Source of the DNA: a virus
DNA length: 64,000 nucleotides
Reading direction: 5' to 3' (one strand)
IMG/VR virus record: IMGVR_UViG_3300032326_001134
Span: 32,001 to 96,000 of that record
Part shown: positions 1 to 64,000 of the stretch, one piece after another
Layout of the letters: each line of letters begins with the position of its first letter
Position numbering within the stretch: the first letter of the stretch is position 1
Program-made: the position numbers and the translations under genes
The notes under the pieces: generated by a model
What the model was told of the DNA's origin: nothing
Seen by the model: only the letters and a program-made list of their open reading frames with translations
Databases searched by the model: none

Positions 1-1
1 A

Positions 2-103
2 TCTAAAAAGAAAATAGATTTAGAAATAGCTAAATGCGAGATTGTTTGTTCTAATTGTCATAGGGTCAGAACTCACCAGAGAAAAATTAATAAGTCTAAG
101 TAG
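2..103 (+). CDS. HNH endonuclease, C-terminal fragment (5'-truncated by window)
   Basis: Frame 2 reads SKKKIDLEIAKCEIVCSNCHRVRTHQRKINKSK*, the typical 'EIxKCxxxCxNCHRxRT' end of small phage HNH proteins. Confidence 0.8.
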   Translation, partial: SKKKIDLEIAKCEIVCSNCHRVRTHQRKINKSK

Positions 104-241
104 TATTCTAGTCAACTAAAACAATAAATAAATTGCTGTAAGCCCTTTTAAGGCACTTTGCAGGTATGTGTATGGCTAGATGGCTAAAAACGTCTTAGAG
201 GCCCTATAGAGCAATTTGTAGGCATATCCATATAATGTTAT

Positions 242-409
242 CTATCTATCTTTAATGCGAAATAGTTTTCTTACAAATGTATTTATTTTATTATTATGTA
301 TTTTAAATTCAAGTGAACCTGGGTCATAGTTAGAAGCAGTAAAATGATACCAATTTCCAGCATTTTGTTCACTGCTACCAGTAAATTTAGCAAAGTATCT
401 TGGGCTCAT
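242..409 (-). CDS. Hypothetical 55-aa protein (not in ORF track), probably leaderless
   Basis: ATG at 409 to TAG at 242 (MSPRYFAKFTGSSEQNAGNWYHF...); TATAAT lies 6 nt upstream of the ATG and there is no SD. Confidence 0.6.
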   Translation of the reverse strand: MSPRYFAKFTGSSEQNAGNWYHFTASNYDPGSLEFKIHNNKINTFVRKLFRIKDR

Positions 410-442
410 ATATTAATTATACACCTATTTAAACAAACAAAC

Positions 443-529
443 AGAAAACCCAATCAGAGGCGGATCCGATTGGGTTCTGGCATCTAAAGATGCAGTTGTA
501 TTAGGAGCATAAATGCTTCGACTAGTACT
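443..529 (-). ncRNA. Candidate small structured ncRNA (about 85-90 nt, three hairpins)
   Basis: TTGACT-17-TATAAT promoter upstream; hairpins AGCAT/ATGCT, GCATCT/AGATGC and AACCCAATCGG/CTGATTGGGTT followed by T-rich tail; no ORF. Confidence 0.55.
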
Positions 530-534
530 GTATT

Positions 535-563
535 ATTATAAAATAACTTACTATTAAAGTCAA
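535..563 (-). promoter_or_regulatory. Sigma70/sigma-A-type promoter driving candidate sRNA
   Basis: -35 TTGACT (563-558), 17-nt spacer, -10 TATAAT (540-535). Confidence 0.7.
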
Positions 564-1981
564 GGAAGGATTATTTTTGCCCGTAATGGTTTTTCTACAC
601 GATAGGTAACTCTATCTAGACCCCTTGGCATTCTTCCATATGTTTTAATTCTAAATTGACTAGACATGCATAATAAAATAATTTTCATTTCAATCATTGC
701 AAATTGATCACCAATACATTTTCTACTTCCTTCCCCAAATGGGAAATACGCACCCAACGGCAAAGACTTTTCAAACCCATTATTCCATCTATCTGGATTA
801 AATTTTTCTGGGTCTTTGTATATTTCTGGGTCCCTGTGTGTCGCATACGGGCTAACAACAACAAATGAATTTTTTGGAATTAAAATGTCATCAATAACTA
901 CATCTTCTTTTGACATTCTAGGCAAGCTCCAAATTGGAGGACAAAGCCTTAATGTTTCTTTTAGTATGCTAGAGCAGACTGGTGCGTCCATAATCTTTTT
1001 AAGAAGATCCTCCTCAGAGCAATTAGAATTGAATATATCTGAAGATTCATTTAATAGCTTTTGATATTCTTTTGGGTTTTGATTTAAATAAGCAAGCGCC
1101 CAGACCAAAGTGTTTGAAGTTGATTCAAAGCCAGCTAAAATAATTGTTATCATTTCATCTAAGACCTGATGTTTAGACATTTTGTTTCCATCTTCGTCAG
1201 TGCTGTTTATATAAATAGAAAGCAGATCGTCCCCATCTAAACTTGATTTAATTTTTTCTTCATAAACATTTTCAACAAATTCATATAAATAAACAGTAGA
1301 GTCTAAAAACTTTTTAAAATATGGCAAATTAAAATTTTCAAATCTTGCTAAAGATGGATCTTGAGTTCTATTCATAGCATCTTGAGAAATAGACACGTTT
1401 CTTTTTACAGTTTCTGAATTTTGTTTTATGTCGACCCCAAAAATACATTTCATAATAATATCTAAAGCCAAAGAATTAATTTGAGACCTTACTTCAATTT
1501 CTAGATCTATTTCTTTCATTTCTTTTATACTTTTATTAGTAATGCTAAGCATTGTAGAAGACATATTTTTTAATTTTTTGTGATCAAAACTTGACATTGT
1601 CATTCTTCTAAAAACAAAATGATCTGGATCTTCGCTCACCAGCAATCCGTTTCCAAGAAGTTTTCTAGGTCTTCCCCAAAGAGGACCTTTTATAAAAGAT
1701 TTTTGTTTTAAAGCCAATACATCCCAAACGCCTTTTGGAGAAAACACATATGTAACTAAATATTGACCATGGTAAGTAGAAAATATTTTTCCGTAATTTA
1801 ACATATTTTTAACAAGAATTTTTGCGCTATTAAAAAAAAATGAATAATAATTGCTTAATATAAAAGTAATTTTAATATTTATATTTTTCTTTTTTACTTG
1901 TTTTTTAGTAATAGGGATTAATGTAGGATCAAACCATTTAGAGTTGGGCCTAAAGAAGGGATACATTTCCTTTTTTAGCAT
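560..1981 (-). CDS. Cytochrome P450
   Basis: Heme motif FPFGEGSRKCIG, I-helix AGFEST, ExxR (ETLR), PDRW meander, GNGLLVSE. Confidence 0.97.
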   Translation of the reverse strand: MLKKEMYPFFRPNSKWFDPTLIPITKKQVKKKNINIKITFILSNYYSFFFNSAKILVKNMLNYGKIFSTYHGQYLVTYVFSPKGVWDVLALKQKSFIKGPLWGRPRKLLGNGLLVSEDPDHFVFRRMTMSSFDHKKLKNMSSTMLSITNKSIKEMKEIDLEIEVRSQINSLALDIIMKCIFGVDIKQNSETVKRNVSISQDAMNRTQDPSLARFENFNLPYFKKFLDSTVYLYEFVENVYEEKIKSSLDGDDLLSIYINSTDEDGNKMSKHQVLDEMITIILAGFESTSNTLVWALAYLNQNPKEYQKLLNESSDIFNSNCSEEDLLKKIMDAPVCSSILKETLRLCPPIWSLPRMSKEDVVIDDILIPKNSFVVVSPYATHRDPEIYKDPEKFNPDRWNNGFEKSLPLGAYFPFGEGSRKCIGDQFAMIEMKIILLCMSSQFRIKTYGRMPRGLDRVTYRVEKPLRAKIILP

Positions 1982-2961
1982 TCAAAAACCCCACCATTGC
2001 TCATTATAAAATCATACAACTCAAAATCATGCTGGTTCAATTCTATGATTCTATTTATTTGATCTTTTGTTAAAATTTTTCTAACTTCCGCAGCGGTAAA
2101 ATCTGATTTATTTTTTACAACGTTCCCTAAGTCGGCCACATAATCTTTTTTTACTAAAAGATTAGATGCTTTATTTAAAAACAAATTTCTGTTTTCCACA
2201 GAGCCTATAAGGCTAAAATTATTTAAGCTTTCTTTCCAAAAAGACTCTTTGCCATTTAAATCCATAAAATTATAATTAAAAACTTGAGCAGCAATAAGCT
2301 CAAATCTTGTAATCTTCCCATCCATATATTTATCGACCCAAGAGCAAGATTCTTTTGTCTTTAAATCTGAAGTTATTGTTTTTGTTTGATAATTAGCAAT
2401 GTTGCCTATATTTGTTTCGTCAGATAGAAAGCTGTCAAAATTTTTACTAGTTAAGTTTTTTGTCTTAAATCCAAAGAATGAGTCAGACACCTTGTACCTA
2501 AAATTAAAATAGCTAATTGCTCTATCTATTGGATCCCTAACTATTGTTAATCCGTTTATTTTTTTATTATTTTTTTTATATAAAAAAAACGGGTGCATTG
2601 CAAAGTGACCAGAAATTAACTTTGAATTTAGCATATCGTTTTCATTAACATAATGCATTGTATTCATAAAATTTTGTTCATCTGCAAAAACACTTTTAAG
2701 CTCAGACAATACTGATATACCAGAAGTTTTTGGAATGTGTAAAAAATAAAAACTTTCTCTATTAGAAGCAAAATCTGTATTTATTTTTTTTATAAAATTT
2801 CCACCTTTAATTTTCATTCCATGCTCTAAATCACTAAACTTTAGGTGTCCAGTATATGATGAATTTACAAATCCACTAGTGTAAGATTCGTTTTGATAAA
2901 TACTTTCAATCTCAAAAATATGATTTTCTGGATAAGATATTCCATTAACATAATTAGTCAA
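1975..2961 (-). CDS. Sulfotransferase-family protein
   Basis: 5'-PSB-like YFLHIPKTSGIS and 3'-PB-like VRDPIDRAISYF, C-terminal LNQHDFELY; start moved to TTG 2961, which overlaps the upstream stop and has GAGG upstream. Confidence 0.85.
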   Translation of the reverse strand: MTNYVNGISYPENHIFEIESIYQNESYTSGFVNSSYTGHLKFSDLEHGMKIKGGNFIKKINTDFASNRESFYFLHIPKTSGISVLSELKSVFADEQNFMNTMHYVNENDMLNSKLISGHFAMHPFFLYKKNNKKINGLTIVRDPIDRAISYFNFRYKVSDSFFGFKTKNLTSKNFDSFLSDETNIGNIANYQTKTITSDLKTKESCSWVDKYMDGKITRFELIAAQVFNYNFMDLNGKESFWKESLNNFSLIGSVENRNLFLNKASNLLVKKDYVADLGNVVKNKSDFTAAEVRKILTKDQINRIIELNQHDFELYDFIMSNGGVFEC

Positions 2962-3163
2962 TTTTTTCTTCCTCTGACGAATACGAAGGGGCTGGACCAA
3001 GTAAAAAACCTTGGTCGTGATACTCAACCATCTTAGATGTCTTATCAGATCCAACAATTTCATTTGAAATTAAACTTAGCAAATCATAAATTCTGTGAAG
3101 CATTATATAATTTACCATAGGAAGATTATCTTCTATATTTTGACTATCTTGATTTTCAGTCAT
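2954..3163 (-). CDS. Hypothetical protein
   Basis: 69-aa ORF overlapping both neighbours in the leftward operon. Confidence 0.75.
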   Translation of the reverse strand: MTENQDSQNIEDNLPMVNYIMLHRIYDLLSLISNEIVGSDKTSKMVEYHDQGFLLGPAPSYSSEEEKID

Positions 3164-3374
3164 TTTTTACCCCTTTAACTATAGAAACAATTTTATCATA
3201 ATATGAAGTTCCTATAAAATTTTTGTAATTACAAGAAAGGCAATATAAATATATTTCATCATTTAAATTTAAATTACAAAGAAGAGAGCCTTGATCCATA
3301 GGACATTCAAGTCTTGGAACAAGGCCCTCCTCAGATAAAGCTATATATTTAGATACGTATTGTATCCGCAGCAA
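3156..3374 (-). CDS. Small Zn-ribbon-like protein
   Basis: CPMD...CLSC pattern; AGGAG upstream. Confidence 0.7.
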   Translation of the reverse strand: MLRIQYVSKYIALSEEGLVPRLECPMDQGSLLCNLNLNDEIYLYCLSCNYKNFIGTSYYDKIVSIVKGVKND

Positions 3375-3384
3375 ATTTTGCTCC

Positions 3385-3936
3385 TTAAGCTTTAGGGAAT
3401 TGGGTTAACAATTCCTTGGCTTTACCTATTGAGTTAGGCCAAGATGACCAATCGATTCCGCCTTTGGTCATATGATACGTTATCTCTGCATTTGTTACTG
3501 GATCAAATAGTTCCTTATTTGAAACTAAATTAAATTTTTCTTGTCTGTCTATGCCAAGTTCCCCAAGCATATTGATTTGAAAAATTCCATAAGATTTGTC
3601 TCCAGTTGATCTATTGTCGTTTAAAGCCATTGGTCTCCCGTTTGACTCTACACGAGCAACAGCCCAAGCTGTTTTTAAAGCCATTCCTTCAAAACCAACA
3701 GCCCATAAAAGATCTTTTAGGTCCTCAGCTGCAAGCATTTCAGAATGCTTATAAGTGTCATTGCTGAACTTATTTAGTATTTCTCTTTTTAGTTGTATTT
3801 CGGTTTTTTCTGTTTTTACTTCTAAAGCCTGAGTAGCAGTTGGTCCAGGCTGGACGGAAAATAGAAATAATGTTATTATTGCTATTGCGGCCCAGTTATG
3901 TACAACATCACTAAGTCTTTGTTTTACTTTCTCCAT
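3385..3936 (-). CDS. SLT-like lytic transglycosylase with N-terminal signal/TM segment
   Basis: AVARVESNG catalytic Glu, SYGIFQIN, LFDPVTNA; hydrophobic N-terminus; AAGGAGG RBS supports ATG 3936. Confidence 0.9.
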   Translation of the reverse strand: MEKVKQRLSDVVHNWAAIAIITLFLFSVQPGPTATQALEVKTEKTEIQLKREILNKFSNDTYKHSEMLAAEDLKDLLWAVGFEGMALKTAWAVARVESNGRPMALNDNRSTGDKSYGIFQINMLGELGIDRQEKFNLVSNKELFDPVTNAEITYHMTKGGIDWSSWPNSIGKAKELLTQFPKA

Positions 3937-3965
3937 TGGCATTTCCTCCTTTAGAGATAACGAAC

Positions 3966-3999
3966 TATAATAATACCATTGTAATTGAAGCAGTGTCAA
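3966..3999. promoter_or_regulatory. Divergent promoter region
   Basis: Minus strand TTGACA(3999-3994)-18-TATTAT(3975-3970) with extended TG; plus strand TATAAT at 3966-3971. Confidence 0.55.
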
Positions 4000-4021
4000 G
4001 CCAGTCAACTAGAAAGATTAT

Positions 4022-5011
4022 ATGAATATATCATTCTCTACAGTAATTGCTAACCTAAGAACTAAAAACGGATACGGTTATGCCTCAGAGAATATAATAA
4101 AATCATTAAATAACTTAGGACACTTTGTTCCATTTCAAGACCCAAAGTCTAAAGTACAATTAAACTTTTCACAGCCATCACATTTTAAATTACATAAAAA
4201 TCAGTATCAGATTAGCTATACCCCATGGGAGTCAACTGTAATTCCAAATGAGTGGAAGCACTATATGGATTCATGCGACGAGATATGGACAACATCAGAC
4301 TGGTGTGCAAATGTTTTCGAAGATAACGGATACAAAGTTTCAAACGTATACCCGCATGGCATAGATCCAGTTTGGAAACCTTATAAAAGACCAGATGACG
4401 GAGTCATAAAGTTTTTACACATAGGAGAACCAGCACCAAGAAAAGCAGGCCAAATGGTTGTCGATGCTTTTGTTACATTGTTTGCAAATAACCCAAATTA
4501 TTCTTTAACAATAAAAGCTGATCAAATTAATACAACAAGAATTTTTAACAACTACATAGATAAAAACATAATAGGCTCTCCTGAAAAAATATATTCAAAC
4601 ATTAATTTAGTTACAGATGTTTTAAGTATTGAAGAGTTAGTTAATCTATATCACTCTCACAATGTTTTGGTCTATCCAAGTTATGGAGAAGGATTTGGGT
4701 TTATACCATTACAAGCTCTTGCAACTGGAATGCCTACAATATCAACTGGAAAATGGGCACACTATAAAAAATATTTAGGACCATTAGAGTTAAAATCAGA
4801 AACAATAGATTCTCCTTGGCCATTTCCACATAGTGGAAAAGTTTTTGAACCAAACTATAAACATCTACTTGAGCTAATGAGAGATATCTCTTTAAACTTT
4901 AAACCTTATTCAAGTTACTACTATACTCAGTCAACTAATATTCATAAAGAGTATAATTGGGATCAGTTGACTAAGAATGCATTTGAAAGAGTTGTTAAAA
5001 AATTCTCTTAA
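4022..5011 (+). CDS. Glycosyltransferase, GT4 family
   Basis: PSYGEGFGFIPLQALATGMP motif, YPHGID, FLHIG...RK. Confidence 0.92.
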   Translation: MNISFSTVIANLRTKNGYGYASENIIKSLNNLGHFVPFQDPKSKVQLNFSQPSHFKLHKNQYQISYTPWESTVIPNEWKHYMDSCDEIWTTSDWCANVFEDNGYKVSNVYPHGIDPVWKPYKRPDDGVIKFLHIGEPAPRKAGQMVVDAFVTLFANNPNYSLTIKADQINTTRIFNNYIDKNIIGSPEKIYSNINLVTDVLSIEELVNLYHSHNVLVYPSYGEGFGFIPLQALATGMPTISTGKWAHYKKYLGPLELKSETIDSPWPFPHSGKVFEPNYKHLLELMRDISLNFKPYSSYYYTQSTNIHKEYNWDQLTKNAFERVVKKFS

Positions 5012-5094
5012 GGTCTTCCCTCTATAAATAACATTTGATACAATTAGACTTCAATCAAATTTAATTTATCTGCTAGGCGGAGGAAAAGGTCTAT

Positions 5095-7029
5095 ATGTCA
5101 CAAGTAATTAAAAACCCATATGAAAATTTTATTGCGTTATCACGATACGCAAGGTGGATGCCAGAAGAAAATCGTCGTGAAACTTGGGGAGAGACAGTAG
5201 ATAGATATTTTGCGTTCATGCTTGATCATTTGTTTAAAGATCACGCATACGAGCCAAGCACAAAGCTAGTTGAAGAATTAAAGTCCGCAGTTTTTAATAG
5301 AAACGTAATGCCTTCTATGAGATCAGTAATGACTGCAGGTGCTGCATTAGAAAGAGATAATGTTGCTGGATACAACTGTTCATTTGTGCCAGTAGATAAT
5401 CCTCGTTCATTTGATGAGACAATGTATATTCTTATGTGTGGCACAGGAGTAGGATTTTCTGTTGAGTACAAGTATGTTAATAAGCTTCCCGCAATTCCAG
5501 ACTCATTTGAAAAATCAGATACAGTTATTGTAGTAGAAGATTCAAAGCAAGGTTGGGCAAAAGCTTATCGAGAACTACTTGCGTTACTTTGGACAGGACA
5601 TATCCCAGCGATAGATGTTTCTAAAGTCCGCCCCGCAGGAGCAAGACTTAAGACTATGGGTGGAAGATCATCTGGTCCACAACCGCTAGTAAATCTTTTT
5701 GATTTTACTATTGCAAAATTTAAAAACGCAGCTGGTCGCCAACTAAAGCCAATTGAAGCTCACGACATAATGTGTAAAATTGGTGAAGTTGTTGTTGTGG
5801 GAGGAGTTCGTCGTTCAGCAATGATTTCTCTTTCTAACATTAATGATATTGAAATGGCATCAGCCAAATCTGGTAATTGGTGGGAGAATAATACTCAACG
5901 TGCACTTTCAAATAATTCTGTTGCTTACTCACGTAAGCCAGAGATGGAACAATTTATAGCAGAATGGAAAAATTTATATGACTCTAAATCAGGGGAGCGT
6001 GGCATATACAATGTTGCAGCAGCGCAAGCCCAAGCAGCAAAGTATGGACGCAGAGATCCAGATATACACTACGGAACTAACCCGTGCTCAGAAATTATTC
6101 TACGTCCTTATCAGTTTTGTAACCTTTCAGAAGTCGTATTACGTGAAAATGATACAAAAGAAGATATTGCAAATAAAGTAAGACTTGCTACAATTCTTGG
6201 AACTTGGCAATCCACTCTTACGGACTTTAAGTATCTTCGTAAGATCTGGAAAGATAACACAGAAGAAGAACGACTACTTGGAGTTTCATTAACTGGACAA
6301 TTTGGCCATAAGTTTATGTCTGGTAAGCAGGACATTGTTGCTTTAGAAGCTTACCTTATGTCACTAAGAGAATATGCTCGTGAAACAAACAAAGAAGAGG
6401 CTGGAAAAATTGGGATTTCCGAGTCTGCAGCTATTACTTGTGTAAAGCCTTCTGGAACAGTATCTCAATTGGTCGGGGTGTCTTCAGGAATGCATCCATG
6501 GCATTCAAAATATTATATTCGTACAGTTCGTGGATCAAAGGGAGACCCAATTTCTACATTCTTAAAAGAAGTAGGTATTCCAGTAGAAGACGATGTAATG
6601 AAGCCAGCAGACACATACGTATTTTCATTTCCAGTAAAAGCACCAGAGGGTGCAATTGTTAGAAATGATTTAACGGCTTTAGATCACCTAAATATTTGGC
6701 TAGTTTATCAACGTGCATGGTGTGAACACAAACCATCAATTACTGTATCAGTAAAAGAAGAAGAATGGATGGAGGTAGGTGCTTGGGTATACAAGCATTT
6801 TGACGAAGTGTCTGGAATTTCTTTCCTACCCCACTCAGACCATACATATAAGCAAGCCCCATACCAAGAAGTTGACAAAGCAGAATATGATGCACTTGTT
6901 GCAAGAATGCCTAGCAATATAAGATGGGAAGATTTATCTTTTTACGAGACAGAAGACGGTACTTCTGGAAGTCAGACTCTTGCATGCACCTCAGACGGAA
7001 ATTGCGAGATTGTAGATATATCAGCATAG
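5095..7029 (+). CDS. nrdJ: Class II (B12-dependent) ribonucleotide reductase
   Basis: YNCSF, GGVRRSA, TNPCSEI, CNLSE, TCVKPSGT, C-terminal CxxxxC; no small subunit nearby. Confidence 0.93.
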   Translation: MSQVIKNPYENFIALSRYARWMPEENRRETWGETVDRYFAFMLDHLFKDHAYEPSTKLVEELKSAVFNRNVMPSMRSVMTAGAALERDNVAGYNCSFVPVDNPRSFDETMYILMCGTGVGFSVEYKYVNKLPAIPDSFEKSDTVIVVEDSKQGWAKAYRELLALLWTGHIPAIDVSKVRPAGARLKTMGGRSSGPQPLVNLFDFTIAKFKNAAGRQLKPIEAHDIMCKIGEVVVVGGVRRSAMISLSNINDIEMASAKSGNWWENNTQRALSNNSVAYSRKPEMEQFIAEWKNLYDSKSGERGIYNVAAAQAQAAKYGRRDPDIHYGTNPCSEIILRPYQFCNLSEVVLRENDTKEDIANKVRLATILGTWQSTLTDFKYLRKIWKDNTEEERLLGVSLTGQFGHKFMSGKQDIVALEAYLMSLREYARETNKEEAGKIGISESAAITCVKPSGTVSQLVGVSSGMHPWHSKYYIRTVRGSKGDPISTFLKEVGIPVEDDVMKPADTYVFSFPVKAPEGAIVRNDLTALDHLNIWLVYQRAWCEHKPSITVSVKEEEWMEVGAWVYKHFDEVSGISFLPHSDHTYKQAPYQEVDKAEYDALVARMPSNIRWEDLSFYETEDGTSGSQTLACTSDGNCEIVDISA

Positions 7030-7069
7030 TAGTATAATATAGAAGGCGAAAGCCAAAAGGAGGCAAAAC

Positions 7070-7270
7070 ATGAATACATACGTAGAACAATTATTAGCAG
7101 CAGCAGGTACATATGGTAGAGCATTTTTGGCAGCAGCCACGGCTTTATATATGACTGGAAACACAAATCCTAAAGATTTACTAGCAGCTGGAGTCGCAGC
7201 CGTTGCACCAGTAATTCTTAAGGCGTTGTCCCCAAGCGATCAAAGCTTTGGATTTAAAACAACAAAGTAA
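7070..7270 (+). CDS. Holin-like small membrane protein
   Basis: 66 aa, two Ala-rich hydrophobic helices, basic tail; AAGGAGG RBS. Confidence 0.65.
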   Translation: MNTYVEQLLAAAGTYGRAFLAAATALYMTGNTNPKDLLAAGVAAVAPVILKALSPSDQSFGFKTTK

Positions 7271-7280
7271 TACAATAGAT

Positions 7281-7322
7281 TAGGATAGCTCCTGTGCTAA
7301 AATAAGCATAGGAGTTTTCCTA
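7281..7322. terminator. Imperfect inverted repeat (terminator or regulatory hairpin)
   Basis: TAGGA..CTCCTGTGCT-aaaata-AGCATAGGAG..TCCTA followed by TTTT. Confidence 0.5.
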
Positions 7323-7340
7323 TTTTAGGAGATTTTGCAA

Positions 7341-7691
7341 ATGGCAGTAAACAAGAATTTTGAAGTAGATCAAAATGCTACTTTTTCTTTTCAAGTTCAA
7401 TATACTTTAGAAGATGAAGTCACACCAATAGATCTTTCCAACGCAACCGCAAAAATGCAGGTGCGAGATACTAAGGGTGGCGCAAAGCTAGCATTCACAT
7501 TAACTTCCCCGTCTGGTGGAATTACCATTGACGAACTAGAGGGAACTTTAAATGTAAAAATGACACCTACTCAAACCAATAAACTGTTTTATCCAAAATC
7601 TTCTTATGACATTATGGTTGTCGATTCTAACGGGAATAAAATAAAACTCCTCGAAGGGTTTTTAACTCTCAGTAGATCGGTAACTATATAA
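7341..7691 (+). CDS. Virion structural protein (BppU-N/LtfC-like beta-sandwich)
   Basis: DQNATF...PIDLSNATAKMQVRD...YDI..RLLEG-type pattern; AGGAG before ATG 7341. Confidence 0.6.
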   Translation: MAVNKNFEVDQNATFSFQVQYTLEDEVTPIDLSNATAKMQVRDTKGGAKLAFTLTSPSGGITIDELEGTLNVKMTPTQTNKLFYPKSSYDIMVVDSNGNKIKLLEGFLTLSRSVTI

Positions 7692-8143
7692 TGACAGAAA
7701 AAGTAATAGTCACAGAGATAAAGAATAAGGTAATTGTAAAATCCCCAGGGCCACAAGGTCCTGCTGGAAGAACAATATTAAACGGCACATCAGCGCCAGC
7801 AAACAATTTAGGTGTTGCTGGAGATTTTTATTATAATACAACTACTACAGATTTTTACGGTCCAAAGCTATCAGATATAACCTGGAGCGGAGCTACCGTT
7901 ATTAAATTTATTCAAGAAGGCTCAGAATATGCTTATTCAACCTCATGGGAGCTTGCCCAAGTTACTGGACCAGTCAACGGAGTTTATTCAGTAGAACTAC
8001 AACATAACTTAGGGTTTTTCCCAAATGCAACAGTTAAGTCTAGTTCTGGGGACATGTTAGAAACTGGAATAGAATATAATAGTATAGAGAAAATAACACT
8101 GACTATGGCTCAACCATTTTCAGGGACAGCATACCTGTCATAA
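7691..8143 (+). CDS. Virion fibre-associated protein
   Basis: Short collagen-like GPQGPAG, GxxAP..GxxGDFYY, C-terminal HNLG...FSGTAYL. Confidence 0.65.
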   Translation: MTEKVIVTEIKNKVIVKSPGPQGPAGRTILNGTSAPANNLGVAGDFYYNTTTTDFYGPKLSDITWSGATVIKFIQEGSEYAYSTSWELAQVTGPVNGVYSVELQHNLGFFPNATVKSSSGDMLETGIEYNSIEKITLTMAQPFSGTAYLS

Positions 8144-8157
8144 AGGAGAAATAAAAA

Positions 8158-10428
8158 ATGGCAAGATTATTTGCAACTAGCATTAACCTCAATAAAAATG
8201 AGTTACAGAATGCTAGAATTCAAAATCTGTCCTCTAACCCATCTTCACCAGTGGCAGGTCAGATTTATTTTAATACACAAGACAACGAACTAAGATACTA
8301 CGACGGAAACCAGTGGATATCTGGAAGTTCTGTAGAATTTGGCACCACAGCAGCAAGACCTGCTGCAAGCAAAGCTGGACAACTTTATGTTGACACAGAA
8401 GCACATGTTATTTATGTAGACAACAGTACAGCATGGGTTCAGGGAACAGTAAGCCCAGACGATGTTGCTGGATGGATCTCAGATCACAATGATTTAACAA
8501 CAGGTGTTCATGGAGTAACTGGAAACGTAGTAGGAACCTCAGACACGCAAACACTTTCAAACAAGACAGTCTCAGATAACCTACATTTTAATAATGGCAC
8601 CGCTGCTGGATACATAGCAGCTGGTATGGGCGAGCTTGTAATTGATGGTAATAATTCAATTACAATTAATGCTGACCAAGATGTTAATATTACAACAAGC
8701 GCTGGCGACATTATTCTTAATGCCGACGGATCCTCATATATCGGAAGCGCATTACCAGGAAATCGAATTGTAACAGTTGACGAGCTTAATTCTGGCGATG
8801 TTATTCAAACTGTTACTGGAACAAACGAGCAAGTTACTGCTAGTACAGATGTAAATGGAAATGTAACAATAGGCTTACCAGACACCGTATCAGTTCCAAA
8901 CCAACTTAACGTTGGTATCAATACAGTGCTTAGCACTATTGAAGATGGAGAGTTACATGTTTATAAAGCAAATGGTAATGAATCATTAACTGTAACTTCT
9001 AATTCTGTATTAATTAACAATGATATTGAAATTAAAGATGGAAGCGGAAATACTCATTTAAATATTTCTAGCCCATCATCTACAAATTCAGAATTGTCTG
9101 CAGTCAATGATTTAACAATAGCTTCTAATGGAGATATTGACTTAAACCCAACGGGCACAGCAAATGTTAATAATGATCAAATTGTAACAAGAACTGCAAC
9201 ACAAGATCTTTCAAATAAAAGAGTTATAGATACTCTTTACTTTACAGATGGTGTAACAATTGCCAATGAGGGTGAAATTGCTGTTCGTGCTGGAAGCCAT
9301 GACTTTGATGTTCAGGCTAACTACGGAGATCTTAATCTTAAGACAACCGCCACAGGCGCAGATGTTAATTTAAATCCAGATGGCGTAACAAACGTAAACA
9401 GCGTATTAAATGTAAGTGGTAATTTAAACACTACAGTAATTGCTGGTGCTGACTTTGACGGCAGAGATGGGTCCTTAACATTACAAGATGAAACTGGCAC
9501 TTCTCAAATCCATATTAATGGAGCAACAAAGAATATAGAGTTGCTTCCAGTAACTGGATCAAAAGCATTTTATGGCTCAGCAGCAACTGCTGGAAATGAA
9601 ATTGCTAAGATTTCAGACCTTCAAGCTTTATCATCAGGTCTTGATTGGAAGACAGCAGTACATCTTCTTTATGACGCAGCAATTCCAACAATGTCTGGTA
9701 GTGGAGCAAGCCAACTAATTATTGATGGCCATGACCCACTAGGAGATGCAGACAGTGGATATAGAATTCTTATAACTCAGTCATCAAATGCTGGTATACA
9801 TGTTTTCAATAGCACAAGCGGAAACTGGACACTTACTCGTGCAGAAGATGCAGACGCATTTGGTGAACTTATTGGTGCAGCAGTATTTGTAATGGAAGGC
9901 GACCAATACGGCGCAACTTCATGGGTTCAGAATAATCATTACATGACAGATTTTACTGGACAAAACTGGATTCAGTTCTCTGGTCAAGGTACATATGTTG
10001 GCTCTGATTCAATTCAAATTGATGGAAGAGAAATCAATGCAATTGTAGATGGCACTCATGGTCTATATATTGATGGAACTGGAATTAATGTAAAGGTTGA
10101 TGGAACCAAGGGTCTTGGATTTAACGGCAATGGAGAAATTCAAGTTACACTTGGAACAGGTTTAACATACACCCCATATGTCGCACTAGACACAGCTAAC
10201 GGATACGGTGTACGTAAAATTGCTACAACTATTGGAGATGGCGCAACAACAGCATTTCCCGTAGAGCACAATTTTGGCACAAAAGATGTGACAGTTCAAA
10301 TATTTCAAAATAATGAAAGCTATGCTCAAATAGAAGCAGACGTAGAACACACATCAACTTCTGAAGTGACAATTAAGTTTGCACTAGCTCCAAGTAATAA
10401 TGAGTATAGAGTGGTAGTAGTAGGATAA
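8158..10428 (+). CDS. Large virion fibre protein
   Basis: 756 aa, G/T/N/D-rich beta repeats, GQIYFNT..LRYYDG.W motif, GLDWK motif, C-terminal HNFGTKDV domain. Confidence 0.75.
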   Translation: MARLFATSINLNKNELQNARIQNLSSNPSSPVAGQIYFNTQDNELRYYDGNQWISGSSVEFGTTAARPAASKAGQLYVDTEAHVIYVDNSTAWVQGTVSPDDVAGWISDHNDLTTGVHGVTGNVVGTSDTQTLSNKTVSDNLHFNNGTAAGYIAAGMGELVIDGNNSITINADQDVNITTSAGDIILNADGSSYIGSALPGNRIVTVDELNSGDVIQTVTGTNEQVTASTDVNGNVTIGLPDTVSVPNQLNVGINTVLSTIEDGELHVYKANGNESLTVTSNSVLINNDIEIKDGSGNTHLNISSPSSTNSELSAVNDLTIASNGDIDLNPTGTANVNNDQIVTRTATQDLSNKRVIDTLYFTDGVTIANEGEIAVRAGSHDFDVQANYGDLNLKTTATGADVNLNPDGVTNVNSVLNVSGNLNTTVIAGADFDGRDGSLTLQDETGTSQIHINGATKNIELLPVTGSKAFYGSAATAGNEIAKISDLQALSSGLDWKTAVHLLYDAAIPTMSGSGASQLIIDGHDPLGDADSGYRILITQSSNAGIHVFNSTSGNWTLTRAEDADAFGELIGAAVFVMEGDQYGATSWVQNNHYMTDFTGQNWIQFSGQGTYVGSDSIQIDGREINAIVDGTHGLYIDGTGINVKVDGTKGLGFNGNGEIQVTLGTGLTYTPYVALDTANGYGVRKIATTIGDGATTAFPVEHNFGTKDVTVQIFQNNESYAQIEADVEHTSTSEVTIKFALAPSNNEYRVVVVG

Positions 10429-10429
10429 T

Positions 10430-10831
10430 ATGGCAAAAAAATTCCAAACGCCCATTGCACCACCATCCTTGTCTTCGGACCCTGCTGTTGGTGTGATGGG
10501 ATCCATATATTATAATACTGAAATAAATGCATTAAAGTATTATGATGGAGCCGCTTGGAGACCAATTTCATCTGGTGGTGGAGGTGGCGGAGGCACAGTA
10601 GAAATAGATTCCGCATACTACAATCAGCCAGAAGATGGAGTTTTGTTATATAACACAACTACAAATAATTTAGCAGTATCATACGAAAACGTATGGAGAG
10701 AATTAGCATATAGAACTCAATTTGATAGCCCAATTGACGGAGGAGATTCTTCCACTGGTGATTCAGAATGGGAATTAGTTTTAGATGGGGGTGAATCTGA
10801 CAATAACTCATTCTTAAATGCATACTACTAA
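10430..10831 (+). CDS. Small fibre adaptor protein with C-terminal DGG motifs
   Basis: Two GxxxYNT..L..Y...W motifs, poly-Gly linker, IDGG/LDGG. Confidence 0.6.
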   Translation: MAKKFQTPIAPPSLSSDPAVGVMGSIYYNTEINALKYYDGAAWRPISSGGGGGGGTVEIDSAYYNQPEDGVLLYNTTTNNLAVSYENVWRELAYRTQFDSPIDGGDSSTGDSEWELVLDGGESDNNSFLNAYY

Positions 10832-10870
10832 TAATATAAGTATTGTATAATAAGAAGAGGTGGTCAAATT

Positions 10871-13162
10871 ATGAAAACAAAGATTCAAATAAGAAGAGAT
10901 ACGGCTGCAAACTGGGCTAGTAATAACCCAATTCTATCAGCAGGTGAATTTGGCCTAGAGTCAGACACTCAAAAAATTAAAGTTGGTAATGGCTTAGCAA
11001 ATTGGGCAGCCAGACCATATATAAACGTTTTACCATCAGACCTTGCTGAACTTTCACAAGATGCAGTAAATAATGCATTAACTGCTGGTAACGGTATAAC
11101 AAAAGAATACGATGATTTAAATAATACGATCACCATATCAGTAGACACAAGTATTATTGCAAATAAAGATTATGTAGACAATGCAATTTCTGGAGTCTTG
11201 GACGGAGCACCAGGTTTACTTGATACATTAAAAGAATTAGCAGCAGCAATTGATGATGATCCTGCATTTTTTACAAGCGTAGCAACAAATCTTTCAAATC
11301 ACGAAGCAGACACAACAAACATACACGGAATTGCAGATTCAGCAGAACTAGCAACTAAGACATTTGCAGCAGAACTTCTTACAGGATCAACAAAGTCCAA
11401 TATTACAATTACTGGTGATAAAAACGGACTCATAATTACAGCTGAAAATGGAGTAGCAGACTCAACCACATCAGATCTTGCAGAAGGAACAAATCTTTAC
11501 TTTACAGACGAAAGAGCACAAGATGCAGCAAACACTGCAATTGTTGCTGGTGAAGGATTAGATAAAACATACGATGATGAATCCAACACAATCACCCTTG
11601 ATATTGATTCAACAGTAGTAACACTAACAGACACACAAGCTTTATCAAATAAGACTTTAACTTCTCCCGTTATAAACGGAGCAACAGTTGGAGGAGATAT
11701 TATTCCTTCATCTGATGCCACATATGATTTAGGATCTCCTGAAAATAAGTTTAAAGATTTGTATCTATCTGGTGCAACACTTTATCTAGATACAGCCACA
11801 ATAGAACTACACTCTGGAAATATTCAACTTAGCCACAGTGGAAACACTACAATAATACCAATTGGAAACGGGAACCATACAGTAGCCACCCTAGATGGTC
11901 AAGAAACACTATCAAATAAAACTTTAACTAGACCAACTATTAACGGACCAGAGATTACAGAAATTGGTGGAACTCCACGTATTCATGGAATCTATCTTCC
12001 ATCACCACATTTTATTACTTTTGAGGGTGCAACAAATGATGAGTTTGAAACAGTTTTAACAACTGTAAATCCAACAGCAGATCACACAATTGCTTTACCA
12101 GATGCTTCAGGAACAATTGCTTTAACCTCAGACATTGCTGAACTTTCACAGGATGCAATAGATAATGCAATTGTAGCTGGTGTAGGACTTGACAAAGTTT
12201 ACGATGACGAAGCAAATACAATAACACTTGATATAGATTCAACAGTAACAACAAACTCTGGAACACAAACCCTTACAAATAAAACTATATCATTTGCAAA
12301 GGGTACAATTAGTTCCGCTGTGGGATATGACAATATAGAAGGATTTTTTGGACAAAACAACATAGTTGTTCTTCAAGATGCCCTTGATAAGGGTGGAAAA
12401 CTTAATATATCTAACGAGGGTGTTATTACAGTTCCATTTCCTGGAAATGGATATACTACTGGAGTAGCAACGATAGGTGGCGGAACTAGAGTTATCATAA
12501 CAGTTTCTGGAAATAATATTACAGGAACCATTAATCAGTTTAATGATTCTTTAACAGATGCAAACTTTGCTACCACAGATGGCGTAGAGTCTCTTACAAA
12601 TAAAACTTTGACTTCGCCAAAAATTAATGAAGACGCAGTACTTTCAGCAACATCTTCAGAATTAAATATTCTAGATGGGGCTACCATATCAACAGCAGAA
12701 TTAAATTATGTTGAAGGTGTAGTTTATTCAATTCAGGATCAAATAGATGAAAAGGCTCCAACAGATAGTCCAGAATTTACTGGAAACGTAGAGCTACCTT
12801 CAACAACGGTATTTGGTTCAAATACAGGAACAAGCGCAGGAAAATATTTAAGAACAGACGGAACAAACGTTTCCTGGGCATATCCAGTAATTCCTTATGG
12901 AAGCGGTGGATCAGCTAATCCAGTAAATGGACAGCTATTCTTTAATATGGATACACTATCATTACAGATATTTATGGATGGACAGTGGATTAAACTAACA
13001 TCTTATAATATTGATGGTGGAAATCCATTTACAACATCATTTGCAAATACGTTTGACGGAGGAAGTCCTTCAGTAGAACCTACATCATCATTAGATGGAG
13101 GAAATGTTGATTCATTCCCACCTGCTTCAGAAGGAACAGAAACAGATGGAGGAGAAATATGA
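10871..13162 (+). CDS. Fibre protein with Mtd-N/hyaluronidase-N-type N-terminal domain
   Basis: IQIRRDTAANW..NPILSAGEFGLESDT..KVGNG..W; three QDA..A..AG.G..K.YDD..NTIT repeats; TLTNKT repeats; four C-terminal DGG motifs. Confidence 0.8.
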   Translation: MKTKIQIRRDTAANWASNNPILSAGEFGLESDTQKIKVGNGLANWAARPYINVLPSDLAELSQDAVNNALTAGNGITKEYDDLNNTITISVDTSIIANKDYVDNAISGVLDGAPGLLDTLKELAAAIDDDPAFFTSVATNLSNHEADTTNIHGIADSAELATKTFAAELLTGSTKSNITITGDKNGLIITAENGVADSTTSDLAEGTNLYFTDERAQDAANTAIVAGEGLDKTYDDESNTITLDIDSTVVTLTDTQALSNKTLTSPVINGATVGGDIIPSSDATYDLGSPENKFKDLYLSGATLYLDTATIELHSGNIQLSHSGNTTIIPIGNGNHTVATLDGQETLSNKTLTRPTINGPEITEIGGTPRIHGIYLPSPHFITFEGATNDEFETVLTTVNPTADHTIALPDASGTIALTSDIAELSQDAIDNAIVAGVGLDKVYDDEANTITLDIDSTVTTNSGTQTLTNKTISFAKGTISSAVGYDNIEGFFGQNNIVVLQDALDKGGKLNISNEGVITVPFPGNGYTTGVATIGGGTRVIITVSGNNITGTINQFNDSLTDANFATTDGVESLTNKTLTSPKINEDAVLSATSSELNILDGATISTAELNYVEGVVYSIQDQIDEKAPTDSPEFTGNVELPSTTVFGSNTGTSAGKYLRTDGTNVSWAYPVIPYGSGGSANPVNGQLFFNMDTLSLQIFMDGQWIKLTSYNIDGGNPFTTSFANTFDGGSPSVEPTSSLDGGNVDSFPPASEGTETDGGEI

Positions 13163-14226
13163 GTTCAATACAATTAAAAAGAGGAACAGCTTCTCAATGG
13201 TTTACAAAAAATCCAGTATTAAAAAATGGAGAGCTTGGAATTGAATTGGATACCAAAAGAATAAAGCTTGGCAATGGTACAACTCAATGGAGATCTTTAA
13301 GCTATATTACAGTGATACCAGCAGATTTACAAAACACTGTTGGATCTTACCTAGAAGTAGTAGAAAAAGGAAATCCTGGTGGACTAGCAACATTAAATAC
13401 AGAGGGTTACATACCAGACTCTCAAATTCCAGCATCAATTGCAAGAGATGCAGAGATTGTGACAAGCTATAATGAACTTGATGACCTGCCTACATTATTT
13501 AGCGGAAGCTATAATGATTTAACAAATAAGCCAAATTTATTTAGTGGATCATACACTAATCTAACAGATAAACCAGCGCTATTTAGTGGATCATACACCG
13601 ATCTAACAGATAAACCAACAATTCCAAGTTTAACTGGATATGCAACTGAAACATATGTTGGAACTGCAATTTCAAACCTTGTAAGCTCCGCACCAGAAAC
13701 TTTAAATACTCTTAATGAATTAGCAGAAGCATTAGGAGATGATGCTAATTATGCTACAACAATAAGCACAGCTCTTGGGCTTAAGGCCACAATTGAAAGC
13801 CCTACTTTTACTGGAACCGTGGGTGGAATAACAAAGTCAATGGTTGGTTTAGGCAATGTTGATAATACAACAGACGAAAACAAGCCAGTGTCTACACTAA
13901 CACAAACAGCACTAAACTCTAAAGCAGATAAGTTAACTTCAATTTCCGCAAAGTCTGAATCTTATACAGTGCAGACAACAGATTTAGGGAAACTAATTGA
14001 GATGTCTAATGGTGGAACAATTAGCATAGAAGACTCAGCATCTTTTCCAGAAGGATTTACAATAGATATATTGCAAACTGGAAGTTCACAGGTAACGGTT
14101 GCTGGAATTGGAACCACTATAATTAATGCAACACCAGGATTAAAGCTTAGAACACGATGGAGCAGTGCCACTTTGATCAAGAGAAGCCTAGACCTTTGGG
14201 TGCTTTTGGGAGACCTGGCAGCATAA
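13159..14226 (+). CDS. Fibre protein (Mtd-N-type N-terminus; conserved C-terminal ATPGLKLRTRWSS domain)
   Basis: IQLKRGTASQW..NPVL..GE; LFSGSYxDLTxKP repeats; APETLNTLNELA motif. Confidence 0.8.
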   Translation: MSSIQLKRGTASQWFTKNPVLKNGELGIELDTKRIKLGNGTTQWRSLSYITVIPADLQNTVGSYLEVVEKGNPGGLATLNTEGYIPDSQIPASIARDAEIVTSYNELDDLPTLFSGSYNDLTNKPNLFSGSYTNLTDKPALFSGSYTDLTDKPTIPSLTGYATETYVGTAISNLVSSAPETLNTLNELAEALGDDANYATTISTALGLKATIESPTFTGTVGGITKSMVGLGNVDNTTDENKPVSTLTQTALNSKADKLTSISAKSESYTVQTTDLGKLIEMSNGGTISIEDSASFPEGFTIDILQTGSSQVTVAGIGTTIINATPGLKLRTRWSSATLIKRSLDLWVLLGDLAA

Positions 14227-15032
14227 TGTTAAGAAGATTTGGTAAATCATCAAAAAGAAAAGCTAGGGTTCCAAACTTAGTTAATCTTACATTAAGTCAA
14301 GCCCAATCTTTATTGTCATCTCTTGGCATTAGCTATACAACAAGTATCACAAGCACTAGCGACCAGAGCATTAATGGTAAAGTTAGAGAGCAAAATGTTG
14401 CAGAAAATGAAACTAAATTAGTTGGAGACAATGTTGAGATAAACTATTATTCATTTAGCTTTACTCCTTTTGGATTTACCCCTTTTGGATTCACACCATT
14501 TAGCTTTACCCCTAATTTATGTTTCGTGGTGGGCACAGACATATTAATGGCTGACGGATCTACTAAAAAAATTGAAGACATTGTAATTGGAGATTCTTTA
14601 AAAAGCTTTAATATACCAAATTTAGACGACGACTACGACCCAGATTTAATGAACACAGAGAATGCGTGGATTACGCCATCTACAGATGACTTTATAATCA
14701 CGCCAACCACAGTAACATATATTGGCAGAAGGCCTGTGCTAAAAACAATTAAATTTAATAACCTGCACAGATGCACAGAAAACCATGCTATTTTTGTTAA
14801 CAGAGGTGGAGACTATCAATGGCTAAAGGCAAAAGATGTTCAGGTTGGGGACTCTTTTATTAAATTTGACAAAACTGAAGAAATGGTTTCAAATAAAGAG
14901 ACAATAGATGAGTTAACTGAGGTAGTAGCAATTGACTGTGAAATAAAAGATTTTTATTTTGCTAACGGCATATTGGTTCACAATATTACCGTTACGGCAC
15001 CACCAGGAACTACAACACAATGGGTTTCATAG
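14226..15032 (+). CDS. PASTA domain + (F[GS]FTP)4 repeats + Hint domain protein
   Basis: VPNLVNLTLSQAQSLL..GKV.EQ (PASTA); CFVVGT block A, TENH block B, YFANGILVHN; start moved to ATG 14226 (TAATG overlap). Confidence 0.88.
   Translation: MLRRFGKSSKRKARVPNLVNLTLSQAQSLLSSLGISYTTSITSTSDQSINGKVREQNVAENETKLVGDNVEINYYSFSFTPFGFTPFGFTPFSFTPNLCFVVGTDILMADGSTKKIEDIVIGDSLKSFNIPNLDDDYDPDLMNTENAWITPSTDDFIITPTTVTYIGRRPVLKTIKFNNLHRCTENHAIFVNRGGDYQWLKAKDVQVGDSFIKFDKTEEMVSNKETIDELTEVVAIDCEIKDFYFANGILVHNITVTAPPGTTTQWVS
14454..14513 (+). repeat. Four 15-bp coding repeats (FSFTP-FGFTP-FGFTP-FSFTP)
   Basis: Directly read; synonymous codons differ between units. Confidence 0.95.
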
Positions 15033-15068
15033 GATTTACAATTTAATATAAAAGCAGTAAAATGGGGA

Positions 15069-15097
15069 TTGCCAAATAACTGCAAAACCCATATAAT
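15069..15097 (+). promoter_or_regulatory. Sigma-A-type promoter
   Basis: TTGCCA-17-TATAAT; GGAGGT RBS before ATG 15129. Confidence 0.65.
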
Positions 15098-15128
15098 AGG
15101 GTAATAGAAATATATCGGAGGTAACAGA

Positions 15129-17489
15129 ATGTCTGTTAGATTGCAATTTAGAAGAGGTACCGCATCAGAGTGGTTTGATGCTGATACTGTATTGGGAGAA
15201 GCCGAAATTGGCTATGAAATTGATACAAAAAAGATTAAAGTTGGAAATGGAATTACAGCATGGAACTCTTTAAGCTACGTAAACGTTGTTCCATCCGATT
15301 TAGTAAACACATTAAATGATTATGTATTAGTAGGAGATGTTGGAAACGCAGGCGGACCAGCAAAATTAGATTCAGATGCAAACTTATTGCTTCCAAATGG
15401 AAGAATAATTTTAGAGGGTGGCACAAACAACGATTATGAAACCACTTTACTTGTAGTAGACCCTACAGCAGATAGAACAATTACTTTTAAAGATGAATCT
15501 GGAACGGTAGCACTACTTTCAGACATTGATGCTGTTATTGGTGGAGCTCCAGGTGCCTTAGACACACTTAATGAACTTGCTGCAGCAATTAATGATGATG
15601 CATCATATGCCGCTACAATAACAAATGCTTTAGCAACAATAACTCAAGGTGGACTAGATCACGTATCTGCTGTTACAAATGTACACGGTATAGCAGACGT
15701 GTCAGAACTTGCAACAAAGACATATGCAGACAATACAGCCACTTCAATATCAAATTCAGCTGTGAGCACACACCTATCTGTAACAACAAACGTACACGGA
15801 ATTGCAGACACTCAAGATTTAATGAGAAAATCTGGATCTACAATGACTGGAATTTTAACTTTAAGTGATGATCCAACATCTAATCTACATGCAGCAACAA
15901 AGAGGTATGTAGATGATCATGTAGACACACACAACGCATCAGGAAACGATGTACATGGTATAGCAGATACAACTGCTCTTGCCACAAAAACTTACGCAGA
16001 TAATACTGCAACAACTATTGCAACAACTATTGCAACAGATGCAATTAACCTATTAACTACTTCTGATATAGAAGAGGGTTCACGTTTATACTTTACTGCA
16101 GTTAGAGCACAAGATGAAGCAAAAAATGTTATGTCAGATGGAGCCAACGAGGTTGTTACAGACAGTCTAGAGGTATCTACAAATGACTTTAACGTTGGAG
16201 AAGTTGCAAAGGGATTAAGAACAACTGATTCATACACTAATCCAATGGCAGTATTTTCAACAGCAGCATCAGATTATGCACAGGTTGCTATTAAAAATAC
16301 AACAAATGCTCCAGCTTCATCTAGCGATCTTATTATTTATGCCTCAAACGGAAATGATGCTTCTGGTTGGATAGACATGGGAATTACTGCACCAACGTTC
16401 TCAGACCCAGACTTTACAATTACTGGTGGTAACGACGGTTATATCTTTATGGAAGCCCCAGTAGGAACAACTGGAGACGGAAATCTTGTTATAGCAACTG
16501 GTGGTAATGGTACACATAACCACATTGTTTTTGCCGCAGGAGGACTACAGTCTAACAATACGCAGATGACTATTTTCCCAGATGAAAATGTTCACATTGA
16601 AATTGATACACCTTCTACATCACCAACAACAGGTGCACTAACAGTAGTCGGTGGAGTTGGTATTCAGGGAGACTTGAATATTAACGGAGATGTTAATATT
16701 GAAGGAACTATTGTTTTTGGAGGAGAAGGCACAACTGTAGAGACATCAAACCTCTCAGTAACTGATCCACTAATTTTCACAGGAGATGGCAACGCATCAG
16801 ACATTGTTGACCTAGGCTTTATTGGAGAATATACTACTGGTGGTAGCACCAAGTATTCAGGTATTGTCCGTGATGCCTCTGACGGAGTTATAAAGGCTTT
16901 TAAACACGCATCAACAAAGCCAACTTCAACCGTTAACTTTGCAGAAGCTGGAATTGAGTATTCAGACATACAAGTTGCAGCAATAAATGCATCATCATTA
17001 ACAGTAGGGGATATTTCAAATACAGAATTTGGATATCTAAATGGAGTAACATCAGCAATTCAAGATCAACTAGACGATAAAGCTCCAACTGATACTCCAA
17101 CATTTACTGGCTTAGTAACAATAGCAGCATCTGGAATAGCATTTGCAGATGGTACTCAAACAAAAGAAGGTGTTCCATCAAGAACTCCAATTATTGCAAA
17201 AACATCAAATTATACTCTTTCATCACTAGCCGAAAGAGACAGCCTAATAGAAGTTGATTCGACAGACCCAGTAACAATCATGATTCCAACAAATTCTGCA
17301 GTCGCTTTCCCAATAGGAACGACATTAGATATACTTGGAGTAAATACAGGATTAATTACAATTCAAGGAGACTCTGGAGTAGCCGTAAACGCTACACCTG
17401 GATTAAAATTGCGTACACGATGGTCTTCATGTACACTACTTAAGCGTGGAGAAAACTCTTGGGTAGTATATGGAGATTTGAAAGAATAA
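15129..17489 (+). CDS. Fibre protein (Mtd-N-type N-terminus; conserved C-terminal ATPGLKLRTRWSS domain)
   Basis: LQFRRGTASEW; repeated NVHGIAD..LATKTYAD; TTGALTVVGGVGI; C-terminus paralogous to the 13159 ORF. Confidence 0.8.
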   Translation: MSVRLQFRRGTASEWFDADTVLGEAEIGYEIDTKKIKVGNGITAWNSLSYVNVVPSDLVNTLNDYVLVGDVGNAGGPAKLDSDANLLLPNGRIILEGGTNNDYETTLLVVDPTADRTITFKDESGTVALLSDIDAVIGGAPGALDTLNELAAAINDDASYAATITNALATITQGGLDHVSAVTNVHGIADVSELATKTYADNTATSISNSAVSTHLSVTTNVHGIADTQDLMRKSGSTMTGILTLSDDPTSNLHAATKRYVDDHVDTHNASGNDVHGIADTTALATKTYADNTATTIATTIATDAINLLTTSDIEEGSRLYFTAVRAQDEAKNVMSDGANEVVTDSLEVSTNDFNVGEVAKGLRTTDSYTNPMAVFSTAASDYAQVAIKNTTNAPASSSDLIIYASNGNDASGWIDMGITAPTFSDPDFTITGGNDGYIFMEAPVGTTGDGNLVIATGGNGTHNHIVFAAGGLQSNNTQMTIFPDENVHIEIDTPSTSPTTGALTVVGGVGIQGDLNINGDVNIEGTIVFGGEGTTVETSNLSVTDPLIFTGDGNASDIVDLGFIGEYTTGGSTKYSGIVRDASDGVIKAFKHASTKPTSTVNFAEAGIEYSDIQVAAINASSLTVGDISNTEFGYLNGVTSAIQDQLDDKAPTDTPTFTGLVTIAASGIAFADGTQTKEGVPSRTPIIAKTSNYTLSSLAERDSLIEVDSTDPVTIMIPTNSAVAFPIGTTLDILGVNTGLITIQGDSGVAVNATPGLKLRTRWSSCTLLKRGENSWVVYGDLKE

Positions 17490-17500
17490 AGGAGATATAA

Positions 17501-18787
17501 ATGACTAAAAGATCTGGTAGAAAATCGCAGGCAGCCAATGACTTTATTGAGCCATTAAAGCCTACTATTACAAACGCAGTAAATGTCACTAACAGACCAT
17601 ACAATAATGGATCGGTAGACATTAGTTTTGTCATGAGCCCAGCATCTCCAATAGCAACATCTTATTTAGTTCAAACGGTTGTCCCAGAAGGACAAACCCC
17701 GATAACTGCAACAGGAACCTCGTCACCAGTTACTATTACTGGACTACTCTCTGCAACTAATTATAGATTTACAATAACCGCATCTAATGATATTGGAGAT
17801 TCACCAGTATCTGATCAAAGCTCAGAAGTTTACGTTATAACAACTCCTAAAACTCCACAAACTCCCTCTATATCAAACAACGGAGCAGAAACAAATAACG
17901 TTACTTGGACTGCTACTCAATTTGATGGTGGCTCCGCAGTTACAAACTATGAATTATTAGATGATGAAGGAAGAACCTGGTCATATAACGCATCAACATT
18001 TTCCGCAAATATTAATGATGGAGGAAACTCCTATCAGCGAGTTAAAGTAAGAGCAAGAAACGCCAATGGCGCCTCAGAGTATTCAGAGTTTAGCAACCAG
18101 GTTCAAACAACACCATTTAGCTTTGCACCGTTTGGCTTTACCCCATTTAGCTTTACCCCGTTTGGATTTACACCGTTCGGATTTACACCGTTCGGATTTA
18201 CACCAAAATCAGTCGGAGCAGAAACAATTATAAAATCAAAAGTTCCAGAGGGATTAATATTAGCCCACAATCTAAGCGTAGGAGATGTTTTATATTCTGC
18301 TAACATTGAAGGTATAGATGTTTCAAATACAGCAATATTAGAATATTTACAAAACTGGTCCGCAAATAGCGCATCAATATCTCAAGATGTAGAAACAACT
18401 ATTGTTGCAATGGCAGCAAGAATTTCTTCTGAAGGCTCTGTTGTTATTAATGGAAACAAATACTCAAAGCAACACTTTATTTTAGTAAAAAGAAATAATG
18501 AAATTCAATTCCAGCCATCAGCAGATGTTTTAGAGACAGATTTTATATTTTCACCATCAGAATCAGATTGGGTAGCAGTTACTGATTATAAAATTACAGA
18601 TCAAAGAGAACTTTTAGTTTCAATTGACGTTGAGCCGTTTGATGTATTTTTTACAGACAATGCATTGGTTCATGACTCATATAGAGCCTCAGACGATCCA
18701 AACGTACTGACTTCTAGCGATGAAACATTTAGTGATAAATTAGATGCAATGTATCAACAATGGAGAGATTCTCAAGACCCACAATAG
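17501..18787 (+). CDS. 2x Fn3 + (F[GS]F[TA]P)6 repeats + atypical Hint domain protein
   Basis: Fn3 motifs ITGL..ATNYRFTITASN..G and DGGSAVTNY..VRARNANG; Hint-like S1-VGAET..LSVGD, SKQH, VFFTDNALVHD-S. Confidence 0.82.
   Translation: MTKRSGRKSQAANDFIEPLKPTITNAVNVTNRPYNNGSVDISFVMSPASPIATSYLVQTVVPEGQTPITATGTSSPVTITGLLSATNYRFTITASNDIGDSPVSDQSSEVYVITTPKTPQTPSISNNGAETNNVTWTATQFDGGSAVTNYELLDDEGRTWSYNASTFSANINDGGNSYQRVKVRARNANGASEYSEFSNQVQTTPFSFAPFGFTPFSFTPFGFTPFGFTPFGFTPKSVGAETIIKSKVPEGLILAHNLSVGDVLYSANIEGIDVSNTAILEYLQNWSANSASISQDVETTIVAMAARISSEGSVVINGNKYSKQHFILVKRNNEIQFQPSADVLETDFIFSPSESDWVAVTDYKITDQRELLVSIDVEPFDVFFTDNALVHDSYRASDDPNVLTSSDETFSDKLDAMYQQWRDSQDPQ
18116..18205 (+). repeat. Six 15-bp coding repeats (FSFAP FGFTP FSFTP FGFTP FGFTP FGFTP)
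   Basis: Directly read. Confidence 0.95.
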
Positions 18788-18799
18788 TCAGGATTTAAT

Positions 18800-19447
18800 T
18801 TGTTTAAGCAATTAAAAAAATTACACCTAATGGGACTTTCTGGTGTAAAATATTTTAAGGGAAAACCAATACCCAAATTTAGAAGGTACCCAGAGTATAT
18901 TAAGGGAACCTGGTCTCAATATACTGTTTTTATGGACAAGGGAAACAATTTAGCAATAGAGTGTTTATATAAAGACAATAATAACGAATCTGGAACAATA
19001 GTCATGTCTAATTTTATTAATAATGACTACCCAATCTCATGGGCAACAATTATTATAGATGGATACGATAAAGATCATTACACTGCAGTGACAGATAGAT
19101 TTTATACAAATCCACTACATAGAAGAAAAAAATACCTAGAATCTTTAGCACTTATTGGATACCCAGTATGGTGTACATTCTTTAAAATATTACCAAGACT
19201 TGGACCAGGATATACTGAAGGAACACAAAAAATGGCTTTAAGCGGACTGTCTATGATATCGTCAGCTGCTAAAAAAAGAATAATTTCAAATAGCAATAAG
19301 GCAGAAAAGGTTGTTAAGGGTGGACTCGTAGAAGGTTTAGTTCCTTCTATAAATATGCCAGAAGAACTAGCTGTGTACAAAGACCCAGTGTTCCCAGCAT
19401 TATTTCACTCTATAAGCGTTTGGGAGCCAAATGATAAAAAATATTAA
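18800..19447 (+). CDS. Hypothetical protein, possible GNAT-fold acyltransferase
   Basis: DRFYTNPLHRRKKY resembles GNAT motif A; GYTEGTQKM resembles the downstream motif. Confidence 0.4.
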   Translation: MFKQLKKLHLMGLSGVKYFKGKPIPKFRRYPEYIKGTWSQYTVFMDKGNNLAIECLYKDNNNESGTIVMSNFINNDYPISWATIIIDGYDKDHYTAVTDRFYTNPLHRRKKYLESLALIGYPVWCTFFKILPRLGPGYTEGTQKMALSGLSMISSAAKKRIISNSNKAEKVVKGGLVEGLVPSINMPEELAVYKDPVFPALFHSISVWEPNDKKY

Positions 19448-19994
19448 ATCCATAAATAACGAACTATTATTTTCAGAATATAATAAAATGGTTTCTGAAA
19501 TGTATGAGCACGTATATAAGTTTAGTCCAGGATTAAAACTTGGATTTAAGCCTAAAAAAATATCTTTGGTAGACTATAGAACATTTAACTTTTTTGGCAT
19601 GTATAGTAAAAATATACACTCTTTATATAGAGAAATAAGCGGTATGACAAAAAGCTTATGTGCAGAAAGCAATATTAACTTTGAAAGAAATTCTTTTTAT
19701 TTGCTTGGCAATATAGTTAAAAATGAAACATTGCCAATAGGAACCTATATAAACTTTGCCCCAAACTATAAAACAACTTTTATGGGCCTCTATGTAATTA
19801 GATCAAATAATGATAGAATATCTATAGATAACAAAATACTTGAACTGGAGGAAGGACAATTAATTATGCTAAACTCTGGATCAAAAATTTTATTTGAAAA
19901 TATTAGCGATAATTTAGTAATGTTATCATTTAATATCTCCCCCATAGAATATCTTTATAAACAATACTATCAAAAATGGATACCAATCTCATGA
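19431..19994 (+). CDS. Degenerate 2OG-Fe(II) oxygenase-like paralog of the 22169 ORF
   Basis: YRTFNFF..IHSLYREIS vs WREYNVF..IHKLYKNIS; both end Q(K/H)WIP; lacks HxH/H ligands. Confidence 0.55.
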   Translation: MIKNIKSINNELLFSEYNKMVSEMYEHVYKFSPGLKLGFKPKKISLVDYRTFNFFGMYSKNIHSLYREISGMTKSLCAESNINFERNSFYLLGNIVKNETLPIGTYINFAPNYKTTFMGLYVIRSNNDRISIDNKILELEEGQLIMLNSGSKILFENISDNLVMLSFNISPIEYLYKQYYQKWIPIS

Positions 19995-20707
19995 TCAATA
20001 TAGAATTTATTCCAAAATTTAGACTGTACAGTAAAGTATTTCCAGAGCCAGTTAGCGTAGCTTCCTCGATACCAGAATGGTGGAAAACACAGGAAAGTCA
20101 TTTAAATAATGATCAAAATGTTTACAGGGGAACAATGCTTCTTACCGTAAAGAAATGTCAATCAGTATTTGACTCAATGACTTTTGGATATTATTTAAAA
20201 TGCCCAACCGATATATCTATAGATGCTACTGGAGACACTTTAAGGGTTCAGCTAACTTCAGATATAATGGGAATGCAGCAACATCTTGTTTCAAACCATT
20301 TAAAAGAACAAATGGCTAAATACCCGATTCCAGAATATTTTCATCCAGAAGTTGTCAGAATACATCCAATGTGGCTGGTGCAAACAGAAGAAGGCTATAG
20401 CTCTTTATTTGTTGCACCAATGCACGGAGACGATTCTCCAATCAAAGCCGTCCCAGGAGTAATAGACACAGACGATTACCCGTCAGACGGATACTTATCT
20501 TTTTTTGTTAAAAAAGGGTTTAAGGGAATAATTAAACAGGGGACTCCAATTATTCAGGTTATTCCTTTTAAACGAGATGACTGGGAAAGCTCTATTAATA
20601 AAGAAAAAGATTCTGACTTTAAAATAAAAGAAAAAAATTTAGGAGTAAGATCAGTTTTTCAAAACGGATACAGAATGAAGTTTTGGAAAAAGAAAACGTA
20701 TAGATGA
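19991..20707 (+). CDS. DUF6065-like protein
   Basis: IPEWWK, TVKKC..FDSMTFGY, PGVIDTD, IKQGTPIIQVIPFKRDDW; ATGA overlap gives start 19991. Confidence 0.6.
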   Translation: MINIEFIPKFRLYSKVFPEPVSVASSIPEWWKTQESHLNNDQNVYRGTMLLTVKKCQSVFDSMTFGYYLKCPTDISIDATGDTLRVQLTSDIMGMQQHLVSNHLKEQMAKYPIPEYFHPEVVRIHPMWLVQTEEGYSSLFVAPMHGDDSPIKAVPGVIDTDDYPSDGYLSFFVKKGFKGIIKQGTPIIQVIPFKRDDWESSINKEKDSDFKIKEKNLGVRSVFQNGYRMKFWKKKTYR

Positions 20708-21435
20708 CAACTAAAATAGTAAACAGGGTTCCATACGAGTCTGACTCTTGGTCATTGATGTCTAACATGAATTTTGAACAAATAGTTAATTTTTCTAATG
20801 TATTTAACAAATGGAAAGAATGGTCATACGTTAAAAATAGCCCATTGCATAAAAAATCTATACTTAAACCAGTAAACATGTATGTGTCTCATTTTTCAAA
20901 TCAGCCAGAAGTAATAAGAATTTCTGACACATCAGCGTATCTAAGATACTATAGTTATGCAGACATACTTATACAAATAGCAGACCCACCAATGGGGCAT
21001 AAGGGTATATTTAAATCTAGTCCAATAAATAGTTTATTTTATGCTACGGATAAATGCTGGTTAAGACAATTTTATCCTTCTCCAAATGAGTACAATATAA
21101 ATAAAAAAAATGCTATATCGGATAGGATGTTTAAAATATATATACCTTGGTTTTTAGACATGGATATAAAATATTCAGTTAAAACAAATAAAGAAGATTC
21201 TTCAATTGTAGCAATAGAAAAAGAAGACTATTTTACAAAAACAAATGACAATGTTATAATAAAAGAAGCAAATTTTGTTGATTTTTATTTTACAAAATCT
21301 GAAAATCATATGCAAGATAAAGTATGCGGATTAATAAAAAAAGATTCGTATTTATTTGATATAGAAATTAAAGCAGATAAAAAAACAATTAAAAAGATTA
21401 TAAGGGAATATGAAAAAAAAAGAATTAAAGGTTAA
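20704..21435 (+). CDS. Hypothetical protein (possibly divergent DUF6065-like)
   Basis: FKIYIPWF and GLIKKDSYLFDI weakly echo its neighbours' PMW and GIIKQGTPIIQ motifs. Confidence 0.5.
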   Translation: MTTKIVNRVPYESDSWSLMSNMNFEQIVNFSNVFNKWKEWSYVKNSPLHKKSILKPVNMYVSHFSNQPEVIRISDTSAYLRYYSYADILIQIADPPMGHKGIFKSSPINSLFYATDKCWLRQFYPSPNEYNINKKNAISDRMFKIYIPWFLDMDIKYSVKTNKEDSSIVAIEKEDYFTKTNDNVIIKEANFVDFYFTKSENHMQDKVCGLIKKDSYLFDIEIKADKKTIKKIIREYEKKRIKG

Positions 21436-22168
21436 ATTTACCCCAGCCTTTATTATGAATACAGAAGGCATATCAGACTATAGTAATTTTAATGAGCCAC
21501 AAGAGTCAAAAAGATATATTCCGTCTTGGTATAAAAAGCTATCTAAATTTTACAAATCAAATAGCATCAGCAAACTACACCCAGTAAACGATAGAGGAAC
21601 GGACGGCAGCGCAGCCTCAACAAAATTATGCATGCCATTTTTTGATGCATTAACATCTGGATACATGTATACCCTAGATTACGATCTTAATGTGAGCCAG
21701 GATAAAAATGGATTTCCTACACTTTCTTGGGAGGGGTCTAATATGATAGTCGATAAAAGATTAATGATAGATGTCCCAGTACCTACACAGCATCACCCAA
21801 TGCATTATGGGTGGAAGGTTAATTGGTATTCAGAAACCCCAAAAGGATATTCTTTGTTAATAACGCATCCATTAAATAGACACGATTTACCATTTACAAC
21901 AATGAGCGGAATAATAGACGCAGACCTTTGGCACACTCCAGTATTTACATCCTTCTTCCTAAAACGCAACTTTATTGGTATAATACCTAAAGGAACTCCT
22001 ATATTTCAAATGATTCCTATTAAAAGAGAAGAGTGGTCTCTTGAAATAGATTATTCAAATGAAAATATAGAACAAAATCAGATTAAGGATGAAAAAAGAA
22101 GATCTTTAATATATGCATATTATAAAAATATAATATGGCAAAGAAAACAATATAGAGGGAAAATATAA
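21410..22168 (+). CDS. DUF6065-like protein (paralog of 19991)
   Basis: IPSWYK, TKLCMPFFDALTSGY, TPKGYSLLITHPLNR, SGIIDAD, IPKGTPIFQMIPIKRE. Confidence 0.65.
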   Translation: MKKKELKVKFTPAFIMNTEGISDYSNFNEPQESKRYIPSWYKKLSKFYKSNSISKLHPVNDRGTDGSAASTKLCMPFFDALTSGYMYTLDYDLNVSQDKNGFPTLSWEGSNMIVDKRLMIDVPVPTQHHPMHYGWKVNWYSETPKGYSLLITHPLNRHDLPFTTMSGIIDADLWHTPVFTSFFLKRNFIGIIPKGTPIFQMIPIKREEWSLEIDYSNENIEQNQIKDEKRRSLIYAYYKNIIWQRKQYRGKI

Positions 22169-22813
22169 ATGGAAAATATGTATATGAATCAGCCAACAGG
22201 TAAAGAGCATAAATTTTTTGAGAGATACTTAGACAATGATCTCCCAGAGCTTGCAGAATTTTTGCAAAACCAATATGCCAATATGGAAACCCTTAAATTG
22301 TCTGGAATAACAAAGGTCACGCCAAGAGATCACTGGCTATCATCTGATAGCGTGTCCACAATCAAATGGAGAGAGTACAATGTTTTTCAGTTTTATCATG
22401 AGTCTATACATAAGCTGTACAAAAATATATCGGAAACTATTAAGGAAGCCTGTGAATACTATGGTATCAACTTTGAAGAACAGAAATACATGGTACAGGG
22501 TTGGTTTAATATTAATTACAATCATAGTGGTAAGCTTGATTGGCATGATCACGGTGGCCCTTATGCCCCGTATTTTCATGGTTACTATTGTGTAAACGCA
22601 GAGCCTTCAACTACTTACTATAGTGTTTTTGGTAATCAGGTAGAGAACCACAATAAAAATAATCGAATGATTATTTCAGAAATGGGTCACCCGCATGCAA
22701 TGGGTGACTGGGACTGGGAAGGTCCTAGAGTAACTATTGCTTATGACATAATGCCTTTAAAAAGCTTAATTACAAACAAGGCAGAGCCACAACATTGGAT
22801 ACCATTACTGTGA
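22169..22813 (+). CDS. 2OG-Fe(II) oxygenase (HxH type, TIGR02466-like)
   Basis: WFNIN..WHDH..HGYYCV..HPH..RVTIAYD. Confidence 0.75.
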   Translation: MENMYMNQPTGKEHKFFERYLDNDLPELAEFLQNQYANMETLKLSGITKVTPRDHWLSSDSVSTIKWREYNVFQFYHESIHKLYKNISETIKEACEYYGINFEEQKYMVQGWFNINYNHSGKLDWHDHGGPYAPYFHGYYCVNAEPSTTYYSVFGNQVENHNKNNRMIISEMGHPHAMGDWDWEGPRVTIAYDIMPLKSLITNKAEPQHWIPLL

Positions 22814-23628
22814 CAAGCAATATTGGAATTTGTATATATTCATATCAAAACAAAAAGCTATTAGACTTAATAGAAGAAATTAAAGAAAAGTCTAGTAAAA
22901 AAAATATGTTGTATTTTTATGTCATAGATCAAAATAATTTGGACAGAACAAGAGGGCTCGACGATCCAGAATTTTATCATTCCATTTCATATAACTATGT
23001 AAAATGGGATTCAATTAAAAGCCCAATTGAATATAAACAACAAGCATTAAACATTTTAAATAAAACATATTATATGCAGGTTGAAGACAACTTAAGCTTA
23101 ATACAAAATTGGGACGAATATGCAATAGAATTCATATCAAACAATAAAAACTCAATTTTATCTGGAAATTCTACCGTCTCGCTAGATAATAAAAACTTGT
23201 TTCAGATAGCAGCTACAAGAACGCCATCAAAACATTTTAATGAGATAAAGTATATAGATAGAAATTTTTTATTTGGTCTTACTGAAGATTTTAAAAAGAT
23301 AGATTACCCTAAATATTTAAAGTACAACGGGGAAGAAGAATCTATTTCAATAGATATGCTAAACAGGGGAATAAAGATTTATAACTTCCCAGATGAATAT
23401 TTATCAATACATAAAGTTGATATAGAAAAAGAATATGTTCCCTTTTCTTTAAACCATAATTATAATAAATTTGTTAGCCTGTATAAGGATCAAGTTAAAA
23501 AGCATTTTGGTTTAAAAATAGAGACATTGCCGTTTGAAGATAGCGATGTCCTGTACGACCCATTGCAGTCTCAAACTGACAAAATTGGTGGGTTAAGATA
23601 TATTAATAAAGTTAAGGAGCTTAGATAA
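22810..23628 (+). CDS. Divergent Gnt1/GlcNAc-transferase-like glycosyltransferase (possibly inactive)
   Basis: Aligns by eye to the 53907 ORF: I.I.S(Y/F)Q..L..I.KSS, YYxQ....xxWD, GEE...S....G; DSH motif replaced by EDN; GTGA overlap start. Confidence 0.55.
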   Translation: MTSNIGICIYSYQNKKLLDLIEEIKEKSSKKNMLYFYVIDQNNLDRTRGLDDPEFYHSISYNYVKWDSIKSPIEYKQQALNILNKTYYMQVEDNLSLIQNWDEYAIEFISNNKNSILSGNSTVSLDNKNLFQIAATRTPSKHFNEIKYIDRNFLFGLTEDFKKIDYPKYLKYNGEEESISIDMLNRGIKIYNFPDEYLSIHKVDIEKEYVPFSLNHNYNKFVSLYKDQVKKHFGLKIETLPFEDSDVLYDPLQSQTDKIGGLRYINKVKELR

Positions 23629-24170
23629 TGTTAATAAAAATAGTAGAAGACTTTATAACAGAAGAAGATGCAAATACTTTAATTAATGAAATGAAAAACC
23701 CGTCAGAAAGAAATGAGTATCCTGTATATTACAAAGACCGAAATGGTGGAACCGCATTCCCTTATAATAAAAAAGTTATGTCATTGTTAAAAAAATATGC
23801 AATACATTCAAATAAAATACAAAAAGAATTTTTTGGATTAGAAAAAGATGTTATTGTTACAAAAGCTTTTGGTTCGTTTTGGATGCCTGGAACAAGCGGA
23901 GCCCCACACATAGATGCAATAGAAAAAGAGCCATTTATTGAATACAGTACAGTAATCTATTTAAATGACGAATATGAGGGTGGAGAAATTTATTTTCCAA
24001 GACAATCTTTCGAATATAGTCCTAAAAAATACTCAGCAGTATTTTTTCCAGGAAATAGCATTGACTATGTCCACGGAGTAAAAGAAATAACAAGCGGTAG
24101 TAGATTTACAGCTCTCTATATGCAGTCTACAAAAAAAGACTTTATTGATCCAGATTTTGAAGGGTGCTAG
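23628..24170 (+). CDS. Prolyl-4-hydroxylase-like 2OG-Fe(II) oxygenase
   Basis: HID, STVIYLNDEYEGGEIYF, HGV, GSRF. Confidence 0.9.
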   Translation: MLIKIVEDFITEEDANTLINEMKNPSERNEYPVYYKDRNGGTAFPYNKKVMSLLKKYAIHSNKIQKEFFGLEKDVIVTKAFGSFWMPGTSGAPHIDAIEKEPFIEYSTVIYLNDEYEGGEIYFPRQSFEYSPKKYSAVFFPGNSIDYVHGVKEITSGSRFTALYMQSTKKDFIDPDFEGC

Positions 24171-24171
24171 A

Positions 24172-24825
24172 ATGAATTATAAAGAGTTATCACTAGGGGC
24201 AGTATATTATAAAAATATTATAGAAGACCCACAGAGTGTCATCAATAAAATAGAAGAACTAGAGCAAAAAAGAAACGAGTCAGAAGGATACAGGTCGGAG
24301 TTTGTAAAGCCATGGCAAGCATGGGACTATAATAACGGAAATAAAGAAAAAACTATTTTTTGCTGGCAAAAGTTTTTACCAAAGCCTGAAGACATAAAGG
24401 TGGATGACTTGTTCTATAAAGAGCAGTTTGAGATATCTTCAATTCTTTTTGATGGACTAGAAAAAGGACTTAAGCATTATTTTTCTTTATACCCATATGC
24501 AGAAAAAAATATTAAATCTAGAGAAAAAACAATGCATCTTTTAAAATATAAAGAAAGCGGTTTCCTACCAGCGCACTCAGATCATGGAATAAGTAGCAGG
24601 GTATTGTCTGCTCTTTTATATTTAAATGATGATTACGAAGGAGGGAACATAAGATTCCCTCACGCAGAAATAAACATTAAGCCAGAAGCTGGAAGTTTAT
24701 TATTTTTTCCTTCAAACTTTGTTTATGTACATGAAGTAGATGCAGTAACAAGTGGAACAAGATACTCTTTGCCTAACTGGTATCATAATAGAAAAAACGC
24801 ATATTACTCAGATGGAACAGAATAA
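24172..24825 (+). CDS. Prolyl-4-hydroxylase-like 2OG-Fe(II) oxygenase
   Basis: HSD, SALLYLNDDYEGGNIRF, FFPSNFVYVHEV, GTRYS; start moved to ATG 24172. Confidence 0.9.
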   Translation: MNYKELSLGAVYYKNIIEDPQSVINKIEELEQKRNESEGYRSEFVKPWQAWDYNNGNKEKTIFCWQKFLPKPEDIKVDDLFYKEQFEISSILFDGLEKGLKHYFSLYPYAEKNIKSREKTMHLLKYKESGFLPAHSDHGISSRVLSALLYLNDDYEGGNIRFPHAEINIKPEAGSLLFFPSNFVYVHEVDAVTSGTRYSLPNWYHNRKNAYYSDGTE

Positions 24826-25523
24826 TGTTTATCGTTACAGGATCTAGTAGTGGAATAGGAAATGCAATTGTAAACAGGCTTTTAAAAAACGGACATTCTG
24901 TTTCAGGAATTTCAAGAAACATTCCAAAAAATGGTTCTGGATTTAAAACATATCAAGCAGACGTGTCTGATAAAAAATCAATTATAGAAATTGCAGAAGA
25001 CCTAAAATCACAAAACATAACAGTAAGTGGCTTAATAAATTGTGCTGGCTTATCACAAGATTTTTTTATTGCTGATTGGACAAAAATGCCAGCGGAAGAA
25101 ATTCAATCAATTTTTGGAACAAATATTATTGGAATAATAAACACATGCCAGTCATTTGTGCCATTAATGAATAGTAAGGTTCACACTCCAATTATAAACA
25201 TTAGCAGTCTCGCAGCTCATGCAAATTCAGATATTTCAGTCTATGCATCTAGTAAGTATGCTGTTAATGGATTTACTAGATCTTTATCTAGAGTTTTAAG
25301 AGAAACATCAATAAGGCCAAATTGTATAGCTCCAGGAATGATTAAAACAGAAATGACAAAGCACCTACCAGAAGAAATATTTAATAGAATTTTGTTTTTA
25401 TCTGGTCAAACCCTTAGCAGCAAAACATTTACGACAGAAGATATATGCGATGTGGTAGACATGTTAATTGATGAAAAATCAAACAGCTTAACTGGACAGA
25501 CATTCCACATAGGCGGATACTAA
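24825..25523 (+). CDS. Short-chain dehydrogenase/reductase (FabG-like)
   Basis: TGSSSGIG, INCAG, NISS, YASSK, IAPGMIKTEM, LTGQTFHIGG. Confidence 0.93.
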   Translation: MFIVTGSSSGIGNAIVNRLLKNGHSVSGISRNIPKNGSGFKTYQADVSDKKSIIEIAEDLKSQNITVSGLINCAGLSQDFFIADWTKMPAEEIQSIFGTNIIGIINTCQSFVPLMNSKVHTPIINISSLAAHANSDISVYASSKYAVNGFTRSLSRVLRETSIRPNCIAPGMIKTEMTKHLPEEIFNRILFLSGQTLSSKTFTTEDICDVVDMLIDEKSNSLTGQTFHIGGY

Positions 25524-25547
25524 ACCGCTAAATGGTATAATTTTTAA

Positions 25548-27278
25548 ATGTCATACTATTATAAAGTGCTTAAGGATAGCCCGATTGGGTTTTGGAAGCT
25601 AGACGATAGCTCGACCACGGCAACAGATTATTCTGGTTGTCAAAACAATGGATCTTATTTTGGACCACAGGATAAAAAAAATCCAATTGTTAGCGGAAGC
25701 GACTATTCATTAAGAATAACATCTACGTCTAGCGTAACCTTTCCTTTAATTAAAAATTATTATGGACAAACAGCAAAGGGCGGATTTGCAAATATTAATG
25801 ACGGGGACAACGATTTTTCAATAGAGTGCTGGATATTCCCAAGAGTAGAAACAGACAGCCTTACTACAATTGTTGGAGATAAAGAAAACAATATAGGAAT
25901 TTTTTGGGATAACGGCAATATATATTTTGGGCTGGACACAGACTACCTAGAGTATTCAGTTCCAAATTTTAATAAATCTTTACATGTAGTTTGCACCTAC
26001 AGTGTAAATAAAGCATTTATATATGTAGACGGAGTTCTTTGTGTTAGCAAAACAATATCATCTAATCCATTTACAAACACAGAGATTTCCTTAAAATCTG
26101 GTCCAACGGAAAACTTATTAGATTCATTTTTGATTAATAACGTTGCCGTATACAGATACGGATTACCTGAAAAACAAATATACTCCCACTTTGCAGACAA
26201 CAATAAAGTCATGCCGATACAGATAGCATACCCAGAAAATGGAGAAATATTTTATATATATGACAATACAATGAGAAACTCTTTTTCATTTTCATATCCT
26301 AAAGACAAATCCTGGGAAGACTTTTTAAATCAAGATTTAAATTTAAATAGACTTGAAAACTACATAGAGATATCAAAAACAGACAGCCAGGAAACAAAAG
26401 AAGTTATTTTAAACGATATAATTTCTATGCCATCTGGTATCACAATGGATTCTTCAAAAATATTTTGGAGCGGAGAAAATGGAATTAGGGTGTATACCAG
26501 TTTAGATGATATAGACTATCTAGAATGTAAAAATGGAGAGCCAATACCTCAATACAAGTACTCAGAATTTGATGACCAAAAATTCTTTTACATAAGAATT
26601 GTAATGGCCTCTGAAGACTCATCAAAATATTTGCCCAAGCTGTACAGCCTAGAAGTTAATTTCTATAATGCTCAGATATTATATTCTAAAAATGGTGGAT
26701 CATATATATCAAAAATTGAAAATTTAGATGCAAGCTTTGGCGAAGATGCGTATCCTATTTTAAGCAATAATGGTTTAAATGGAATACTAGTCGATTCTGA
26801 TTCTGGGTTCAATCTAAATACATCAAAATCTATATCAACATTAGAATTTTTTTATACACCAAATACAATTTCTAGCGGAACCATGCTTTCAGCCGACAGC
26901 ACAGAAATTAGCTGGTCAAACAATGGCAGTATAAATAAAAATAACATATCCAGCCTTTATGTAAATGGGATTAATAAGACATCTGAAACACAGGTATCTA
27001 ATATCTTTAAGCCAAAGGACCTACACCATGTAGTCGTAACCCTTACGTCTCCTGTAACCGAAGAAATTATTTTTAATTATAAACAGGCGGGATCTGAAAA
27101 AGCCCTATACCAGTATATAACAATATATGAGTATGAGATGGATGTAAATATAATTCAAAACCATTATGATCTATATATGGAGAAATCAAAATATCAGTCC
27201 AGCGGATCGACACTCAAGGTGTCAGAAAACAACGTAAGCTTATATAATAATGACTGGATAGTGCTCCAAAACTCATAA
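25548..27278 (+). CDS. LamG/ConA-like domain virion protein
   Basis: DSPIGFWKLDD, FSIECWI, HVVCTY..IYVDG, VAVY. Confidence 0.75.
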   Translation: MSYYYKVLKDSPIGFWKLDDSSTTATDYSGCQNNGSYFGPQDKKNPIVSGSDYSLRITSTSSVTFPLIKNYYGQTAKGGFANINDGDNDFSIECWIFPRVETDSLTTIVGDKENNIGIFWDNGNIYFGLDTDYLEYSVPNFNKSLHVVCTYSVNKAFIYVDGVLCVSKTISSNPFTNTEISLKSGPTENLLDSFLINNVAVYRYGLPEKQIYSHFADNNKVMPIQIAYPENGEIFYIYDNTMRNSFSFSYPKDKSWEDFLNQDLNLNRLENYIEISKTDSQETKEVILNDIISMPSGITMDSSKIFWSGENGIRVYTSLDDIDYLECKNGEPIPQYKYSEFDDQKFFYIRIVMASEDSSKYLPKLYSLEVNFYNAQILYSKNGGSYISKIENLDASFGEDAYPILSNNGLNGILVDSDSGFNLNTSKSISTLEFFYTPNTISSGTMLSADSTEISWSNNGSINKNNISSLYVNGINKTSETQVSNIFKPKDLHHVVVTLTSPVTEEIIFNYKQAGSEKALYQYITIYEYEMDVNIIQNHYDLYMEKSKYQSSGSTLKVSENNVSLYNNDWIVLQNS

Positions 27279-27341
27279 ATATGAACATTGTCCTGACAAA
27301 ATATGGACATTAACTAAAAAGAATGGTAAAATTGATACACA

Positions 27342-27677
27342 ATGGACATTAAAAGAATAAATCAATCAGTTATTGAAGAGACCACCCTTGGTATATATGT
27401 TTGGGAAATGCCAGATGGAAGATGGATTGGCGACGACGATGGAAACTTTTTATCTATTACTGCAAAAAAGGGAAACAGATCAAAGATAGCTCTTTTGGCG
27501 GACGCAGTCAGAGCACACGGCATATACGAAGGCCAGCCAAAGTTTTTATCAGGACGTAGAAAAATTGATGACGAAGAGTTTCAGCATCAAAAGCAAAGAT
27601 TAGAATGGGGCCTAACACCAGACCCACTGGATATCGGAGTTTATAAAGACTCTTTGAAAAATGGAGGTATGCGATAA
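27342..27677 (+). CDS. Hypothetical protein preceding portal
   Basis: 111-aa ORF abutting portal, with its own promoter. Confidence 0.75.
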   Translation: MDIKRINQSVIEETTLGIYVWEMPDGRWIGDDDGNFLSITAKKGNRSKIALLADAVRAHGIYEGQPKFLSGRRKIDDEEFQHQKQRLEWGLTPDPLDIGVYKDSLKNGGMR

Positions 27678-29261
27678 ATGGAATTCATTAATGATGACGA
27701 AGTCAGCGCAGAAACTATTGACATATCAAACTCAGCAGATTGGTTTAAGTTTAATAATAAAGAAGTGGTTGTAGACACAGACCCATTTAACATAGAGGCT
27801 CAAGAGCTAAAAAAGGTGAACGGACTTAGTACAACATTCCGTAGAAAAGTTTCAAGAGATATCCAGAAGAGACTTGTGGGTCAAGAAGGAACAGGAACTC
27901 AGCAAAATTTATTGCAGCAAGCAGTCACTGGCTACGCAATGTTCGACCTTGTTCAGCCAGTTTATAATTTAGAATATTTATCAAAGATCTATGAAATATC
28001 CCCATACAACTACGCAGCAATTAATGCAAAGGTTGCCAACATAGTTGGGCTGGGATATTCTTTTGTAGAGACAAAAAAAGCAAACGATGCTTTAGATAGC
28101 ATAACTGACCCTAAGCAGTTAGAACGTGCTCGTAAAAAACTAAATAAGCTAAGACAAGATTTAGACAATTGGCTTGAGGAAACAAACGAAGAAGAAACTT
28201 TTACAGAAACATTAATCAAAGCATATACAGATTTAGAGGCAACTGGAAATGCCTATATTGAAATAGGAAGAACGGTTGCTGGAAACATTGGATACATAGG
28301 TCATATTCCATCTAAGACAATGCGTGTTCGTAGACTACGTGACGGATTTATTCAATTGCTATATGGCAAGGCTGTTTTCTTTAGAAACTTTGGAGATCAA
28401 GAAACACTAAATCCAATAGATGGTGGCCTAGAAAGACCAAATGAAATTATTCATTTAAAGAAGTATACTCCAATGAATAACTATTATGGAATACCAGACA
28501 TAATTGCAGCACAAACGGCAATGGCTGGAAATGAATTTTCTGGAAAATATAACCTAGATTACTTTGAAAATAAAGCAGTTCCAAGATATATAATTACAGT
28601 TAAAGGCGCAAAGCTATCACCAGAGTCAGAAAGAAAACTTCTTGAGTTTTTCCAAGTTGGTTTAAAGGGTAAAAATCACAGATCCCTATACGTCCCGCTA
28701 CCAGCCGATACATCAGACTCTAAAGTTGAATTTAAAATGGAGCCAATTGAAGCTGGAAGTCAAGAAGGCTCATTTGAAAAATATCGCAAATCAAATAGAG
28801 ATGAAATACTATTGGCACACAGAGTTCCAATTAATAAAATTGGAGTTCCAGAAGGAGTAAGCCTAGCATCTGCTAGAGATGCAGATAAAACATTTAAAGA
28901 GCAGGTGTGCGGTCCCGCCCAAGATATTTTAGAGAAAAAAATCAATAGAATTATATCAGAAAAAACAGATGCTCTAGTTCTTGAGTTTAATGAGTTGACT
29001 TTGACTGACGAAGACACGCAGTCTAAAATTGACGAAAGATATTTAAGAATGCAGGTAATTACTCCTAATGAAGTAAGAATTAGAAAAGGAATGATTCCTA
29101 TGGATGGTGGAGACGAAGTGGTTGATTTACAAGCACAGGCAGCAGAAATTAAAGCCCAAGCCTTAAATACTAGAAATAGAACCCAAGAAAGATCTGCAAA
29201 TTCACCAGATAGTTCTGGGGAGGCCAGAAATCCAAAAGGTGAAGGTAGAGTCACTGCTTAA
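27678..29261 (+). CDS. Portal protein
   Basis: LEATGNAYIE, EIIHLK..YYGIP, YFENKAVP, AHRVP, ITPNEVR..GM.P..GGD. Confidence 0.92.
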   Translation: MEFINDDEVSAETIDISNSADWFKFNNKEVVVDTDPFNIEAQELKKVNGLSTTFRRKVSRDIQKRLVGQEGTGTQQNLLQQAVTGYAMFDLVQPVYNLEYLSKIYEISPYNYAAINAKVANIVGLGYSFVETKKANDALDSITDPKQLERARKKLNKLRQDLDNWLEETNEEETFTETLIKAYTDLEATGNAYIEIGRTVAGNIGYIGHIPSKTMRVRRLRDGFIQLLYGKAVFFRNFGDQETLNPIDGGLERPNEIIHLKKYTPMNNYYGIPDIIAAQTAMAGNEFSGKYNLDYFENKAVPRYIITVKGAKLSPESERKLLEFFQVGLKGKNHRSLYVPLPADTSDSKVEFKMEPIEAGSQEGSFEKYRKSNRDEILLAHRVPINKIGVPEGVSLASARDADKTFKEQVCGPAQDILEKKINRIISEKTDALVLEFNELTLTDEDTQSKIDERYLRMQVITPNEVRIRKGMIPMDGGDEVVDLQAQAAEIKAQALNTRNRTQERSANSPDSSGEARNPKGEGRVTA

Positions 29262-29280
29262 TTATTAGGCAACCAGTTAT

Positions 29281-29309
29281 TTGCCTTATATACAATACCG
29301 TTATAAAAT
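29281..29309 (+). promoter_or_regulatory. Sigma-A-type promoter (leaderless prohead protease mRNA)
   Basis: TTGCCT-17-TAAAAT, ATG 7 nt downstream. Confidence 0.55.
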
Positions 29310-29316
29310 TAGGCAT

Positions 29317-30627
29317 ATGAATATTGAAAAATCACACTGGTCTGCTAACGGCGAAGATATCAGCCTGTCTGTTCCTTTTACAAAAGTTAATCGTGAAAAA
29401 AGAACTGTATCTGGTTTTGCAACATTAGACAACCTAGATCAAACAGGAGACGTAGTAACAGCAGAAGCAAGTCTTGGAGCATTTGAAAATTTCCGTGGAA
29501 ACATTCGTGAAATGCATGGATCAAATGCAGTTGGCAAAATGGTTTCATTTAGACCAGAAACATATTATGATGCAAAAAGCGGAGAATTCTACAATGGAGT
29601 TTATGTAGATGCATACATATCAAAGGGATCACAAGATACCTGGGAAAAAGTTTTAGACGGAACACTAACTGGATTTTCAATTGGCGGAAAAATTATTGAT
29701 TCAGAAAATGAAGTAAACAAGTCCACAGGACAACCAGTTCGCTTTATTAAACAATACGCACTTATGGAATTGTCAGTCGTTGATTCACCAGCGAATGAAC
29801 TTTGCAATATTTTGTCTATTCAAAAAATGAATGGTCAATTAATGTTTAAAGGAATAGCTGCAGAAACAGTAACAGAGAATATTTTTTACTGTGAAGAAAG
29901 CGACTCTGTTTTTATGTCAACAGAGCAATCTTACGACTCACCAGCAACTGGTAAACCAGCGGTTTTAATTGGTTGGGTAGAAAGTAAAGATATAAACAAA
30001 GCGAAAGAAATAGAAAAGATTCTTGCTTCATTTAAGAAGTCAAGATTTACGTTGCCTGAAATACAAACAATTGCAAAACAGGCAAACGCAGAAGGAGGTA
30101 ATGAAGTGTCAGAAAACACAGAAACAGTAGCAGTCGAAGAGACTGCTCCAGTAGAAGTTTCAGCCCCTGCAGAAGATGTAGTGGTTGAAGAGACTGTTAC
30201 AGAAGATGTAGTAGCAGATGCTTCTGCCGAAACCGTTGAAAAAGCATCAGACGTCTCAGAGGTCGTTGTTGATGAACCTGATTTTGCAAAAATGTTAGGT
30301 GACTTAAAGGGCTTTTTCTCAGATACTCTAAGCAAGGCTTCAGAAGCAAATGCTGCACAGGTTTCAACTATTAAAGAAACAGTTGAATCTTTTAGCAAGA
30401 GCGTTGAAACTCAAATCTCAGAGTTGGCAGACAAACATACAGAACTCAGCAAAACTGTTGAGAGCATCAAGAACACGATTGATACTGTAGAAAAGCGTGT
30501 CGACGCAGTAGAATCAGAGACTGCAATCAAGAAGTCCTCAGACCTTGGCGGGTCACAGGATGTAGTAGTACAAAAATCAAAATGGAACGGTTCTTTCCTC
30601 GGTTCCGTAAACGAACTATTTAAGTAA
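29317..30627 (+). CDS. HK97-type prohead protease fused to scaffold domain
   Basis: VSGFA..D..GD, REMH, TGFSIGG, ELSVVDSPAN; acidic/coiled-coil C-half; start moved to ATG 29317. Confidence 0.88.
   Translation: MNIEKSHWSANGEDISLSVPFTKVNREKRTVSGFATLDNLDQTGDVVTAEASLGAFENFRGNIREMHGSNAVGKMVSFRPETYYDAKSGEFYNGVYVDAYISKGSQDTWEKVLDGTLTGFSIGGKIIDSENEVNKSTGQPVRFIKQYALMELSVVDSPANELCNILSIQKMNGQLMFKGIAAETVTENIFYCEESDSVFMSTEQSYDSPATGKPAVLIGWVESKDINKAKEIEKILASFKKSRFTLPEIQTIAKQANAEGGNEVSENTETVAVEETAPVEVSAPAEDVVVEETVTEDVVADASAETVEKASDVSEVVVDEPDFAKMLGDLKGFFSDTLSKASEANAAQVSTIKETVESFSKSVETQISELADKHTELSKTVESIKNTIDTVEKRVDAVESETAIKKSSDLGGSQDVVVQKSKWNGSFLGSVNELFK
30106..30627 (+). CDS. Nested in-frame scaffolding protein (internal start)
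   Basis: AAGGAGGT at 30092-30099, in-frame GTG at 30106. Confidence 0.55.
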   Translation: MSENTETVAVEETAPVEVSAPAEDVVVEETVTEDVVADASAETVEKASDVSEVVVDEPDFAKMLGDLKGFFSDTLSKASEANAAQVSTIKETVESFSKSVETQISELADKHTELSKTVESIKNTIDTVEKRVDAVESETAIKKSSDLGGSQDVVVQKSKWNGSFLGSVNELFK

Positions 30628-30647
30628 AGGGTAGGTGAAATAATATA

Positions 30648-31700
30648 ATGAGCAATGAATTATTAGAAAAAGCCGTAGCTGCTGATACAACAGTTACAGG
30701 TACATTTGCTTCAAACACTGGAGGAACAGGAATTCACCGTGCATCAGAAGATGGCAACGGAGGATTACTTAATCCAGAACAATCAGCCCGATTCCTAGAC
30801 TACATGTTCGACGCTACCGTAATTGGTAAGGTCGCACGTACAGTCCGAATGAAGTCGGATACAACTGAAATTGATCGCATGGGCGTAGGCGAAAAGCTTA
30901 TGAAGCTTGCGACAGAAGGAGATAACACTAACAGCGCAAACGCTGCAGTGACATTCTCAAAGATTTCTTTGACAACAAAGAAGTTACGTCTAGATTGGGA
31001 ACTATCAACAGAGTCTCTAGAAGACAATATTGAGGGTGCAGACCTAGAAGACCACATTGCCCGCTTGATGGCAACACAAGCAGGTAACGACATTGAAGAT
31101 GTAGTCCTAAACGGAAATACATCACTATCATCAGATCAGCTTTACAAGGCATTTGATGGTGTAGTAAAGAAGGCTAAGGCAGACGCTCACGTAGTTGATG
31201 CTGGTGGTGCAAACATTTCTCGTGCTGTATTTAACAGCGCATTGAAGGCACTTCCACGTAAGTACAAGCAACGCCGTACAGACCTTCGCTTCCTAGCAGG
31301 ATCAAACCTGATTCAGGATTACTTATACTCAACATCACAAAACATCCAGAACGTCAACCCACAAGATATTGCTTCAGGCATTATCCGTGGAGAGGTTGCA
31401 CCTGTTTCAGGTCCAGCAGGATACGTTGCGCCATACGCATTCGGTATTCCAATCGTTGAAGTTCCTCTACTTTCAGAGACACAGGATGGCTCATACTCAG
31501 CAGCATCAGGATCACACGGTGACGTGCACTTGACATTCCCAAATAACGTAGTTATTGGTATCAAGCGTGACGTAACAGTGTACCGATTCTTCTGGCCAAA
31601 GAAGGACTCAATCGAGTACACAATGTATACTCGTGTTGGCGTTCAAATTGAGCAGGCAGACGCTTGGGTAGTTGTAAAGAACGTTAAGGTTGCTTCTTAA
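30648..31700 (+). CDS. Major capsid protein (HK97 fold)
   Basis: GGLLNPEQ..F, ESLEDNIEG..E, LPRKY; follows protease; strongly biased codons. Confidence 0.92.
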   Translation: MSNELLEKAVAADTTVTGTFASNTGGTGIHRASEDGNGGLLNPEQSARFLDYMFDATVIGKVARTVRMKSDTTEIDRMGVGEKLMKLATEGDNTNSANAAVTFSKISLTTKKLRLDWELSTESLEDNIEGADLEDHIARLMATQAGNDIEDVVLNGNTSLSSDQLYKAFDGVVKKAKADAHVVDAGGANISRAVFNSALKALPRKYKQRRTDLRFLAGSNLIQDYLYSTSQNIQNVNPQDIASGIIRGEVAPVSGPAGYVAPYAFGIPIVEVPLLSETQDGSYSAASGSHGDVHLTFPNNVVIGIKRDVTVYRFFWPKKDSIEYTMYTRVGVQIEQADAWVVVKNVKVAS

Positions 31701-31716
31701 TAAGAATTAACCAATT

Positions 31717-31746
31717 AAAGGCCCCCAATTAATTTTGGGGGCTTTT
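31717..31746 (+). terminator. Rho-independent terminator after capsid gene
   Basis: GCCCCCAA-ttaatt-TTGGGGGC-TTTT. Confidence 0.85.
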
Positions 31747-31797
31747 CATTTGAATTTAGTAATGCTATAATTAAACAACCTAGACTAAGGAGAATAC

Positions 31798-32193
31798 ATG
31801 TCATTCGAGACATTAAAATTAGCTGAAATTAAAAAGATCGCCGAAGACTTTGGCGTAGATATAGACAGCCTTAAAAGCAAGACAGATATAATCGCAGCAT
31901 TGTCTGAAGAGGGAGTAAGTTGGTCAGTTTACTCTAAGACAATAAAGGATGTAGATGACGCAAAAGAAGAAATTGAAGTTTTGCCAAAATTCGATCCTAA
32001 GAAGGCTCAGGACAAAGATATGGTTCTAGTTAGAATGACCAGAGCAAATTTTAGATACGATACAATGGGATTTACATTTACAAACGATCACCCTTTTGTA
32101 GCAATGTCTGAAGATGCAGCACAAGAAATTTTTGATAAGGAGGAAGGTTTTAGATTAGCCACACCAAAGGAAGCACAAGACTTCTATAACTAA
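31798..32193 (+). CDS. Head-region hypothetical protein (N-terminal Rho-N/HeH-like helix pair)
   Basis: LKLAEIKKIAEDFGV...KTDIIAAL; AAGGAG RBS. Confidence 0.6.
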   Translation: MSFETLKLAEIKKIAEDFGVDIDSLKSKTDIIAALSEEGVSWSVYSKTIKDVDDAKEEIEVLPKFDPKKAQDKDMVLVRMTRANFRYDTMGFTFTNDHPFVAMSEDAAQEIFDKEEGFRLATPKEAQDFYN

Positions 32194-32207
32194 TTTAAAC
32201 CTTTAAT

Positions 32208-33194
32208 ATGGCAGAGATCCACATAAACACAAACTCGTCAGTATCTACTAAAATTATATACGGTGGAGAAATTGTCAACGCAGACGGAGATCTTGTAACT
32301 GCAACCGTTTACGATGTAACAGAAGATCCTGCACTAGAAATACCAGTTGACCCAGAAATTCCTTTATTTTCTTCAGAGGCTATAAAAATAGAAAATGATA
32401 ATGGGTCATACAAATTAAATATTCCATATCATCAAACATCAAGATTAAAAAATCTAAAGATAAGATGGAACTATGCCATTAATGGAACCTCACAACAACA
32501 TTTTTCTACTGTTAATATTGTGCAGCCGTATTGCTCTTTAGCAGAAGCAATAGAAGACTTGAATTTTGGAACAGATCCATCTGACCCAAATTATAAAACA
32601 TATCATGAGCTAGTAATGGCAGAAAAATATGCAAGAAAAATAATTGATGAGTTTACTGGACAAAAATTTACTTTATACGATGACGTATATGTAATTTATG
32701 GGTCAGGCTCTGATGTTTTACCATTGCCATACAAACTAAACACACTACATGAGCTTTACTCAAACGATATACTTCTTATTAATACAACAGAAGATATAAA
32801 TAATTGGGGAAGAACAGTTCGTATATCAGAAACTGGATTTGGGCTAAGAGTAAACAGAGCAGATGAATTAGACAACACCGTATATTCTGCAAACGGAATG
32901 GTTCCTCCAAGCATTAATGACATTGGAAACGGATCATTTATAAAAGATTACAACTATCGTGTCCAGGGCAGATTTGGCTGGAGCGAAGTTCCAGATGAAG
33001 TTGAGCAGGCATGCATACAATTAATGGGACACTTTTTTGACAAAGATAGAATATGGAAAGATCAATACATGAAGTCTATATCTACTTTTGACTGGAAGTT
33101 TGAATATACTTCAAACATAAATAGCGGTACGGGATGCGCCTATGCTGACAAGCTGCTATCTGGATATGTCTTAAATCAAATGGTTGTGATATAA
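32208..33194 (+). CDS. Head-to-tail adaptor
   Basis: PYCSLAE, ARKIIDEFTGQKF, FGWSEVPDEVEQA, GTG...ADKLL; position. Confidence 0.7.
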   Translation: MAEIHINTNSSVSTKIIYGGEIVNADGDLVTATVYDVTEDPALEIPVDPEIPLFSSEAIKIENDNGSYKLNIPYHQTSRLKNLKIRWNYAINGTSQQHFSTVNIVQPYCSLAEAIEDLNFGTDPSDPNYKTYHELVMAEKYARKIIDEFTGQKFTLYDDVYVIYGSGSDVLPLPYKLNTLHELYSNDILLINTTEDINNWGRTVRISETGFGLRVNRADELDNTVYSANGMVPPSINDIGNGSFIKDYNYRVQGRFGWSEVPDEVEQACIQLMGHFFDKDRIWKDQYMKSISTFDWKFEYTSNINSGTGCAYADKLLSGYVLNQMVVI

Positions 33195-33623
33195 GTGTAT
33201 TCACTCATAGACTCTATACTGTCTATGAAAATGGACGTTTATAGGCAAACGGATAGCCAGAACCCAGATACTGGGGCTATAACAAAAGAGTGGAATTACT
33301 ATAAAACAGTAGACTGCCATGCAAAAGGAATGATAACTAATTCATCCACAATTAGATCAAGCGACAACCAAACATTTAATAATAAGTATATAAACGAGCA
33401 GAATATACAAATCAGAACAGCAGAAAGAATAACATCACGGGAAAAAATTACAAACATTAGGGATAGCAAAAATAATGTTGTTTGGACAGAAATTAATTTC
33501 CCAACAGAAACCCCAACTGTTTTTGAGATAATAGGAACCACTCCTATCACCGATCCGTTTGGAACAATAATTGGATACAACTCTTCTTTAAAGAGATCGG
33601 AGAACCAGCAAATTGGACTCTAG
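33195..33623 (+). CDS. Head-to-tail stopper/closure protein
   Basis: Size, position, QNPDTGAITKEW. Confidence 0.6.
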   Translation: MYSLIDSILSMKMDVYRQTDSQNPDTGAITKEWNYYKTVDCHAKGMITNSSTIRSSDNQTFNNKYINEQNIQIRTAERITSREKITNIRDSKNNVVWTEINFPTETPTVFEIIGTTPITDPFGTIIGYNSSLKRSENQQIGL

Positions 33624-34401
33624 CGTAGCCTTATTACAAGCAGCCTCTGGCCTTGAAAGGCTTATGGTGGGGCAGTCCCAAAATGCTTCTATTAAAGATA
33701 GCAATGTGGCACAAATATCTGCAGCCCTATATTACGAGGCAAACGTTATTGCTAAGTTTAATAAGAGTAAGAAGTTTAAAAATGCATTTAAGCAAACAAT
33801 CTTTACTCAAATAAACAAAGATTTTGGAGAACATATAGACTCTCAATCAAGATCAAAGCCAAAATCATTACACCATGTTTATGAGTGGAAAAAAGTTGGA
33901 AGCAAGACGGCAAGACTTTTTAAATTAAAATCAATTGATGGAGACGGTATTTCTTTTAAAATAGATTACGAGTTACAGCCATCTAAATCATTCGTTCCCT
34001 CTGCTACAAAACGAAGAAAACATGTCTTTGTTAATAAGGCCTCTATCATGGAAGCTGGAATGCCTCTAATAATTGCTCCACGCCATTCTGAGAGACTTGT
34101 ATTTGAATCTAATGGTATGACAGTCTTTATGCCCAAAGGTGCTACAGTGACCGTTAAACGGCCAGGAGGGCCTAGTGTAAAAAATCAATTTAGATTATAT
34201 TATTCTAGATTCTTTAGCGGAAATTTAGTTAATAATTCAATTAAAAAATCTGGCTTCCAAAGACTATTTAATTCAGAACTCACAAAGGCTTTAATGATTC
34301 CATCAACAATTAGAAGAGTACAATATTCTTTTTCTCCTAATTCAATTAGAGGGATGGCAGACTCAGCAGTACAGTCTTCATTTGGAGGGGCAATGATATG
34401 A
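33613..34401 (+). CDS. Neck/tail completion-region protein
   Basis: Basic 262-aa ORF with LHHVYEW between stopper and tail terminator. Confidence 0.55.
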   Translation: MDSSVALLQAASGLERLMVGQSQNASIKDSNVAQISAALYYEANVIAKFNKSKKFKNAFKQTIFTQINKDFGEHIDSQSRSKPKSLHHVYEWKKVGSKTARLFKLKSIDGDGISFKIDYELQPSKSFVPSATKRRKHVFVNKASIMEAGMPLIIAPRHSERLVFESNGMTVFMPKGATVTVKRPGGPSVKNQFRLYYSRFFSGNLVNNSIKKSGFQRLFNSELTKALMIPSTIRRVQYSFSPNSIRGMADSAVQSSFGGAMI

Positions 34402-34910
34402 CAGCAAATTATAAATTAGACGCTATGTTTGAAATTAGAAAATACCTATGGGAAAACTTGGTAGAATATAATATTTTTGACGAAGACGAGTATTACAGCG
34501 ATAACCTAAGTCAGACGATAGTGCCTATAATCCCAGTACAGCAATCTGCAGAAATGAATCATTTTTTAAGCGGTAAAAAGCATATTGTTTATGATAAGGT
34601 GGGAATGTCATATGAGGACAATTGGCTAATATGCTGTGAGCAAATTTTGTTTACTATTTACTCTACCGACGTATCTGAAATAGTGGAAATTAGAAATATA
34701 ATGACTGACCTATTTAGAAGAATGGATGACTCTGCAAGAGAGGTAAATAGATCTGGATCCATAAACGATAAATTTAAATTCCACAGTATCTATATAGCAG
34801 ATATTTCACCAACTGAGCCATCTCAAGAAATACAGGGATTCCTGTCCTCAGACATAACCCTAGAGGTCAAGTATTCAAGAATAACAGACCAAGACGGCAG
34901 ATTCCTATAG
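34398..34910 (+). CDS. Tail terminator (probable)
   Basis: Acidic 170-aa ORF immediately before the major tail gene. Confidence 0.55.
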   Translation: MTANYKLDAMFEIRKYLWENLVEYNIFDEDEYYSDNLSQTIVPIIPVQQSAEMNHFLSGKKHIVYDKVGMSYEDNWLICCEQILFTIYSTDVSEIVEIRNIMTDLFRRMDDSAREVNRSGSINDKFKFHSIYIADISPTEPSQEIQGFLSSDITLEVKYSRITDQDGRFL

Positions 34911-34911
34911 A

Positions 34912-34940
34912 TTGCTTTATGGTCTGATATCCCGTATCAT
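34912..34940 (+). promoter_or_regulatory. Promoter for major tail gene
   Basis: TTGCTT-17-TATCAT; AGGAGGT RBS before ATG 35022. Confidence 0.5.
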
Positions 34941-35021
34941 TGGACAAGAGGAAAGAAGCCTAGCCAGCTTTGGTTTTTAAAATATATATATATAGTTTAA
35001 AACACAGGAGGTAAAGAATAA

Positions 35022-35681
35022 ATGTCATATAACAATGCAAAAAATATTCTTGTAGGTGCATCACCACTTTTCATCTCTGAAAAGGACTCAACACAGTCAG
35101 GTTATGGAGTACAAGAACCAGGAACAGCAGCATCAGCTGCATATGTACCTGGAACGTCATACACAACAACATTAAACGGTTTAGATGGTTCAAAGTATCG
35201 TAACGTTGGTTATACCAACAACGGTCTTCAAATCACCTACAACCCAACATACGATTCAGTAACCGTAGATCAGTTGCTTGATACAGCTAAGCTGTTCAAG
35301 TCTGCGATGGAGGTTATGATTGCAACCGAAATGTCAGAAGGAACACTAGAAAATATTCTTGTGGTTTTCGGACAAGCGGGAGCCCCAGTAACAGCGGGTT
35401 CAACAACTACAGAAACAAAGACAATTGGTCTAGAAGCAGGAGCTCTTGGTATTGCACCAACAGAGCGCCAGCTAATCGCAGTTGGTGCAGCACCTACAGC
35501 AGATGCTACAGCAACAGAGCGTATCTATTATGCACGTCGTGTTCTTTCAGTACAACAGTCCCAATTCTCATTGGCACGTACAACTGCAACAACATTCCCA
35601 GTAACATTCCGTCTTCTTCCAGATGCAGCATATGCAGGAGCAGAATACGGTAAGATTATTGACCGTGTATTAACAGTATAA
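35022..35681 (+). CDS. Major tail (tube) protein
   Basis: NILVGA, VGYTNNGL.I.YNP...V.VDQ, FPVTFRLLPD; strong RBS and terminator. Confidence 0.88.
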   Translation: MSYNNAKNILVGASPLFISEKDSTQSGYGVQEPGTAASAAYVPGTSYTTTLNGLDGSKYRNVGYTNNGLQITYNPTYDSVTVDQLLDTAKLFKSAMEVMIATEMSEGTLENILVVFGQAGAPVTAGSTTTETKTIGLEAGALGIAPTERQLIAVGAAPTADATATERIYYARRVLSVQQSQFSLARTTATTFPVTFRLLPDAAYAGAEYGKIIDRVLTV

Positions 35682-35701
35682 TTTAATTTAATTAAATTGT
35701 A

Positions 35702-35729
35702 GAAGCCCCCATTAATTTGGGGGCTTTCT
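35702..35729 (+). terminator. Rho-independent terminator after major tail gene
   Basis: GAAGCCCCCA-ttaatt-TGGGGGCTTTC. Confidence 0.85.
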
Positions 35730-35786
35730 ATTTGTAGTGATAATAGCTATATGTTATAATAATTAAGACAATCCTAGGAGGATAAA

Positions 35787-36119
35787 TTGGCTACAACAGT
35801 ATACAATGTAGAAGAAATTGAACTACAAAATGGTTCAAAGGTTAAGCTAAAGCCATTAAGCATTAAGGCATTGCGCCTGTTTATGGCAGAAATTCAAAAG
35901 ACACAAATGGCAGAAAATGAAGACGAGACATTAACAATTCTAATTAACGCATGCGGAATTGCAATACAGTCACAACTGCCAGATTTAGTAGCAGATAAAG
36001 ATGCTTTAGAAGATGCTTTGGACATGCCAACAATTAATCGCATTCTTGATGTTTGCGGAGGAATTAAACTTGACGACCCAAACCTTCTAGCGGCAGCGGT
36101 TCTGGCTGGTCAGAACTAG
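35787..36119 (+). CDS. Tail assembly chaperone (G)
   Basis: Lies between major tail and tape measure; AGGAGG RBS, TTG start; slippery site near the 3' end. Confidence 0.85.
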   Translation: MATTVYNVEEIELQNGSKVKLKPLSIKALRLFMAEIQKTQMAENEDETLTILINACGIAIQSQLPDLVADKDALEDALDMPTINRILDVCGGIKLDDPNLLAAAVLAGQN

Positions 36120-36445
36120 ATTTAGCCGCTTTGCTTGGGGAAGTTTTTCTTTTAGGTAATTGGAAAAATTACGAAGAACTAGAAGAAAGTCTTTCAATGC
36201 CAGAGTTGATTCAAACGTTTAAGTCTATGCAAAAAACTGAAGAAGAAAAAAGAAAGTTTTTAGCTTCTTTGCAGGGCGTAGATTTAAATACAGAAGAAAA
36301 AAAAGAAGGTCCTACCTTCGAAGATATACAAAGAAGAGCTTTAGGAATAGAAGCATCAGCAGACGATGTTGTTTCTTTACAAGGCCCACTTGCAGTACAG
36401 CAGGGATTTGGTATCGGAGCTGGTTTAGGATACTCGAAGGAGTAG
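35787..36445 (+). CDS. Tail assembly chaperone frameshift product (GT), -1 shift at 36077-36083
   Basis: C CCA AAC heptamer; the -1 frame is open (PSSGSGSGWSELDLAALLGEVF...) into the 36131..36445 ORF, which lacks an SD. Confidence 0.8.
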
Positions 36446-36455
36446 AATATAGTTA

Positions 36456-39400
36456 ATGGCTGAAGAACAAATAGTAACCAATATAGTTGCTAAATCTGAC
36501 TTTTCAAATCTTATTGTAGATCTTAATAAGGTATCTTCAGCATTAACTGGCCTACAAGAAAAACTTCAAACTACTAATAAAACATTAGCAGCACAAGCTG
36601 CTGTAATGAATAGATCATTTGCTGAAACAATGAGAAGCACTGGTCAGTTCTCTACGCATTTTGTAAGCTTAAGCTCTGACGTTGATAAATTTGGAAATCA
36701 GTTAGATAGAGGCCAATTAAAACTCGGTAAGTTTTTTCAGACATATAGTCAGCATGTTAAAACAAACGGCGGTCTTATTAGAGATTTAGCAAAACAACAG
36801 GTACAGCTACAAAACTCTATACTACAACCTTTAGGCAGAAATGCCGAAGGTTTAATGCAATACAATGTTCATATTCCAAGAGGCTTAGATGTAGTTAAAA
36901 ATAAAACAGCTATAGCAAAACAAGAATTAATGATCATGAATAAAGTTATTCAGGAAGGTGCTGGACAGTTAATTAACTGGGGTAAAAACACTCAGTGGGC
37001 GGGTCGTCAGCTAACAGTGGGATTAACAGTTCCTATAGCAGCATTTGGAAAAGCATCAGCGGATGCATTTAAAGAGGCGGATCAGCAGCTAGTAAGATTA
37101 ACAAAGGTTTATGGCGGACTATCAGCAGTATCATCAGAAGAACTTGCTAAAGTAAGAAAAGATGTAAGCGATACCGCCTCAGAACTTTCAAAATCTTACG
37201 GAACATCTTTCTCAGACACAATTGCACTTGCAGCAGATATAGCTGCCACTGGACAACAAGGCAATGAGCTTCTTGGCTCTATTAGAGAAACAACAAGACT
37301 TGCAGTGCTTGGTGAAGTTGATAGACAAGATGCAATGAAGGCAACTCTTGCAATACAAACGGCATTTAAACAAAATACAGAAGAGTTGTCTCAATCAATT
37401 AACTTTTTAAACGCAGTAGAAAACCAAACCTCTACAACACTAAATGACTTAGTGGAAGCAATTCCAAAAGCGGGACCAATTGTTAAAGGTCTTGGAGGAG
37501 ACGTAAAGGATCTTGCTCTTTATTTAACAGCAATGAGAGAAGGCGGAATTAACGCATCAGAAGGTGCAAACGCATTAAAGTCTGGTTTAGCTTCTTTGAT
37601 TAATCCAACAAAAGTTGCAAAAGCAATGTTTGAAGGATTTGGAATTTCATTAACTGATATTGTTGAAAGAAACGCTGGAAATACAACAGCAACAATTTTA
37701 GAATTCCAGGCTGCTTTAGAAACTTTAAATCCACTACAAAAGCAACAGGCTCTAGAGCAACTATTTGGTAAATTCCAATTTGCCAGAATGAATGCTCTTT
37801 TTGAAAATCTTGGAAAGCAAGGAAGCCAGACACTCCAGGTAATGGATTTAATGAAAGCCAGCTCAGAAGAGCTAACAGACTTAGCTGGTCGAGAATTAAC
37901 TCAAGTCACAGAATCAGCTTCTGGTAAATATCGCAGAGCCGTAGAAGGATTAAAAGCAGACCTTGCTGGAATTGGAGAGCAATTCCTTAAAATTAATACT
38001 ACTTTAATTCAAGTTGTAAATGGAATACTTAACTTTGTACAGTCTCTTCCAAACCCAATTAAACAAGCACTAGGATTCTTGGGTATGATAACAGCAGCAG
38101 CTGGACCATTGATTATGTTAACTGGTGTTCTTGGAAACTTTTTTGGATACATAATAAAAGGTGCTTCTCATTTTAGAGCATTATTTAAAGGTGGAGCAGG
38201 CTGGAAACTTCTAACTCCAGAAATTTTAGCTGCACAAAAAGCTGGAAATCTAGTAGAGCAAACATTTTATAGTGATGCCAAAGCAGCGTCAGTATTAAAA
38301 CAATCAATAGCAACACTGGCTGCAGAGTTTGCAAACCTAGAACAAAAAGCAATGTCCGCTGCTATATCTGTAAACCCAGTTGTTTCAAGCGGAGGAACTG
38401 TAGTTATGAATGGAGGAGGCAGAGCTGTTAATGCATCACACCCATTAGCAGGAGCACAGGGAACAAGATCGGCTGCCCACCATAATCCAAGATCATTAAT
38501 GACTCAATCGCAAAGAGATTCCCAAACCATACACTCATTCACACCAGCACCAATTCCTTTAAATCAAAAAATAGGTGCGGTCCCACAAATATTTATGGAT
38601 AGCGATCTTCCAAGAATTGAAGGATTAACTGCATCTAAAGGAGTTTCAACTGGTATTGTTGCTGGAGAAGCTGCCAAGTGGCATGCATTAATGGGAACGC
38701 TATCTATGATGTCTAAGAAAGAAGTTGCAGATTTAAAGAAAGAAATTGCTAGAACAGGAACATTTAGCGCAGAAATAAATAGTACATTCGGACAGTTGCT
38801 TCCAGCTATGACAAAATTGACAAGTAATGCAGCATCACAATCTGCTGCAATTGTTGCAGAGTTGCAAGCAGGTAAATTAACAGTAGATGCAGCTCGCACA
38901 AAAATTATTGCAATTAACGCAGAGCTAGAAAGAATGATGGGGCAAACAACCACACAGGTTGCTACTAGCCTTGGAAGAACTGCCAACTTAACTCAAGTTC
39001 CATTAGTAGATCAACCAATTGTAAGCAGCACAGGAAAGTCAAATATTAAAGAAATATTTAGACCAAAGAGAGCAGCATCTGGAATTATTGATAAAATAGC
39101 AAGAGGTCTTGGCGTAAGAACATGGGGCGGTGGATATTCAACAGAAACTACAATGCCTAAAAAGTTTGCAGCTGGTGGACAAATTTATGGACCAGGAACT
39201 GGAACATCTGACTCAATTCCAATTATGGCATCTGCTGGAGAGTTTATAGTTAACGCAAAAGCAACTAAAGAAAACCTACCACTGTTAGCAGCAATTAACG
39301 GAGGAATGGGAAATCAAGACGGCAATTACGCAGAAGGCGGATTCTTACCAGCAACAATGCTTTGGCAAGGAAGCAAGATGAATGCAATATTAGCACATCC

Positions 39401-42400
39401 AGATCAAGCTGGTAGAAGAAAATCTTTAGGGCTTGACACACCCCTAGCAAGTGGTAACACAATTCCTGGTGCAATGTTTGCAAAAGACTTTCAACAAATG
39501 CGTAGATCTGGCGTACACCCAGGTGGAATACTATATGAAATAGGATCACAGTTAGGATATTCCTCAAAAGACTTACAATTTGCAATAAATCCAATGGAAA
39601 AAGAAATAAGAGAGACTTTAATGAAGTCTGGAAATATAACTCCAAAGCAATACGATGAAATTGTTTCTAGAGTAATGCACAGACATCTTCAAAGAGTTAC
39701 TAGAATGAGTGCTGCAAAGGGAAGAAGAGTTTCCCTAACAGAAGAGATTGGCTCATTAGGCTTTAAAAGAAATGCAAAAAATAAAGGTGTATTAAAAGGC
39801 AGCGTAAGAAATATTGGTTTTGATGGACAAAAAGTGGCACAACCATTTGTTTCAACTGGTGGCGGAATACCCGCAGACTCAATGGCGGGCAAGCATTTTG
39901 AAAGAATGCAAGAGCTTTACCCAGAAGAACAAAGAAAGGCAACACCAGCATTTGGTAGAGGAAAAACATTTAAATCAATTTTTGGAGCAGAACGAGGTCA
40001 CGTTGGAGCATCTTTACCATTTGGAGGAATGCCTTACAACTCCGCAGCAAGAGGCATACATCCAGATAAATATTCAATAAATGCCCACGGAAGAAAAACA
40101 TTTTTAAATATGCCATTGCAAAAGTTGGCAAAGGGTTGGGCTAATCCAAGATACGTTGCACCAGATCCAAGATCAATAGCTTTAAGACAAAAATGGATGC
40201 GTGGATATAAAGACGGTGGAATGGTTGGAGGCGGATACGCCCCAAGAAAATATGCACAAGGCGGAATGATTAGACAACAAATTGCTCCAATGCTGGGTGG
40301 AACTGCTGGATGGATGGGTGGGCAAGCATTAGGATCAATGGTTGGCGGAGACATTGGCGGAATGGTTGGAGGAATGGCTGGATCTATGGTTATTCCTGCA
40401 ATGATGATGAGAACAGGAAAAGCCACAGATGAAACTATACCAAAATTAGGAAGATTTAAATCTGCCATCACAGCTATTACAGTTCTACCAGGTCCCGTTA
40501 AATTACTTGGAGCAGTACTAGCTGTAGGAGCAGCAGTTAAAACAGTTAACGATAAAATTAATGAACATCGCAAGATAATTAATTTAGCATTTGGTCCAAC
40601 AGAAGAGTCCGCACAAAGGCTTGGTATAAAATATAACTCATTAACAAATCAAATGAAAGATTTTGCCGAACAAACAAAACTAACTAAAGCAAAAATAGAA
40701 GAGTTCTATGCTGCAACACAAAATTCTGGTGTGGCTGGACTAAACCTAACTATAAAGCAGCTCGCAGAGTTAAAAGAAACAGTACGCAAAGACTTCCCAG
40801 ACTATGTAAAGATGTTTGACAAAGCAAGTCCTAAAGAGGTTATAATAAAAGCACAGCAATTAAAGGCACAATTTGTTGCTGGTGGAATGAGCGCAGAAGA
40901 AGCAACTAAGAAAATATATGCAATGGTTTCTGTTTCTAATAAAGCAAACCAAGCAGTTCAAGCAATAGCCAATGAGGGATTCTCCAGCATTAAAGATAAA
41001 GCCACAGCTGCAGTTCAATCAGTTAAAGTATTTAATGCTTTATTAAAAGAAGGAAATACTGATCAATTATCTACATCTTTCGATACAGTTATAACTTCTT
41101 TACAAGAAGCTGAAAAAGCGCTTATTGGAACAAAAAATGCTCAAGGACAAATAACAACTAGTGCAGAGGCATTTGATGCTACCTTAAAATCAATTAGCGG
41201 AACTAAACTTGGAAACCTTAAGTTAGATCAAGAAGGAGTAGACGCCTTATCTAAGCAAAATGAAATAATGGGACTTATTTTAAATAAGTCAGATACAGTT
41301 GCTGGGGCATATTCAAAAATGAAATTGTATTTAAGCGGAGTAAATCTTGACCTAAAATCAATGGATTCAACCATGGCTAGTCTTGCAGTAAAAGCAGTAA
41401 ACTTAGCAACTCAAAATTTAATTGGTGGAAAGTATAAGGGAATATCTGATGAAATAAAAAGATTAACCGAAGCTGGCACCTCACAGAAAGCAATAAAGAC
41501 ACAACAGAATGTTCAAAAAGATTTAGATGCTCAAATTAAAAAGCATCAAAAAATAATTGATAAAATCAAAGAGCAGGCTGACGCCAAGGTAGAAGCATTA
41601 AGTAGACAGAATGACGCAGAAGACTACAACCTTAAAATTCAAAAGTTACAGATCCAGTATCAGGAAAAACTTGCTTCTGGAGATATGGCTGGAGCTGCAC
41701 AAGATCAGATAGACATACAGCTACTTAGCTCATCTAGACAAAAAGATTTAGCTGTTAATGCTATTAGAGATAAAGAAAAGGCAGACGTAAAGGCACAAGA
41801 GTTAATTATTGAGGGCTTACAAAAGAAACTTGAAGGTTCTCAAAAGGCTGTTAAAAAAGCAACATCTGCTGCTGATGTTTCTTTAAAGAAGGCTGCAGAG
41901 TTGCAAACAACATTAAACAGTTTAGCTCTTGCAACAGTAAACGCTGCACTTGGAACCATTGATTATAAAGAAATAGCAAATCTTCAAACTCAATTAAAGA
42001 AATTTGGATTTACTAGCGAAGCAAATGCAATTGGTCCACAAAACACTTTCTCAGACGCACGTTCCTCACGAGGTGGAATAAATTCAACAACAACAGGAAT
42101 ACAGTCTATAGGAAGAGATGCTCTGTCAGAAGTAATTAACGGAAATAAAACATTATCTACAAAAGATAATGCGCTACTAAAATTTTTCATAGAAAATAAT
42201 GGAGCTGGAGTAACTGGAAAGTCAATTACAAGGGACTACGGAAATATATCATACAACAAGTGGAACCCAGCAACTTGGGCAAATACTGATAATTTAGCAA
42301 AACTTGTAAAAGAAAATAATCTTAAGAAAAATGATACCTTTACCTATAAAGGAAAAACTTATAAAGTTACAAACACTTCTGGTTTAGTTACAGCAGATGA

Positions 42401-42743
42401 AATTAAAATGGCATCTGGAGGTTTTGTTTCTGGACCAGGGACGGGGACATCAGACTCTATACCAGCGATGCTTTCAAACGGAGAATATGTAATAAATGCA
42501 GACTCTGTTAAAAAATATGGAATGGATACATTCCACGCATTTAATAGTAAAAAATATTCAATGGGCGGACCAGTCACAAGAATGCCTTATGCAAACGGAG
42601 GCCCAGTCACAAGTAGCGGATCGATGTATAATATAAATGTTACACTTAACGGATCAAACCTTGATCCAAACGATGTGGCAAGAGCAATTCATAAAGAGAT
42701 GAAGATGCGTGAGATAGCCTCTGGAAGGAGTAGAACTGTATGA
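36456..42743 (+). CDS. Tape measure protein
   Basis: 2095 aa, helical/Ala-rich, NWGKNTQWAGRQL, TP901-type core, GPGTGTSDSI motifs. Confidence 0.95.
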   Translation: MAEEQIVTNIVAKSDFSNLIVDLNKVSSALTGLQEKLQTTNKTLAAQAAVMNRSFAETMRSTGQFSTHFVSLSSDVDKFGNQLDRGQLKLGKFFQTYSQHVKTNGGLIRDLAKQQVQLQNSILQPLGRNAEGLMQYNVHIPRGLDVVKNKTAIAKQELMIMNKVIQEGAGQLINWGKNTQWAGRQLTVGLTVPIAAFGKASADAFKEADQQLVRLTKVYGGLSAVSSEELAKVRKDVSDTASELSKSYGTSFSDTIALAADIAATGQQGNELLGSIRETTRLAVLGEVDRQDAMKATLAIQTAFKQNTEELSQSINFLNAVENQTSTTLNDLVEAIPKAGPIVKGLGGDVKDLALYLTAMREGGINASEGANALKSGLASLINPTKVAKAMFEGFGISLTDIVERNAGNTTATILEFQAALETLNPLQKQQALEQLFGKFQFARMNALFENLGKQGSQTLQVMDLMKASSEELTDLAGRELTQVTESASGKYRRAVEGLKADLAGIGEQFLKINTTLIQVVNGILNFVQSLPNPIKQALGFLGMITAAAGPLIMLTGVLGNFFGYIIKGASHFRALFKGGAGWKLLTPEILAAQKAGNLVEQTFYSDAKAASVLKQSIATLAAEFANLEQKAMSAAISVNPVVSSGGTVVMNGGGRAVNASHPLAGAQGTRSAAHHNPRSLMTQSQRDSQTIHSFTPAPIPLNQKIGAVPQIFMDSDLPRIEGLTASKGVSTGIVAGEAAKWHALMGTLSMMSKKEVADLKKEIARTGTFSAEINSTFGQLLPAMTKLTSNAASQSAAIVAELQAGKLTVDAARTKIIAINAELERMMGQTTTQVATSLGRTANLTQVPLVDQPIVSSTGKSNIKEIFRPKRAASGIIDKIARGLGVRTWGGGYSTETTMPKKFAAGGQIYGPGTGTSDSIPIMASAGEFIVNAKATKENLPLLAAINGGMGNQDGNYAEGGFLPATMLWQGSKMNAILAHPDQAGRRKSLGLDTPLASGNTIPGAMFAKDFQQMRRSGVHPGGILYEIGSQLGYSSKDLQFAINPMEKEIRETLMKSGNITPKQYDEIVSRVMHRHLQRVTRMSAAKGRRVSLTEEIGSLGFKRNAKNKGVLKGSVRNIGFDGQKVAQPFVSTGGGIPADSMAGKHFERMQELYPEEQRKATPAFGRGKTFKSIFGAERGHVGASLPFGGMPYNSAARGIHPDKYSINAHGRKTFLNMPLQKLAKGWANPRYVAPDPRSIALRQKWMRGYKDGGMVGGGYAPRKYAQGGMIRQQIAPMLGGTAGWMGGQALGSMVGGDIGGMVGGMAGSMVIPAMMMRTGKATDETIPKLGRFKSAITAITVLPGPVKLLGAVLAVGAAVKTVNDKINEHRKIINLAFGPTEESAQRLGIKYNSLTNQMKDFAEQTKLTKAKIEEFYAATQNSGVAGLNLTIKQLAELKETVRKDFPDYVKMFDKASPKEVIIKAQQLKAQFVAGGMSAEEATKKIYAMVSVSNKANQAVQAIANEGFSSIKDKATAAVQSVKVFNALLKEGNTDQLSTSFDTVITSLQEAEKALIGTKNAQGQITTSAEAFDATLKSISGTKLGNLKLDQEGVDALSKQNEIMGLILNKSDTVAGAYSKMKLYLSGVNLDLKSMDSTMASLAVKAVNLATQNLIGGKYKGISDEIKRLTEAGTSQKAIKTQQNVQKDLDAQIKKHQKIIDKIKEQADAKVEALSRQNDAEDYNLKIQKLQIQYQEKLASGDMAGAAQDQIDIQLLSSSRQKDLAVNAIRDKEKADVKAQELIIEGLQKKLEGSQKAVKKATSAADVSLKKAAELQTTLNSLALATVNAALGTIDYKEIANLQTQLKKFGFTSEANAIGPQNTFSDARSSRGGINSTTTGIQSIGRDALSEVINGNKTLSTKDNALLKFFIENNGAGVTGKSITRDYGNISYNKWNPATWANTDNLAKLVKENNLKKNDTFTYKGKTYKVTNTSGLVTADEIKMASGGFVSGPGTGTSDSIPAMLSNGEYVINADSVKKYGMDTFHAFNSKKYSMGGPVTRMPYANGGPVTSSGSMYNINVTLNGSNLDPNDVARAIHKEMKMREIASGRSRTV

Positions 42744-43213
42744 GTATAGTAAGTATGCCTAGAGGGTCTATCCTTCAAATTCAAGGATATGACGCATCTG
42801 CTAACGGCGGAGATGGCTCATTAAAGTATAATAAGGTCTCAGAGCATAATAGATCACAGTTTGATATTAGCAATGAGCGTATCGAAAAACAACAAAGAAT
42901 GGCAAACGGAACCCTAAGAAAGTTTTTTGTTGCAGACAAAAAGACGTTTACCTTATCCTGGGACATGTTGCCATCCTATAGAACCTTTACAGTAGACGGA
43001 GCCTGGGGAGCAGAAGACCTAAGAACATTTTATAATAGCGCACAGGGACAATCATCTTTTAATATTAGAGTAAACCTAGCAAAAGACGGAACAAATCAAG
43101 AAGCAGCAAACTATGAGTCATATACAGTAGTTTTCTCAAACTGTAACTTTACCGTTTTAAAAAGAGGCGCACAGCCATTTTGGAATGTATCAATAACAAT
43201 GGTACAGGTATAA
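42740..43213 (+). CDS. Distal tail/minor tail protein
   Basis: Directly after tape measure; SEHNR..RMANGTLRKFF..W. Confidence 0.65.
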   Translation: MSIVSMPRGSILQIQGYDASANGGDGSLKYNKVSEHNRSQFDISNERIEKQQRMANGTLRKFFVADKKTFTLSWDMLPSYRTFTVDGAWGAEDLRTFYNSAQGQSSFNIRVNLAKDGTNQEAANYESYTVVFSNCNFTVLKRGAQPFWNVSITMVQV

Positions 43214-43214
43214 A

Positions 43215-45236
43215 ATGATAAATGCTTCAACTAACCTAAAGAACACACTTTATAATAATACAAATATTAAAATAAGTGCTGGCTGCCACATAGAATATAA
43301 TATGAATAACCTACTTGACAATATATCTGCCGTCAACAATATCCCAGACTCATCATATACTGGGCAAATAGTTAACTTAGTAAATCAACCAGCGTGGCCA
43401 TCAGGAAGGCCAAACCCGTATAAAAAATTATTCCCAGTAGACTCTTTGATAAAACCATTTCGTCCAATTAACTCTGGAATAAAATATTTCATTCTGGCTG
43501 ACGCAGACACATATACAAATTCATTTTCATCATACAGATCAGTAAAGTACCCAGAAGCTCAGCCAAGAATATACTATCCAGGAGTGGAGACATTTTATAA
43601 GTATTGGGTCACTCCAATAAATACTGGGGCTAATTTAACAATAAATTATGCAACATCTGGAATCAAATATGCACTTACAAATAAAATTGTTTTAAGATTT
43701 GAAAAGAATCATGCGCTTCCATCTACCTACACAATAGTTATAACAAAATCAGATGACACACAGATAACCATTGCAAGCTCACTTAGCGTTCCGTCAAATG
43801 GAAATATTGTATTGCATTACAACGGATCAGCATGGTCTACCATAGAGCCAGAAGTATTTGCTTCACCTATTTCAATAAAATCTATTGCAATAACAACTCC
43901 AAGCGCAGGCGCTGGTAAGATAATTGGAATAATAGAAGTTTCAGCAAGATGGGTAAAAGATGTATCAGAAGACGTACTTTCTTTTACAATAAATAAAGAG
44001 TCTTCCGCTTCTTCAGAAGACCTACTTCCAGTAGGCAAAGTAACTGCAAACTCTTTAAATTTAAATTTAGTAAAGTATAACCAGACGGCACCAGAATATG
44101 TTTCATACAACAGAGATATAGCGTTATCAAGCTCTCTTACTTATATATATAAAAATGTTGTATTAAATCCATACTTTAAAATATATCATGATAATGGAAC
44201 ATACACTGAAGGCTTAGAAAAATACGACAAAATATTTCAGGGACAATACTACATAGACAGCTGGGATATAGATAGCTACGGCGCATCTACAATAACAGCA
44301 TTAGACAATACCAAGTACCTCATGGAAACCATAGCACCAGACATGCTATGCGAGTCTTACCCAGCCACAGCAGTGATAAGAAGATTACTAGACTCAGTAG
44401 GGTTTACAAACTATGCTTTTAATCTTACATCAGAAACAGATTCCTCAATACCATTTATTAATTACTTTTGGACGGACGGAAGTAAAACAGTTTGGGAGCA
44501 TATTCAAGAACTATGCAGAGATATACAGATGAATGCTGTAATTGATGAAAATAACATACTGCAGTTTTATAGTAGAAATTATATGTACGGAAGAACAGAT
44601 AAGAATTGGAATTTTTACTACGAGCAAAATGAAAGCAGTTTACCAAACATTATTAGCTTAAATCAAAAAGACATCGCATCAGCAAATCAGGTTAAAGTTC
44701 TATGGTCTACTCCAATATCTTCTACTTACCTTGGGGGATCTGGGCCACTTTGGCAATCTCCAACATCATATTTAATTGCAGGCGGTCTAAAAGAAACATT
44801 GACAGCATCAAGTAATAAAATTATATTAGACTTAGAGACACCAGACAATTACAGCAAGTTTCAATCTGGATTTAATTTTAATGGATACTTTATGATAGAT
44901 TCTGAAATTATAGAGTTTGATGCCATAGGGTATCAATATGTTCCAAGGGACCTAACTCCTTCCACAATGTATGACGCCTTAACAGAAGCAAATGTTTTGA
45001 ATGATGGAAGATTTATTAATATATGGATAGAAAATGCTGCTGATGTGAATAAATATAGAAACTTTTCAAAGGTAGGGTCATACAGCATAAGTTCAGAGAT
45101 ATACTTTAAACCAAATGGAGTGTATAGAGTTAAAAAACGAGGAGCCCTAGGAACCACAGCAGCATCACATAACGCCAGTGGAGTTCCATCAACGGGGTAT
45201 GCTTGGACTGAAACAATGGTGACTCAAAATGCGTGA
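43215..45236 (+). CDS. Minor tail (hub-like) protein
   Basis: LPVGKVTAN, TVWEHIQELCRD.Q..A..DE; position. Confidence 0.7.
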   Translation: MINASTNLKNTLYNNTNIKISAGCHIEYNMNNLLDNISAVNNIPDSSYTGQIVNLVNQPAWPSGRPNPYKKLFPVDSLIKPFRPINSGIKYFILADADTYTNSFSSYRSVKYPEAQPRIYYPGVETFYKYWVTPINTGANLTINYATSGIKYALTNKIVLRFEKNHALPSTYTIVITKSDDTQITIASSLSVPSNGNIVLHYNGSAWSTIEPEVFASPISIKSIAITTPSAGAGKIIGIIEVSARWVKDVSEDVLSFTINKESSASSEDLLPVGKVTANSLNLNLVKYNQTAPEYVSYNRDIALSSSLTYIYKNVVLNPYFKIYHDNGTYTEGLEKYDKIFQGQYYIDSWDIDSYGASTITALDNTKYLMETIAPDMLCESYPATAVIRRLLDSVGFTNYAFNLTSETDSSIPFINYFWTDGSKTVWEHIQELCRDIQMNAVIDENNILQFYSRNYMYGRTDKNWNFYYEQNESSLPNIISLNQKDIASANQVKVLWSTPISSTYLGGSGPLWQSPTSYLIAGGLKETLTASSNKIILDLETPDNYSKFQSGFNFNGYFMIDSEIIEFDAIGYQYVPRDLTPSTMYDALTEANVLNDGRFINIWIENAADVNKYRNFSKVGSYSISSEIYFKPNGVYRVKKRGALGTTAASHNASGVPSTGYAWTETMVTQNA

Positions 45237-46923
45237 TATATTTCCAATTGGAGGATCTTATACAGAACTAACATTTATTACAAATTTAGTAATAAAACCT
45301 CTGTCAGACACGTCAGTAGAAATAAATGTAGATACCTACAACTGGTCCATTACACCAACATCATATAATATTTATATACAAAAAAAGATATTTTCGTTAG
45401 GGTCTTGGATTAATGACCCGTTGTCGTCAGAGGTAATAGTAAGCAAAACAGTAGATCCATTTGTGATTAACAATTTAATTGCTGGGGCAACATATGACTT
45501 TCAGGTAGTACCATATTCAAATTCAAATATGGGATACGGCGTACAGCAATTAAACTACACAATGCCAAAAACTGGAGGCTCTATGCAAACAGTATCTTCA
45601 AAGTTTGCAAAATCTTACATAGCACTTTCTGTTACAGAGCAACAATACTTAGCAAAAAAATATTCAATAGCCCACAGAGAGTTTCCAGCAATTGTTGTTC
45701 CATCAATAAAAACTGTTTCTAGAACTAATGGAAATGAATATAATGTTGGATACTTTTCTTACGGAACAAGTTTGGTATTAGACAATATGGTTGACAATCC
45801 AAAACAAATGGGAGGGCTCGGCTTCTTTGTCGATAATCTTGGTCAAACTGGATATTACATTATTATTGAATCCACATCCTCGTCATCAGCCCTAGATAAA
45901 AAATCTGTTAGAATTGTAAAGTTTATTGGAAACAAAGTAAAGCCACTAAAAGAAATTGGTACAAGAACAGAATCCATGGTGGACGGAATCTATGGTGGAA
46001 GAATTTATAATATTGACGTTAAGGTAAAAATACAAAATAGAATTGTAAACATTGATGCATATGTTAATGGATATAAGATAAGCTATCAAGATTCAACTGT
46101 AAGAAAAAGCGGGGCAGTTGCATTGCCAGAAACATCCATACTTCCACCAACAAATAGGGTAGCAATACTATGTGGAAGAGGAGAAGTAGCATTTGACTAT
46201 GTATACGGAAATGAATTAAAAGATTACCAGTACGCAGACGCTGCATTTGATTTAAATTTCTATCAGGGGCAGTTTGGAAATGACTTAATAAATACATCAT
46301 TTGGAGATCTTTCATATATGGCAAATTACTCAGAGGACGAGATATCTTCTGGGAACAAAAAATTAACTGCTCTGGATGAGTTTGGAACTGTGGTGAGAGA
46401 GATATTAAAGGTTGATATTAAATACGACTCAAGGCCATCGTACCCTATTAAATGGGGTACAGGAATAAATAAATATGCAAATATTATTGGACAAAAGGTA
46501 TCTAATTTTGGAGCCCAAGCTTTCATATTAAATAACACATCAACAACCATACCAGTTTCAAATGGCCTAGAGGCAAGCTTGTACCTATATGGAAACACTC
46601 TTGGAAGCTCTGGAGACTTAGAATATAAAACAGATGGGCTAAATGATTACACCACCGTAGAGCCCATTATTTTCCAGTCAACATGGCTTCAAAATGAGGC
46701 AGATGTAAAGAGTTTAGCAAACTGGATAAAAAGCAATGTTGTTAATAAGGGAAAATTAGTTACCATGAGTATATTTGGTAACCCATTGATTTCAGTAGGA
46801 GATATTGTTAGTATTAAATATACATATTATGGTTTGGCTGGAACCGAAAGCTTTATTGTTACAAATGTAACCCACTCTTATTCTGAAGGATTGGAGACAG
46901 AAATTACCTGTAGAACTTTATAG
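45229..46923 (+). CDS. Minor tail protein (N-terminal Fn3-like)
   Basis: INNLIAGATYDFQV; C-terminal FGNPLISVGDIV typical of tail hub C-termini. Confidence 0.7.
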   Translation: MRDIFPIGGSYTELTFITNLVIKPLSDTSVEINVDTYNWSITPTSYNIYIQKKIFSLGSWINDPLSSEVIVSKTVDPFVINNLIAGATYDFQVVPYSNSNMGYGVQQLNYTMPKTGGSMQTVSSKFAKSYIALSVTEQQYLAKKYSIAHREFPAIVVPSIKTVSRTNGNEYNVGYFSYGTSLVLDNMVDNPKQMGGLGFFVDNLGQTGYYIIIESTSSSSALDKKSVRIVKFIGNKVKPLKEIGTRTESMVDGIYGGRIYNIDVKVKIQNRIVNIDAYVNGYKISYQDSTVRKSGAVALPETSILPPTNRVAILCGRGEVAFDYVYGNELKDYQYADAAFDLNFYQGQFGNDLINTSFGDLSYMANYSEDEISSGNKKLTALDEFGTVVREILKVDIKYDSRPSYPIKWGTGINKYANIIGQKVSNFGAQAFILNNTSTTIPVSNGLEASLYLYGNTLGSSGDLEYKTDGLNDYTTVEPIIFQSTWLQNEADVKSLANWIKSNVVNKGKLVTMSIFGNPLISVGDIVSIKYTYYGLAGTESFIVTNVTHSYSEGLETEITCRTL

Positions 46924-46943
46924 TTAAATGGTATAATAAAAAT

Positions 46944-47741
46944 ATGGCTAAATCAAAAAGAATAGATGTCAAAGATCTAACAAGAGGAGCTATAATTGCT
47001 CTCCCAATGGATCACCCAGATGCAATACATTTGCACCCAAATGATTATATTGCAATTAAAGCTGGGTCTATCGACTATTCAAGATATTTAAACTCAAATT
47101 TATATGCTACTGGAGGAGGATCAAATCTTTCCGAGCCAGCTAAAGAGCTAGAGCCAGATGTCCCAGTAGTTGGAGAATCGTTAGACATTCCATCATTGAG
47201 CGATATTGAAAGCATAGTTTATGAGCCGTACTACGACCCAGTACTAAAGGCTCAAAAGGTAAAAGCATTAATTAAAATTAGAAACTCCAGCGATAACCCA
47301 GCTAACATTGCTGGAATAGATTCAAGAATTTTTAATCAAACATCACAGGTCCAGGTTATATCAAATCAAAATTTGTCTTCTATTAGTTTTGTAGAGCCAA
47401 CGCCAACAAAGCCTACTGTTGTGTTTAAAAGAGATGGAAGTGCAGTATCGTGGGGATGGAACAATACTTCTGGATTTGGGACATACTCATCTGTTTCGTA
47501 CGAGTGGATTGTTAGCACCACAGACTCACCAACTGCTCCTGCTTTAAGTAGCGGTACAATTACATATCCATCTTCTGGAAACTATAAAATTGGAACTAGT
47601 AATTATATGAGACAATATAGAGTTAGCTCAAGAAATGGAGATACCGCATCTTCTTCTTCACCTAGGTGGCTAAGAGTAAGAACGGTGGTAGTTGGTGTAA
47701 ACGGACAAACATACAGGTCTGCGTACTCAACACCAATTTAA
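46944..47741 (+). CDS. Minor tail protein
   Basis: C-terminal Fn3-like beta domain; position. Confidence 0.55.
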   Translation: MAKSKRIDVKDLTRGAIIALPMDHPDAIHLHPNDYIAIKAGSIDYSRYLNSNLYATGGGSNLSEPAKELEPDVPVVGESLDIPSLSDIESIVYEPYYDPVLKAQKVKALIKIRNSSDNPANIAGIDSRIFNQTSQVQVISNQNLSSISFVEPTPTKPTVVFKRDGSAVSWGWNNTSGFGTYSSVSYEWIVSTTDSPTAPALSSGTITYPSSGNYKIGTSNYMRQYRVSSRNGDTASSSSPRWLRVRTVVVGVNGQTYRSAYSTPI

Positions 47742-47752
47742 TAGGAGACAAA

Positions 47753-48823
47753 ATGATAACAAAATTTGGAAAAAGGTTTTTAACAAATCAAATAGCTGGA
47801 AACGTGCCTAATTTAAATAAAGACATTGCTATTGGAGTAGACTACTCCGCAGAATCAGAGGATAACACCAGACTTGGATTTGAGTTTTATAGAGTCCCAG
47901 TTTTATTTGGAACAACTGATATACAAACAGAGGATGACTCCACAACCTACTCAGTTATATTTAAAACAACAATTCCTCAAGATGTTGAAGGAATAATCAA
48001 TGAAATTGGGCTATATCCATCCACAAGATCTTCTATCAATAACTTTGACAGTAAGTTTATAACAGATTTTGAGTCGTATTTAGACTGGACAGACACAGAT
48101 GGATTTAAGCCAGACTACCTTACATCTATTTCAAGAATAGGAAATACATTATTGCTTATGCAATCATTAGAGGGAAACTCAAATGAATACATATACAATA
48201 TTGAAAATTTAGATTTATCTGGATACAGTGTTAACGACAGTCTTAAATTAGCCTATTACAAACAAGATGAAAATCTAAATTCAATTAAAATTAAATTTTA
48301 CCACACAGACGATAGCTGGTTTTTAAAAACAATTACACCAGAATCTGGCACGGGTCATAAAATTACAGCCGACATACCCATGTCAGAAGTATTTAATGGA
48401 GCTACCTCACCAGGACCAGACAAATCAAATATAAATAAAATAGGAATTATAATTGAACCAATAGAGTCTGAAATATCTTATGTTGGATTTGATGGATTAA
48501 GAATTAATGACGAAGATACATTTGATCCAATTTTTGGATTAATTAGCAGGTCATTAGTAATTACAAATACTGCAATATCTGGAACCTCTGAAGAAAACAC
48601 CATAGTTGTAGATTCCGTAAGCAATTTGTTTGTTGGACAACCAGTGTCTGGAACTGGGGTAGCAGCAGGTTCGGAGATAACCAACATATCTGGATATACA
48701 GTAACTCTTTCAAAAAATAATATAGCAACAGTTTCTGGTTCTGGTAACTTCTATGGAATACAAAAATTAGCTGGAAGACCACTAGATCTTGAATATAGAT
48801 TAGATTTGGAATGGAATATATAA
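47753..48823 (+). CDS. Minor tail protein
   Basis: MITKFGKR..L.FEFYRVP..NEIGLYP; AGGAG RBS supports ATG 47753. Confidence 0.65.
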   Translation: MITKFGKRFLTNQIAGNVPNLNKDIAIGVDYSAESEDNTRLGFEFYRVPVLFGTTDIQTEDDSTTYSVIFKTTIPQDVEGIINEIGLYPSTRSSINNFDSKFITDFESYLDWTDTDGFKPDYLTSISRIGNTLLLMQSLEGNSNEYIYNIENLDLSGYSVNDSLKLAYYKQDENLNSIKIKFYHTDDSWFLKTITPESGTGHKITADIPMSEVFNGATSPGPDKSNINKIGIIIEPIESEISYVGFDGLRINDEDTFDPIFGLISRSLVITNTAISGTSEENTIVVDSVSNLFVGQPVSGTGVAAGSEITNISGYTVTLSKNNIATVSGSGNFYGIQKLAGRPLDLEYRLDLEWNI

Positions 48824-50881
48824 ATGGCTTATCAGGATCTGTTAATAGATAATTCCGTTGCTGTAGAGGGCGGAAACTATTTCATTATAACCGTAACAGA
48901 TCTAAATATAAATGAAACATATCCAATTCAGTTTAGATATAAATATCAAGACGGAACTTTTGGGTTATGGTCCGCATCTAGATTATTAGTTACACCAGGA
49001 GAAACTTTACCAGGAAGCCCAAGTTTATCTGTAACTGATGTCGTCGGCGATGATGGATTTATTAAAATTACCTGGAATGGTAATGATAAATCTGGTAGGC
49101 CAATAACAAACATAGACAGAATAGATATTTTTATTGATGGCGCACCATTTGATGGAACAAAAGCAGCGGGAAGTTTTAAAACAGCTGGGACACAAACCAT
49201 AGCTGCACCAGCAGGACAATATGCAGTAGCGTTATACGCTATTTCAAGTTATGGAAGCAAGTCAGCAGTTAGCGATGCACAAGATGTTATAGTTACAAAA
49301 TCTGGACAATCAATTTTAAATCCAGAAGATCCTTACGCTCCAACAGTTACATCTGGCCTGGCTTCTGTAATAGTTGGATGGAACGGAAAGAAGTCAGATG
49401 GGGATGGCGGATTTGAAGACTTTACTTCTGGAAGCTTTGCTGGAGCAAAAGTATTTATTGGCGAATCCCCAGATTTTATTCCAAGTGATAATAATTGGGT
49501 GCACACATTAAATTTTGCTAATGGTTATAATGAAGTTTCAATAGGTGTCGGAACAATAATAAATAAATCTTTAGGATTAACTTTAGGATACAACACCCCA
49601 TACTATGTAAAAATTGACACGATAAACGCAAACAAGGTAGCAAACGGTCAGCCTATATCTGCTGAAGGAAACCCAATTACTGTAGCAAAACTGCCAGCTA
49701 GTGAAATTACAACAGGATTTTTAGAAGCAGATGCTTATATTAAAGCTGGAGCAAGCAGTGGGGCAAGGGTTGAAATTTCTGGGTCAGCTAGCCCATTTGT
49801 AATTTATGGAACAGATGGAACGACAAAGCTTCTTGAGTTTATTGGAGGATCTACAGGAACATTAGCAATAAATGGATCTGGAACATTTACTGGAAATTTA
49901 GCTATCGGATCTGGAAATGAAATATTTAAAGCAGATCCTTCAGTAGGAATATGGCTTGGAAATGCAAATTTTGCAAGTTCAACATTTAGTGTAAGTAGAA
50001 GCGGATATCTTAAAGCCACAGTTGGAGAAATTGCTGGATGGACAATTGCTAGCACATATTTACAAAATGCAACAGGGACCATTAAGCTAAACGGTGGATA
50101 CGACCCTGCTTTATTCATTGGAAGTGCATCTGGCGCACACATAAGATTGGCACCAGACTCTATAGCCCATTATAATGGGGGATCTGCAACTGGTAAATTT
50201 ACATTAAATACTTCCACTGGAAATTTAACAATGAATGGTGGAACGTTAACAAATGGTGAAGTTAATTCATCAACAATAACTGGTACAACAATTAACGTAA
50301 GTGGAAGACAAATTGGAACTGGAACTAATATTGATTACTCAGAGTCCTCAGATACTTCTACAAAAATTAATTTTACTGAAGCAAATTACAGCATAATTCC
50401 AGGTTACGATACTCTGTCAGAAGAAGTTTCTACAGGATATTATGATCCTATTAATGAAACTTGGGTAAGCGGAGTTACAACTACTACAAATACGGTAAGG
50501 ACTCTTAAAATTACAGACTCAATTGAAAAGGGTGGAGTCCCATCATCTGGATATTATTCTGAATTATGGTTGCAAACTGGAACTTCTTCTGGCGACGCAA
50601 CAATATACGGAAACTATCCTGGAGGATATATAAGCTTTGAAGTTAGATCAAATAGTACCGAAAGGGCTTTTTATATAAATGGTTACGGCGAGAACTGGAC
50701 AAATAGACATGAGACAACAAGCTTCTCAGATCAGCCAGCAGTTCTACAGGCAGACGCAAATGGAAAAATAACTAGAGGAAGAGCCTTTTTTTCTTCAGGT
50801 GCTAGCTCTGCAACAATTTTAGGTGTGAACTGGCAAAATGTTGGACAAAATGGCGATATTGTATTTAGTACAAATAACTAG
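48824..50881 (+). CDS. Tail fibre/host-specificity protein
   Basis: Fn3-like N-half, SGARVEI, GEIAGWTI, Gly/Thr-rich shaft, ends GQNGDIVF. Confidence 0.7.
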   Translation: MAYQDLLIDNSVAVEGGNYFIITVTDLNINETYPIQFRYKYQDGTFGLWSASRLLVTPGETLPGSPSLSVTDVVGDDGFIKITWNGNDKSGRPITNIDRIDIFIDGAPFDGTKAAGSFKTAGTQTIAAPAGQYAVALYAISSYGSKSAVSDAQDVIVTKSGQSILNPEDPYAPTVTSGLASVIVGWNGKKSDGDGGFEDFTSGSFAGAKVFIGESPDFIPSDNNWVHTLNFANGYNEVSIGVGTIINKSLGLTLGYNTPYYVKIDTINANKVANGQPISAEGNPITVAKLPASEITTGFLEADAYIKAGASSGARVEISGSASPFVIYGTDGTTKLLEFIGGSTGTLAINGSGTFTGNLAIGSGNEIFKADPSVGIWLGNANFASSTFSVSRSGYLKATVGEIAGWTIASTYLQNATGTIKLNGGYDPALFIGSASGAHIRLAPDSIAHYNGGSATGKFTLNTSTGNLTMNGGTLTNGEVNSSTITGTTINVSGRQIGTGTNIDYSESSDTSTKINFTEANYSIIPGYDTLSEEVSTGYYDPINETWVSGVTTTTNTVRTLKITDSIEKGGVPSSGYYSELWLQTGTSSGDATIYGNYPGGYISFEVRSNSTERAFYINGYGENWTNRHETTSFSDQPAVLQADANGKITRGRAFFSSGASSATILGVNWQNVGQNGDIVFSTNN

Positions 50882-50890
50882 GGAGACAAA

Positions 50891-53269
50891 ATGCCAGTAG
50901 CATTTGTAAAAAGATCTGTCGATGGAGTTTCTAAATGGGTACAGATTAAAAAAATGTATTTAAAAAAGAATGGAAGCTGGACAGCCCTTGCTACTGCATA
51001 TCTAAAAAAGAATGGAGCTTGGAGTAAAATTTTTGCAGGATCTGGTCCTTCTTTAAATTCATCTCCTGTGATAACCCCACGATTAGGTGGAAAACTTTTT
51101 GACACCTATGACTCAACAAATGGAAGCTGGGACAATGCAACTACATATACAAGACAGTGGAGCAGGTCAGACAATGAAACTGGACCATTTGAAAATATTA
51201 CAAATGCAACTTCTACTTCATATAAAACAGTTTCTGGCGATGATGACAAATGGATTACTGTAACAGTAAGGGCATCTGATGGAACTAATTTTAACGAAGC
51301 TGCTGCAAAAGCAGTAAAGATAACAAAATATAAACCAGTTGCGTTAACCCTACCAGCAATTAGTGGTACATTGACAGAAGATTCAACAGTAACAGCCTTA
51401 ACGACACTTGGAACATATTGGAAAAATACCACAGATAATACAGGAGACACAGCACCAGATGATTTTACTTATAGGTGGTACTGGGGAGATACCACTGGAG
51501 ATGATCTTGGATATAGTTCTACATACACTATTCAAAGCACAGACGTTGGTCATACACTAAGGGTATCTGTAACTGCTACAAATACAGGTGGAGAAACAAC
51601 ATCAACTAGCAATGAGACATCCACAATCGGTCAGCCAATAGGAATATCGGATGTTGATTTTGAGGATGAAAACGGAGATAGTGGATTTAACAACAGAGAC
51701 AATCTAGTAACAGCCACATATTTAACATTAAAATTTAAAGTTTCTGGAGTAAATACTTCTACAACGTTTAGAGTAAGATACAGGGTATTAAATAATCAAA
51801 CTGGAGCTTACTGGAGTCCAGAGAGTGAGACAGCAACAACAGCATCTGCAGCATGGCTTGTGTACGAATCAGATTACTATAATGTTGGAAACATAAGCAA
51901 TGTTACAATATCTGGGGGAGATGCTTTTATATCAGATACATTTGTGATACCAGAGATATTTAATGGATCAACATTTAGTGGTGGTATTGCAAGATGGACC
52001 TGGGAGTATGATATAAGTGCAGTAATAGGTGGAAATAGATATTACTGGGTTCCTGGAGATACAGTTTCAAGAAGCTTTACATATGACTGGTGGGATATTG
52101 ATCCAACAACTAATCCAACGATAAGCCCTACATCAGCAACCAGGACCACATCGACTTCAGTTACATTTAGTGGAACACTCGCAAGCTACCCAGCATCACT
52201 TAATGCATATACACGTGCTTATAAAATGGTTTATGGTGACGGTACAGATAGCGGATGGTTTTATCCAAACTATGGTGCCTCAAATACAACATACAGTTTT
52301 ACAAAAACATATTCAACTGAAGGAACATACTATCCATATATAACTGCAATACCATACTATGCAGCAGCTTCTTCAACTATAACTGTATTCGATCCAAAAA
52401 CAAGAACACTTTCTTTTGATGCAAACGGTGGAACAGGGGCCCCAGCTTCACAAACTGGAACAGATAATGGATCGGGCGCAGTAATTACTATTACCGCTAC
52501 AAAACCTACAAGAACTGGGTATACATTTAGTAAGTGGAACACAAATTCTTCTGGAATTGGCACAGACTATAATCCATCTGGATCAATAACTCTGACATCA
52601 AATGTTACATTATATGCAGTGTGGACAGAAAATACAGCTGTTCTTTATACTGTTACATTTAGCAGCAATGGCGCTGGTGGAAGTCCATCGGTAGCTTCTG
52701 TCAAGCAAACATCGGAAGGTGGCACAGTTACATTGGCATCAAAAGGAACACTGGCATCTTCTGGCAATATTTTTGGGGGTTGGAGAACTGAGTCTTCTGG
52801 TGGAACCGTTTATGGATTTGGAGCTACTTTTACTCCTACTGAAAATATAACTCTATATGCTTACTATGGAGCAATCCCTACTTGTGCAGCACCCGCATGG
52901 ACTCTTGCAAATAACTTTAGAAGATCAAACACTGACAGTCAAATAATATGGTTTACGGATTTTCCTACACCATCTGGTGCCTATACAGCAATTGAAAGCA
53001 TGCAATTTCAAATAAGTACAACTGCAAGTACTTCGGGTATATTAATAGGAGATTCACCAATTGCCACCAGAGCGTATCCTGGAGCATTTACTTATCCATA
53101 CTCTGGAGCAGGAACAGTTTGGGGATTTAAATGCGGTAGAGACAGATCCTCAGTTGGTCAAGTTGCTGACGTTGCGTTTAATACAGCAAATAGATTTGCT
53201 AGAGCTAGAGTTAGAATGACAGGAATAGACGGACTTAGCTATCCAGGAACATACACGGGTTGGGTATAA
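50891..53269 (+). CDS. Tail-tip adhesin with Ig-like, PKD-like and InlB B-repeat (Flg_new)-like domains
   Basis: YTRQW..I.NAT..SY...DD; LSFDANGGTGAP..PTRTGYTFSKWNT..TLYAVW; N-terminal YLKKNGxW repeats. Confidence 0.75.
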   Translation: MPVAFVKRSVDGVSKWVQIKKMYLKKNGSWTALATAYLKKNGAWSKIFAGSGPSLNSSPVITPRLGGKLFDTYDSTNGSWDNATTYTRQWSRSDNETGPFENITNATSTSYKTVSGDDDKWITVTVRASDGTNFNEAAAKAVKITKYKPVALTLPAISGTLTEDSTVTALTTLGTYWKNTTDNTGDTAPDDFTYRWYWGDTTGDDLGYSSTYTIQSTDVGHTLRVSVTATNTGGETTSTSNETSTIGQPIGISDVDFEDENGDSGFNNRDNLVTATYLTLKFKVSGVNTSTTFRVRYRVLNNQTGAYWSPESETATTASAAWLVYESDYYNVGNISNVTISGGDAFISDTFVIPEIFNGSTFSGGIARWTWEYDISAVIGGNRYYWVPGDTVSRSFTYDWWDIDPTTNPTISPTSATRTTSTSVTFSGTLASYPASLNAYTRAYKMVYGDGTDSGWFYPNYGASNTTYSFTKTYSTEGTYYPYITAIPYYAAASSTITVFDPKTRTLSFDANGGTGAPASQTGTDNGSGAVITITATKPTRTGYTFSKWNTNSSGIGTDYNPSGSITLTSNVTLYAVWTENTAVLYTVTFSSNGAGGSPSVASVKQTSEGGTVTLASKGTLASSGNIFGGWRTESSGGTVYGFGATFTPTENITLYAYYGAIPTCAAPAWTLANNFRRSNTDSQIIWFTDFPTPSGAYTAIESMQFQISTTASTSGILIGDSPIATRAYPGAFTYPYSGAGTVWGFKCGRDRSSVGQVADVAFNTANRFARARVRMTGIDGLSYPGTYTGWV

Positions 53270-53430
53270 TGGATAACGATAAAGAAAACAAGATATACTA
53301 TATTTCATGTAGGATTAAATCCCTAAATGGAAAAATTAATTTAATTGAAACTGATGAAGCGTCTGGGGAGTCTTTAGAAGACCTACAGGCACAAATACAA
53401 GCATTGACTAATTTGATTGAAATGCTATAA
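53269..53430 (+). CDS. Small coiled-coil protein (not in ORF track)
   Basis: TAATG overlap; MDNDKENKIYYISCRIKSLNG...LEDLQAQIQALTNLIEML. Confidence 0.6.
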   Translation: MDNDKENKIYYISCRIKSLNGKINLIETDEASGESLEDLQAQIQALTNLIEML

Positions 53431-53447
53431 TATGAAAGGAGGACAAA

Positions 53448-53681
53448 ATGACTATTAATTTAACAAAAGAAGAAAAGACTCAAATCATATCTTCGCATAT
53501 TAAAAATCTAAATTATACAAAATACAATTTAGAACTTGATATTATTCAAGAAAATGCTAGAGTTACTCCATCTTTAAGTGCAATAAATAATTCTAATTCA
53601 CAAATGGATGAAGTAAATAATCAGATATTAGCTCTTGAAGCAGAGCTAACAGCAGTTAATTCCACAACAGAAGAGGCGTAA
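53448..53681 (+). CDS. Small coiled-coil protein
   Basis: AAGGAGG RBS; heptad-like C-terminus. Confidence 0.75.
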   Translation: MTINLTKEEKTQIISSHIKNLNYTKYNLELDIIQENARVTPSLSAINNSNSQMDEVNNQILALEAELTAVNSTTEEA

Positions 53682-53682
53682 A

Positions 53683-53862
53683 TTGGACAAAACACAACTA
53701 GTAATAACAGCACTACAACAGCGCATAGGAGAACTTGTATCTAATTATGAAACTCAGATTGCAGTATTACGTGCAGAAATTACTCAACTTATTGATGAAA
53801 AGCAGGAGCATGGAAAAGCTATTCAAGAGTACTCAGACTCACTTAGTAACCTCTCTATCTAA
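53683..53862 (+). CDS. Small coiled-coil protein (not in ORF track)
   Basis: TTG start with GAGG; MDKTQLVITALQQRIGELVSNYETQIAVLRAEIT... Confidence 0.65.
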   Translation: MDKTQLVITALQQRIGELVSNYETQIAVLRAEITQLIDEKQEHGKAIQEYSDSLSNLSI

Positions 53863-53906
53863 CCCTACTTCAGTAATTACGTTTAAGTCTAATAAGGCAA
53901 ACTAAA

Positions 53907-54818
53907 TTGCCTAGTATTTTTGTACAGATATCATCATTTCAAGATTATGAGCTACCACTCACAATACTAGACTGTATTGAAAAATCTTCAGGAAGTAACG
54001 AGATACACTTTGGTGTATTTAACTGCTACTTTAAAGATGATAAAATTAATCTCCCAGATGTTCCTAATATTAAATTTGAAGAGGCTGTAGCGCCAGACAA
54101 AATTGGAGTGGGAATAGGAAGATTTATAGCAAACTCTTTTTATGATGGAGAAGACTACTATTTACAGATTGATTCTCATACAAGATTTGTTAAGGACTGG
54201 GACAGTAATTTTATTTCAGACTATCTATATTACAAAAATGCCAACCTTAATCCAATTCTAACGACCTACCCAGGAGTATATCTTTATGGAGATAACGGCA
54301 TTGAGTATTTAGAAAATAATAGTACTCCGTATATAGGATTTTCAAATACAGACTGGGCACAAATGGAATTTTTTAAAAATAAAATATTGCCACAGGTAGC
54401 TATGACTAATAAAGAAAATAATATATTTACAAAAGGTGTATCTGGTGGACAGATATTTGGATCAGGAGATTTGCATAAAATTGAACCAAATAAAAAAATA
54501 CTTCATTGGGGAGAAGAGACCTTGTACTCTATTAGATTTTATACTCATGGATACGATCTATTGATTCCTAGGTCAAATAACCTATATCATCTATACTATA
54601 ATATAGATAGCGAAGAACTAAGTAAAAGAAAATTGCCTATAAAGTATTTTAAAGAAGAGACTAGCAGTCTACTAACAGAATCAATGTCAGAGCTATCAAG
54701 AATAATTGACAACAATGTTATAGGATATCAGGCTCTAGGAACAAAAAGAACCTTGTCAGATTACGAAAAATATGCTAAAGTAAACTTTAAAGTAGGAGTA
54801 ATAGAAGGAGAAGAATGA
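53907..54818 (+). CDS. Gnt1-like (Skp1-hydroxyproline GlcNAc-transferase family, GT60-like) glycosyltransferase
   Basis: SIFVQISSFQD.EL..TI, GVGIGR....Y.GEDYYLQIDSHTRF.KDWD, ILTTYP, GEE...S.R.YTHGYD, YHLY. Confidence 0.85.
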   Translation: MPSIFVQISSFQDYELPLTILDCIEKSSGSNEIHFGVFNCYFKDDKINLPDVPNIKFEEAVAPDKIGVGIGRFIANSFYDGEDYYLQIDSHTRFVKDWDSNFISDYLYYKNANLNPILTTYPGVYLYGDNGIEYLENNSTPYIGFSNTDWAQMEFFKNKILPQVAMTNKENNIFTKGVSGGQIFGSGDLHKIEPNKKILHWGEETLYSIRFYTHGYDLLIPRSNNLYHLYYNIDSEELSKRKLPIKYFKEETSSLLTESMSELSRIIDNNVIGYQALGTKRTLSDYEKYAKVNFKVGVIEGEE

Positions 54819-55213
54819 AAAATATATTCAAGACCACCCAGACACACCTAGTAACATCTCCGACTAATTTTCCTTCGGGAATTGCGGTTAAGACCAACAA
54901 GGCAACCTATTGGATTAAAGACAATAAAAGATATAGGCTTATATCTGATAGGGCTTCTAAGTCTTGGGCATTTACAACGGTTAATGCAACAGAAGAGTCT
55001 TTATCTTTAATTAAAATTGCTGGCAAGCTTGGATTTAGAGATGGCGCTTTGATAAAAAACATAGCAGATGGTAGAATATATTTAATATCGCAAAATAAAA
55101 AAAGGCATATTGTAGACCCAGACGTATTTACCAAGTATGGTTTAGATAGATCAAAAACTATAGAGGTAAGTGAAGCAGAGTCAAATGCTCATGATTTAGG
55201 AGAAAATTTATAA
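54815..55213 (+). CDS. Hypothetical protein with two internal repeats
   Basis: YWIKDNKRYRL and IYLISQNKKRHI repeats. Confidence 0.7.
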   Translation: MKNIFKTTQTHLVTSPTNFPSGIAVKTNKATYWIKDNKRYRLISDRASKSWAFTTVNATEESLSLIKIAGKLGFRDGALIKNIADGRIYLISQNKKRHIVDPDVFTKYGLDRSKTIEVSEAESNAHDLGENL

Positions 55214-55647
55214 TGGCAGAGACATGGAAGTCCGTAACATTTAATGAGGGTGCCCCACTTGACCCTAATGATTTAAATCAATTACAAACTAATTTAACAA
55301 ATGTATTTAATACATCAAAGTCACTATTAAATGCCACAAAAGACTCTAGCGGAACGAATAGAGTTGCCATCATAGATTCTGATACAGAAACTGTTCCTTT
55401 GAGCGGAAAAGCAAATGTCCCGTCGGCGGCATATGCAGTTACATTTAGCTCTTCCTTTAGCCCTTCTGTCGACATATCATTCACAGCCTCAGTTGGAGAA
55501 GCGCTGACTTCAAAAATGGGAACTGTCTCAGTAGCAGCAGTAGTTTCACCAAATACATTAAATGGCAAGATATACGTAACAACCAGTCTTGCATATGCTG
55601 GATCTATTAAAATAAACTGGATTGCAGCACAACTAAAAGACATCTAG
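55213..55647 (+). CDS. Hypothetical virion-type protein
   Basis: FNEGAPLDPNDLNQL N-terminus, INWIA C-terminus. Confidence 0.6.
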   Translation: MAETWKSVTFNEGAPLDPNDLNQLQTNLTNVFNTSKSLLNATKDSSGTNRVAIIDSDTETVPLSGKANVPSAAYAVTFSSSFSPSVDISFTASVGEALTSKMGTVSVAAVVSPNTLNGKIYVTTSLAYAGSIKINWIAAQLKDI

Positions 55648-55650
55648 TAC

Positions 55651-55716
55651 TTGACAGTACTTGGCAATATGCTACAATTTTTGTAGCAAACAAAGTCACG
55701 ACAACGTGACTTTTTT
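55651..55716 (+). promoter_or_regulatory. Promoter with overlapping palindrome and downstream terminator-like hairpin
   Basis: TTGACA-16-TACAAT; GCTACAA-ttt-TTGTAGC; AAAGTCACG-acaa-CGTGACTTTTTT. Confidence 0.6.
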
Positions 55717-55733
55717 AATTTAAGGGATAATGC

Positions 55734-56549
55734 ATGTCTAACGACTTAAAATGGATGTTATCGTCAGATCAACAGTTTCCATATCAAGATGACAAAATGA
55801 TTGAACTTTGGTTTAAGGTTATGAAATGGTTTAAGCCAGACGTGGTAGACTATTTAGGTGATACAGATGATCAGGCTTGCTATAGCAAGTACACCGAAGG
55901 CAAGCCAACTGAATTTTTAAAGGCATATAAAAATGATGATGTGGTAAATGATTTAGAGTTAATGATGAAAGACATGAGAATTGAAGCTAGTGGTGCAAGA
56001 GAATTTTATACTAGAACAAGAAAAATGTTGCCAAAAGCTGAATTATTTTCTGCATTAGGAAATCACGATATTAGAATTTTTGATTATCTTGGAAAGAAAA
56101 TTCCAGAATATGCCAAGTACGTTACTCCAGAAGCTCTATGGAGTTTAGATTCATTGGGCTACGATTATATTTATTATGATAGCCTTCCTAAAAAACGCTT
56201 TGGAGATATTCACGTGCATCACGGTATGTCAATCTCTGCAACTGGAGCAGTAAGAAAAGATATGGAAGACATGCAGGTGTCTTTAATTAGAGGACACTCA
56301 CACAGAATTGCTTCTCACATGGTTACCTACGAACTTAGAAATAACGGTAAAGGCGAAACATTAAGAGGTTATGAGATTGGTCACATGTGTGACGAAAAGG
56401 GTCCAGGAATGAAGTATACTCAGCACCACGATTGGCAAAAGGGATTTGCTATTGCTCATATTGAAAATGGAAAGTATCCACACGTTCAAATGATTCACGT
56501 ATCTCCAAACTATACATGCGTGGTTGATGGAAAGACGTTTAGCCTATAA
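55734..56549 (+). CDS. Calcineurin-like metallophosphoesterase
   Basis: SD.Q, LGD.DD, GNHD, HG, GHSH motifs. Confidence 0.88.
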   Translation: MSNDLKWMLSSDQQFPYQDDKMIELWFKVMKWFKPDVVDYLGDTDDQACYSKYTEGKPTEFLKAYKNDDVVNDLELMMKDMRIEASGAREFYTRTRKMLPKAELFSALGNHDIRIFDYLGKKIPEYAKYVTPEALWSLDSLGYDYIYYDSLPKKRFGDIHVHHGMSISATGAVRKDMEDMQVSLIRGHSHRIASHMVTYELRNNGKGETLRGYEIGHMCDEKGPGMKYTQHHDWQKGFAIAHIENGKYPHVQMIHVSPNYTCVVDGKTFSL

Positions 56550-56734
56550 TGTGGTGCTCTAAATGTAATGGAAGAGTTTTTGTTGACAGAGTATTTTCTC
56601 AAAAACTACATGTTGAACTTTTTTGTATGCTTTGTGGAAAAAGGTGGATGATAAATAAAGAGACAAGTAGGTTTGGTAAATGGTTAGAAAAAAAAGACCA
56701 GGAACTCGCAAAAAGTTTCTCTATTTCTTCTTAA
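56549..56734 (+). CDS. Zn-ribbon protein
   Basis: CSKC...CMLCG. Confidence 0.75.
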   Translation: MWCSKCNGRVFVDRVFSQKLHVELFCMLCGKRWMINKETSRFGKWLEKKDQELAKSFSISS

Positions 56735-57159
56735 ATAATAAACTTCATAAGGTAATTAGATCATCAAGATCCAAAGATGAGTTAATGGCCTGGTGCTATC
56801 TAGATAAAAAAAGAGTTCTATATTCATTTCAAGATGTGCAAAAAAACATGGAAAATGCATACACAATGAAACAGGTTGGAGAGATCTTAGGTAGACACAA
56901 AGTAACCCTAGAGGAATATATTTTACAGGGCAAGATTAGCCAGCCCCAAAGAATTTACCCAATAGGTAACCCAGAAAGCAAATGGTATAAATTTATGTTT
57001 AGTGAATCTAATATAATTAAAGTCCATGAGTATATACTGGAGGCTGGGTATTCTAATAATTTACCTTCAAAGGCAGAATTAAAAGCACTTCTCAAAAACA
57101 ATATGATATTGTATACTAAGACAGAAGGCGGATTTGTTCCAGTCTGGAAGGCGGACTAG
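56680..57159 (+). CDS. HTH DNA-binding protein (MerR/excisionase-like)
   Basis: YTMKQVGEILGRHKVTLEEYI..G.I..P. Confidence 0.65.
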   Translation: MVRKKRPGTRKKFLYFFLNNKLHKVIRSSRSKDELMAWCYLDKKRVLYSFQDVQKNMENAYTMKQVGEILGRHKVTLEEYILQGKISQPQRIYPIGNPESKWYKFMFSESNIIKVHEYILEAGYSNNLPSKAELKALLKNNMILYTKTEGGFVPVWKAD

Positions 57160-57272
57160 TGTCCAGTAGGTTTATTGTATGTGATTTGTGTAGTAAAGAA
57201 ATAGAAGTACGTTGGGGAATATTTGCAAGCGATACGCTTCAAAGACATTTAAGGGCGGAGCATAAAGAATGA
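57159..57272 (+). CDS. 37-aa C2H2-type Zn-finger mini-protein (not in ORF track)
   Basis: GTG overlaps upstream TAG; MSSRFIVCDLCSKEIEVRWGIFASDTLQRHLRAEHKE; ATGA overlap with next gene. Confidence 0.65.
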   Translation: MSSRFIVCDLCSKEIEVRWGIFASDTLQRHLRAEHKE

Positions 57273-57475
57273 CAGAGACAAGAGTTAAAGTAGACTTATC
57301 ATTTACTCGAAATTTAGGAAACTATGAGAGTATTAAAATAGGGGTAGGCATTGAGGACGATGTACGACAGGGAGAAACTGTCGATACAGCAACTGAGCGT
57401 GTTTACAAATTTGTTGAAGACAAGCTTATCCAGAAAACACAAGAAATAGAAGAAGAGCTAAAGAGTGGCAAATAG
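57269..57475 (+). CDS. Hypothetical protein
   Basis: TRNLGNYESIKI motif; coupled to neighbours. Confidence 0.75.
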   Translation: MTETRVKVDLSFTRNLGNYESIKIGVGIEDDVRQGETVDTATERVYKFVEDKLIQKTQEIEEELKSGK

Positions 57476-57782
57476 TAAAGAGCCATATATTCTTTTAAGC
57501 ATGTATCAAAACATGTATCAGGAAAAATATGGCAAGATGCCCTTTCTAAATAAATACAGAGAAAAGTGGGCTATGCAAGATGTCATTGATAGTGTAGGAT
57601 ATGCTCGTGCAAAAGAATTATTGGAATACTATTTTACCACTGGAAAGCATGGTCATCCAATTCAATTCTTCTTTTTTAATTTTGATAAAATTGATATAAT
57701 GCAAATAGAAATTGCAAAAGATAAGAAAAACAGAAAGGCTTTACAAGAAGCCACAAAGAGATTAGTTGAGGGTGAAGAGTGA
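57465..57782 (+). CDS. Hypothetical replication-module protein
   Basis: 105 aa, GTGA-coupled to the helicase. Confidence 0.7.
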   Translation: MANSKEPYILLSMYQNMYQEKYGKMPFLNKYREKWAMQDVIDSVGYARAKELLEYYFTTGKHGHPIQFFFFNFDKIDIMQIEIAKDKKNRKALQEATKRLVEGEE

Positions 57783-59017
57783 ATACAGAAGCAACAGTAA
57801 TATCAGCAGTTTGCAAAAACAAAGACATAAGTACTTTGCTTGCAGACAATGTTGATGATTTATTTACTTCACATAAAGACGTGTGGGATGGATTAAAGTC
57901 TTACTACTATAAATTTAAAGCAGTTCCAGAGATTGGAATCCTGCAAGAAAAGTTTAAAGACTTCGACCCAGACACTAATGTTAAAGCCGAGACTGGCTAC
58001 TATTTAGATAAATTAAAAAATGAGTATCTGTCCTCTAGGCTAAAATCAATTATGTTACAAGGTGGCGCTGCCCTTAAAGAAGACGCAGCTTCCAGAGTTT
58101 TGTCAGATATGCAAAGTAAACTTGCTGGGCTTTCTAGATTTACTAATAACGTAAGAGACTTAGATGTAACAGACCTAGATGCAGCAGAGCGACACTTCAT
58201 GTCAGTAAAAGATAGATCAGCAGCAATGGGTGGAAGCCCTGGAATTAAAACTGGATTTCAAGCAATAGATACAGCGTACCCAACTGGAATGGCTCCAGGT
58301 CATTTAATTGTTGCAATTGGTTGGCCAGGAAAGGGTAAGACATGGTTTACTTCTTATCTTGCGTGTAAGGCTTGGGAGCAAGGCTTTAAGCCAATGATTA
58401 TCTCTCTAGAAATGTCACCAGAAAATATGCGTGATCGTATTTACACAATGCTAGGGTCAGGGCTATTTAAAGCAAGCGATTTATCTAAGGGAGATATTAA
58501 TATTGATGACTTTAAGTCATGGGGTCAAAAGAAATTTGAAGGAAAAAATAGTTTTGTTTTAGTTTCTAATGAAGGAGCTGGCGATGTTACACCTGCCACA
58601 ATTCAAGGTAAGATTGACCAGCATAAACCAGACTTGGTTATTTTAGACTACCACCAATTGTTTAATGACAATAAAAGAAGTAATTCAGAAGTAGAAAGAA
58701 ATAGAAACGTATCTCGTGAATTTAAGTTGTTGGCTGTAACAAATAATATCCCAGTTATTGACATTACAGCAGCAACCGCAGACGACATATCAGATCAAGA
58801 TAATCCACCAATGATGTCTCAAGTTGCTTGGTCGAAGGCAATTGAATACGATGCAGATATGGCACTTGCGGTACATAGACACCCAGGCACAAATTTAATT
58901 GAAATTGTTTCTAGAAAGAATAGGCATGGGCATGAATTTGCTTTCCATCTAGACTGGGACATTAATCGAGGCGTTATTAAAGAGTTATATGACTACGTAC
59001 CATCACAAGCAAATTAA
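57779..59017 (+). CDS. dnaB: DnaB-like replicative helicase
   Basis: Walker A GWPGKGKT, SLEM, ILDY, IEYDAD, KNRHG. Confidence 0.93.
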   Translation: MNTEATVISAVCKNKDISTLLADNVDDLFTSHKDVWDGLKSYYYKFKAVPEIGILQEKFKDFDPDTNVKAETGYYLDKLKNEYLSSRLKSIMLQGGAALKEDAASRVLSDMQSKLAGLSRFTNNVRDLDVTDLDAAERHFMSVKDRSAAMGGSPGIKTGFQAIDTAYPTGMAPGHLIVAIGWPGKGKTWFTSYLACKAWEQGFKPMIISLEMSPENMRDRIYTMLGSGLFKASDLSKGDINIDDFKSWGQKKFEGKNSFVLVSNEGAGDVTPATIQGKIDQHKPDLVILDYHQLFNDNKRSNSEVERNRNVSREFKLLAVTNNIPVIDITAATADDISDQDNPPMMSQVAWSKAIEYDADMALAVHRHPGTNLIEIVSRKNRHGHEFAFHLDWDINRGVIKELYDYVPSQAN

Positions 59018-59300
59018 AAGATTTCAAATTGATGTAGAGTTCAAAGATGACTCAGACATGATTAGAATTAAAAATCAATACGAAAACATGCTAACTCATC
59101 AAATGAGGGATAAAGGATATTCAAGGGTCCTTGACATAGACACCGCCTTTTCGGTAGAATTTACAGGACAAACGTGGAGGTTCTTAATGACACTTCATGG
59201 TGTATACACAGGAAGGAAGAAGGCATGGCACTCAGAGGGATTAACACAGGGCAAGCTAATACCACGCAGTATGCACCAAACCATATCAAATCAGTCGTAA
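58989..59300 (+). CDS. Hypothetical protein
   Basis: 103-aa ORF bridging helicase and primase. Confidence 0.65.
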   Translation: MTTYHHKQIKRFQIDVEFKDDSDMIRIKNQYENMLTHQMRDKGYSRVLDIDTAFSVEFTGQTWRFLMTLHGVYTGRKKAWHSEGLTQGKLIPRSMHQTISNQS

Positions 59301-60223
59301 AAGAAATAGGCTTAAGAGTAATAAGCGAGTCTAATAACAACTTAGTAATATATTGTCCATTTCATAATAACACCCATAGCCCAAGCTTCTATATAAGCGA
59401 AGAAAATGGAGCATGGCTTTGCTTTAACCCTTCATGTGGAGAAACTGGAAACATAGTTCAGTTGGTTAAGCGTATTGCAAATAAAAACGATTTTGAAGCC
59501 ATCAGGCTAATTACATCAAAAGAGTCCCAGGCTTTAGATAATTTTGATGAAACACTAAGTCAAATGTTCGAGGAGAAGCCAGACTTTATAGAATTTGATC
59601 AAAGTAAACTTGACGCTTTATTTTTAGAGTTAACATTAAATAAGCCTGCTAGAGATTATTTTGAATCTCGTGGAATCAATCAAGAGTCAATGACTCATTT
59701 TAAATTAGGTTATTCAGAGGCACAAGGCATGGTCATCGTTCCAGTTCATAGTCCAAATGGAACACCAGTAGGTTTAGTTGGTAGATCAATATCAGAAAAG
59801 AAATTTAAGAATAGTACAAACTTGCCAAAGAACAAAACTTTATTTAACATTCATAGAGCAAAAAGAATTGGTGATCAGGTCATCATCGTTGAATCTAGTT
59901 TTGATGCAATAAGAATACATCAGGCTGGATTCCCAAATGTTATTGCAACTTTAGGTGGACATATATCTACAGACAACTTAAATCTATTAAATAGACATTT
60001 TAATAAAGTAGTTATCATGACTGATGCAGACCAAGCTGGCAGAGAATTAGGAATATCAATTTCTAATAAATTAAAGAATAAAGACATCTTGTGGGCTTCG
60101 TGTTCTTATGGTAAGATATACCCTCATGATGCAAAAGATGCAGGAGATATGACTGAAGAAGAAATTAAGCTTTGTATTAACAATGCTGTTTCTGACATAG
60201 AATACAAATCCTGGAGCTTGTGA
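59225..60223 (+). CDS. dnaG: DNA primase (CHC2 Zn finger + TOPRIM)
   Basis: CPFH..SPSF..CF..SCG; VESSFD; DADQAG; KDAGD; start probably ATG 59225. Confidence 0.92.
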   Translation: MALRGINTGQANTTQYAPNHIKSVVKEIGLRVISESNNNLVIYCPFHNNTHSPSFYISEENGAWLCFNPSCGETGNIVQLVKRIANKNDFEAIRLITSKESQALDNFDETLSQMFEEKPDFIEFDQSKLDALFLELTLNKPARDYFESRGINQESMTHFKLGYSEAQGMVIVPVHSPNGTPVGLVGRSISEKKFKNSTNLPKNKTLFNIHRAKRIGDQVIIVESSFDAIRIHQAGFPNVIATLGGHISTDNLNLLNRHFNKVVIMTDADQAGRELGISISNKLKNKDILWASCSYGKIYPHDAKDAGDMTEEEIKLCINNAVSDIEYKSWSL

Positions 60224-60278
60224 TATAATAAAGTAACAGATGGATTTATACCATCAAATATAGAAAAGAGGAAATAAA

Positions 60279-60944
60279 ATGGGTCTAGTAAAAGGACTAA
60301 AAGATTTAAATAAGGTAATGGATAAACCGCAATCATCTGGCGGTGACGGAACAAAAGCTCGTTGGGTAAAACTAGATGACTCAGAAAGTGTAAAGATTAG
60401 ATTTCTTCAAGAACTGGATCCAGACTCACCACACTATAATGAAAAAAATAGTTTAGGATTCATTGCAGTAGAACACACAAACCCTAAAGATTACAAGCGA
60501 AAAGCATTGTGCACAATTGACGATCAAGGAAAATGCTGGGGTTGTGAACAACACAGAAAAGATTACAAGGCTGGATGGAAGGGACGTTCACGTCTATACA
60601 TCAATGTTCTTGTAGATGATGGCAAAGAAGAACCGTATGTTGCTATCTTGTCTCAGGGAAGTAGCGGAAAGACTATTACCCCAACACTAATTGAATATGC
60701 TGGCGAAATGGGTAGCATTTCAAACTTAGTGTGGCGCATTAAGCGTACAGGCACAAAAACAGATACAAGCTACACAGCAATTCCATTAGCAAAAGACGAA
60801 TCTCCTTTTGATTCCTCTAGCTTGGAACTGTACGAATTAGAAAAGGTTGCAGTTCGTGACTTACCCTACACAGAACAAGATGCCTTTTTTAATGGCGAAG
60901 GCGGAGAAGATCAGTCTTCAGGCTCAGGTAGCGTAGAGTGGTAA
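60279..60944 (+). CDS. Single-stranded DNA-binding protein
   Basis: KIRFL, Zn-like H/C ligands, IKRTG..TDTSY, acidic tail ending in W. Confidence 0.75.
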   Translation: MGLVKGLKDLNKVMDKPQSSGGDGTKARWVKLDDSESVKIRFLQELDPDSPHYNEKNSLGFIAVEHTNPKDYKRKALCTIDDQGKCWGCEQHRKDYKAGWKGRSRLYINVLVDDGKEEPYVAILSQGSSGKTITPTLIEYAGEMGSISNLVWRIKRTGTKTDTSYTAIPLAKDESPFDSSSLELYELEKVAVRDLPYTEQDAFFNGEGGEDQSSGSGSVEW

Positions 60945-60948
60945 AAAG

Positions 60949-60970
60949 GTGGGGCGGGAAACCGCCCCAC
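60949..60970 (+). terminator. GC-rich hairpin with GAAA loop between SSB and tRNA
   Basis: GTGGGGCGG-gaaa-CCGCCCCAC; no U-tract on plus strand. Confidence 0.55.
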
Positions 60971-60973
60971 TCT

Positions 60974-61046
60974 GCCAGGGTAGCCCAGCGGTAGAGGCGA
61001 TAGACTTAAAATTTATAAAGCGTGGGTTCGAATCCCACCCTTGGTA
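60974..61046 (+). tRNA. tRNA-Leu(TAA), short variable loop, no encoded CCA
   Basis: Acceptor GCCAGGG/CCTTGGT, anticodon arm ATAGA-CTTAAAA-TTTAT, T arm GTGGG-TTCGAAT-CCCAC, discriminator A. Confidence 0.85.
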
Positions 61047-61065
61047 CTAGAAAGAAAAGGCGGAA

Positions 61066-61272
61066 ATGATTAATCTAGAGATACCAGATCCATTTACAAC
61101 ATTTGTAGCTAATAAGTACTCTAATTACAAAGGAATGATTTATGACTTCTTTGCAAAAGAGTGGTATTTAAAAGCTGCATGTTGCGGAGAAGAATTATAT
61201 GCTCCAAATAAAAAGACTATGACAAAGATTAGACTTTATCATACAAGAAACGAATGCTTGGGAGGATACTAA
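61066..61272 (+). CDS. Hypothetical protein
   Basis: 68 aa with CC..H..C; TAATG overlap with dnaE. Confidence 0.7.
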   Translation: MINLEIPDPFTTFVANKYSNYKGMIYDFFAKEWYLKAACCGEELYAPNKKTMTKIRLYHTRNECLGGY

Positions 61273-64000
61273 TGAGCTTTGTACACTTACATGTTCATTC
61301 ATACTACTCCCTAATGGACGGACTAAATTCCCCAGAAGAATTATGTCAGGCAGCATTAGATGCTGGACAAACATCAATTGCTATTACAGACCATGGAACT
61401 TTATCTTCACATAGAGAAATGCAAATTGCTGCAAAGAAGCTTGGTATAAAGCCAATCCTTGGAGTAGAAGCATACATTTCTCCAACAGATAGATTCGACA
61501 GATCTTCAAAAACAGATAAATCTATTCAGGCTTATAACCACATAATATTGCTAGCAAAAAATAAAAAGGGATTAAAAAATATTAACACTCTCCAAGAGCT
61601 TGCTTGGAATGAAGGCTTCTATCATAAGCCAAGAATTGACAGGGAGATTTTAAATGATTACAGCGAAGGTATTATCGTTCTTAGCGGATGTCTTAATGGA
61701 CTCATTAGTAAGGCTATCGATAAAGGTAACATGGAGGAAGCAGAACTTCTTCTCAAAGGCTTTAAACAAACTTTCGGACAAGATTTTTACGTGGAAGTGC
61801 AATCACATAACCCTGTGGAGATCAACTCCGCCCTTCTAGATCTAGCAGATAAGCTTGGAATTAAATCGGTAGCAACAGGTGATGCTCACTTTGCTAAAGG
61901 TGAGGATAAAGTTTTAGAAGAAGCAATGTTAATTCTCTCTACATCTCCTAAATCTGATAAAGATGCGGACTTTGAAATGTCTAGGAATATGAATAACATG
62001 TTAGACAGATTTAATTATCTTTATCCTGAACGTAGAATTTCATTCCAGGACTATAATTTATTTATTCAATCACGTTCTGAAATTGAGGCGGACTTTAATA
62101 AGGCTGGAATTACCCGTACAGATATATATGAGAATACTATAGAAATAGCCAATAAAATTGGAGAATACGATTTTAACGTAGGTCTAGACCTACTTCCAGT
62201 ACCCAAGACGGATGCCGACGAAAAGTTGTCTCAAATGGCCCTAGAAGGCCTTAAAAGGCTATCCCTAGACCAAGACAAGGTCTATATTGATAGATTAGAA
62301 GAAGAGTTATCTATAATTAAAGATAAATCTTTTGCCTCATATTTCTTAGTGGTCGCAGACATGATTAATTGGGCTAAGGATAATAATATTATGGTGGGCC
62401 CTGGTCGAGGTTCTGCAGCTGGATCTTTAGTTTGTTATTCATTAGGCATTACAGATGTTGATCCAATAGAATATGACCTGCTGTTCTTCCGCTTTATCAA
62501 CCCAGAGCGTAACGACTTCCCAGATATTGACACAGACTTCGAGGATCGCCGTCGCAAAGAAGTTAAAGACTATCTTAAAAAGAAATTTAAGCACGTAGCA
62601 TCTATTTCAACATATACTTATTTTAAAGATAAAGGTGTAATTAGAGATGCTGCCCGTGTCTTTATGGTTCCATTACAGGATGTAAATCGTGCAATGAAGT
62701 CAATTGATACATTTGAAGACTTTATGGAATCTCCTAATACAAAAGAATTTAGAATGAAGTATCCTGAAGTTGTATGGCTTGCTGAAAGACTTCGTGGAAA
62801 AATTAGAAGCGTTGGAGTCCATGCTGCTGGAGTTGTAGTTGCAAAAGATGATTTAAGAAATTTTGCTCCAATTGAGTCTCGTGAAGATGCACAAGATAAA
62901 GTTTCTGGCAGGATACCAGTAGTCGCATACGATATGGATACGGTAGCAGATATTGGATTAATTAAACTAGATGCACTTGGTCTAAAGACATTATCTGTAA
63001 TCTCAGACACATTGAAAGCAATTAAAGAGAGACACAATAAAGAGATTGTGTTATCTGATTTGCCATTTGACGACCTAGATGTTTATAAAACATTAAGCGA
63101 AGGATACACCAAGGGAGTCTTTCAGGCTGAAGCTACACCATATACAAACTTATTAATTAAAATGGGTGTCGATAAGTTTGAAGATCTCGCTGCATCAAAT
63201 GCTTTGGTTAGACCAGGAGCAATGAATACGGTTGGTGCTTCCTACATTAATAGAAAGCACGGACGAGAAGCTGTTAGCTATGTTCATGAAATCATGAAGC
63301 CATTTACAGAAAATACATATGGGGTTATCATATATCAAGAACAGGTTATGCAAGCCTGTGTGCACCTAGGAGGAATGTCCTGGTCAGAAGCTGACAAGGT
63401 ACGTAAGATTATTGGAAAGAAGAAAGATGCAAAAGAATTCGACCAGTTCAAGGATCAATTTATTGATGGAGCTTCAAAACACATTTCTAAGAAAAAGGCC
63501 GAATCGTTATGGCATGACTTCGAGGCTCATGCTGGCTATTCTTTTAACCGTAGCCATGCTGTTGCTTATTCCATGCTTAGTTATTATACGGCTTGGCTTA
63601 AGCACTATTACCCACTTGAATTCATTTTTTCTATTCTTAAAAATGAAAATGATAAAGATAAAAGAACAGAGTATTTGATTGAGGCTAAAAGATTAAATCT
63701 TAAAATTTTATTGCCACACATCAATGAATCAGAGTTGTATTTTTCTCTTAAAGAAAATGCAATTCAATTTGGCTTGGCTGAAGTTAAATTTATTTCTGAC
63801 AGCATAGCCAATAAAATAATAGAAAAGAGACCATATGAAACTTACTCAGAATTTATTCAAAAGGCGTCTGCCAAGGGTAGCGGTATTAACAGCAGGGCCA
63901 TTGCTGCTCTTAATAACATTGGTGGGGCTGCTTTTGAGGATAATAAGCGTAGTGGCAAAGAAAAAGAAAACTACTACGAATACCTAGGAATACCAACGTT
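61272..64000 (+). CDS. dnaE: DNA polymerase III alpha subunit (3'-truncated; absent from ORF track)
   Basis: MSFVHLHVHSYYSLMDG, AITDHG, GPGRGSAAGSLV, FPDIDTDF, HAAGVV, KLDALGL, YQEQVMQ, YSFNRSHA; start and window-end sequence are in the same frame. Confidence 0.96.
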   Translation, partial: MSFVHLHVHSYYSLMDGLNSPEELCQAALDAGQTSIAITDHGTLSSHREMQIAAKKLGIKPILGVEAYISPTDRFDRSSKTDKSIQAYNHIILLAKNKKGLKNINTLQELAWNEGFYHKPRIDREILNDYSEGIIVLSGCLNGLISKAIDKGNMEEAELLLKGFKQTFGQDFYVEVQSHNPVEINSALLDLADKLGIKSVATGDAHFAKGEDKVLEEAMLILSTSPKSDKDADFEMSRNMNNMLDRFNYLYPERRISFQDYNLFIQSRSEIEADFNKAGITRTDIYENTIEIANKIGEYDFNVGLDLLPVPKTDADEKLSQMALEGLKRLSLDQDKVYIDRLEEELSIIKDKSFASYFLVVADMINWAKDNNIMVGPGRGSAAGSLVCYSLGITDVDPIEYDLLFFRFINPERNDFPDIDTDFEDRRRKEVKDYLKKKFKHVASISTYTYFKDKGVIRDAARVFMVPLQDVNRAMKSIDTFEDFMESPNTKEFRMKYPEVVWLAERLRGKIRSVGVHAAGVVVAKDDLRNFAPIESREDAQDKVSGRIPVVAYDMDTVADIGLIKLDALGLKTLSVISDTLKAIKERHNKEIVLSDLPFDDLDVYKTLSEGYTKGVFQAEATPYTNLLIKMGVDKFEDLAASNALVRPGAMNTVGASYINRKHGREAVSYVHEIMKPFTENTYGVIIYQEQVMQACVHLGGMSWSEADKVRKIIGKKKDAKEFDQFKDQFIDGASKHISKKKAESLWHDFEAHAGYSFNRSHAVAYSMLSYYTAWLKHYYPLEFIFSILKNENDKDKRTEYLIEAKRLNLKILLPHINESELYFSLKENAIQFGLAEVKFISDSIANKIIEKRPYETYSEFIQKASAKGSGINSRAIAALNNIGGAAFEDNKRSGKEKENYYEYLGIPT

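Follow-up and report, generated by a model that had tools for sequence, protein, structure and literature searches.

The closest described systems each share only some elements with the locus considered here. Bacterial intein-like (BIL) domains of the Hint superfamily, of which the one from Clostridium thermocellum (PDB 2LWY) has been solved, reportedly cleave rather than splice. In the Hedgehog/Hog proteins, a C-terminal Hint domain removes itself via a thioester at its N-terminal junction, and some Hog proteins contain Thr/Pro-rich tracts upstream of it. The chlorovirus PBCV-1 reportedly encodes a collagen-type prolyl 4-hydroxylase (P4H) and also Pro-rich repeat proteins of its own that are, or may be, the enzyme's substrates. 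In the Skp1 pathway of Dictyostelium and Toxoplasma, the prolyl hydroxylase PhyA acts first and Gnt1 (GT60) then adds GlcNAc to the hydroxyproline (Hyp), and glycosyltransferases (GT) encoded by mycobacteriophages reportedly modify Ser/Thr-rich tails of the phages' own virion proteins. Lastly, gp112 of an Erwinia jumbo phage (Alexandravirus; phrog_38766, 'virion structural protein'), whose gene adjoins a tail fibre gene, has a Pro-rich collagen-like GXY tract and a C-terminal Hint domain ending in VHN.

The window (the whole stretch of 64,000 nucleotides that was analysed) comes from an uncultured freshwater phage found in a lake, probably an actinobacteriophage. It contains two tail-fibre genes, each followed by a gene for a repeat-Hint protein (hintA and hintB; Table 1), and hintB is followed by ten co-directional genes that overlap or abut. 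This enzyme block sits inside the structural late operon, and the gaps between genes from hintB to the cassette contain no terminator-like site. Our best explanation, which we hold with moderate confidence as a whole, is that hintA and hintB encode accessory proteins of the tail-fibre module whose Hint domains remove themselves, and that the downstream genes form a modular cassette most likely acting on Pro/Thr-rich tracts.

Table 1. Coordinates of the fibre, repeat-Hint and enzyme genes, given as positions in the window.
Feature	Position	Strand	Content or basis
Tail fibre gene before hintA, 355 aa	13159..14226	+	Pfam Mtd_N E 1.5e-14
hintA	14226..15032	+	Basic N-terminus, PASTA, 4 x F-x-F-T-P, BIL-type Hint, 15-residue tail
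hintA repeat FSFTPFGFTPFGFTPFSFTP	14454..14513	+	TRF period 15, 3.6 copies; translation
hintA Hint domain, Cys1 to terminal Asn	14520..14984	+	Alignment; profile match to 2LWY
Tail fibre gene before hintB, 786 aa	15129..17489	+	Pfam Mtd_N E 1.4e-12
hintB	17501..18787	+	N-terminal peptide SQxANDFxEP, 2 x Fn3, 6 x F-x-F-x-P, Hint, conserved 36-residue tail
hintB repeat FSFAP FGFTP FSFTP FGFTP FGFTP FGFTP	18116..18205	+	TRF period 15, 6.3 copies
hintB Hint domain, Ser1 to terminal Asp	18209..18676	+	Alignment, profile match
215-aa protein, possibly GNAT-like	18800..19447	+	Atlas: 9/30 look-alikes GNAT, score 0.91
Degenerate paralogue of 22169 oxygenase	19431..19994	+	Alignment; metal-binding His residues lost
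phrog_7084 / divergent DUF6065	19976..20707	+	PHROG E 3e-43; dUTPase/dCTP-deaminase-like fold
243-aa protein travelling with cassette	20704..21435	+	Syntenic in detached cassettes
Second phrog_7084 / DUF6065-like paralogue	21410..22168	+	PHROG E 6e-38; alignment
2OG-oxygenase-fold protein	22169..22813	+	AF2 pLDDT 83.5; Foldseek PHD1, 3BVC, 2RG4
Divergent GT-A, GT60-like glycosyltransferase	22795..23628	+	PF11397 E 0.0017, 18.3 bits vs cut-off 21
Prolyl-hydroxylase-like 2OG-Fe(II) oxygenase, HID...H...RFT	23628..24170	+	phrog_61 E 1.5e-15; B. anthracis P4H E 3.3e-4
Prolyl-hydroxylase-like 2OG-Fe(II) oxygenase, HSD...H...RYS	24145..24825	+	PF13640 (2OG-FeII_Oxy_3) E 1.6e-16; P3H1 and B. anthracis P4H E 1.4e-4
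Classical short-chain dehydrogenase/reductase	24825..25523	+	adh_short E 4.1e-38
Intact PF11397 (GT60-type GlcNAc transferase), tail module, outside cassette	53907..54818	+	PF11397 E 2.6e-35, 123 bits

The layout noted in the sequence-only reading, viz. an N-terminal peptide, PASTA or two Fn3 domains, a repeat and a Hint domain, was borne out for both genes, as was the ending of the repeat 1–2 residues ahead of the Hint nucleophile (NL-C in hintA, K-S in hintB). The ATG of hintA and the stop codon of the preceding fibre gene overlap in the sequence TAATG; the hintA product has a basic N-terminus and contains a PASTA domain (PF03793, E 3.1e-8) and the repeat units FSFTP-FGFTP-FGFTP-FSFTP, from which N-L-C leads into a Hint domain with the motifs Cys1, TENH and, at its end, LVHN-I (Hom_end_hint block A, E 3.3e-6). 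HintB, whose N-terminus is also basic, contains two fn3 stretches (E 9.2e-10) and the Hint motifs Ser1, SKQH and LVHD-S. The two proteins are paralogous over the repeat and Hint regions (BLASTP E 2e-18), and hintA has an orthologue in another phage (L009:4065-5093, E 8e-23). Both fibre proteins have an Mtd_N N-terminus and share a C-terminal TPGLKLRTRWSS...GDL domain, which is kept in 16 of the 17 fibres encoded directly upstream of Hint genes; the N-terminal peptide of the Hint proteins is likewise conserved among relatives. The fibre-tip placing of the adhesins in the sequence-only reading derives from gene order only and is not supported further. A promoter-like site is present at 15069-15097, near the gene for the 786-aa fibre.

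The Pfam Hint matches of hintA and hintB were below cut-off. A profile based upon 26 such domains matched several inteins and, as its best solved match, the BIL domain 2LWY (E 1.3e-8). Like BIL domains, those of the phage are mini-Hints of about 155 residues without an endonuclease, which have Cys or Ser at position 1 (26/26 relatives examined), TxxH and a terminal His-Asn or His-Asp. As hintA has no +1 nucleophile, cleavage rather than splicing is expected for it, in line with BIL domains. HintB differs from BIL domains in its combination of Ser1, His-Asp and Ser+1, and the phage domains, whose activity is predicted, differ further in being C-terminal in fibre-module proteins and in always directly following an aromatic/Pro-rich tandem repeat. 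The family comprises 1,194 representative clusters at E<=1e-10; at least two FxFxP units precede the Hint domain in 40 of its best 150 members, and nearly all of 37 members inspected that lack this repeat carry another short aromatic/Pro-rich repeat in its place. Based upon these sequence features, an N-S or N-O acyl shift would occur at Leu-Cys in hintA and at Lys-Ser in hintB, after which the Hint domain would remove itself and leave a mature protein ending in the repeat tract. Such a form is encoded directly in three relatives (L053, L061 and L078), where the homologous protein stops right after the repeat and has no Hint domain.

It is also conceivable, but in our view doubtful, that the Hint domain does not cleave and is retained as a folded C-terminal structural or binding module, with the repeat as an extended linker. 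The variation in repeat copy number (2–23 in relatives) is linker-like, some relatives have other C-terminal domains after the repeat, and the orthologue of hintA has further Pro-rich segments before its Hint domain. In addition, in a Cys-type clade ending in LVHNK, Gln takes the place of the block B His and Cys is often preceded by Pro, and hence cleavage may not be general across the family. The cultured Erwinia jumbo phages, in which a Hint-ended protein is annotated as a virion structural protein, point the same way. Compared with the proteins considered here, gp112 has a folded domain between its collagen-like repeat and Hint domain, shows only 28% similarity over the latter, and no hydroxylase is annotated in its 3-kb flanks. 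Against retention are the Cys or Ser at position 1 in all 26 diverse domains, the complete cleavage-type motif set of hintA and hintB, including the block B His and the penultimate His, and the Hint-less homologues that end at the repeat. Self-removal of the Hint domain, the preferred reading, would yield such a repeat-ended form.

Among the cassette genes, the two P4H-like oxygenases and the short-chain dehydrogenase named in the sequence-only reading were confirmed by profile matches. HxD...H and RxS/T are intact in both P4H-like genes, whose nearest solved relatives are protein prolyl hydroxylases; they resemble solved P4Hs only weakly (E about 1e-4), and the P4H assignment, which is based upon this, is putative. 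The PBCV-1 structure 5C5T was not among their sequence matches at E<=0.01. Of the two supposed HxH-type 2OG oxygenase paralogs, which are indeed paralogous, that at 22169-22813 has a 2OG/DSBH fold with invariant HDH...HPH...R, but its partner has no His ligands. The Gnt1-like call retains a weak GT60 likeness, as the protein aligns with the product of the intact PF11397 gene, but its score is below the cut-off, its DxH motif reads EDN, and no PDB match was found for it. The GNAT call on the first gene is a lead from Atlas that remains unproven, since Pfam and PDB gave no match; a homologue in L320 has an RGKGIA motif which is degenerate in the window copy, and homologues occur directly 3' of the Hint gene in phages with the cassette elsewhere. 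The DUF6065-like proteins had been counted among the tailoring enzymes, but their fold argues otherwise: the model of 19976-20707 (AF2 pLDDT 85.8) is dUTPase-like also by Foldseek, and VIA gave Z 9.5-5.6 for 22 dUTPase/dCD chains, the next row having 4.0. Elsewhere, their homologues adjoin subtilases or genes of nucleotide metabolism, which in haloviruses and a cyanophage are those for thymidylate synthase, DNA polymerase and RNR. A third DUF6065 copy, placed at 20704-21435, is unproven (hhalign probability 12% against the DUF6065-like proteins; no family match).

About 150 related loci were surveyed, and repeat composition was compared on 55–70 dereplicated loci. A P4H-like gene was present within 6 kb at none of six loci with the Pro-free FGAF repeat, 21 of 33 FGFTP loci and 21 of 24 FFPP loci, and the median number of P4H-like copies within 8 kb was 0, 2 and 9, respectively (Spearman 0.64); L276 has nine PF13640 paralogues 3' of its FFPP-type gene. 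A GT was found at 24/36 loci with Thr-rich tracts vs 4/34 with Thr-poor tracts. The 22169-type oxygenase, which among the neighbours of FxFTP-type Hint genes is the best conserved, was present at 30/33 FGFTP-type loci and absent from all FFPP-type (0/24) and FGAF-type (0/6) loci. All of the correlations tested point in the predicted direction, but they are not independent, because the loci all come from a single broad lineage of phages in which gene order is conserved (fibre and portal HMM matches), and a paired phylogenetic-control test (four supported contrasts, about two in the same direction and none opposite; p about 0.5) had no power. The interpretation given in the sequence-only reading is partly supported: across related phages the enzyme set follows repeat composition.

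The cassette is not dedicated to the Hint genes, contrary to the dedicated operon proposed earlier. At least 25 loci have its core but no Hint, FGFTP or fibre gene within 6 kb; in three genomes its distance from the Hint gene exceeds 50 kb, and in one complete genome it occurs although a Hint gene is absent. Conversely, at 12/33 FGFTP-type loci the 6 kb downstream of the Hint gene contain no P4H-like gene, and 9/33 have no GT. Co-occurrence of repeat-Hint genes with enzyme clusters across phages, the check suggested earlier, gives a divided answer: the repertoire tracks composition, but the cassette is also found detached or Hint-free and the phylogenetic control is not significant.

These results bear upon the proposal of a dedicated RiPP-like system, in which the repeats are core peptides tailored by hydroxylation, glycosylation or acylation and the Hint (thio)ester then serves to join the C-terminus of the tail to a nucleophile, so that it is displayed at the fibre tip. 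In its favour, the repeat stops 1–2 residues short of the nucleophile in both genes and across the family immediately precedes it, the Hint motifs are compatible with (thio)ester formation, and the enzymes are adjacent, co-directional and match the tract composition. We nevertheless consider it improbable: the would-be substrates are multidomain proteins of 270-430 aa with folded PASTA or Fn3 domains and not leader-core peptides, the cassette is not dedicated, the acylation call is only the GNAT lead, and a search of the cluster showed no RiPP recognition element, leader protease or exporter. As homologues without a Hint domain stop at the repeat, ligation cannot be an essential step, and obligatory nucleophile transfer is argued against; the phage domains, unlike those of Hedgehog/Hog, have no sterol-recognition region, and such transfer is not indicated. 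Overall, the repeat-Hint family, the intact P4H-like enzymes, the GT60-like gene and the tracking of composition remain from the sequence-only reading, but the dedicated, RiPP-like and ligating aspects and tailoring by DUF6065 proteins do not.

In the explanation that we favour, the ten genes would be a modular cassette of the late operon, and its P4H-like and 22169-type oxygenases and GT60-like transferase would most likely have low-complexity Pro/Thr-rich tracts of phage proteins as their targets, as enzyme family, operon position and the relation of repertoire to tract composition suggest. The FxFTP tails of hintA and hintB would be the best candidate substrates in this genome, with Hyp and possibly O-HexNAc on Thr or Hyp as products. 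Since the repertoire in related phages matches composition, the repeat is a testable candidate substrate for these phage oxygenases. Like PBCV-1, the phage encodes P4H-like enzymes together with its own Pro-rich repeat proteins, but PBCV-1, a virus of eukaryotes, has a single enzyme and repeats of the (PAPK)n type, which lack a Hint cap, and the genes are not adjacent. Like the Skp1 pathway, the genome pairs P4H-like oxygenases with PF11397/GT60-type transferases, the divergent copy lying beside the P4H-like genes; unlike it, there is no Skp1-like target, and the transferase in the cluster is the one without DxH. Mycobacteriophage glycosylation differs in its GT families, in its capsid and tail-tube targets and in having no hydroxylases or Hint domain.

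A possible, though not probable, alternative is that the block is an island of auxiliary genes in a plastic slot between fibre and portal, acting on nucleotides, DNA, small molecules or the host envelope, with its adjacency to hintB reflecting inherited gene order. The space between Hint gene and portal is a plastic region that hosts unrelated genes too, a class II RNR occupying it in L050. The Hint-free loci and genome, the dUTPase fold and neighbours of the DUF6065-like proteins, and the non-significant phylogenetic test fit this alternative, as do the carbamoyltransferase and APS kinase flanking detached cassettes and, elsewhere in this genome, two further PF13640 genes, a P450 and a sulfotransferase. 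However, a search of the genome revealed no homologue of thymidylate synthase or hydroxymethylase and no C5 methyltransferase to feed a TET-like pathway, and similarity to Tet_JBP is negligible (E 0.063). The kinship of the oxygenases with protein prolyl hydroxylases, the uniform direction of the correlations and the position within the late operon also argue for action on phage protein tracts. Moreover, detached cassettes are again found near Pro/Thr-rich repeat proteins: in phages with the Pro-free FGAFGAF Hint repeat, the P4H/GT cassette is located more than 50 kb away, in many cases 2-4 kb from the gene for a PA14 protein that contains a (PEPT)n tract. A third P4H-like gene of the present genome has a (PPAEE)n gene about 3 kb away.

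The IMG/VR virus record from which the window was taken (bases 32001-96000 of 115,110 bp) is 92% complete by the CheckV estimate. The window has a GC content of about 35%, from 4 kb onward almost all of its genes are on the + strand, and megablast found nothing matching the region among cultured phages. At the protein level, its portal shows 56-58% identity to the portal proteins of Streptomyces phages (120-134 kb), and because of this similarity and the presence of a PASTA domain in one of the proteins considered here, the host of this phage is likely to be an actinobacterium. The coordinates of the features are collected in the table below, and genes without a name are referred to by their start coordinate.

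Features of the window (window positions; strand given where recorded)
Feature	Position	Evidence or remark
Cytochrome P450 gene overlapping a sulfotransferase-like gene	560-3063 (-)	E 2.8e-70 and E 1.5e-6, respectively; an odd pairing for a phage
Class II (B12-type) ribonucleotide reductase (RNR)	5095-7029	5' of the fibre genes
Tail-fibre gene	10871-13162	Mtd_N N-terminus
Tail-fibre gene preceding hintA	13159-14226	Mtd_N N-terminus; 355 aa
hintA	14226-15032 (+)	268 aa
Tail-fibre gene preceding hintB	15129-17489	Mtd_N N-terminus; 786 aa
hintB	17501-18787 (+)	428 aa
GNAT-like (lead)	18800-19447	no Pfam or PDB match
Degenerate paralogue of 22169	19431-19994	invariant His residues lost
DUF6065-like, divergent	19976-20707	phrog_7084
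Gene 20704	20704-21435	
DUF6065-like, divergent	21410-22168	phrog_7084
Predicted 2OG-oxygenase fold protein	22169-22813	AF2 pLDDT 83.5, double-stranded beta-helix; no sequence match
At best a divergent GT60	22795-23628	PF11397 18.3 bits (cut-off 21); EDN where DSH is expected
P4H-like oxygenase	23628-24170	no Pfam match; phrog_61 E 1.5e-15; P4H 5IAX E 3.3e-4
PF13640 oxygenase	24145-24825	E 1.6e-16; 61.5 bits (cut-off 27)
SDR	24825-25523	adh_short E 4.1e-38
Portal protein	27678-29261	Phage_portal E 3e-32
Probably tape measure or other large tail protein	36456-42743 (+)	2,095-aa ORF
Tail gene	50891-53269	Listeria-Bacteroides repeats
GT60-type GlcNAc transferase, intact	53907-54818 (+)	PF11397 E 2.6e-35, 123 bits; DSH present

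The hintA gene overlaps the preceding fibre gene at a TAATG, in which the ATG is the hintA start codon, and the hintA product consists, in order, of a basic N-terminus, a PASTA domain (E 3.1e-8), the units FSFTP-FGFTP-FGFTP-FSFTP, the residues N-L-C and a domain ending in LVHN-I. The hintB gene, which is separated from its own fibre gene by 11 bases, specifies two fn3 stretches (E 9.2e-10), six F-x-F-x-P units, K-S, a domain ending in LVHD-S and a tail of 36 residues. In both genes the repeat is also tandem in the DNA with a period of 15, and the two proteins are paralogous across the repeat and the C-terminal domain (E 2e-18). The arrangement of adhesin domain, repeat and Hint domain that the sequence-only reading had described for these two genes is thus borne out by their translation, domain matches, repeat period and paralogy. 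Within the 64-kb window, repeat tracts containing Pro are confined to hintA and hintB.

The Pfam Hint matches of the two proteins are below threshold when single sequences are used; a profile built from an alignment (A3) of 26 Hint domains from related loci matched, among PDB sequences, the solved bacterial intein-like (BIL) domain 2LWY (E 1.3e-8) and several inteins, including gp41-1 (E 1.8e-7). Position 1 of the domain is Cys in hintA and Ser in hintB, one or the other being found in 26/26 of the aligned domains, and the block B motif T-x-x-H reads TENH in hintA and SKQH in hintB. Both domains are C-terminal, with no insertion into a conserved host protein, and neither has the ending of a typical splicing intein, as HN is followed by Ile in hintA and HD by Ser in hintB. 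Because hintA lacks a +1 nucleophile, its domain is predicted to be a cleavage-type (BIL-like) Hint domain and not a splicing intein, whereas hintB, with Ser1, His-Asp, Ser+1 and a conserved tail, could in principle splice, which we regard as a minor possibility. Judging from these sequence features, it is fairly probable that both Hint domains would cleave themselves off; what remains would be a protein that carries PASTA or Fn3 and has a free FxFTP tail. Relatives at three loci (L053, L061 and L078) stop directly after the repeat without any Hint domain and resemble the expected cleaved product. A Cys-type clade within A3 whose domains end in LVHNK (L045, L047, L056, L058 and L077) differs from hintA and hintB: Gln replaces the block B His, a Cys in the CEPxDWF block is conserved, and Cys1 often has Pro immediately before it. 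This set of motifs may mean a different mechanism or an absence of cleavage in that clade.

Relatives of hintB number 104 in IMG/VR, and a search of 1.84 billion proteins with the Hint profile retrieved 1,194 representative clusters at E<=1e-10, a number that rises to 7,254 when the threshold is E<=1e-3. Units of the FxFxP type are present in 40 of the best 150 clusters, and almost all of the 37 inspected members without such units had another short aromatic or Pro-rich repeat ahead of the Hint domain (FFPP, HFPP, PPGFFA, YYNPPP, GAFGAF or poly-Pro). As judged from the sequences, the hallmark of this family is a Pro/aromatic tract with a Hint cap, the copy number of the repeat ranging from 2 to 23 across relatives. 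For a Hint protein of the poly-Pro type, viral contigs yielded a single, partial locus. The members of ten clusters that were looked up are all metagenomic and are either annotated as hypothetical proteins or unnamed. In 16/17 diverse loci the gene 5' of the Hint gene encodes a fibre protein with the C-terminal motif TPGLKLRT.WSS...GDL, and the Hint proteins share an N-terminal peptide, SQxANDFLEP; the pairing with a fibre gene is therefore the most stable association of the family, and the gene order suggests that the Hint protein may bind to the fibre. The stretch of genome from the Hint gene to the portal is plastic, since a class II RNR gene occupies it in the related locus L050 (13450-15480) and lies 5' of the fibres in the window.

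The ten genes 3' of hintB overlap or abut, and no terminator-like sites were found in the intergenic gaps of this block. Some of the functions ascribed to them from the sequence alone hold well. The two P4H-like proteins both retain, in translation, the HxD...H iron triad and a basic 2OG-binding residue (HSD...VHEV...RYS in 24145 and HID...VHGV...RFT in 23628), in agreement with their profile matches, and the SDR assignment is likewise secure. Two further genes had been read as paralogous HxH-type 2OG oxygenases; 22169 is modelled with this fold and 19431 is indeed its paralogue, but the latter lacks the metal-binding His residues. No match to the 22169 protein was seen in cultured phages by tblastn, and Pfam searches across all members of its family gave only noise. 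The proposed Gnt1-like glycosyltransferase (GT) has a divergent similarity to the GT60 type, but it scores below the cut-off and its DxH motif is replaced. For 20704, thought to be a third DUF6065 copy, the similarity is not demonstrable. Gene 18800 has Atlas look-alikes that are partly GNAT, and the GNAT motif Q/R-x-x-G-x-G/A, present as RGKGIA in its homologue at locus L320, is degenerate in the window copy. Nothing useful came from PDB sequences when these were searched with profiles of the 22169, DUF6065-like, GT and 18800 families. The intact GlcNAc transferase gene at 53907, outside the cluster and directly 3' of tail genes, is a candidate for a second protein glycosyltransferase.

The two DUF6065-like proteins score 18.4 and 14.7 bits against PF19541 (cut-off 26.6), a relative at locus L276 scores 96.7 bits, and the profile of the family retrieves bacterial DUF6065 proteins. 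The predicted structure (pLDDT 85.8) adopts the dUTPase/dCTP-deaminase fold. In a VIA fold search, dUTPase or dCTP deaminase chains fill all of the first 22 rows (Z 9.5-5.6, the next row being at 4.0; for the best row, rmsd 3.1 over 120 aligned residues), and Foldseek concurs (E 5.6e-4). The dUTPase sequence family PF00692 has no match in the genome at E<=0.1, and a GxIDxD stretch is, by eye, the sole resemblance to dUTPase motif III. Homologues in haloviruses and a cyanophage adjoin genes for thymidylate synthase, DNA polymerase and RNR. In about 40/80 of the loci with bacterial DUF6065 genes (L166-L245; among others from Rhizobiales and Hydrogenophaga), the neighbours are an S8 subtilase, an ECF sigma factor and a 260-aa protein; this neighbourhood was considered as a functional clue and provided no lead.

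The view that these genes form an operon dedicated to the Hint proteins is contradicted by their distribution. Relatives of the 22169 family are more numerous in IMG/VR (387) than those of hintB. A core cassette, comprised of 20704-type, DUF6065-like, 22169-type and GT genes with one or two of the P4H-like type, is found at 25 or more loci that have no fibre, Hint or FxFxP gene within 6 kb; three of the genomes with such detached cassettes have a fibre-Hint pair more than 50 kb away, and the cassette is also present in a complete genome that lacks a Hint gene. Conversely, 12/33 Hint loci of the FGFTP type lack a P4H-like gene within 6 kb. What follows hintB is a modular cassette, not one dedicated to hintA and hintB. 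Detached cassettes of related phages are flanked by carbamoyltransferase and APS kinase genes.

The enzyme repertoire nevertheless varies with the composition of the tract, as seen for a dereplicated set of 63 terminal Hint genes, each followed by 6 kb or more of sequence.

Enzyme genes within 6 kb of terminal Hint genes, by type of repeat tract
Tract	P4H-like	22169-type	GT	DUF6065-like
Pro-free (FGAF)	0/6	0/6	0/6	5/6
FGFTP	21/33	30/33	24/33	25/33
FFPP	21/24	0/24	1/24	19/24

The median number of P4H-like copies within 8 kb is 0 for Pro-free, 2 for FGFTP and 9 for FFPP tracts (Spearman 0.64). At L276 (10523-18356) an FFPP tract with 40% Pro precedes the Hint domain, and nine PF13640 paralogues, the DUF6065 gene and an SDR gene lie in a row. 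A GT gene accompanies 24/36 Thr-rich and 4/34 Thr-poor tracts, and in the FFPP clade it is found only where the tract has Thr-rich segments. In the phages with detached cassettes the Hint repeat is Pro-free (FGAFGAF), and many of these cassettes have, at a distance of 2-4 kb, a gene for a PA14 protein that carries a long (PEPT)n tract. Such proteins (L120:353-2188 and relatives in L117-L144; 600-720 aa), encoded 5' of the cassette, also have coiled-coil-like segments and a hydrophobic C-terminus. The window's own genome has a third P4H-like gene outside the window (3235-3936 of the whole record, G000; HMM E 2e-20), about 3 kb downstream of a (PPAEE)n gene which spans the contig ends if these are joined (113894-115110 to 1-196).

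The co-occurrence anticipated in the sequence-only reading is seen in many of the 63 loci. It is not significant when phylogeny is controlled: a paired test on the Hint-domain tree has 4 supported contrasts, in about 2 of which P4H changes as predicted and in 0 in the opposite direction (p about 0.5). All of the loci come from a single broad lineage in which the fibre and portal genes are conserved, and the raw statistics therefore overstate their independence. The chances appear to be roughly even that Pro/Thr tracts of this kind are acted on by the P4H-like, 22169-type and GT enzymes, and peptidyl-proline is, on the basis of this contextual correlation, a candidate substrate of the P4H-like enzymes. 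If this reading is false, the cassette is one more auxiliary-gene island. Within that alternative we retain DNA hypermodification by a TET/JBP-like oxygenase, GT and carbamoyltransferase, which is not the best reading: the Tet_JBP similarity is only E 0.063, and the absence from the genome of a thymidylate-synthase-type hydroxymethylase and of a C5 methyltransferase weakens a role in DNA modification, although the dUTPase-fold proteins may still have one.

The same genes offer no basis for a RiPP-like system, as the would-be precursors are 268 and 428 aa proteins with PASTA or Fn3 domains and none of the ten genes matches a RiPP-type family (recognition element, leader protease or exporter). 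Support was also not found for the suggested acylation or C-terminal ligation. It is improbable, although conceivable, that not water but a specific nucleophile resolves the Hint (thio)ester, e.g. a residue of the conserved C-terminal domain of the paired fibre, or material of the host cell wall to which PASTA or Fn3 is bound; the hydroxylated and glycosylated tail would then end covalently attached there, the appendage being covalently reactive and the enzyme battery co-evolving with the composition of the repeat.

Genes for 2OG-Fe(II) oxygenases and prolyl-hydroxylase-like proteins rank among the commonest unexplained genes of aquatic phages, and those in the window belong to a late structural operon and adjoin members of a large protein family without a name (the 1,194 clusters). 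The match between tract composition and enzymes makes a role for these oxygenases testable, together with self-hydroxylation or glycosylation of phage appendages and Hint autoprocessing in virion maturation; if true, the recognition of freshwater Actinobacteria by their phages would gain a new post-translational layer. The chlorovirus PBCV-1 has a virus-encoded P4H as well as Pro-rich repeats of its own, and virion glycosylation occurs in mycobacteriophages. In the literature we found no description of a repeat tail with a Hint cap, a paired fibre and a composition-matched enzyme battery. The BIL-type Hint domain itself is known, but the setting seen here is a new one for it. The cultured jumbo Erwinia phage pEa_SNUABM_16 encodes, next to a tail fibre gene, a 'virion structural protein' (gp112; L324:1963-3405) whose repeats are of the collagen-like GXY type and whose C-terminal Hint domain ends in VHN; this protein is a possible laboratory model for the Hint processing of virion proteins.

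What the first reader, a model, noticed from the sequence alone, without database searches (positions are those of the whole stretch)
14454..18205. Same F-[GS]-F-T-P pentapeptide conserved in two otherwise unrelated proteins
Seen: 4 copies (14454-14513) and 6 copies (18116-18205). Synonymous codons vary (ttt/ttc, act/acc/aca, cct/cca/ccg), so selection acts on the peptide rather than being recent DNA slippage. The flanking domains differ and the two Hints are divergent, yet the repeat is almost invariant. This suggests a shared recognition or substrate motif. Each unit offers Pro (hydroxylation), Thr/Ser (O-glycosylation) and alternating Phe (hydrophobic face, FG-repeat-like).
Basis: partly seen in the sequence, partly recalled or inferred. 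Interest (0 to 1): 0.8.

Follow-up and report, generated by a model that had tools for sequence, protein, structure and literature searches.

The report
Aromatic-proline repeat before self-cleaving Hint cap
Two tail-fibre partner proteins of an uncultured 115-kb phage carry the same Phe-Gly/Ser-Phe-Thr-Pro repeat directly in front of a self-cutting intein-like domain; this repeat is the best-conserved part of a large, apparently undescribed viral protein family whose genes sit next to oxygenase genes.

Summary
In detail: there are 4 units at 14454-14513 and 6 at 18116-18205, against 0.13 pattern matches expected by chance. Selection acts on the peptide. The closest ortholog differs at 9 of 90 bases in the array, and all 9 changes are silent.

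The two proteins are not unrelated. Both follow one plan: a binding module (PASTA, or two FN3 domains), the array, then a BIL/Hint autoprocessing domain whose Cys or Ser nucleophile lies 1-2 residues after the last unit.

This plan defines a virus-restricted family. I found 87 distinct array proteins in IMG/VR, and 1245 representatives at E<=1e-10. The array residues are almost the only invariant columns.

Nine natural proteins stop 3-9 residues after the array and have no Hint domain. The mature product is therefore most likely the binding module with the array as its C-terminal tail, and the Hint domain is a self-removing cap.

A 2OG-oxygenase-fold gene starts within 1.5 kb downstream in 19 of 28 lineages, and in all the Hint-less forms. 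More distant relatives carry other aromatic/proline repeats at the same position.

This scan has already noted the same family on other DNA (e1-5995472, e1-5954739). I found no published description.

The parts
13159..14226 (+). Tail fibre gene A (355 aa). It has an Mtd_N-type N-terminus, and its C-terminal ~70 aa are shared with fibre B.
   Evidence: Pfam Mtd_N E=1.5e-14. Tail-fibre PHROGs match. Its stop overlaps the ATG of gene A by one base.
14226..15032 (+). Gene A (268 aa): PASTA module, then the array, then a type-A-like BIL/Hint domain, then a 15-aa tail.
   Evidence: Pfam PASTA E=3e-8. AF2 gives pLDDT ~90 for the PASTA and Hint domains. Foldseek top hits are BIL domains 6y75 and 2lwy. 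Homologs start at this ATG.
14454..14513 (+). Array A: 4 units (FSFTP, FGFTP, FGFTP, FSFTP).
   Evidence: AF2 pLDDT is below 50 over residues 81-95.
14520..14984 (+). Hint domain of gene A. It runs from Cys1 (14520-14522), through a block B T-E-N-H motif, to the terminal His-Asn (14979-14984). The +1 residue is Ile.
   Evidence: Translation, alignment, fold, family column counts.
15129..17489 (+). Tail fibre gene B (786 aa), with an Mtd_N-type N-terminus. Its C-terminal domain is ~40% identical to Gordonia phage minor tail proteins.
17501..18787 (+). Gene B (428 aa): two FN3-like domains, then the array, then a Ser-type Hint domain, then a conserved 36-aa tail.
   Evidence: Pfam fn3 E=9e-10. 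The Hint half is homologous to that of gene A and to the family profile.
18116..18205 (+). Array B: 6 units (FSFAP, FGFTP, FSFTP, then FGFTP three times).
   Evidence: All 9 base differences from ortholog L032 are silent.
18209..18676 (+). Hint domain of gene B. It runs from Ser1 (18209-18211), through a block B S-K-Q-H motif, to the terminal His-Asp (18671-18676). The +1 residue is Ser.
   Evidence: Ser at the nucleophile column in 48 of 71 family members, Cys in 20.
19431..19994 (+). Paralog of the 22169 gene; 2OG-oxygenase-fold family.
   Evidence: Iterated profile searches place both genes in one family; a profile of the family alignment matches both genes in the record.
22169..22813 (+). 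2OG-Fe(II) oxygenase-fold protein (PF13759-like).
   Evidence: AF2 pLDDT 84.8. Foldseek top hits are 2rg4 and 3bvc, followed by prolyl hydroxylases. The Atlas search gave the same lead. No Pfam sequence hit.
23628..24170 (+). 2OG-oxygenase-like protein, paralog of the 24145 gene.
   Evidence: PHROG 61/2297; same iterated family as the 24145 gene.
24145..24825 (+). 2OG-FeII_Oxy_3 (prolyl-4-hydroxylase-type) oxygenase.
   Evidence: Pfam PF13640 E=1.6e-16.
19976..22168 (+). Two DUF6065-like paralogs (19976-20707 and 21410-22168) flanking an unknown gene (20704-21435).
   Evidence: phrog_7084 E=3e-43 and 6e-38. DUF6065 matches 6 of 13 family members.
22795..25523 (+). The rest of the enzyme cluster: a weak GlcNAc-transferase-like gene (22795-23628) and a short-chain dehydrogenase (24825-25523). 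The span also contains the two oxygenase genes listed separately above.
   Evidence: Pfam PF11397 E=0.0017, below its cut-off; adh_short E=4e-38.

Best explanation
The F-[GS]-F-[TA]-P array is the hallmark junction element of a large, virus-restricted family of tail-fibre partner proteins. These proteins are built as a binding module (PASTA or tandem FN3), then an aromatic/proline pentapeptide array, then a C-terminal BIL-type Hint domain. Each gene follows a fibre gene.

Inferred chemistry: the Hint domain makes an N-S or N-O acyl shift at its Cys1 or Ser1, which lies 1-2 residues after the last unit. It then cuts itself off. Ligation of the short C-terminal tail is possible in some members.

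The mature virion-associated product would then be the binding module with the array as an exposed, unstructured, very hydrophobic C-terminal tail. The array is selected for its peptide sequence and works in the mature protein, not merely as a spacer to the Hint domain. The Hint domain acts as a removable cap, comparable in role to the self-cleaving chaperone domains of other fibres.

What the tail does is not shown. It could dock onto the fibre, stick to the host wall, or be modified by the adjacent oxygenases.
For: Architecture and fold:
- PASTA and fn3 are Pfam hits.
- AF2 models the PASTA and Hint domains at pLDDT ~90 and the array at below 50.
- Foldseek top hits are BIL domains 6y75 and 2lwy. 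The family profile matches 2lwy at E=1e-7.

Catalytic columns in 71 distinct family members:
- Nucleophile: Ser 48, Cys 20.
- Block B: Ser/Thr 70, His 59.
- The array ends 1-2 residues before the nucleophile in 40 of 71.

Family size: 71 viral loci; 6712 representatives at E<=1e-3 and 1245 at E<=1e-10.

Conservation:
- The invariant alignment columns are almost all array residues.
- The window versus L032 comparison gives 9 silent and 0 replacement changes.

Natural Hint-less forms:
- 9 of 87 array proteins stop 3-9 residues after the array, on seven contigs: L019, L022, L086, L114, L133, L143 and L159.
- No Hint remnant lies nearby in six of the nine.

Fibre linkage: a fibre gene ends just upstream in 69 of 71 loci.

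BIL chemistry is taken from PMC4031507. [quoted passage not shown]
Against: - No protein-level data exist. Cleavage is inferred from conserved residues and from the Hint-less forms.
- Block B His is Gln or Glu in 12 of 71 members, so some Hint domains may be inactive.
- In L019, L022 and L159 a Cys-less Hint-like ORF is kept as a separate gene. This hints at a second, non-catalytic role for the domain.
- The short tails after the Hint domain are conserved. A discarded piece would not obviously need that, so splicing or ligation may occur.
- Copy number varies from 4 to 23, AF2 confidence in the array is low, and distant relatives carry other repeats. All three fit a looser, composition-level constraint.
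Confidence: 0.6

Rival explanations
1. The array is a dedicated substrate for the phage's own tailoring enzymes, with Pro (or Thr/Phe) hydroxylated by the adjacent 2OG oxygenases and possibly then glycosylated. It is compatible with the best explanation rather than exclusive of it.
For: - The window encodes four 2OG-fold proteins, an SDR and a weak Hyp-GlcNAc-transferase-like gene within 0.7-6.7 kb downstream of gene B.
- A 2OG-fold gene starts within 1.5 kb downstream in 19 of 28 array-gene clusters, and within 7 kb in 23 of 28.
- All 10 copies of the 22169 family in four virus records lie just downstream of an FN3-type array gene.
- Every Hint-less array gene is still followed by a 2OG-fold gene, usually as the next or next-but-one gene. 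That places five of the nine genes 30-271 bp downstream. In L019/L022/L159 one lies beyond the Hint-remnant ORF, and in L143 about 2 kb downstream after two DUF6065-like genes.
- There is a precedent: the PBCV-1 viral prolyl 4-hydroxylase acts on Pro-Ala-Pro-Lys repeats (PMC3634087, citing its ref 15).
Against: - The adjacency may only be inherited gene order in one broad phage group.
- The same FGFTP unit sits next to two different oxygenase families, PF13640-type after PASTA genes and PF13759-like after FN3 genes. Motif and enzyme therefore do not co-vary.
- PF13640 genes also occur elsewhere in the genome.
- Five clusters, and the 70-kb record G001 (L068) with YSFTP arrays, show no oxygenase.
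- Some distant relatives have repeats without Pro.
- The targets could equally be the fibres or host molecules.
Confidence: 0.3
2. The array is only a flexible low-complexity linker between the binding module and the Hint domain. It is kept uniform by repeat homogenisation and a composition constraint, and it has no sequence-specific role.
For: - AF2 pLDDT is below 50 over the array.
- Copy number ranges from 4 to 23 and varies among close orthologs.
- Distant Hint homologs have other aromatic/proline, poly-Pro or Gly-rich repeats at the same place.
Against: - All 9 base differences from the ortholog are silent.
- The same unit is kept in both paralogs, and across relatives whose flanking domains are 25-30% identical. 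It supplies nearly all the invariant columns.
- The array is retained, with nothing beyond it to link to, in nine Hint-less proteins.
- The array is unusually hydrophobic for a solvent-exposed linker.
Confidence: 0.15
3. The Hint thioester or ester is not hydrolysed. Instead it is passed to an amine or hydroxyl group on the fibre, the short C-terminal tail or the host wall. The array would then become an internal covalent tether, as in BIL-driven ubiquitin-like conjugation or type-A BIL ligation.
For: - The closest folds are the BUBL BIL2 domain and the C. thermocellum BIL domain.
- Type-A BILs can ligate their flanks without a +1 nucleophile (PMC4031507).
- The tails after the Hint domain are conserved, and +1 is Ser in 42 of 71 members.
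- The Hint-less forms end in a basic residue, as a Lys-ligated product would.
Against: - The Hint-less forms cannot make a thioester, yet they are maintained in several lineages.
- The +1 residue and the terminal Asn/Asp are not conserved across the family.
- Cleavage dominates even in type-A BILs (PMC4031507).
Confidence: 0.1

Closest known systems
Bacterial intein-like (BIL) domains, types A and B (C. thermocellum BIL, PDB 2LWY; Tetrahymena BUBL BIL2, PDB 6Y75)
   Same: Same Hint fold and a profile match. Shared features are the Cys/Ser nucleophile, the block B T/S-x-x-H motif, no requirement for a +1 nucleophile, self-cleavage expected to dominate, and location in variable surface or secreted proteins.
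   Different: The domains here are terminal caps of phage tail-fibre partner proteins and are always preceded by an aromatic/proline array. A Ser1 / terminal Asp / +1 Ser subtype dominates (48 of 71). I found no published phage-appendage example.
Self-cleaving C-terminal intramolecular chaperone domains of phage fibres and tailspikes (Peptidase_S74 type; from my own knowledge)
   Same: A C-terminal domain of an appendage protein that removes itself after doing its job and leaves a mature C-terminus.
   Different: The fold and chemistry are unrelated, and there is no Pfam S74 hit. The resemblance is in role only.
Hedgehog/Hog autoprocessing
   Same: An N-terminal functional module is released by a C-terminal Hint domain through a (thio)ester. 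1at0 is among the fold hits.
   Different: There is no sterol-recognition region after the Hint domain, only 15 or 36 residues. No lipid adduct is implied.
Viral prolyl 4-hydroxylase with proline-repeat substrates (PBCV-1; PMC3634087)
   Same: A virus encodes both P4H-type 2OG oxygenases and short tandem Pro-containing repeats in its own proteins.
   Different: Here the enzyme-substrate link is only gene adjacency. The repeat is aromatic (FGFTP), not Pro-Ala-Pro-Lys.
FG-repeat nucleoporins and elastomeric Pro/Gly pentapeptide repeats (from my own knowledge)
   Same: Short Phe/Gly or Pro/Gly periodic units that are predicted to be disordered.
   Different: There are no hydrophilic spacers, the arrays are only 20-100 residues long, and there is no homology. 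The resemblance is in composition only.

Membership tests
Hint superfamily / BIL domains | Hint fold | tested here: met
   AF2 model of gene A. Foldseek hits 6y75 at E=5e-11 (TM 0.80 normalised to the target) and 2lwy at E=1e-9. The family profile matches 2lwy at E=1.1e-7.
Hint superfamily / BIL domains | N-terminal Cys or Ser nucleophile (block A) | tested here: met
   Cys at 14520 and Ser at 18209. The aligned column holds Ser in 48 and Cys in 20 of 71 members.
Hint superfamily / BIL domains | Block B Thr/Ser-x-x-His | tested here: met
   T-E-N-H in gene A and S-K-Q-H in gene B. Family-wide: Ser/Thr 70 of 71, His 59 of 71.
Type A BIL | C-terminal His-Asn with no +1 Cys/Ser/Thr | tested here: met
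   Met for gene A (His-Asn then Ile). Gene B has His-Asp then Ser, so it does not fit type A.
Hint superfamily / BIL domains | Demonstrated self-cleavage | not testable with these tools
   Only indirect evidence: nine natural proteins end 3-9 residues after the array.
Canonical intein | Inserted in a conserved host protein whose two halves are joined; intein-free alleles are contiguous | tested here: not met
   Only 15 or 36 residues follow the Hint domain. Hint-less relatives simply end after the array.
Canonical intein | +1 Cys/Ser/Thr after the terminal Asn | tested here: inconclusive
   Gene A has Ile (not met). Gene B has Ser after a terminal Asp. Family-wide the +1 residue is Ser 42, Lys 14, Arg 5.
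Hedgehog/Hog | Sterol-recognition region after the Hint domain | tested here: not met
   The tails are 15 and 36 residues long.
Pentapeptide-repeat proteins (A[DN]LXX beta-helix) | Pfam pentapeptide match and a four-sided beta-helix | tested here: not met
   No Pfam hit. AF2 gives no regular structure, with pLDDT below 50.
Peptidase_S74 fibre chaperone | S74 domain at the C-terminus | tested here: not met
   No Pfam or PHROG hit of that kind.
Virus-encoded P4H plus repeat substrate | P4H-type gene co-encoded with the repeat protein | tested here: met
   PF13640 at 24145-24825. A 2OG-fold gene starts within 1.5 kb downstream in 19 of 28 clusters.
Virus-encoded P4H plus repeat substrate | Hydroxylated residues in the repeat | not testable with these tools
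   This needs mass spectrometry or an enzyme assay.

The most novel reading that the evidence does not exclude
The array protein, its Hint cap and the adjacent oxygenases would form one maturation system for phage adhesins. In this reading the Hint domain keeps a very hydrophobic aromatic/proline tail soluble, or presents it, until the dedicated 2OG oxygenases hydroxylate it. Glycosylation may follow. The Hint domain then removes itself and leaves a modified sticky tail that anchors the PASTA or FN3 binding module to the fibre tip or to the Gram-positive wall. That would be a new post-translational pathway for virion appendages, and it would give a first substrate for the abundant orphan 2OG oxygenases of aquatic phages.
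Probability: 0.2. Interest if true: 0.85.

Novelty: new variant of a known kind. Interest (0 to 1): 0.62.

Why it matters
Hint/BIL domains are known, but I found no published description of one used as a removable cap on phage receptor-binding accessories. The family is large: 1245 representatives of 50%-identity clusters at E<=1e-10. It is practically confined to viruses.

2OG-Fe(II) oxygenases are among the commonest unexplained genes of aquatic phages. Here they are tightly and repeatedly adjacent to one kind of repeat protein, which provides a concrete candidate substrate that can be tested with peptides and mass spectrometry.

The natural Hint-less alleles define the likely mature product without any experiment.

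A compact Ser1/Asp-terminal Hint domain of about 155 residues, and an aromatic tail that may be self-adhesive, could also interest protein engineers.

Tried and rejected
- **Close cultured relatives.** Megablast of 13000-19500 against cultured phages found nothing. tblastn found only Hint-level hits in Vibrio, Erwinia and Dickeya phages. The Erwinia jumbo-phage protein has collagen-like repeats before its Hint domain, not an aromatic array.
- **Literature.** 'FGFTP' appears only in two unrelated papers. 'Hint domain + phage + tail fiber' returned only intein reports. 'Bacterial intein-like + phage + structural protein' returned nothing.
- **Relations among the downstream gene families.** Profile-profile comparison showed none.
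- **The 22169 family.** Pfam and PDB sequence searches gave nothing. Only the predicted fold identified it.
- **Cellular genomes.** Two true hits lie on small MAG contigs. Two others are spurious antisense frames in high-GC DNA, so no prophage-based host assignment is possible. One call failed because alignment A3 lacked a conserved block.
- **A 'docking code' between the fibre C-terminus and the array.** The fibre C-terminal domain also occurs in Gordonia phages that have no array protein in the phage collection. The idea is therefore unsupported, and it cannot be tested without a multimer prediction.
- **Stop-codon recoding or selenocysteine at the Hint Cys position in L019/L022.** Rejected. 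The stops are TAG and TAA. They are followed by a ribosome-binding-site-like sequence and a new ATG in one gene, and by no Hint-coding sequence in the other.
Full report
**Observation.**
- The window reads FSFTP-FGFTP-FGFTP-FSFTP at 14454-14513 and FSFAP-FGFTP-FSFTP-FGFTP-FGFTP-FGFTP at 18116-18205.
- A degenerate codon pattern for one unit matches exactly these 10 places. Shuffled sequence gives 0.13 matches on average.
- Tandem Repeats Finder reports 15-base periods with 76% and 85% matches.
- The complete 115,110-base IMG/VR virus record, of which the window is bases 32001-96000, holds no further array.

**The two genes.**
- Gene A starts at the ATG at 14226, not at the upstream ATG of the mechanical ORF. 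All homologs begin there, and this ATG overlaps the stop of the preceding fibre gene.
- Gene A consists of a PASTA domain (Pfam E=3e-8), the array, two residues, and a Hint domain with Cys1, T-E-N-H and terminal His-Asn followed by Ile. A 15-residue tail follows.
- Gene B (17501-18787) has two FN3-like domains, the array, one Lys, and a Hint-like domain with Ser1, S-K-Q-H and terminal His-Asp followed by Ser. A 36-residue tail follows.
- The two Hint halves are homologous (27% identity, E=1e-7).
- AF2 on a 32-sequence alignment models the PASTA and Hint domains of gene A at pLDDT ~90 and the array at below 50.
- Foldseek places the Hint domain closest to the BIL2 domain of the Tetrahymena BUBL locus and to the Clostridium thermocellum BIL domain, ahead of inteins and Hedgehog. 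A family profile also hits 2lwy best.

**Family.**
- A word-indexed search found 22 metagenomic homologs. All 19 that cover the PASTA/FN3-array-Hint plan carry the array between the N-terminal module and the Hint domain (P0019 lacks an N-terminal module); the other three hits (P0020-P0022 range, specifically P0020 and P0021) match only the Hint part or lack the array.
- All four combinations of PASTA or FN3 with a Cys-type or Ser-type Hint domain exist.
- In the alignments the invariant columns are almost all array residues.
- A scan of IMG/VR gave 71 loci, and a strict DNA pattern gave 85 stretches.
- Many phages carry a PASTA-type gene and an FN3-type gene a few kb apart. Multi-domain versions of 914-977 residues also occur.
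- An exhaustive profile search found 6712 representatives at E<=1e-3, 1245 at E<=1e-10 and 110 at E<=1e-30.
- Of the 168 proteins held after that search (the 150 listed plus earlier hits), 74 carry at least two strict units.
- The 66 others I inspected mostly carry a different aromatic/proline or proline-rich repeat just before the nucleophile, for example YSFTP, FFPP, PFFPGFG, YYNPPPED, poly-Pro or GFYH. A few are fragments or show no repeat there.
- In 185,579 species genomes only two small MAG contigs are true hits. The family is therefore essentially viral.

**Selection.**
- The ortholog in L032 (86% protein identity) has the same six units. It differs at 9 of 90 bases, and all 9 changes are synonymous.
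- Across 71 arrays, 387 strict units use 100 different DNA spellings.
- Copy number ranges from 4 to 23 and differs among close orthologs.

**Catalytic residues.** In 71 distinct array-plus-Hint proteins the counts are as follows:
- Nucleophile column: Ser 48, Cys 20.
- Block B first position: Ser/Thr 70. Block B His: 59.
- Terminal residue: Asp 49, Asn 18.
- +1 residue: Ser 42, Lys 14, with others in smaller numbers.

The N-terminal chemistry is the conserved part. According to PMC4031507, type A BILs have His-Asn and lack a +1 nucleophile; they can ligate, but cleavage dominates. Type B BILs only cleave.

**Natural Hint-less forms.**
- Of 87 distinct array-bearing ORFs, 71 continue into a Hint domain, 7 run off the locus, and 9 stop 3-9 residues after the array. 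The nine are in L019 (two genes), L022 (two genes), L086, L114, L133, L143 and L159.
- In L019, L022 and L159 the PASTA-type gene is followed by a separate Hint-like ORF that lacks the nucleophile. The other six have no Hint-like sequence nearby.
- These alleles show that the binding module plus array, with a free C-terminus, is a viable product. This is the strongest indirect evidence that the Hint domain removes itself, and that the array functions in the mature protein rather than as a spacer.

**Neighbourhood.**
- In 69 of 71 loci a fibre gene whose C-terminal part resembles the window's fibres ends just upstream. That C-terminal domain is about 40% identical to Gordonia phage minor tail proteins.
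- The portal is 57% identical to those of Streptomyces phages.
- With the PASTA domain, this suggests an actinobacterial host, but does not prove it. The window's GC content is 33-37%.
- Iterated profile searches group the downstream genes into paralog families: 23628 with 24145 (PF13640), 19431 with 22169, and 19976 with 21410 (DUF6065).
- The 22169 family had no sequence-level annotation. AF2 models it well (pLDDT 84.8) and it matches PF13759-type structures, then prolyl hydroxylases and other 2OG dioxygenases. An Atlas search gave the same lead.
- A 2OG-fold gene starts within 1.5 kb downstream of the array gene in 19 of 28 sequence clusters that have enough flank, and within 7 kb in 23 of 28.
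- All ten copies of the 22169 family in four virus records lie just downstream of FN3-type array genes. PF13640 genes also occur elsewhere in these records.
- Every Hint-less array gene is still followed by a 2OG-fold gene.
- Counter-examples exist. Five clusters show no oxygenase, and neither does a 65%-complete record with YSFTP arrays.
- PASTA-type and FN3-type genes share the same unit but have different oxygenase families next to them.

**Reading.**
- The best-supported account is a self-removing BIL/Hint cap on tail-fibre partner proteins, whose mature C-terminal tail is the array.
- The oxygenase-substrate idea is a reasonable second layer (about 0.3).
- A pure-linker reading is weakened by the silent-only divergence and by the Hint-less alleles.
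- A thioester-transfer tether is possible for some subtypes, but it cannot be general.

**Prior notes.** This scan had already flagged and followed up the same family in two other genomes (e1-5995472 and e1-5954739). I treated those notes as leads. My fold, family and residue checks reach the same conclusion independently. The Hint-less alleles, the silent-substitution test and the oxygenase adjacency counts are new here.

Noticed in passing
L019:9962-10921 and 18987-19706; L022:9269-10229 and 18294-19007; L159; L086; L114; L133; L143: These are natural alleles in which the array protein ends 3-9 residues after the last unit. Three contigs (L019, L022, L159) keep a separate Hint-like ORF without the nucleophile. 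The Hint-less FN3-type genes of L019 and L022, and those of L086, L114, L133 and L143, have no Hint-like ORF downstream.
   Followed up: yes
window 19431-24825: The enzyme cluster is built of paralog pairs: 19431 with 22169 (2OG fold), 19976 with 21410 (DUF6065-like), and 23628 with 24145 (PF13640 family). This mirrors the duplicated fibre-plus-array gene pair upstream.
   Followed up: partly
window 22795-23628: A weak, sub-threshold Pfam match (E=0.0017) to PF11397. From memory, this is the family of the Skp1 hydroxyproline GlcNAc-transferase. It lies beside the P4H-type oxygenases.
   Followed up: no
L024:7910-10651, L037:7880-10687, L040:7964-10795, L042:7886-10696: Proteins of 914-944 residues with several PASTA-like segments ending in the same array plus a Ser-type Hint domain. 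They are a third architecture in phages that also carry the FN3 type.
   Followed up: no
window 8158-17489: Three consecutive genes (10871-13162, 13159-14226, 15129-17489) match Pfam Mtd_N at the N-terminus. The preceding gene at 8158-10428 matches fibre- and structural-type PHROGs but had no Mtd_N hit. The last two fibres share a C-terminal domain about 40% identical to Gordonia phage minor tail proteins.
   Followed up: partly
L080:1990-3432 (Erwinia phage pEa_SNUABM_2 gp110): A virion structural protein of a cultured jumbo phage has collagen-like Gly-X-Y repeats and a C-terminal Cys-type Hint domain ending His-Asn. It shows that Hint-capped virion proteins exist in isolates, and it has no aromatic array.
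   Followed up: partly
P0037 (1990 aa), P0041, P0094: These metagenomic proteins match the array part of the profile many times (20 stretches in P0037, with H-A-F-T-V/P units). Arrays in P0041 and P0094 flank Cys-rich segments rather than sitting only before a Hint domain.
   Followed up: no
L163, L164: Array-like peptides in Streptomyces and Solirubrobacteraceae DNA are antisense or off-frame readings of other high-GC repeats, not genes.
   Followed up: yes
window 36456-42743: A 2095-residue ORF lies downstream of the head genes. I did not examine it.
   Followed up: no

Follow-up and report, generated by a model that had tools for sequence, protein, structure and literature searches.

A conserved hydroxylase- and GT60-type gene cassette beside repeat-bearing fibre-associated proteins in an uncultured tailed phage

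Introduction

Does a bacterial virus hydroxylate and glycosylate its own tail appendages? The question is raised by an uncultured 115-kb tailed phage, of which a stretch of 64,000 nt was analysed (the window; all coordinates are positions in it). Its initial annotation proposed a modification pair of the Skp1 type, in which, in Dictyostelium and Toxoplasma, the prolyl 4-hydroxylase PhyA acts first and is followed by Gnt1 (CAZy GT60), an enzyme that requires prior hydroxylation of its substrate (PMC6939170). All four enzyme genes claimed there exist on the + strand, their coordinates proving exact or off by a few codons, and the enzyme classes named (prolyl-hydroxylase-like and GT60-type) are borne out by profile, motif and structure matches. 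Given two prolyl-hydroxylase-like enzymes and a protein-type transferase beside repeat-bearing fibre-associated proteins, the phage probably hydroxylates and glycosylates its own appendages. For a bacterial virus this would be chemistry without precedent so far, not yet shown, and our literature search found no publication describing the cassette.

Results

The four enzymes are encoded as follows:

22810-23628, + strand: GT60b (P0002), GTG start; predicted GT-A glycosyltransferase of a GT60 sister family
23628-24170, + strand: OxyA (P0003); short 2OG-Fe(II) oxygenase, collagen-type prolyl-hydroxylase-like
24172-24825, + strand: OxyB (P0004/P0173); 2OG-Fe(II) oxygenase, PHD-type prolyl-hydroxylase-like
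53907-54818, + strand: canonical GT60 (P0001), TTG start, 303 aa; PF11397, D-S-H motif

Two intact oxygenases

OxyA and OxyB are 47% identical across the catalytic core. OxyA has no match in Pfam; it matches phrog_61 ('2OG-Fe(II) oxygenase', E 1.5e-15), and its H94, D96, H149 and R159 (HxD...H...R) are invariant. OxyB matches PF13640 (E 1.6e-16) with the motif H-S-D...H...R, and starts at the ATG at 24172, as in 217-aa homologues, the TTG called by the ORF finder (24145) lying upstream. Their AF2 models (pLDDT 95.9 for OxyA and 91.9 for OxyB) were compared with known structures by Foldseek. The best matches of OxyA were B. anthracis P4H, PBCV-1 vCPH (5c5t, TM 0.69/0.69) and P3H1 (TM 0.72-0.74), and those of OxyB were PHD2 (TM 0.62), Chlamydomonas P4H (2jig, 3gze), Dictyostelium PhyA (6t8m, TM 0.58/0.61) and P. 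putida PPHD. For both models, the top structural matches are exclusively peptidyl-prolyl, then lysyl, hydroxylases. Judged by sequence and model, the two genes described as P4H-like are intact 2OG oxygenases of predicted prolyl-hydroxylase-like type.

A transferase coupled to the oxygenases

We compared gene neighbourhoods across 87 lineage clusters (25 for GT60b and 62 for GT60), which are phylogenetically non-independent. The genes flanking the enzymes in the window are:

18800-19447 and 19431-19994, + strand: unannotated ORFs, no Pfam match; in 8 and 10 of the 25 GT60b clusters, respectively, and 0/62 GT60 clusters
19976-20707, + strand: DUF6065-like protein a, core (phrog_7084, E 3e-43; PF19541, E 1.6e-3); 24/25 GT60b clusters
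20704-21435, + strand: unannotated 243-aa protein, core; 24/25 GT60b clusters
21410-22168, + strand: DUF6065-like protein b, core (phrog_7084, E 6e-38); 24/25 GT60b clusters
22169-22813, + strand: unannotated 214-aa ORF, no family match; 12/25 GT60b clusters
24825-25523, + strand: short-chain dehydrogenase/reductase (SDR; PF00106, E 4e-38), accessory and not core; only 7/25 GT60b clusters

The cassette genes are translationally coupled by overlapping start and stop codons. At 22810 (GTGA) the TGA of the 214-aa ORF overlaps the GTG of GT60b, at 23628 (TAATG, after AAGGAG) the OxyA ATG overlaps the GT60b stop, and at 24172 a 1-nt spacer separates OxyA from OxyB. The order DUF6065-GT60b-OxyA-OxyB is fixed across GT60b clusters, within a six-gene core common to 24-25 of the 25. 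Beyond GT60b and the oxygenases, this core comprises three proteins of no assigned function: the two DUF6065-like paralogues (29% identity, E 2e-29) and the 243-aa protein, for which neither a Pfam or PHROG match nor BLAST kinship to its neighbours was found. An oxygenase lies within 3 kb of GT60b in 25/25 clusters and within 100 bp in 18/25 (4.5 expected, p<0.0002), although oxygenase paralogues (up to 10 in these phages) are grouped in islands, so that some of this adjacency could stem from island structure. In the oxygenase tree, the GT-associated sequences did not separate as one orthologue group. An independent instance of the pairing occurs in SAR86 chromosomes, where a PF13640 oxygenase stands head-to-head with a PF11397 GT60 as a bare pair. 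Thus, the proposed pairing of hydroxylase and GT60-type transferase is recurrent and non-random in phages and SAR86, but the transferase tied to the hydroxylases in the window is GT60b at 22810 and not the canonical GT60 at 53907.

GT60b scores 18.3 bits against PF11397, under the cut-off, whereas its family profile aligns with the GT60 profile at 97.3% probability (hhalign, E 2e-11, 192 columns). The D-x-H motif of GT60 is missing, Q-V-E-D-N replacing Q-I-D-S-H, and the W-D, G-E-E and late His motifs are common to both. Among its 46 relatives, some of which are annotated PF11397 or PF00535, the window protein retains 14/14 invariant columns. We accordingly rejected the view that the 22810 gene is a decayed copy of GT60. 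What had been taken for a mere divergent copy belongs, by its sequence, to a conserved sister family of GT60, which we name GT60b, and is itself the hydroxylase-linked transferase.

These genes also bear on whether the substrate is a protein at all. Pairs of a 2OG oxygenase and a glycosyltransferase are established in phage DNA hypermodification, and the enzymes could act here on DNA bases (by TET/JBP-type oxidation with glycosylation to follow), on a nucleotide sugar or on some small molecule; three distant OxyB homologues have a precomputed PF12851 (TET_JBP) match besides PF13640, and the operon is followed by the SDR gene. However, both window oxygenases lack a PF12851 match at E<=0.01, their best structural matches are peptidyl hydroxylases without exception, the members of the GT60 family are polypeptide transferases, the SDR occurs in a minority of lineages only and the genes lie in the structural, not the replication, module. 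We consider a non-protein substrate highly improbable.

The canonical GT60 stands apart from oxygenases

In the Pfam profile search, P0001 matches PF11397 ('GlcNAc') far above the cut-off (E 2.6e-35, 123 bits against 21), which agrees with its description as GT60-like. Residues 87-91 read Q-I-D-S-H, and D89, H91 and H228 are invariant among 30 relatives; on these grounds it is a true GT60/PF11397 member. The further claim that it is a hydroxylase-coupled Gnt1-like enzyme is not supported, since none of the members of its clade (9 members, support 99) abuts an oxygenase. Its relatives are flanked by Thr/Pro mucin-like linkers and by DUF6171, a small protein rich in Cys that accompanies most clade members but is absent from this genome. 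Across canonical GT60 clusters, Thr/Pro linkers lie within 2.5 kb in 16/62 (9 expected, p about 0.001) and oxygenase enrichment is modest (9 observed against 4.3 expected, p about 0.012), most lineages having adjoining Thr/Pro linkers without any oxygenase. Moreover, the GT60 family also contains Thr-specific enzymes, among them pp-alpha-GlcNAc transferases for Thr-rich, Pro-flanked peptides (PMC8724618, PMC3769586), so hydroxyproline as the acceptor does not follow from the label 'Gnt1-like'.

The candidate substrate of P0001 lies directly upstream:

50891-53269, + strand: tail-tip adhesin with Flg_new repeats (PF09479, E 6e-25)

The S/T/P scan placed the richest segment of the window in this adhesin (aa 404-423, about nt 52100-52159). 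In two related lineages (L001/L002), the adhesin homologue has a poly-Thr/TPAP linker, encoded 1.3 kb upstream of GT60; the window linker, of only about 20 residues, is much weaker than those of relatives.

Repeat-bearing proteins accompany the cassette

The FTP repeats of the initial annotation were recovered by the repeat scan as two F[GS]F[TA]P arrays, encoded among fibre genes:

13159-14226, + strand: Mtd_N-type fibre protein with phage tail-fibre repeats (PF18454 Mtd_N, E 1.5e-14); homologues adjoin GT60/GT60b in 8 and 11 lineage clusters
14157-15032, + strand: P0005, PASTA-(F[GS]FTP)x4-Hint-like, candidate substrate (PF03793 PASTA, E 3e-8)
15129-17489, + strand: second Mtd_N-type fibre protein (PF18454, E 1.4e-12); homologues in 11 GT60b and 11 GT60 clusters
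17501-18787, + strand: P0006, FN3-(F[GS]F[TA]P)x6-Hint-like (Ser-type), candidate substrate (PF00041 fn3, E 9e-10)

The P0005 array (14454-14513, 4 copies) stops 2 residues short of the Hint Cys, the match to Hom_end_hint (E 3e-6) being under its cut-off; that of P0006 spans 18116-18205 (6 copies). In 9 lineage clusters, where GT60b identity drops to 35-46%, orthologues of P0006 with 5-12 pentads each are encoded 4-5 kb upstream of GT60b. The array protein is thus not adjacent to the enzymes, and it was seen in only 9/25 GT60b clusters within the available flank. Elsewhere, some oxygenase genes begin 6 bp downstream of a repeat gene. Oxygenases are associated with Phe/Pro-type repeats in 11/13 cases, compared to 16/43 for Thr/Pro repeats (Fisher p 0.004). 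Co-inheritance of the FTP-repeat proteins with the cassette is supported by these observations.

Could the enzymes instead modify host proteins during infection (takeover or auxiliary metabolism), for example by hydroxylating a Pro in EF-Tu or in a ribosomal protein and glycosylating a host target? The structurally matched bacterial P4H and PPHD (5v7y, 4iw3) hydroxylate EF-Tu, JGI names homologues 'Rps23 Pro-64 dihydroxylase Tpa1-like', PHROGs classes these oxygenases as 'moron, auxiliary metabolic gene', and the SAR86 pair has housekeeping genes for neighbours and lacks a repeat protein in its vicinity. Nevertheless, the automatic names are COG labels and not tests, the cassette is located in a fibre/morphogenesis region, with Mtd_N fibre genes on one side and LamG/portal on the other, the fibre-associated proteins with repeats are inherited along with it, and enzyme type tracks repeat type. 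We find a host target improbable.

The pentads speak to the acceptor residue. Among 130 of them, F1 and F3 are present in 130, Pro5 in 129, and position 4 is Thr or Ser in 118 (91%), a composition just as compatible with a sugar placed directly on Thr/Ser. Hydroxylation and glycosylation could then be chemically independent, GT60b/GT60 acting on Thr/Ser (mucin-type) and Hyp or 3-Hyp merely stiffening or stabilising Pro-rich segments, with no sugar on hydroxyproline. The Thr-specific GT60 enzymes, the mostly oxygenase-free Thr/Pro surroundings of canonical GT60 and the P0001 clade all accord with this. On the other hand, position 4 of the first pentad is often occupied by Ala or Val, whereas the Pro remains invariant, and pure (P)FFP arrays without Thr/Ser adjoin GT60 and oxygenases in two lineages (L036, L020), where Hyp would be the sole acceptor within the repeat. 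The proximity of GT60b and oxygenase in every GT60b cluster, usually with overlapping codons, is likewise tighter than two independent decorations predict. We regard independent decorations as a real possibility, a little less likely than glycosylation of hydroxyproline.

Discussion

From the nature of the enzymes, the integrity of their catalytic residues, their folds, the arrangement of the operon and its conserved co-inheritance with repeat proteins, we tentatively propose, at somewhat less than an even chance, two protein-tailoring modules for tail appendages. The substrate, hydroxylated residue, sugar and linkage given here, and any role of DUF6065 or Hint, are those that we infer. Module 1 (about 14157-25523) would comprise the two array proteins, whose (F-[GS]-F-[TS]-P)n arrays sit right before a putative Hint-type self-cleaving domain, and downstream the coupled operon of three proteins (two DUF6065-like), GT60b, the collagen/P3H-like oxygenase and the PHD/PhyA-like oxygenase. 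The oxygenases most likely turn the Pro of each pentad into hydroxyproline, and GT60b would then move a sugar from a UDP-sugar to the hydroxyproline hydroxyl. If so, the appendage would bear a stiff, glycosylated tail. In module 2, P0001, whose gene directly follows those of the tail-tip adhesins, most likely needs no hydroxyproline; it would be expected to place a HexNAc on Thr/Ser residues in the S/T/P-rich adhesin linker, as for protist mucin-type GT60.

Extension of the glycan, for which a GT4 and a sulfotransferase were suggested earlier as possible agents, finds no backing. Both genes are present in the window by Pfam:

1975-3063, minus strand: sulfotransferase
4022-5011: GT4

Neither they nor P450 co-occur with GT60 or GT60b in any of the 87 lineage clusters (0/87), hence nothing supports an extender role, and no PgtA/AgtA-type extenders were found with the phage cassette.

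The likeness to the Skp1 pathway lies in the combination of a PHD-type hydroxylase with a GT60-type transferase, in the match of OxyB to PhyA itself and in P0001 as a bona fide PF11397 protein with the D-x-H motif. Unlike that pathway, the phage has no Skp1 or single-site regulatory target, its candidate substrates being tandem pentapeptide arrays in virion-associated proteins; it has two hydroxylases instead of one, couples them to a sister family devoid of D-x-H and adds conserved partners (DUF6065 and others).

With the mucin-type pp-alpha-GlcNAc transferases of Trypanosoma cruzi and Dictyostelium, P0001 shares its Pfam/CAZy family, and the T. cruzi acceptor KPPTTTTTTTTKPP, with Thr runs between Pro (PMC3769586), closely resembles the PAPTTTTTTPAP linkers encoded beside phage GT60 genes. 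The protist enzymes are eukaryotic and Golgi-resident, whereas those of phages are phage-encoded and cytoplasmic, and often come with DUF6171 and sometimes with a radical SAM/SPASM enzyme, neither of which has an equivalent in the protists; the adhesin linker in the window is, in addition, short and weak.

Chlorovirus PBCV-1 likewise encodes a P4H (vCPH), whose substrates are the virus's own Pro-repeat proteins, but it is a eukaryotic virus with PAPK-type rather than FGFTP repeats, and a glycosyltransferase coupled to its Hyp is not known. According to Freeman et al. in 2023, as cited in PMC12801897, glycosyltransferases encoded by mycobacteriophages reportedly decorate the phages' own structural proteins, and phage-encoded transferases for the phage's own structural proteins are what we propose here. 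The mycobacteriophage transferases reportedly belong to other families and target capsid and tail tube C-termini, in phages of Actinobacteria, and a hydroxylase step is not known there.

Extensins and AGPs of plants and green algae are made with arabinosyl- and galactosyltransferases in the secretory pathway and on Ser-Pro(n) motifs, unlike the phage pentads. They nonetheless offer the sequence of steps proposed here, P4H and then Hyp glycosylation in tandem Pro-rich repeats yielding rod-like glycoproteins (PMC8724618), and the Chlamydomonas P4H is among the structural matches of OxyB.

Sequence family of the transferase GT60b

The genes considered here are the following (coordinates on the plus strand):
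14157-15032, P0005, fibre-associated protein with an F[GS]F[TA]P array and a Hint-like domain
17501-18787, P0006, fibre-associated protein of the same kind
19976, ORF start, DUF6065-like protein
20704, ORF start, unannotated core member
21410, ORF start, DUF6065-like protein
22810-23628, P0002, putative transferase GT60b
23628-24170, P0003, 2OG-Fe(II) oxygenase OxyA
24172-24825, P0004, 2OG-Fe(II) oxygenase OxyB
24825-25523, SDR
50891-53269, tail-tip adhesin
53907-54818, P0001, canonical GT60

P0002 had been described in the initial annotation as a divergent copy of the Gnt1-like gene. It is indeed related to GT60, but it is not a mere copy, as it belongs to a family of its own with 46 members. 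Against PF11397, the profile of CAZy family GT60, it scored 18.3 bits, under the cut-off of 21, and among its relatives (n=46) PF11397 was found in only 2 and PF00535 (GT2) in 2. When the two family profiles were aligned with hhalign, GT60b matched GT60 with 97.3% probability (E 2e-11), and the elements Q...(+11)W-D, G-E-E and a late His are common to both. P0002 has E-D-N where GT60 has D-S-H, so that the D-x-H motif is absent; the consensus of the acidic motif in GT60b is [GSE]-D-x, with the Asp one position off relative to GT60. Since all 14 invariant columns of the 46-member family are kept in P0002, a decayed pseudogene copy is ruled out. On these sequence grounds, the homology to GT60 is clear, and GT60b is a conserved family sister to GT60 and not a member of it.

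Linkage of the transferases to oxygenase genes

In an initial set of 38 viral loci carrying relatives of GT60, GT60 abutted at least one oxygenase in at least 7 lineages, in both gene orders. The set was enlarged to 192 viral loci, with anchors clustered at 70% identity (25 GT60b and 62 canonical GT60 clusters) and the expectation derived from within-locus permutation. Of the 25 GT60b clusters, 18 have an oxygenase no more than 100 bp away, where permutation predicts 4.5 (p<0.0002), and every one has an oxygenase within 3 kb. Canonical GT60 abutted an oxygenase in 9/62 clusters against 4.3 expected (p about 0.012). Thus, the pairing of a hydroxylase with a GT60-type enzyme, as first proposed, is strong for GT60b and modest for canonical GT60. 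Oxygenase islands of 8-10 paralogues weaken the simple adjacency argument for canonical GT60, though not for GT60b. In four contigs of related phages (G001-G004, those of loci L009, L034, L020 and L037), the 8-10 PF13640 oxygenase paralogues are mostly gathered in one 6-13 kb island by fibre and repeat-protein genes; the genome of the window has four.

The gene order DUF6065-GT60b-OxyA-OxyB is constant in the GT60b clusters, and a six-gene core (the ORFs at 19976, 20704 and 21410, GT60b, OxyA and OxyB) is common to 24-25 of the 25. The SDR is present in only 7/25. The cassette genes of the window are translationally coupled, as their junctions show: GTGA at 22810, TAATG preceded by AAGGAG at 23628, and a spacer of 1 nt at 24172. 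DUF6065 yielded no informative PDB or Atlas relative. GT4 (4022) and the sulfotransferase, initially suggested as glycan extenders, had to be discarded, as was the P450: none of the three co-occurred with GT60 or GT60b in any of the 87 lineage clusters (0/87). In four GT60b lineages (L115, L126, L136 and L139), a canonical GT60 follows the GT60b-Oxy-Oxy block downstream at a distance of 1.5-6 kb, indicating that both transferase families can share one cassette.

In SAR86, 11-12 loci showed a PF13640 oxygenase and a PF11397 GT60 in head-to-head orientation, with housekeeping genes around. The two genes are about 40 bp apart, amid UvrD, RpiR and MazG genes (L050-L054, L056, L057, L059-L062; for example, L052:7340-7957 on the minus strand and L052:8001-8990). 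The oxygenase-GT60 pairing exists here in cellular form, with no obvious substrate nearby. The SAR86 pair, together with EF-Tu-modifying relatives of the oxygenases, speaks for host proteins as the targets of the phage enzymes, a reading that we nevertheless hold to be quite improbable.

Structural predictions for OxyA and OxyB

P0004 matched PF13640 with 61.5 bits (cut-off 27, E 1.6e-16). P0003 had no Pfam match and was found by phrog_61, a 2OG-oxygenase PHROG, and by a profile of the locus oxygenases (E 8e-33). The two proteins share 47% identity over the catalytic core. The iron triad and the 2OG-binding basic residue of P0003 (H94, D96, H149, R159) are invariant in its orthologues; in P0004 (217-aa numbering), H135, D137 and H187 are invariant and R197 nearly so. 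PDB sequence matches of both were weak (E about 1e-4) and were protein hydroxylases without exception.

We modelled both oxygenases with AlphaFold from orthologue alignments (pLDDT 95.9 for OxyA and 91.9 for OxyB) and searched the models with Foldseek. The best matches of both were double-stranded beta-helix prolyl hydroxylases with moderate TM-scores of 0.6-0.74 and E about 1e-9. Closest to OxyA were Bacillus anthracis P4H, chlorovirus vCPH (TM 0.69) and human P3H1 (TM 0.72-0.74), and closest to OxyB were PHD2 (TM about 0.62), Chlamydomonas P4H, Dictyostelium PhyA (6t8m) and Pseudomonas putida PPHD; lysyl hydroxylase LH3 was also among the matches. The models therefore agree with the two P4H-like genes first read at 23628 and 24172, with HxD...H...R intact and folds nearest prolyl hydroxylases. 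Given the moderate TM-scores and the LH3 match, what is established is that OxyA and OxyB are peptidyl hydroxylases, most like prolyl hydroxylases. Proline is the substrate that we infer, with circumstantial support from the invariant Pro of the co-inherited arrays and from the association of Phe/Pro repeats with oxygenases. DNA modification of the TET/JBP type is largely ruled out by the family searches and by the structural matches to peptidyl hydroxylases. Any non-protein substrate of the cassette would be very surprising, as fold, family and genomic position all disfavour it.

The oxygenase tree was too deep and too poorly supported to give a single orthologue group associated with glycosyltransferases. 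In this tree, 5/7 phage oxygenases abutting a glycosyltransferase fell in an OxyA-like group with weak support (SH-aLRT 84).

Candidate repeat substrates

The FTP repeats reported at the outset do exist, as two F[GS]F[TA]P arrays of 4 copies (14454-14513) and 6 copies (18116-18205). Across the loci, Pro/Thr/Phe-rich low-complexity runs occurred in only ~1.3% of ORFs and were concentrated around the transferases. Thr/Pro mucin-like linkers (TTTTTTPAP, (TP)n) were found within 2.5 kb of canonical GT60 in 31/43 unique segments, or 16 against 9 expected at the cluster level (p about 0.001). An oxygenase within 8 kb accompanied 11/13 Phe/Pro repeats ((P)FFP, FGFTP) versus 16/43 Thr/Pro linkers (Fisher p 0.004). 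One of the two Phe/Pro exceptions, L020, is an edge effect, as only some 1 kb separates its oxygenase island from the FFP gene, and some oxygenase genes begin 6 bp after a Phe/Pro-repeat gene.

In 9 clusters, in which GT60b identity goes down to 35-46%, the FGFTP array of the window is again present, 4-5 kb upstream of GT60b. In 130 pentads, F1 and F3 were kept in 130/130 and P5 in 129/130, and position 4 was T/S in 118 and A/V in 11. Copy number ranged from 4 to 12, and the array always ended 1-3 residues before a Hint-type Cys/Ser. The conservation pattern and the recurrence indicate that the repeat is selected as a peptide and co-inherited with the cassette. Given its position before the Hint nucleophile, the array would form the C-terminal tail once self-cleavage has produced the mature protein. 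This nucleophile is Cys in P0005 and Ser in P0006 and orthologues; a Pfam Hint match, sub-threshold, was obtained only for P0005. Long pure (P)FFP arrays are also present in fibre-associated proteins (L020:18580-19953, ~130 residues; L036:6193-6756; L156:3566-6481; L168:18526-19539); many of them terminate in a small knot rich in Cys, not in a Hint domain, and oxygenase genes begin as little as 6 bp downstream.

Pro is the most conserved candidate acceptor of the pentad, and the composition slightly favours it, though Thr/Ser may also be the acceptor. The main rival reading, that both transferases act directly on Thr/Ser, the residues found at position 4 in most pentads, with hydroxyproline as a structural feature only, seems to us rather unlikely.

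Specificity of the canonical GT60

The ORF at 53907 had been called Gnt1-like with a QIDSH motif, and the profile search places it in GT60: P0001 matched PF11397 with 123 bits (E 2.6e-35), above the gathering threshold of 21. PF11397 was carried by 125/125 of its relatives among the matches listed. Its TTG start gives an N-terminus matching the family consensus. Q-I-D-S-H is present, and 30 relatives share Q87, D89, H91 and H228 without exception. A D-x-H metal-binding motif with a later His is a GT27/GT60 trait, known from ppGalNAc-T structures, and the corresponding residues of P0001 would be expected to bind metal. A sequence search retrieved no solved GT60 structure.

The Gnt1 subgroup of GT60 adds GlcNAc to hydroxyproline only, and a prolyl hydroxylase is required. 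GT60 comprises Hyp-specific Gnt1 as well as mucin-type enzymes specific for Thr (PMC8724618, PMC6939170). When 71 GT60 sequences were put in a tree, P0001 was placed inside a 9-member clade (support 99) in which no member (0/9) has an abutting oxygenase; a DUF6171 gene lies within 1.5 kb in 7 of the other 8, and Thr/Pro linkers accompany 2. The clade without abutting oxygenases and the Thr/Pro-linker neighbours argue, indirectly, against a Gnt1-type Hyp specificity of P0001. Since oxygenase adjacency is scattered over the tree (5 changes), no clean Hyp-type or Thr-type subfamily can be defined. In the locus of the closest relative of P0001 (L001, 77% identity), GT60 comes after a tail-tip adhesin that contains a poly-Thr/TPAP linker; the orthologous adhesin of the window (50891-53269) has an S/T/P-rich stretch of only 20 residues (aa 404-423). 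The phage Thr/Pro linkers resemble KPPTTTTTTTTKPP, the acceptor peptide of Trypanosoma cruzi GT60 (PMC3769586).

In other phages, DUF6171 lies upstream of GT60 in 22/62 clusters and radical SAM/SPASM in 8/62. Both were absent from the genome of the window in a profile search, so that the trio of other phages does not apply here. Where present (L013-L026, L007-9, L033), a radical SAM/SPASM gene (PF04055 and PF13186) and a ~76-aa Cys-rich DUF6171 directly precede canonical GT60 (e.g., L025:679-1683, L015:4477-4707), and the three genes together resemble a set for peptide maturation. In Magnetococcales and Oxalobacteraceae, GT60 and a SAM methyltransferase domain form one protein, with the latter at the C-terminus (L041:7965-9563, L048:7977-9542), and in L048 TPAPTE-type repeats occur in the ORFs directly upstream of the fusion.

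Proposed route and relation to known systems

We tentatively favour a scheme, somewhat short of an even chance, in which OxyA and OxyB would convert the invariant Pro of the P0005 and P0006 arrays to hydroxyproline, GT60b would place a sugar on this hydroxyproline, and P0001 would separately add HexNAc to Thr/Ser of the adhesin linker. A wider proposal, which we regard as doubtful, is that phages and some marine bacteria such as SAR86 possess a prokaryotic hydroxyproline O-glycosylation built from PHD-type and collagen-type prolyl hydroxylases, a GT60-sister transferase family not recognised before and DUF6065 partners. Here it would act on (FGFTP)n tails that the Hint domain exposes at the C-terminus of fibre-associated proteins, and the virion would bear a brush of glycopeptides similar to extensin or mucin.

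In the Skp1 pathway, the further glycosyltransferases PgtA and AgtA/Gat1 extend Hyp-GlcNAc, whereas the phage cassette is without the extenders proposed for it. As Skp1 is a eukaryotic SCF subunit, the likeness is an analogy of chemistry only; its acceptor Pro probably stands in an F-T-P context, to which we give no weight as evidence. The protist PhyA/Gnt1 pair may have evolved from the hydroxylase/GT60-sister system, and the gene pairs of SAR86 and of the phages matter to the question of how oxygen sensing through Skp1 arose in eukaryotes.

We found no paper on a phage P4H-GT60 system or on phage hydroxyproline glycosylation; among phages, the closest precedent is the virion glycosylation of mycobacteriophages. 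In aquatic viromes, P4H-like genes rank with the most abundant auxiliary genes, and one review states that their viral use "remains cryptic" (PMC9301287). A hydroxylase-transferase operon co-inherited with proline-repeat fibre proteins offers a concrete and testable answer, to which the window adds the six-gene core, the FGFTP/Hint candidate substrates and GT60b as an obligate partner of the hydroxylases. Confirmation would make this the first case in a bacterial virus of protein glycosylation through hydroxyproline (or coupled to a hydroxylase), would define a new glycosyltransferase family and would give a context to DUF6065 and DUF6171. It would also have consequences for how abundant uncultured phages adsorb, which hosts they infect and how stable they are in the environment.

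Genome setting

The source record is a linear virus of 115 kb, ~92% complete (CheckV), of which the window represents bases 32001-96000. By megablast, no GenBank phage resembled the window at the DNA level, and among GenBank phages a distant GT60 occurred only in two jumbo Stenotrophomonas phages. A siphovirus-type morphogenesis module lies on the plus strand (portal, protease, capsid, head-tail adaptor, Ig-domain tail protein, a tape measure of 2,095 aa and tail-tip proteins). The left arm carries auxiliary genes (P450, sulfotransferase, SLT, GT4 and class II ribonucleotide reductase). A full-length cytochrome P450 (PF00067, E 3e-70) overlaps the sulfotransferase-like gene at 560-3063 on the minus strand, a pair unusual for a phage and, by co-occurrence, unrelated to the GT60 cassettes. 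The ribonucleotide reductase ORF (5095-7029) gave short partial Pfam matches only (barrel domain, residues 144-216) and may be divergent or interrupted. Mtd_N fibre-like proteins stand ahead of the morphogenesis module: the Mtd_N (major tropism determinant N-terminal) domain opens three proteins at 10871-17489, one of which (13159-14226) also bears the fibre repeat LFSGSYxDLTxKP three times.
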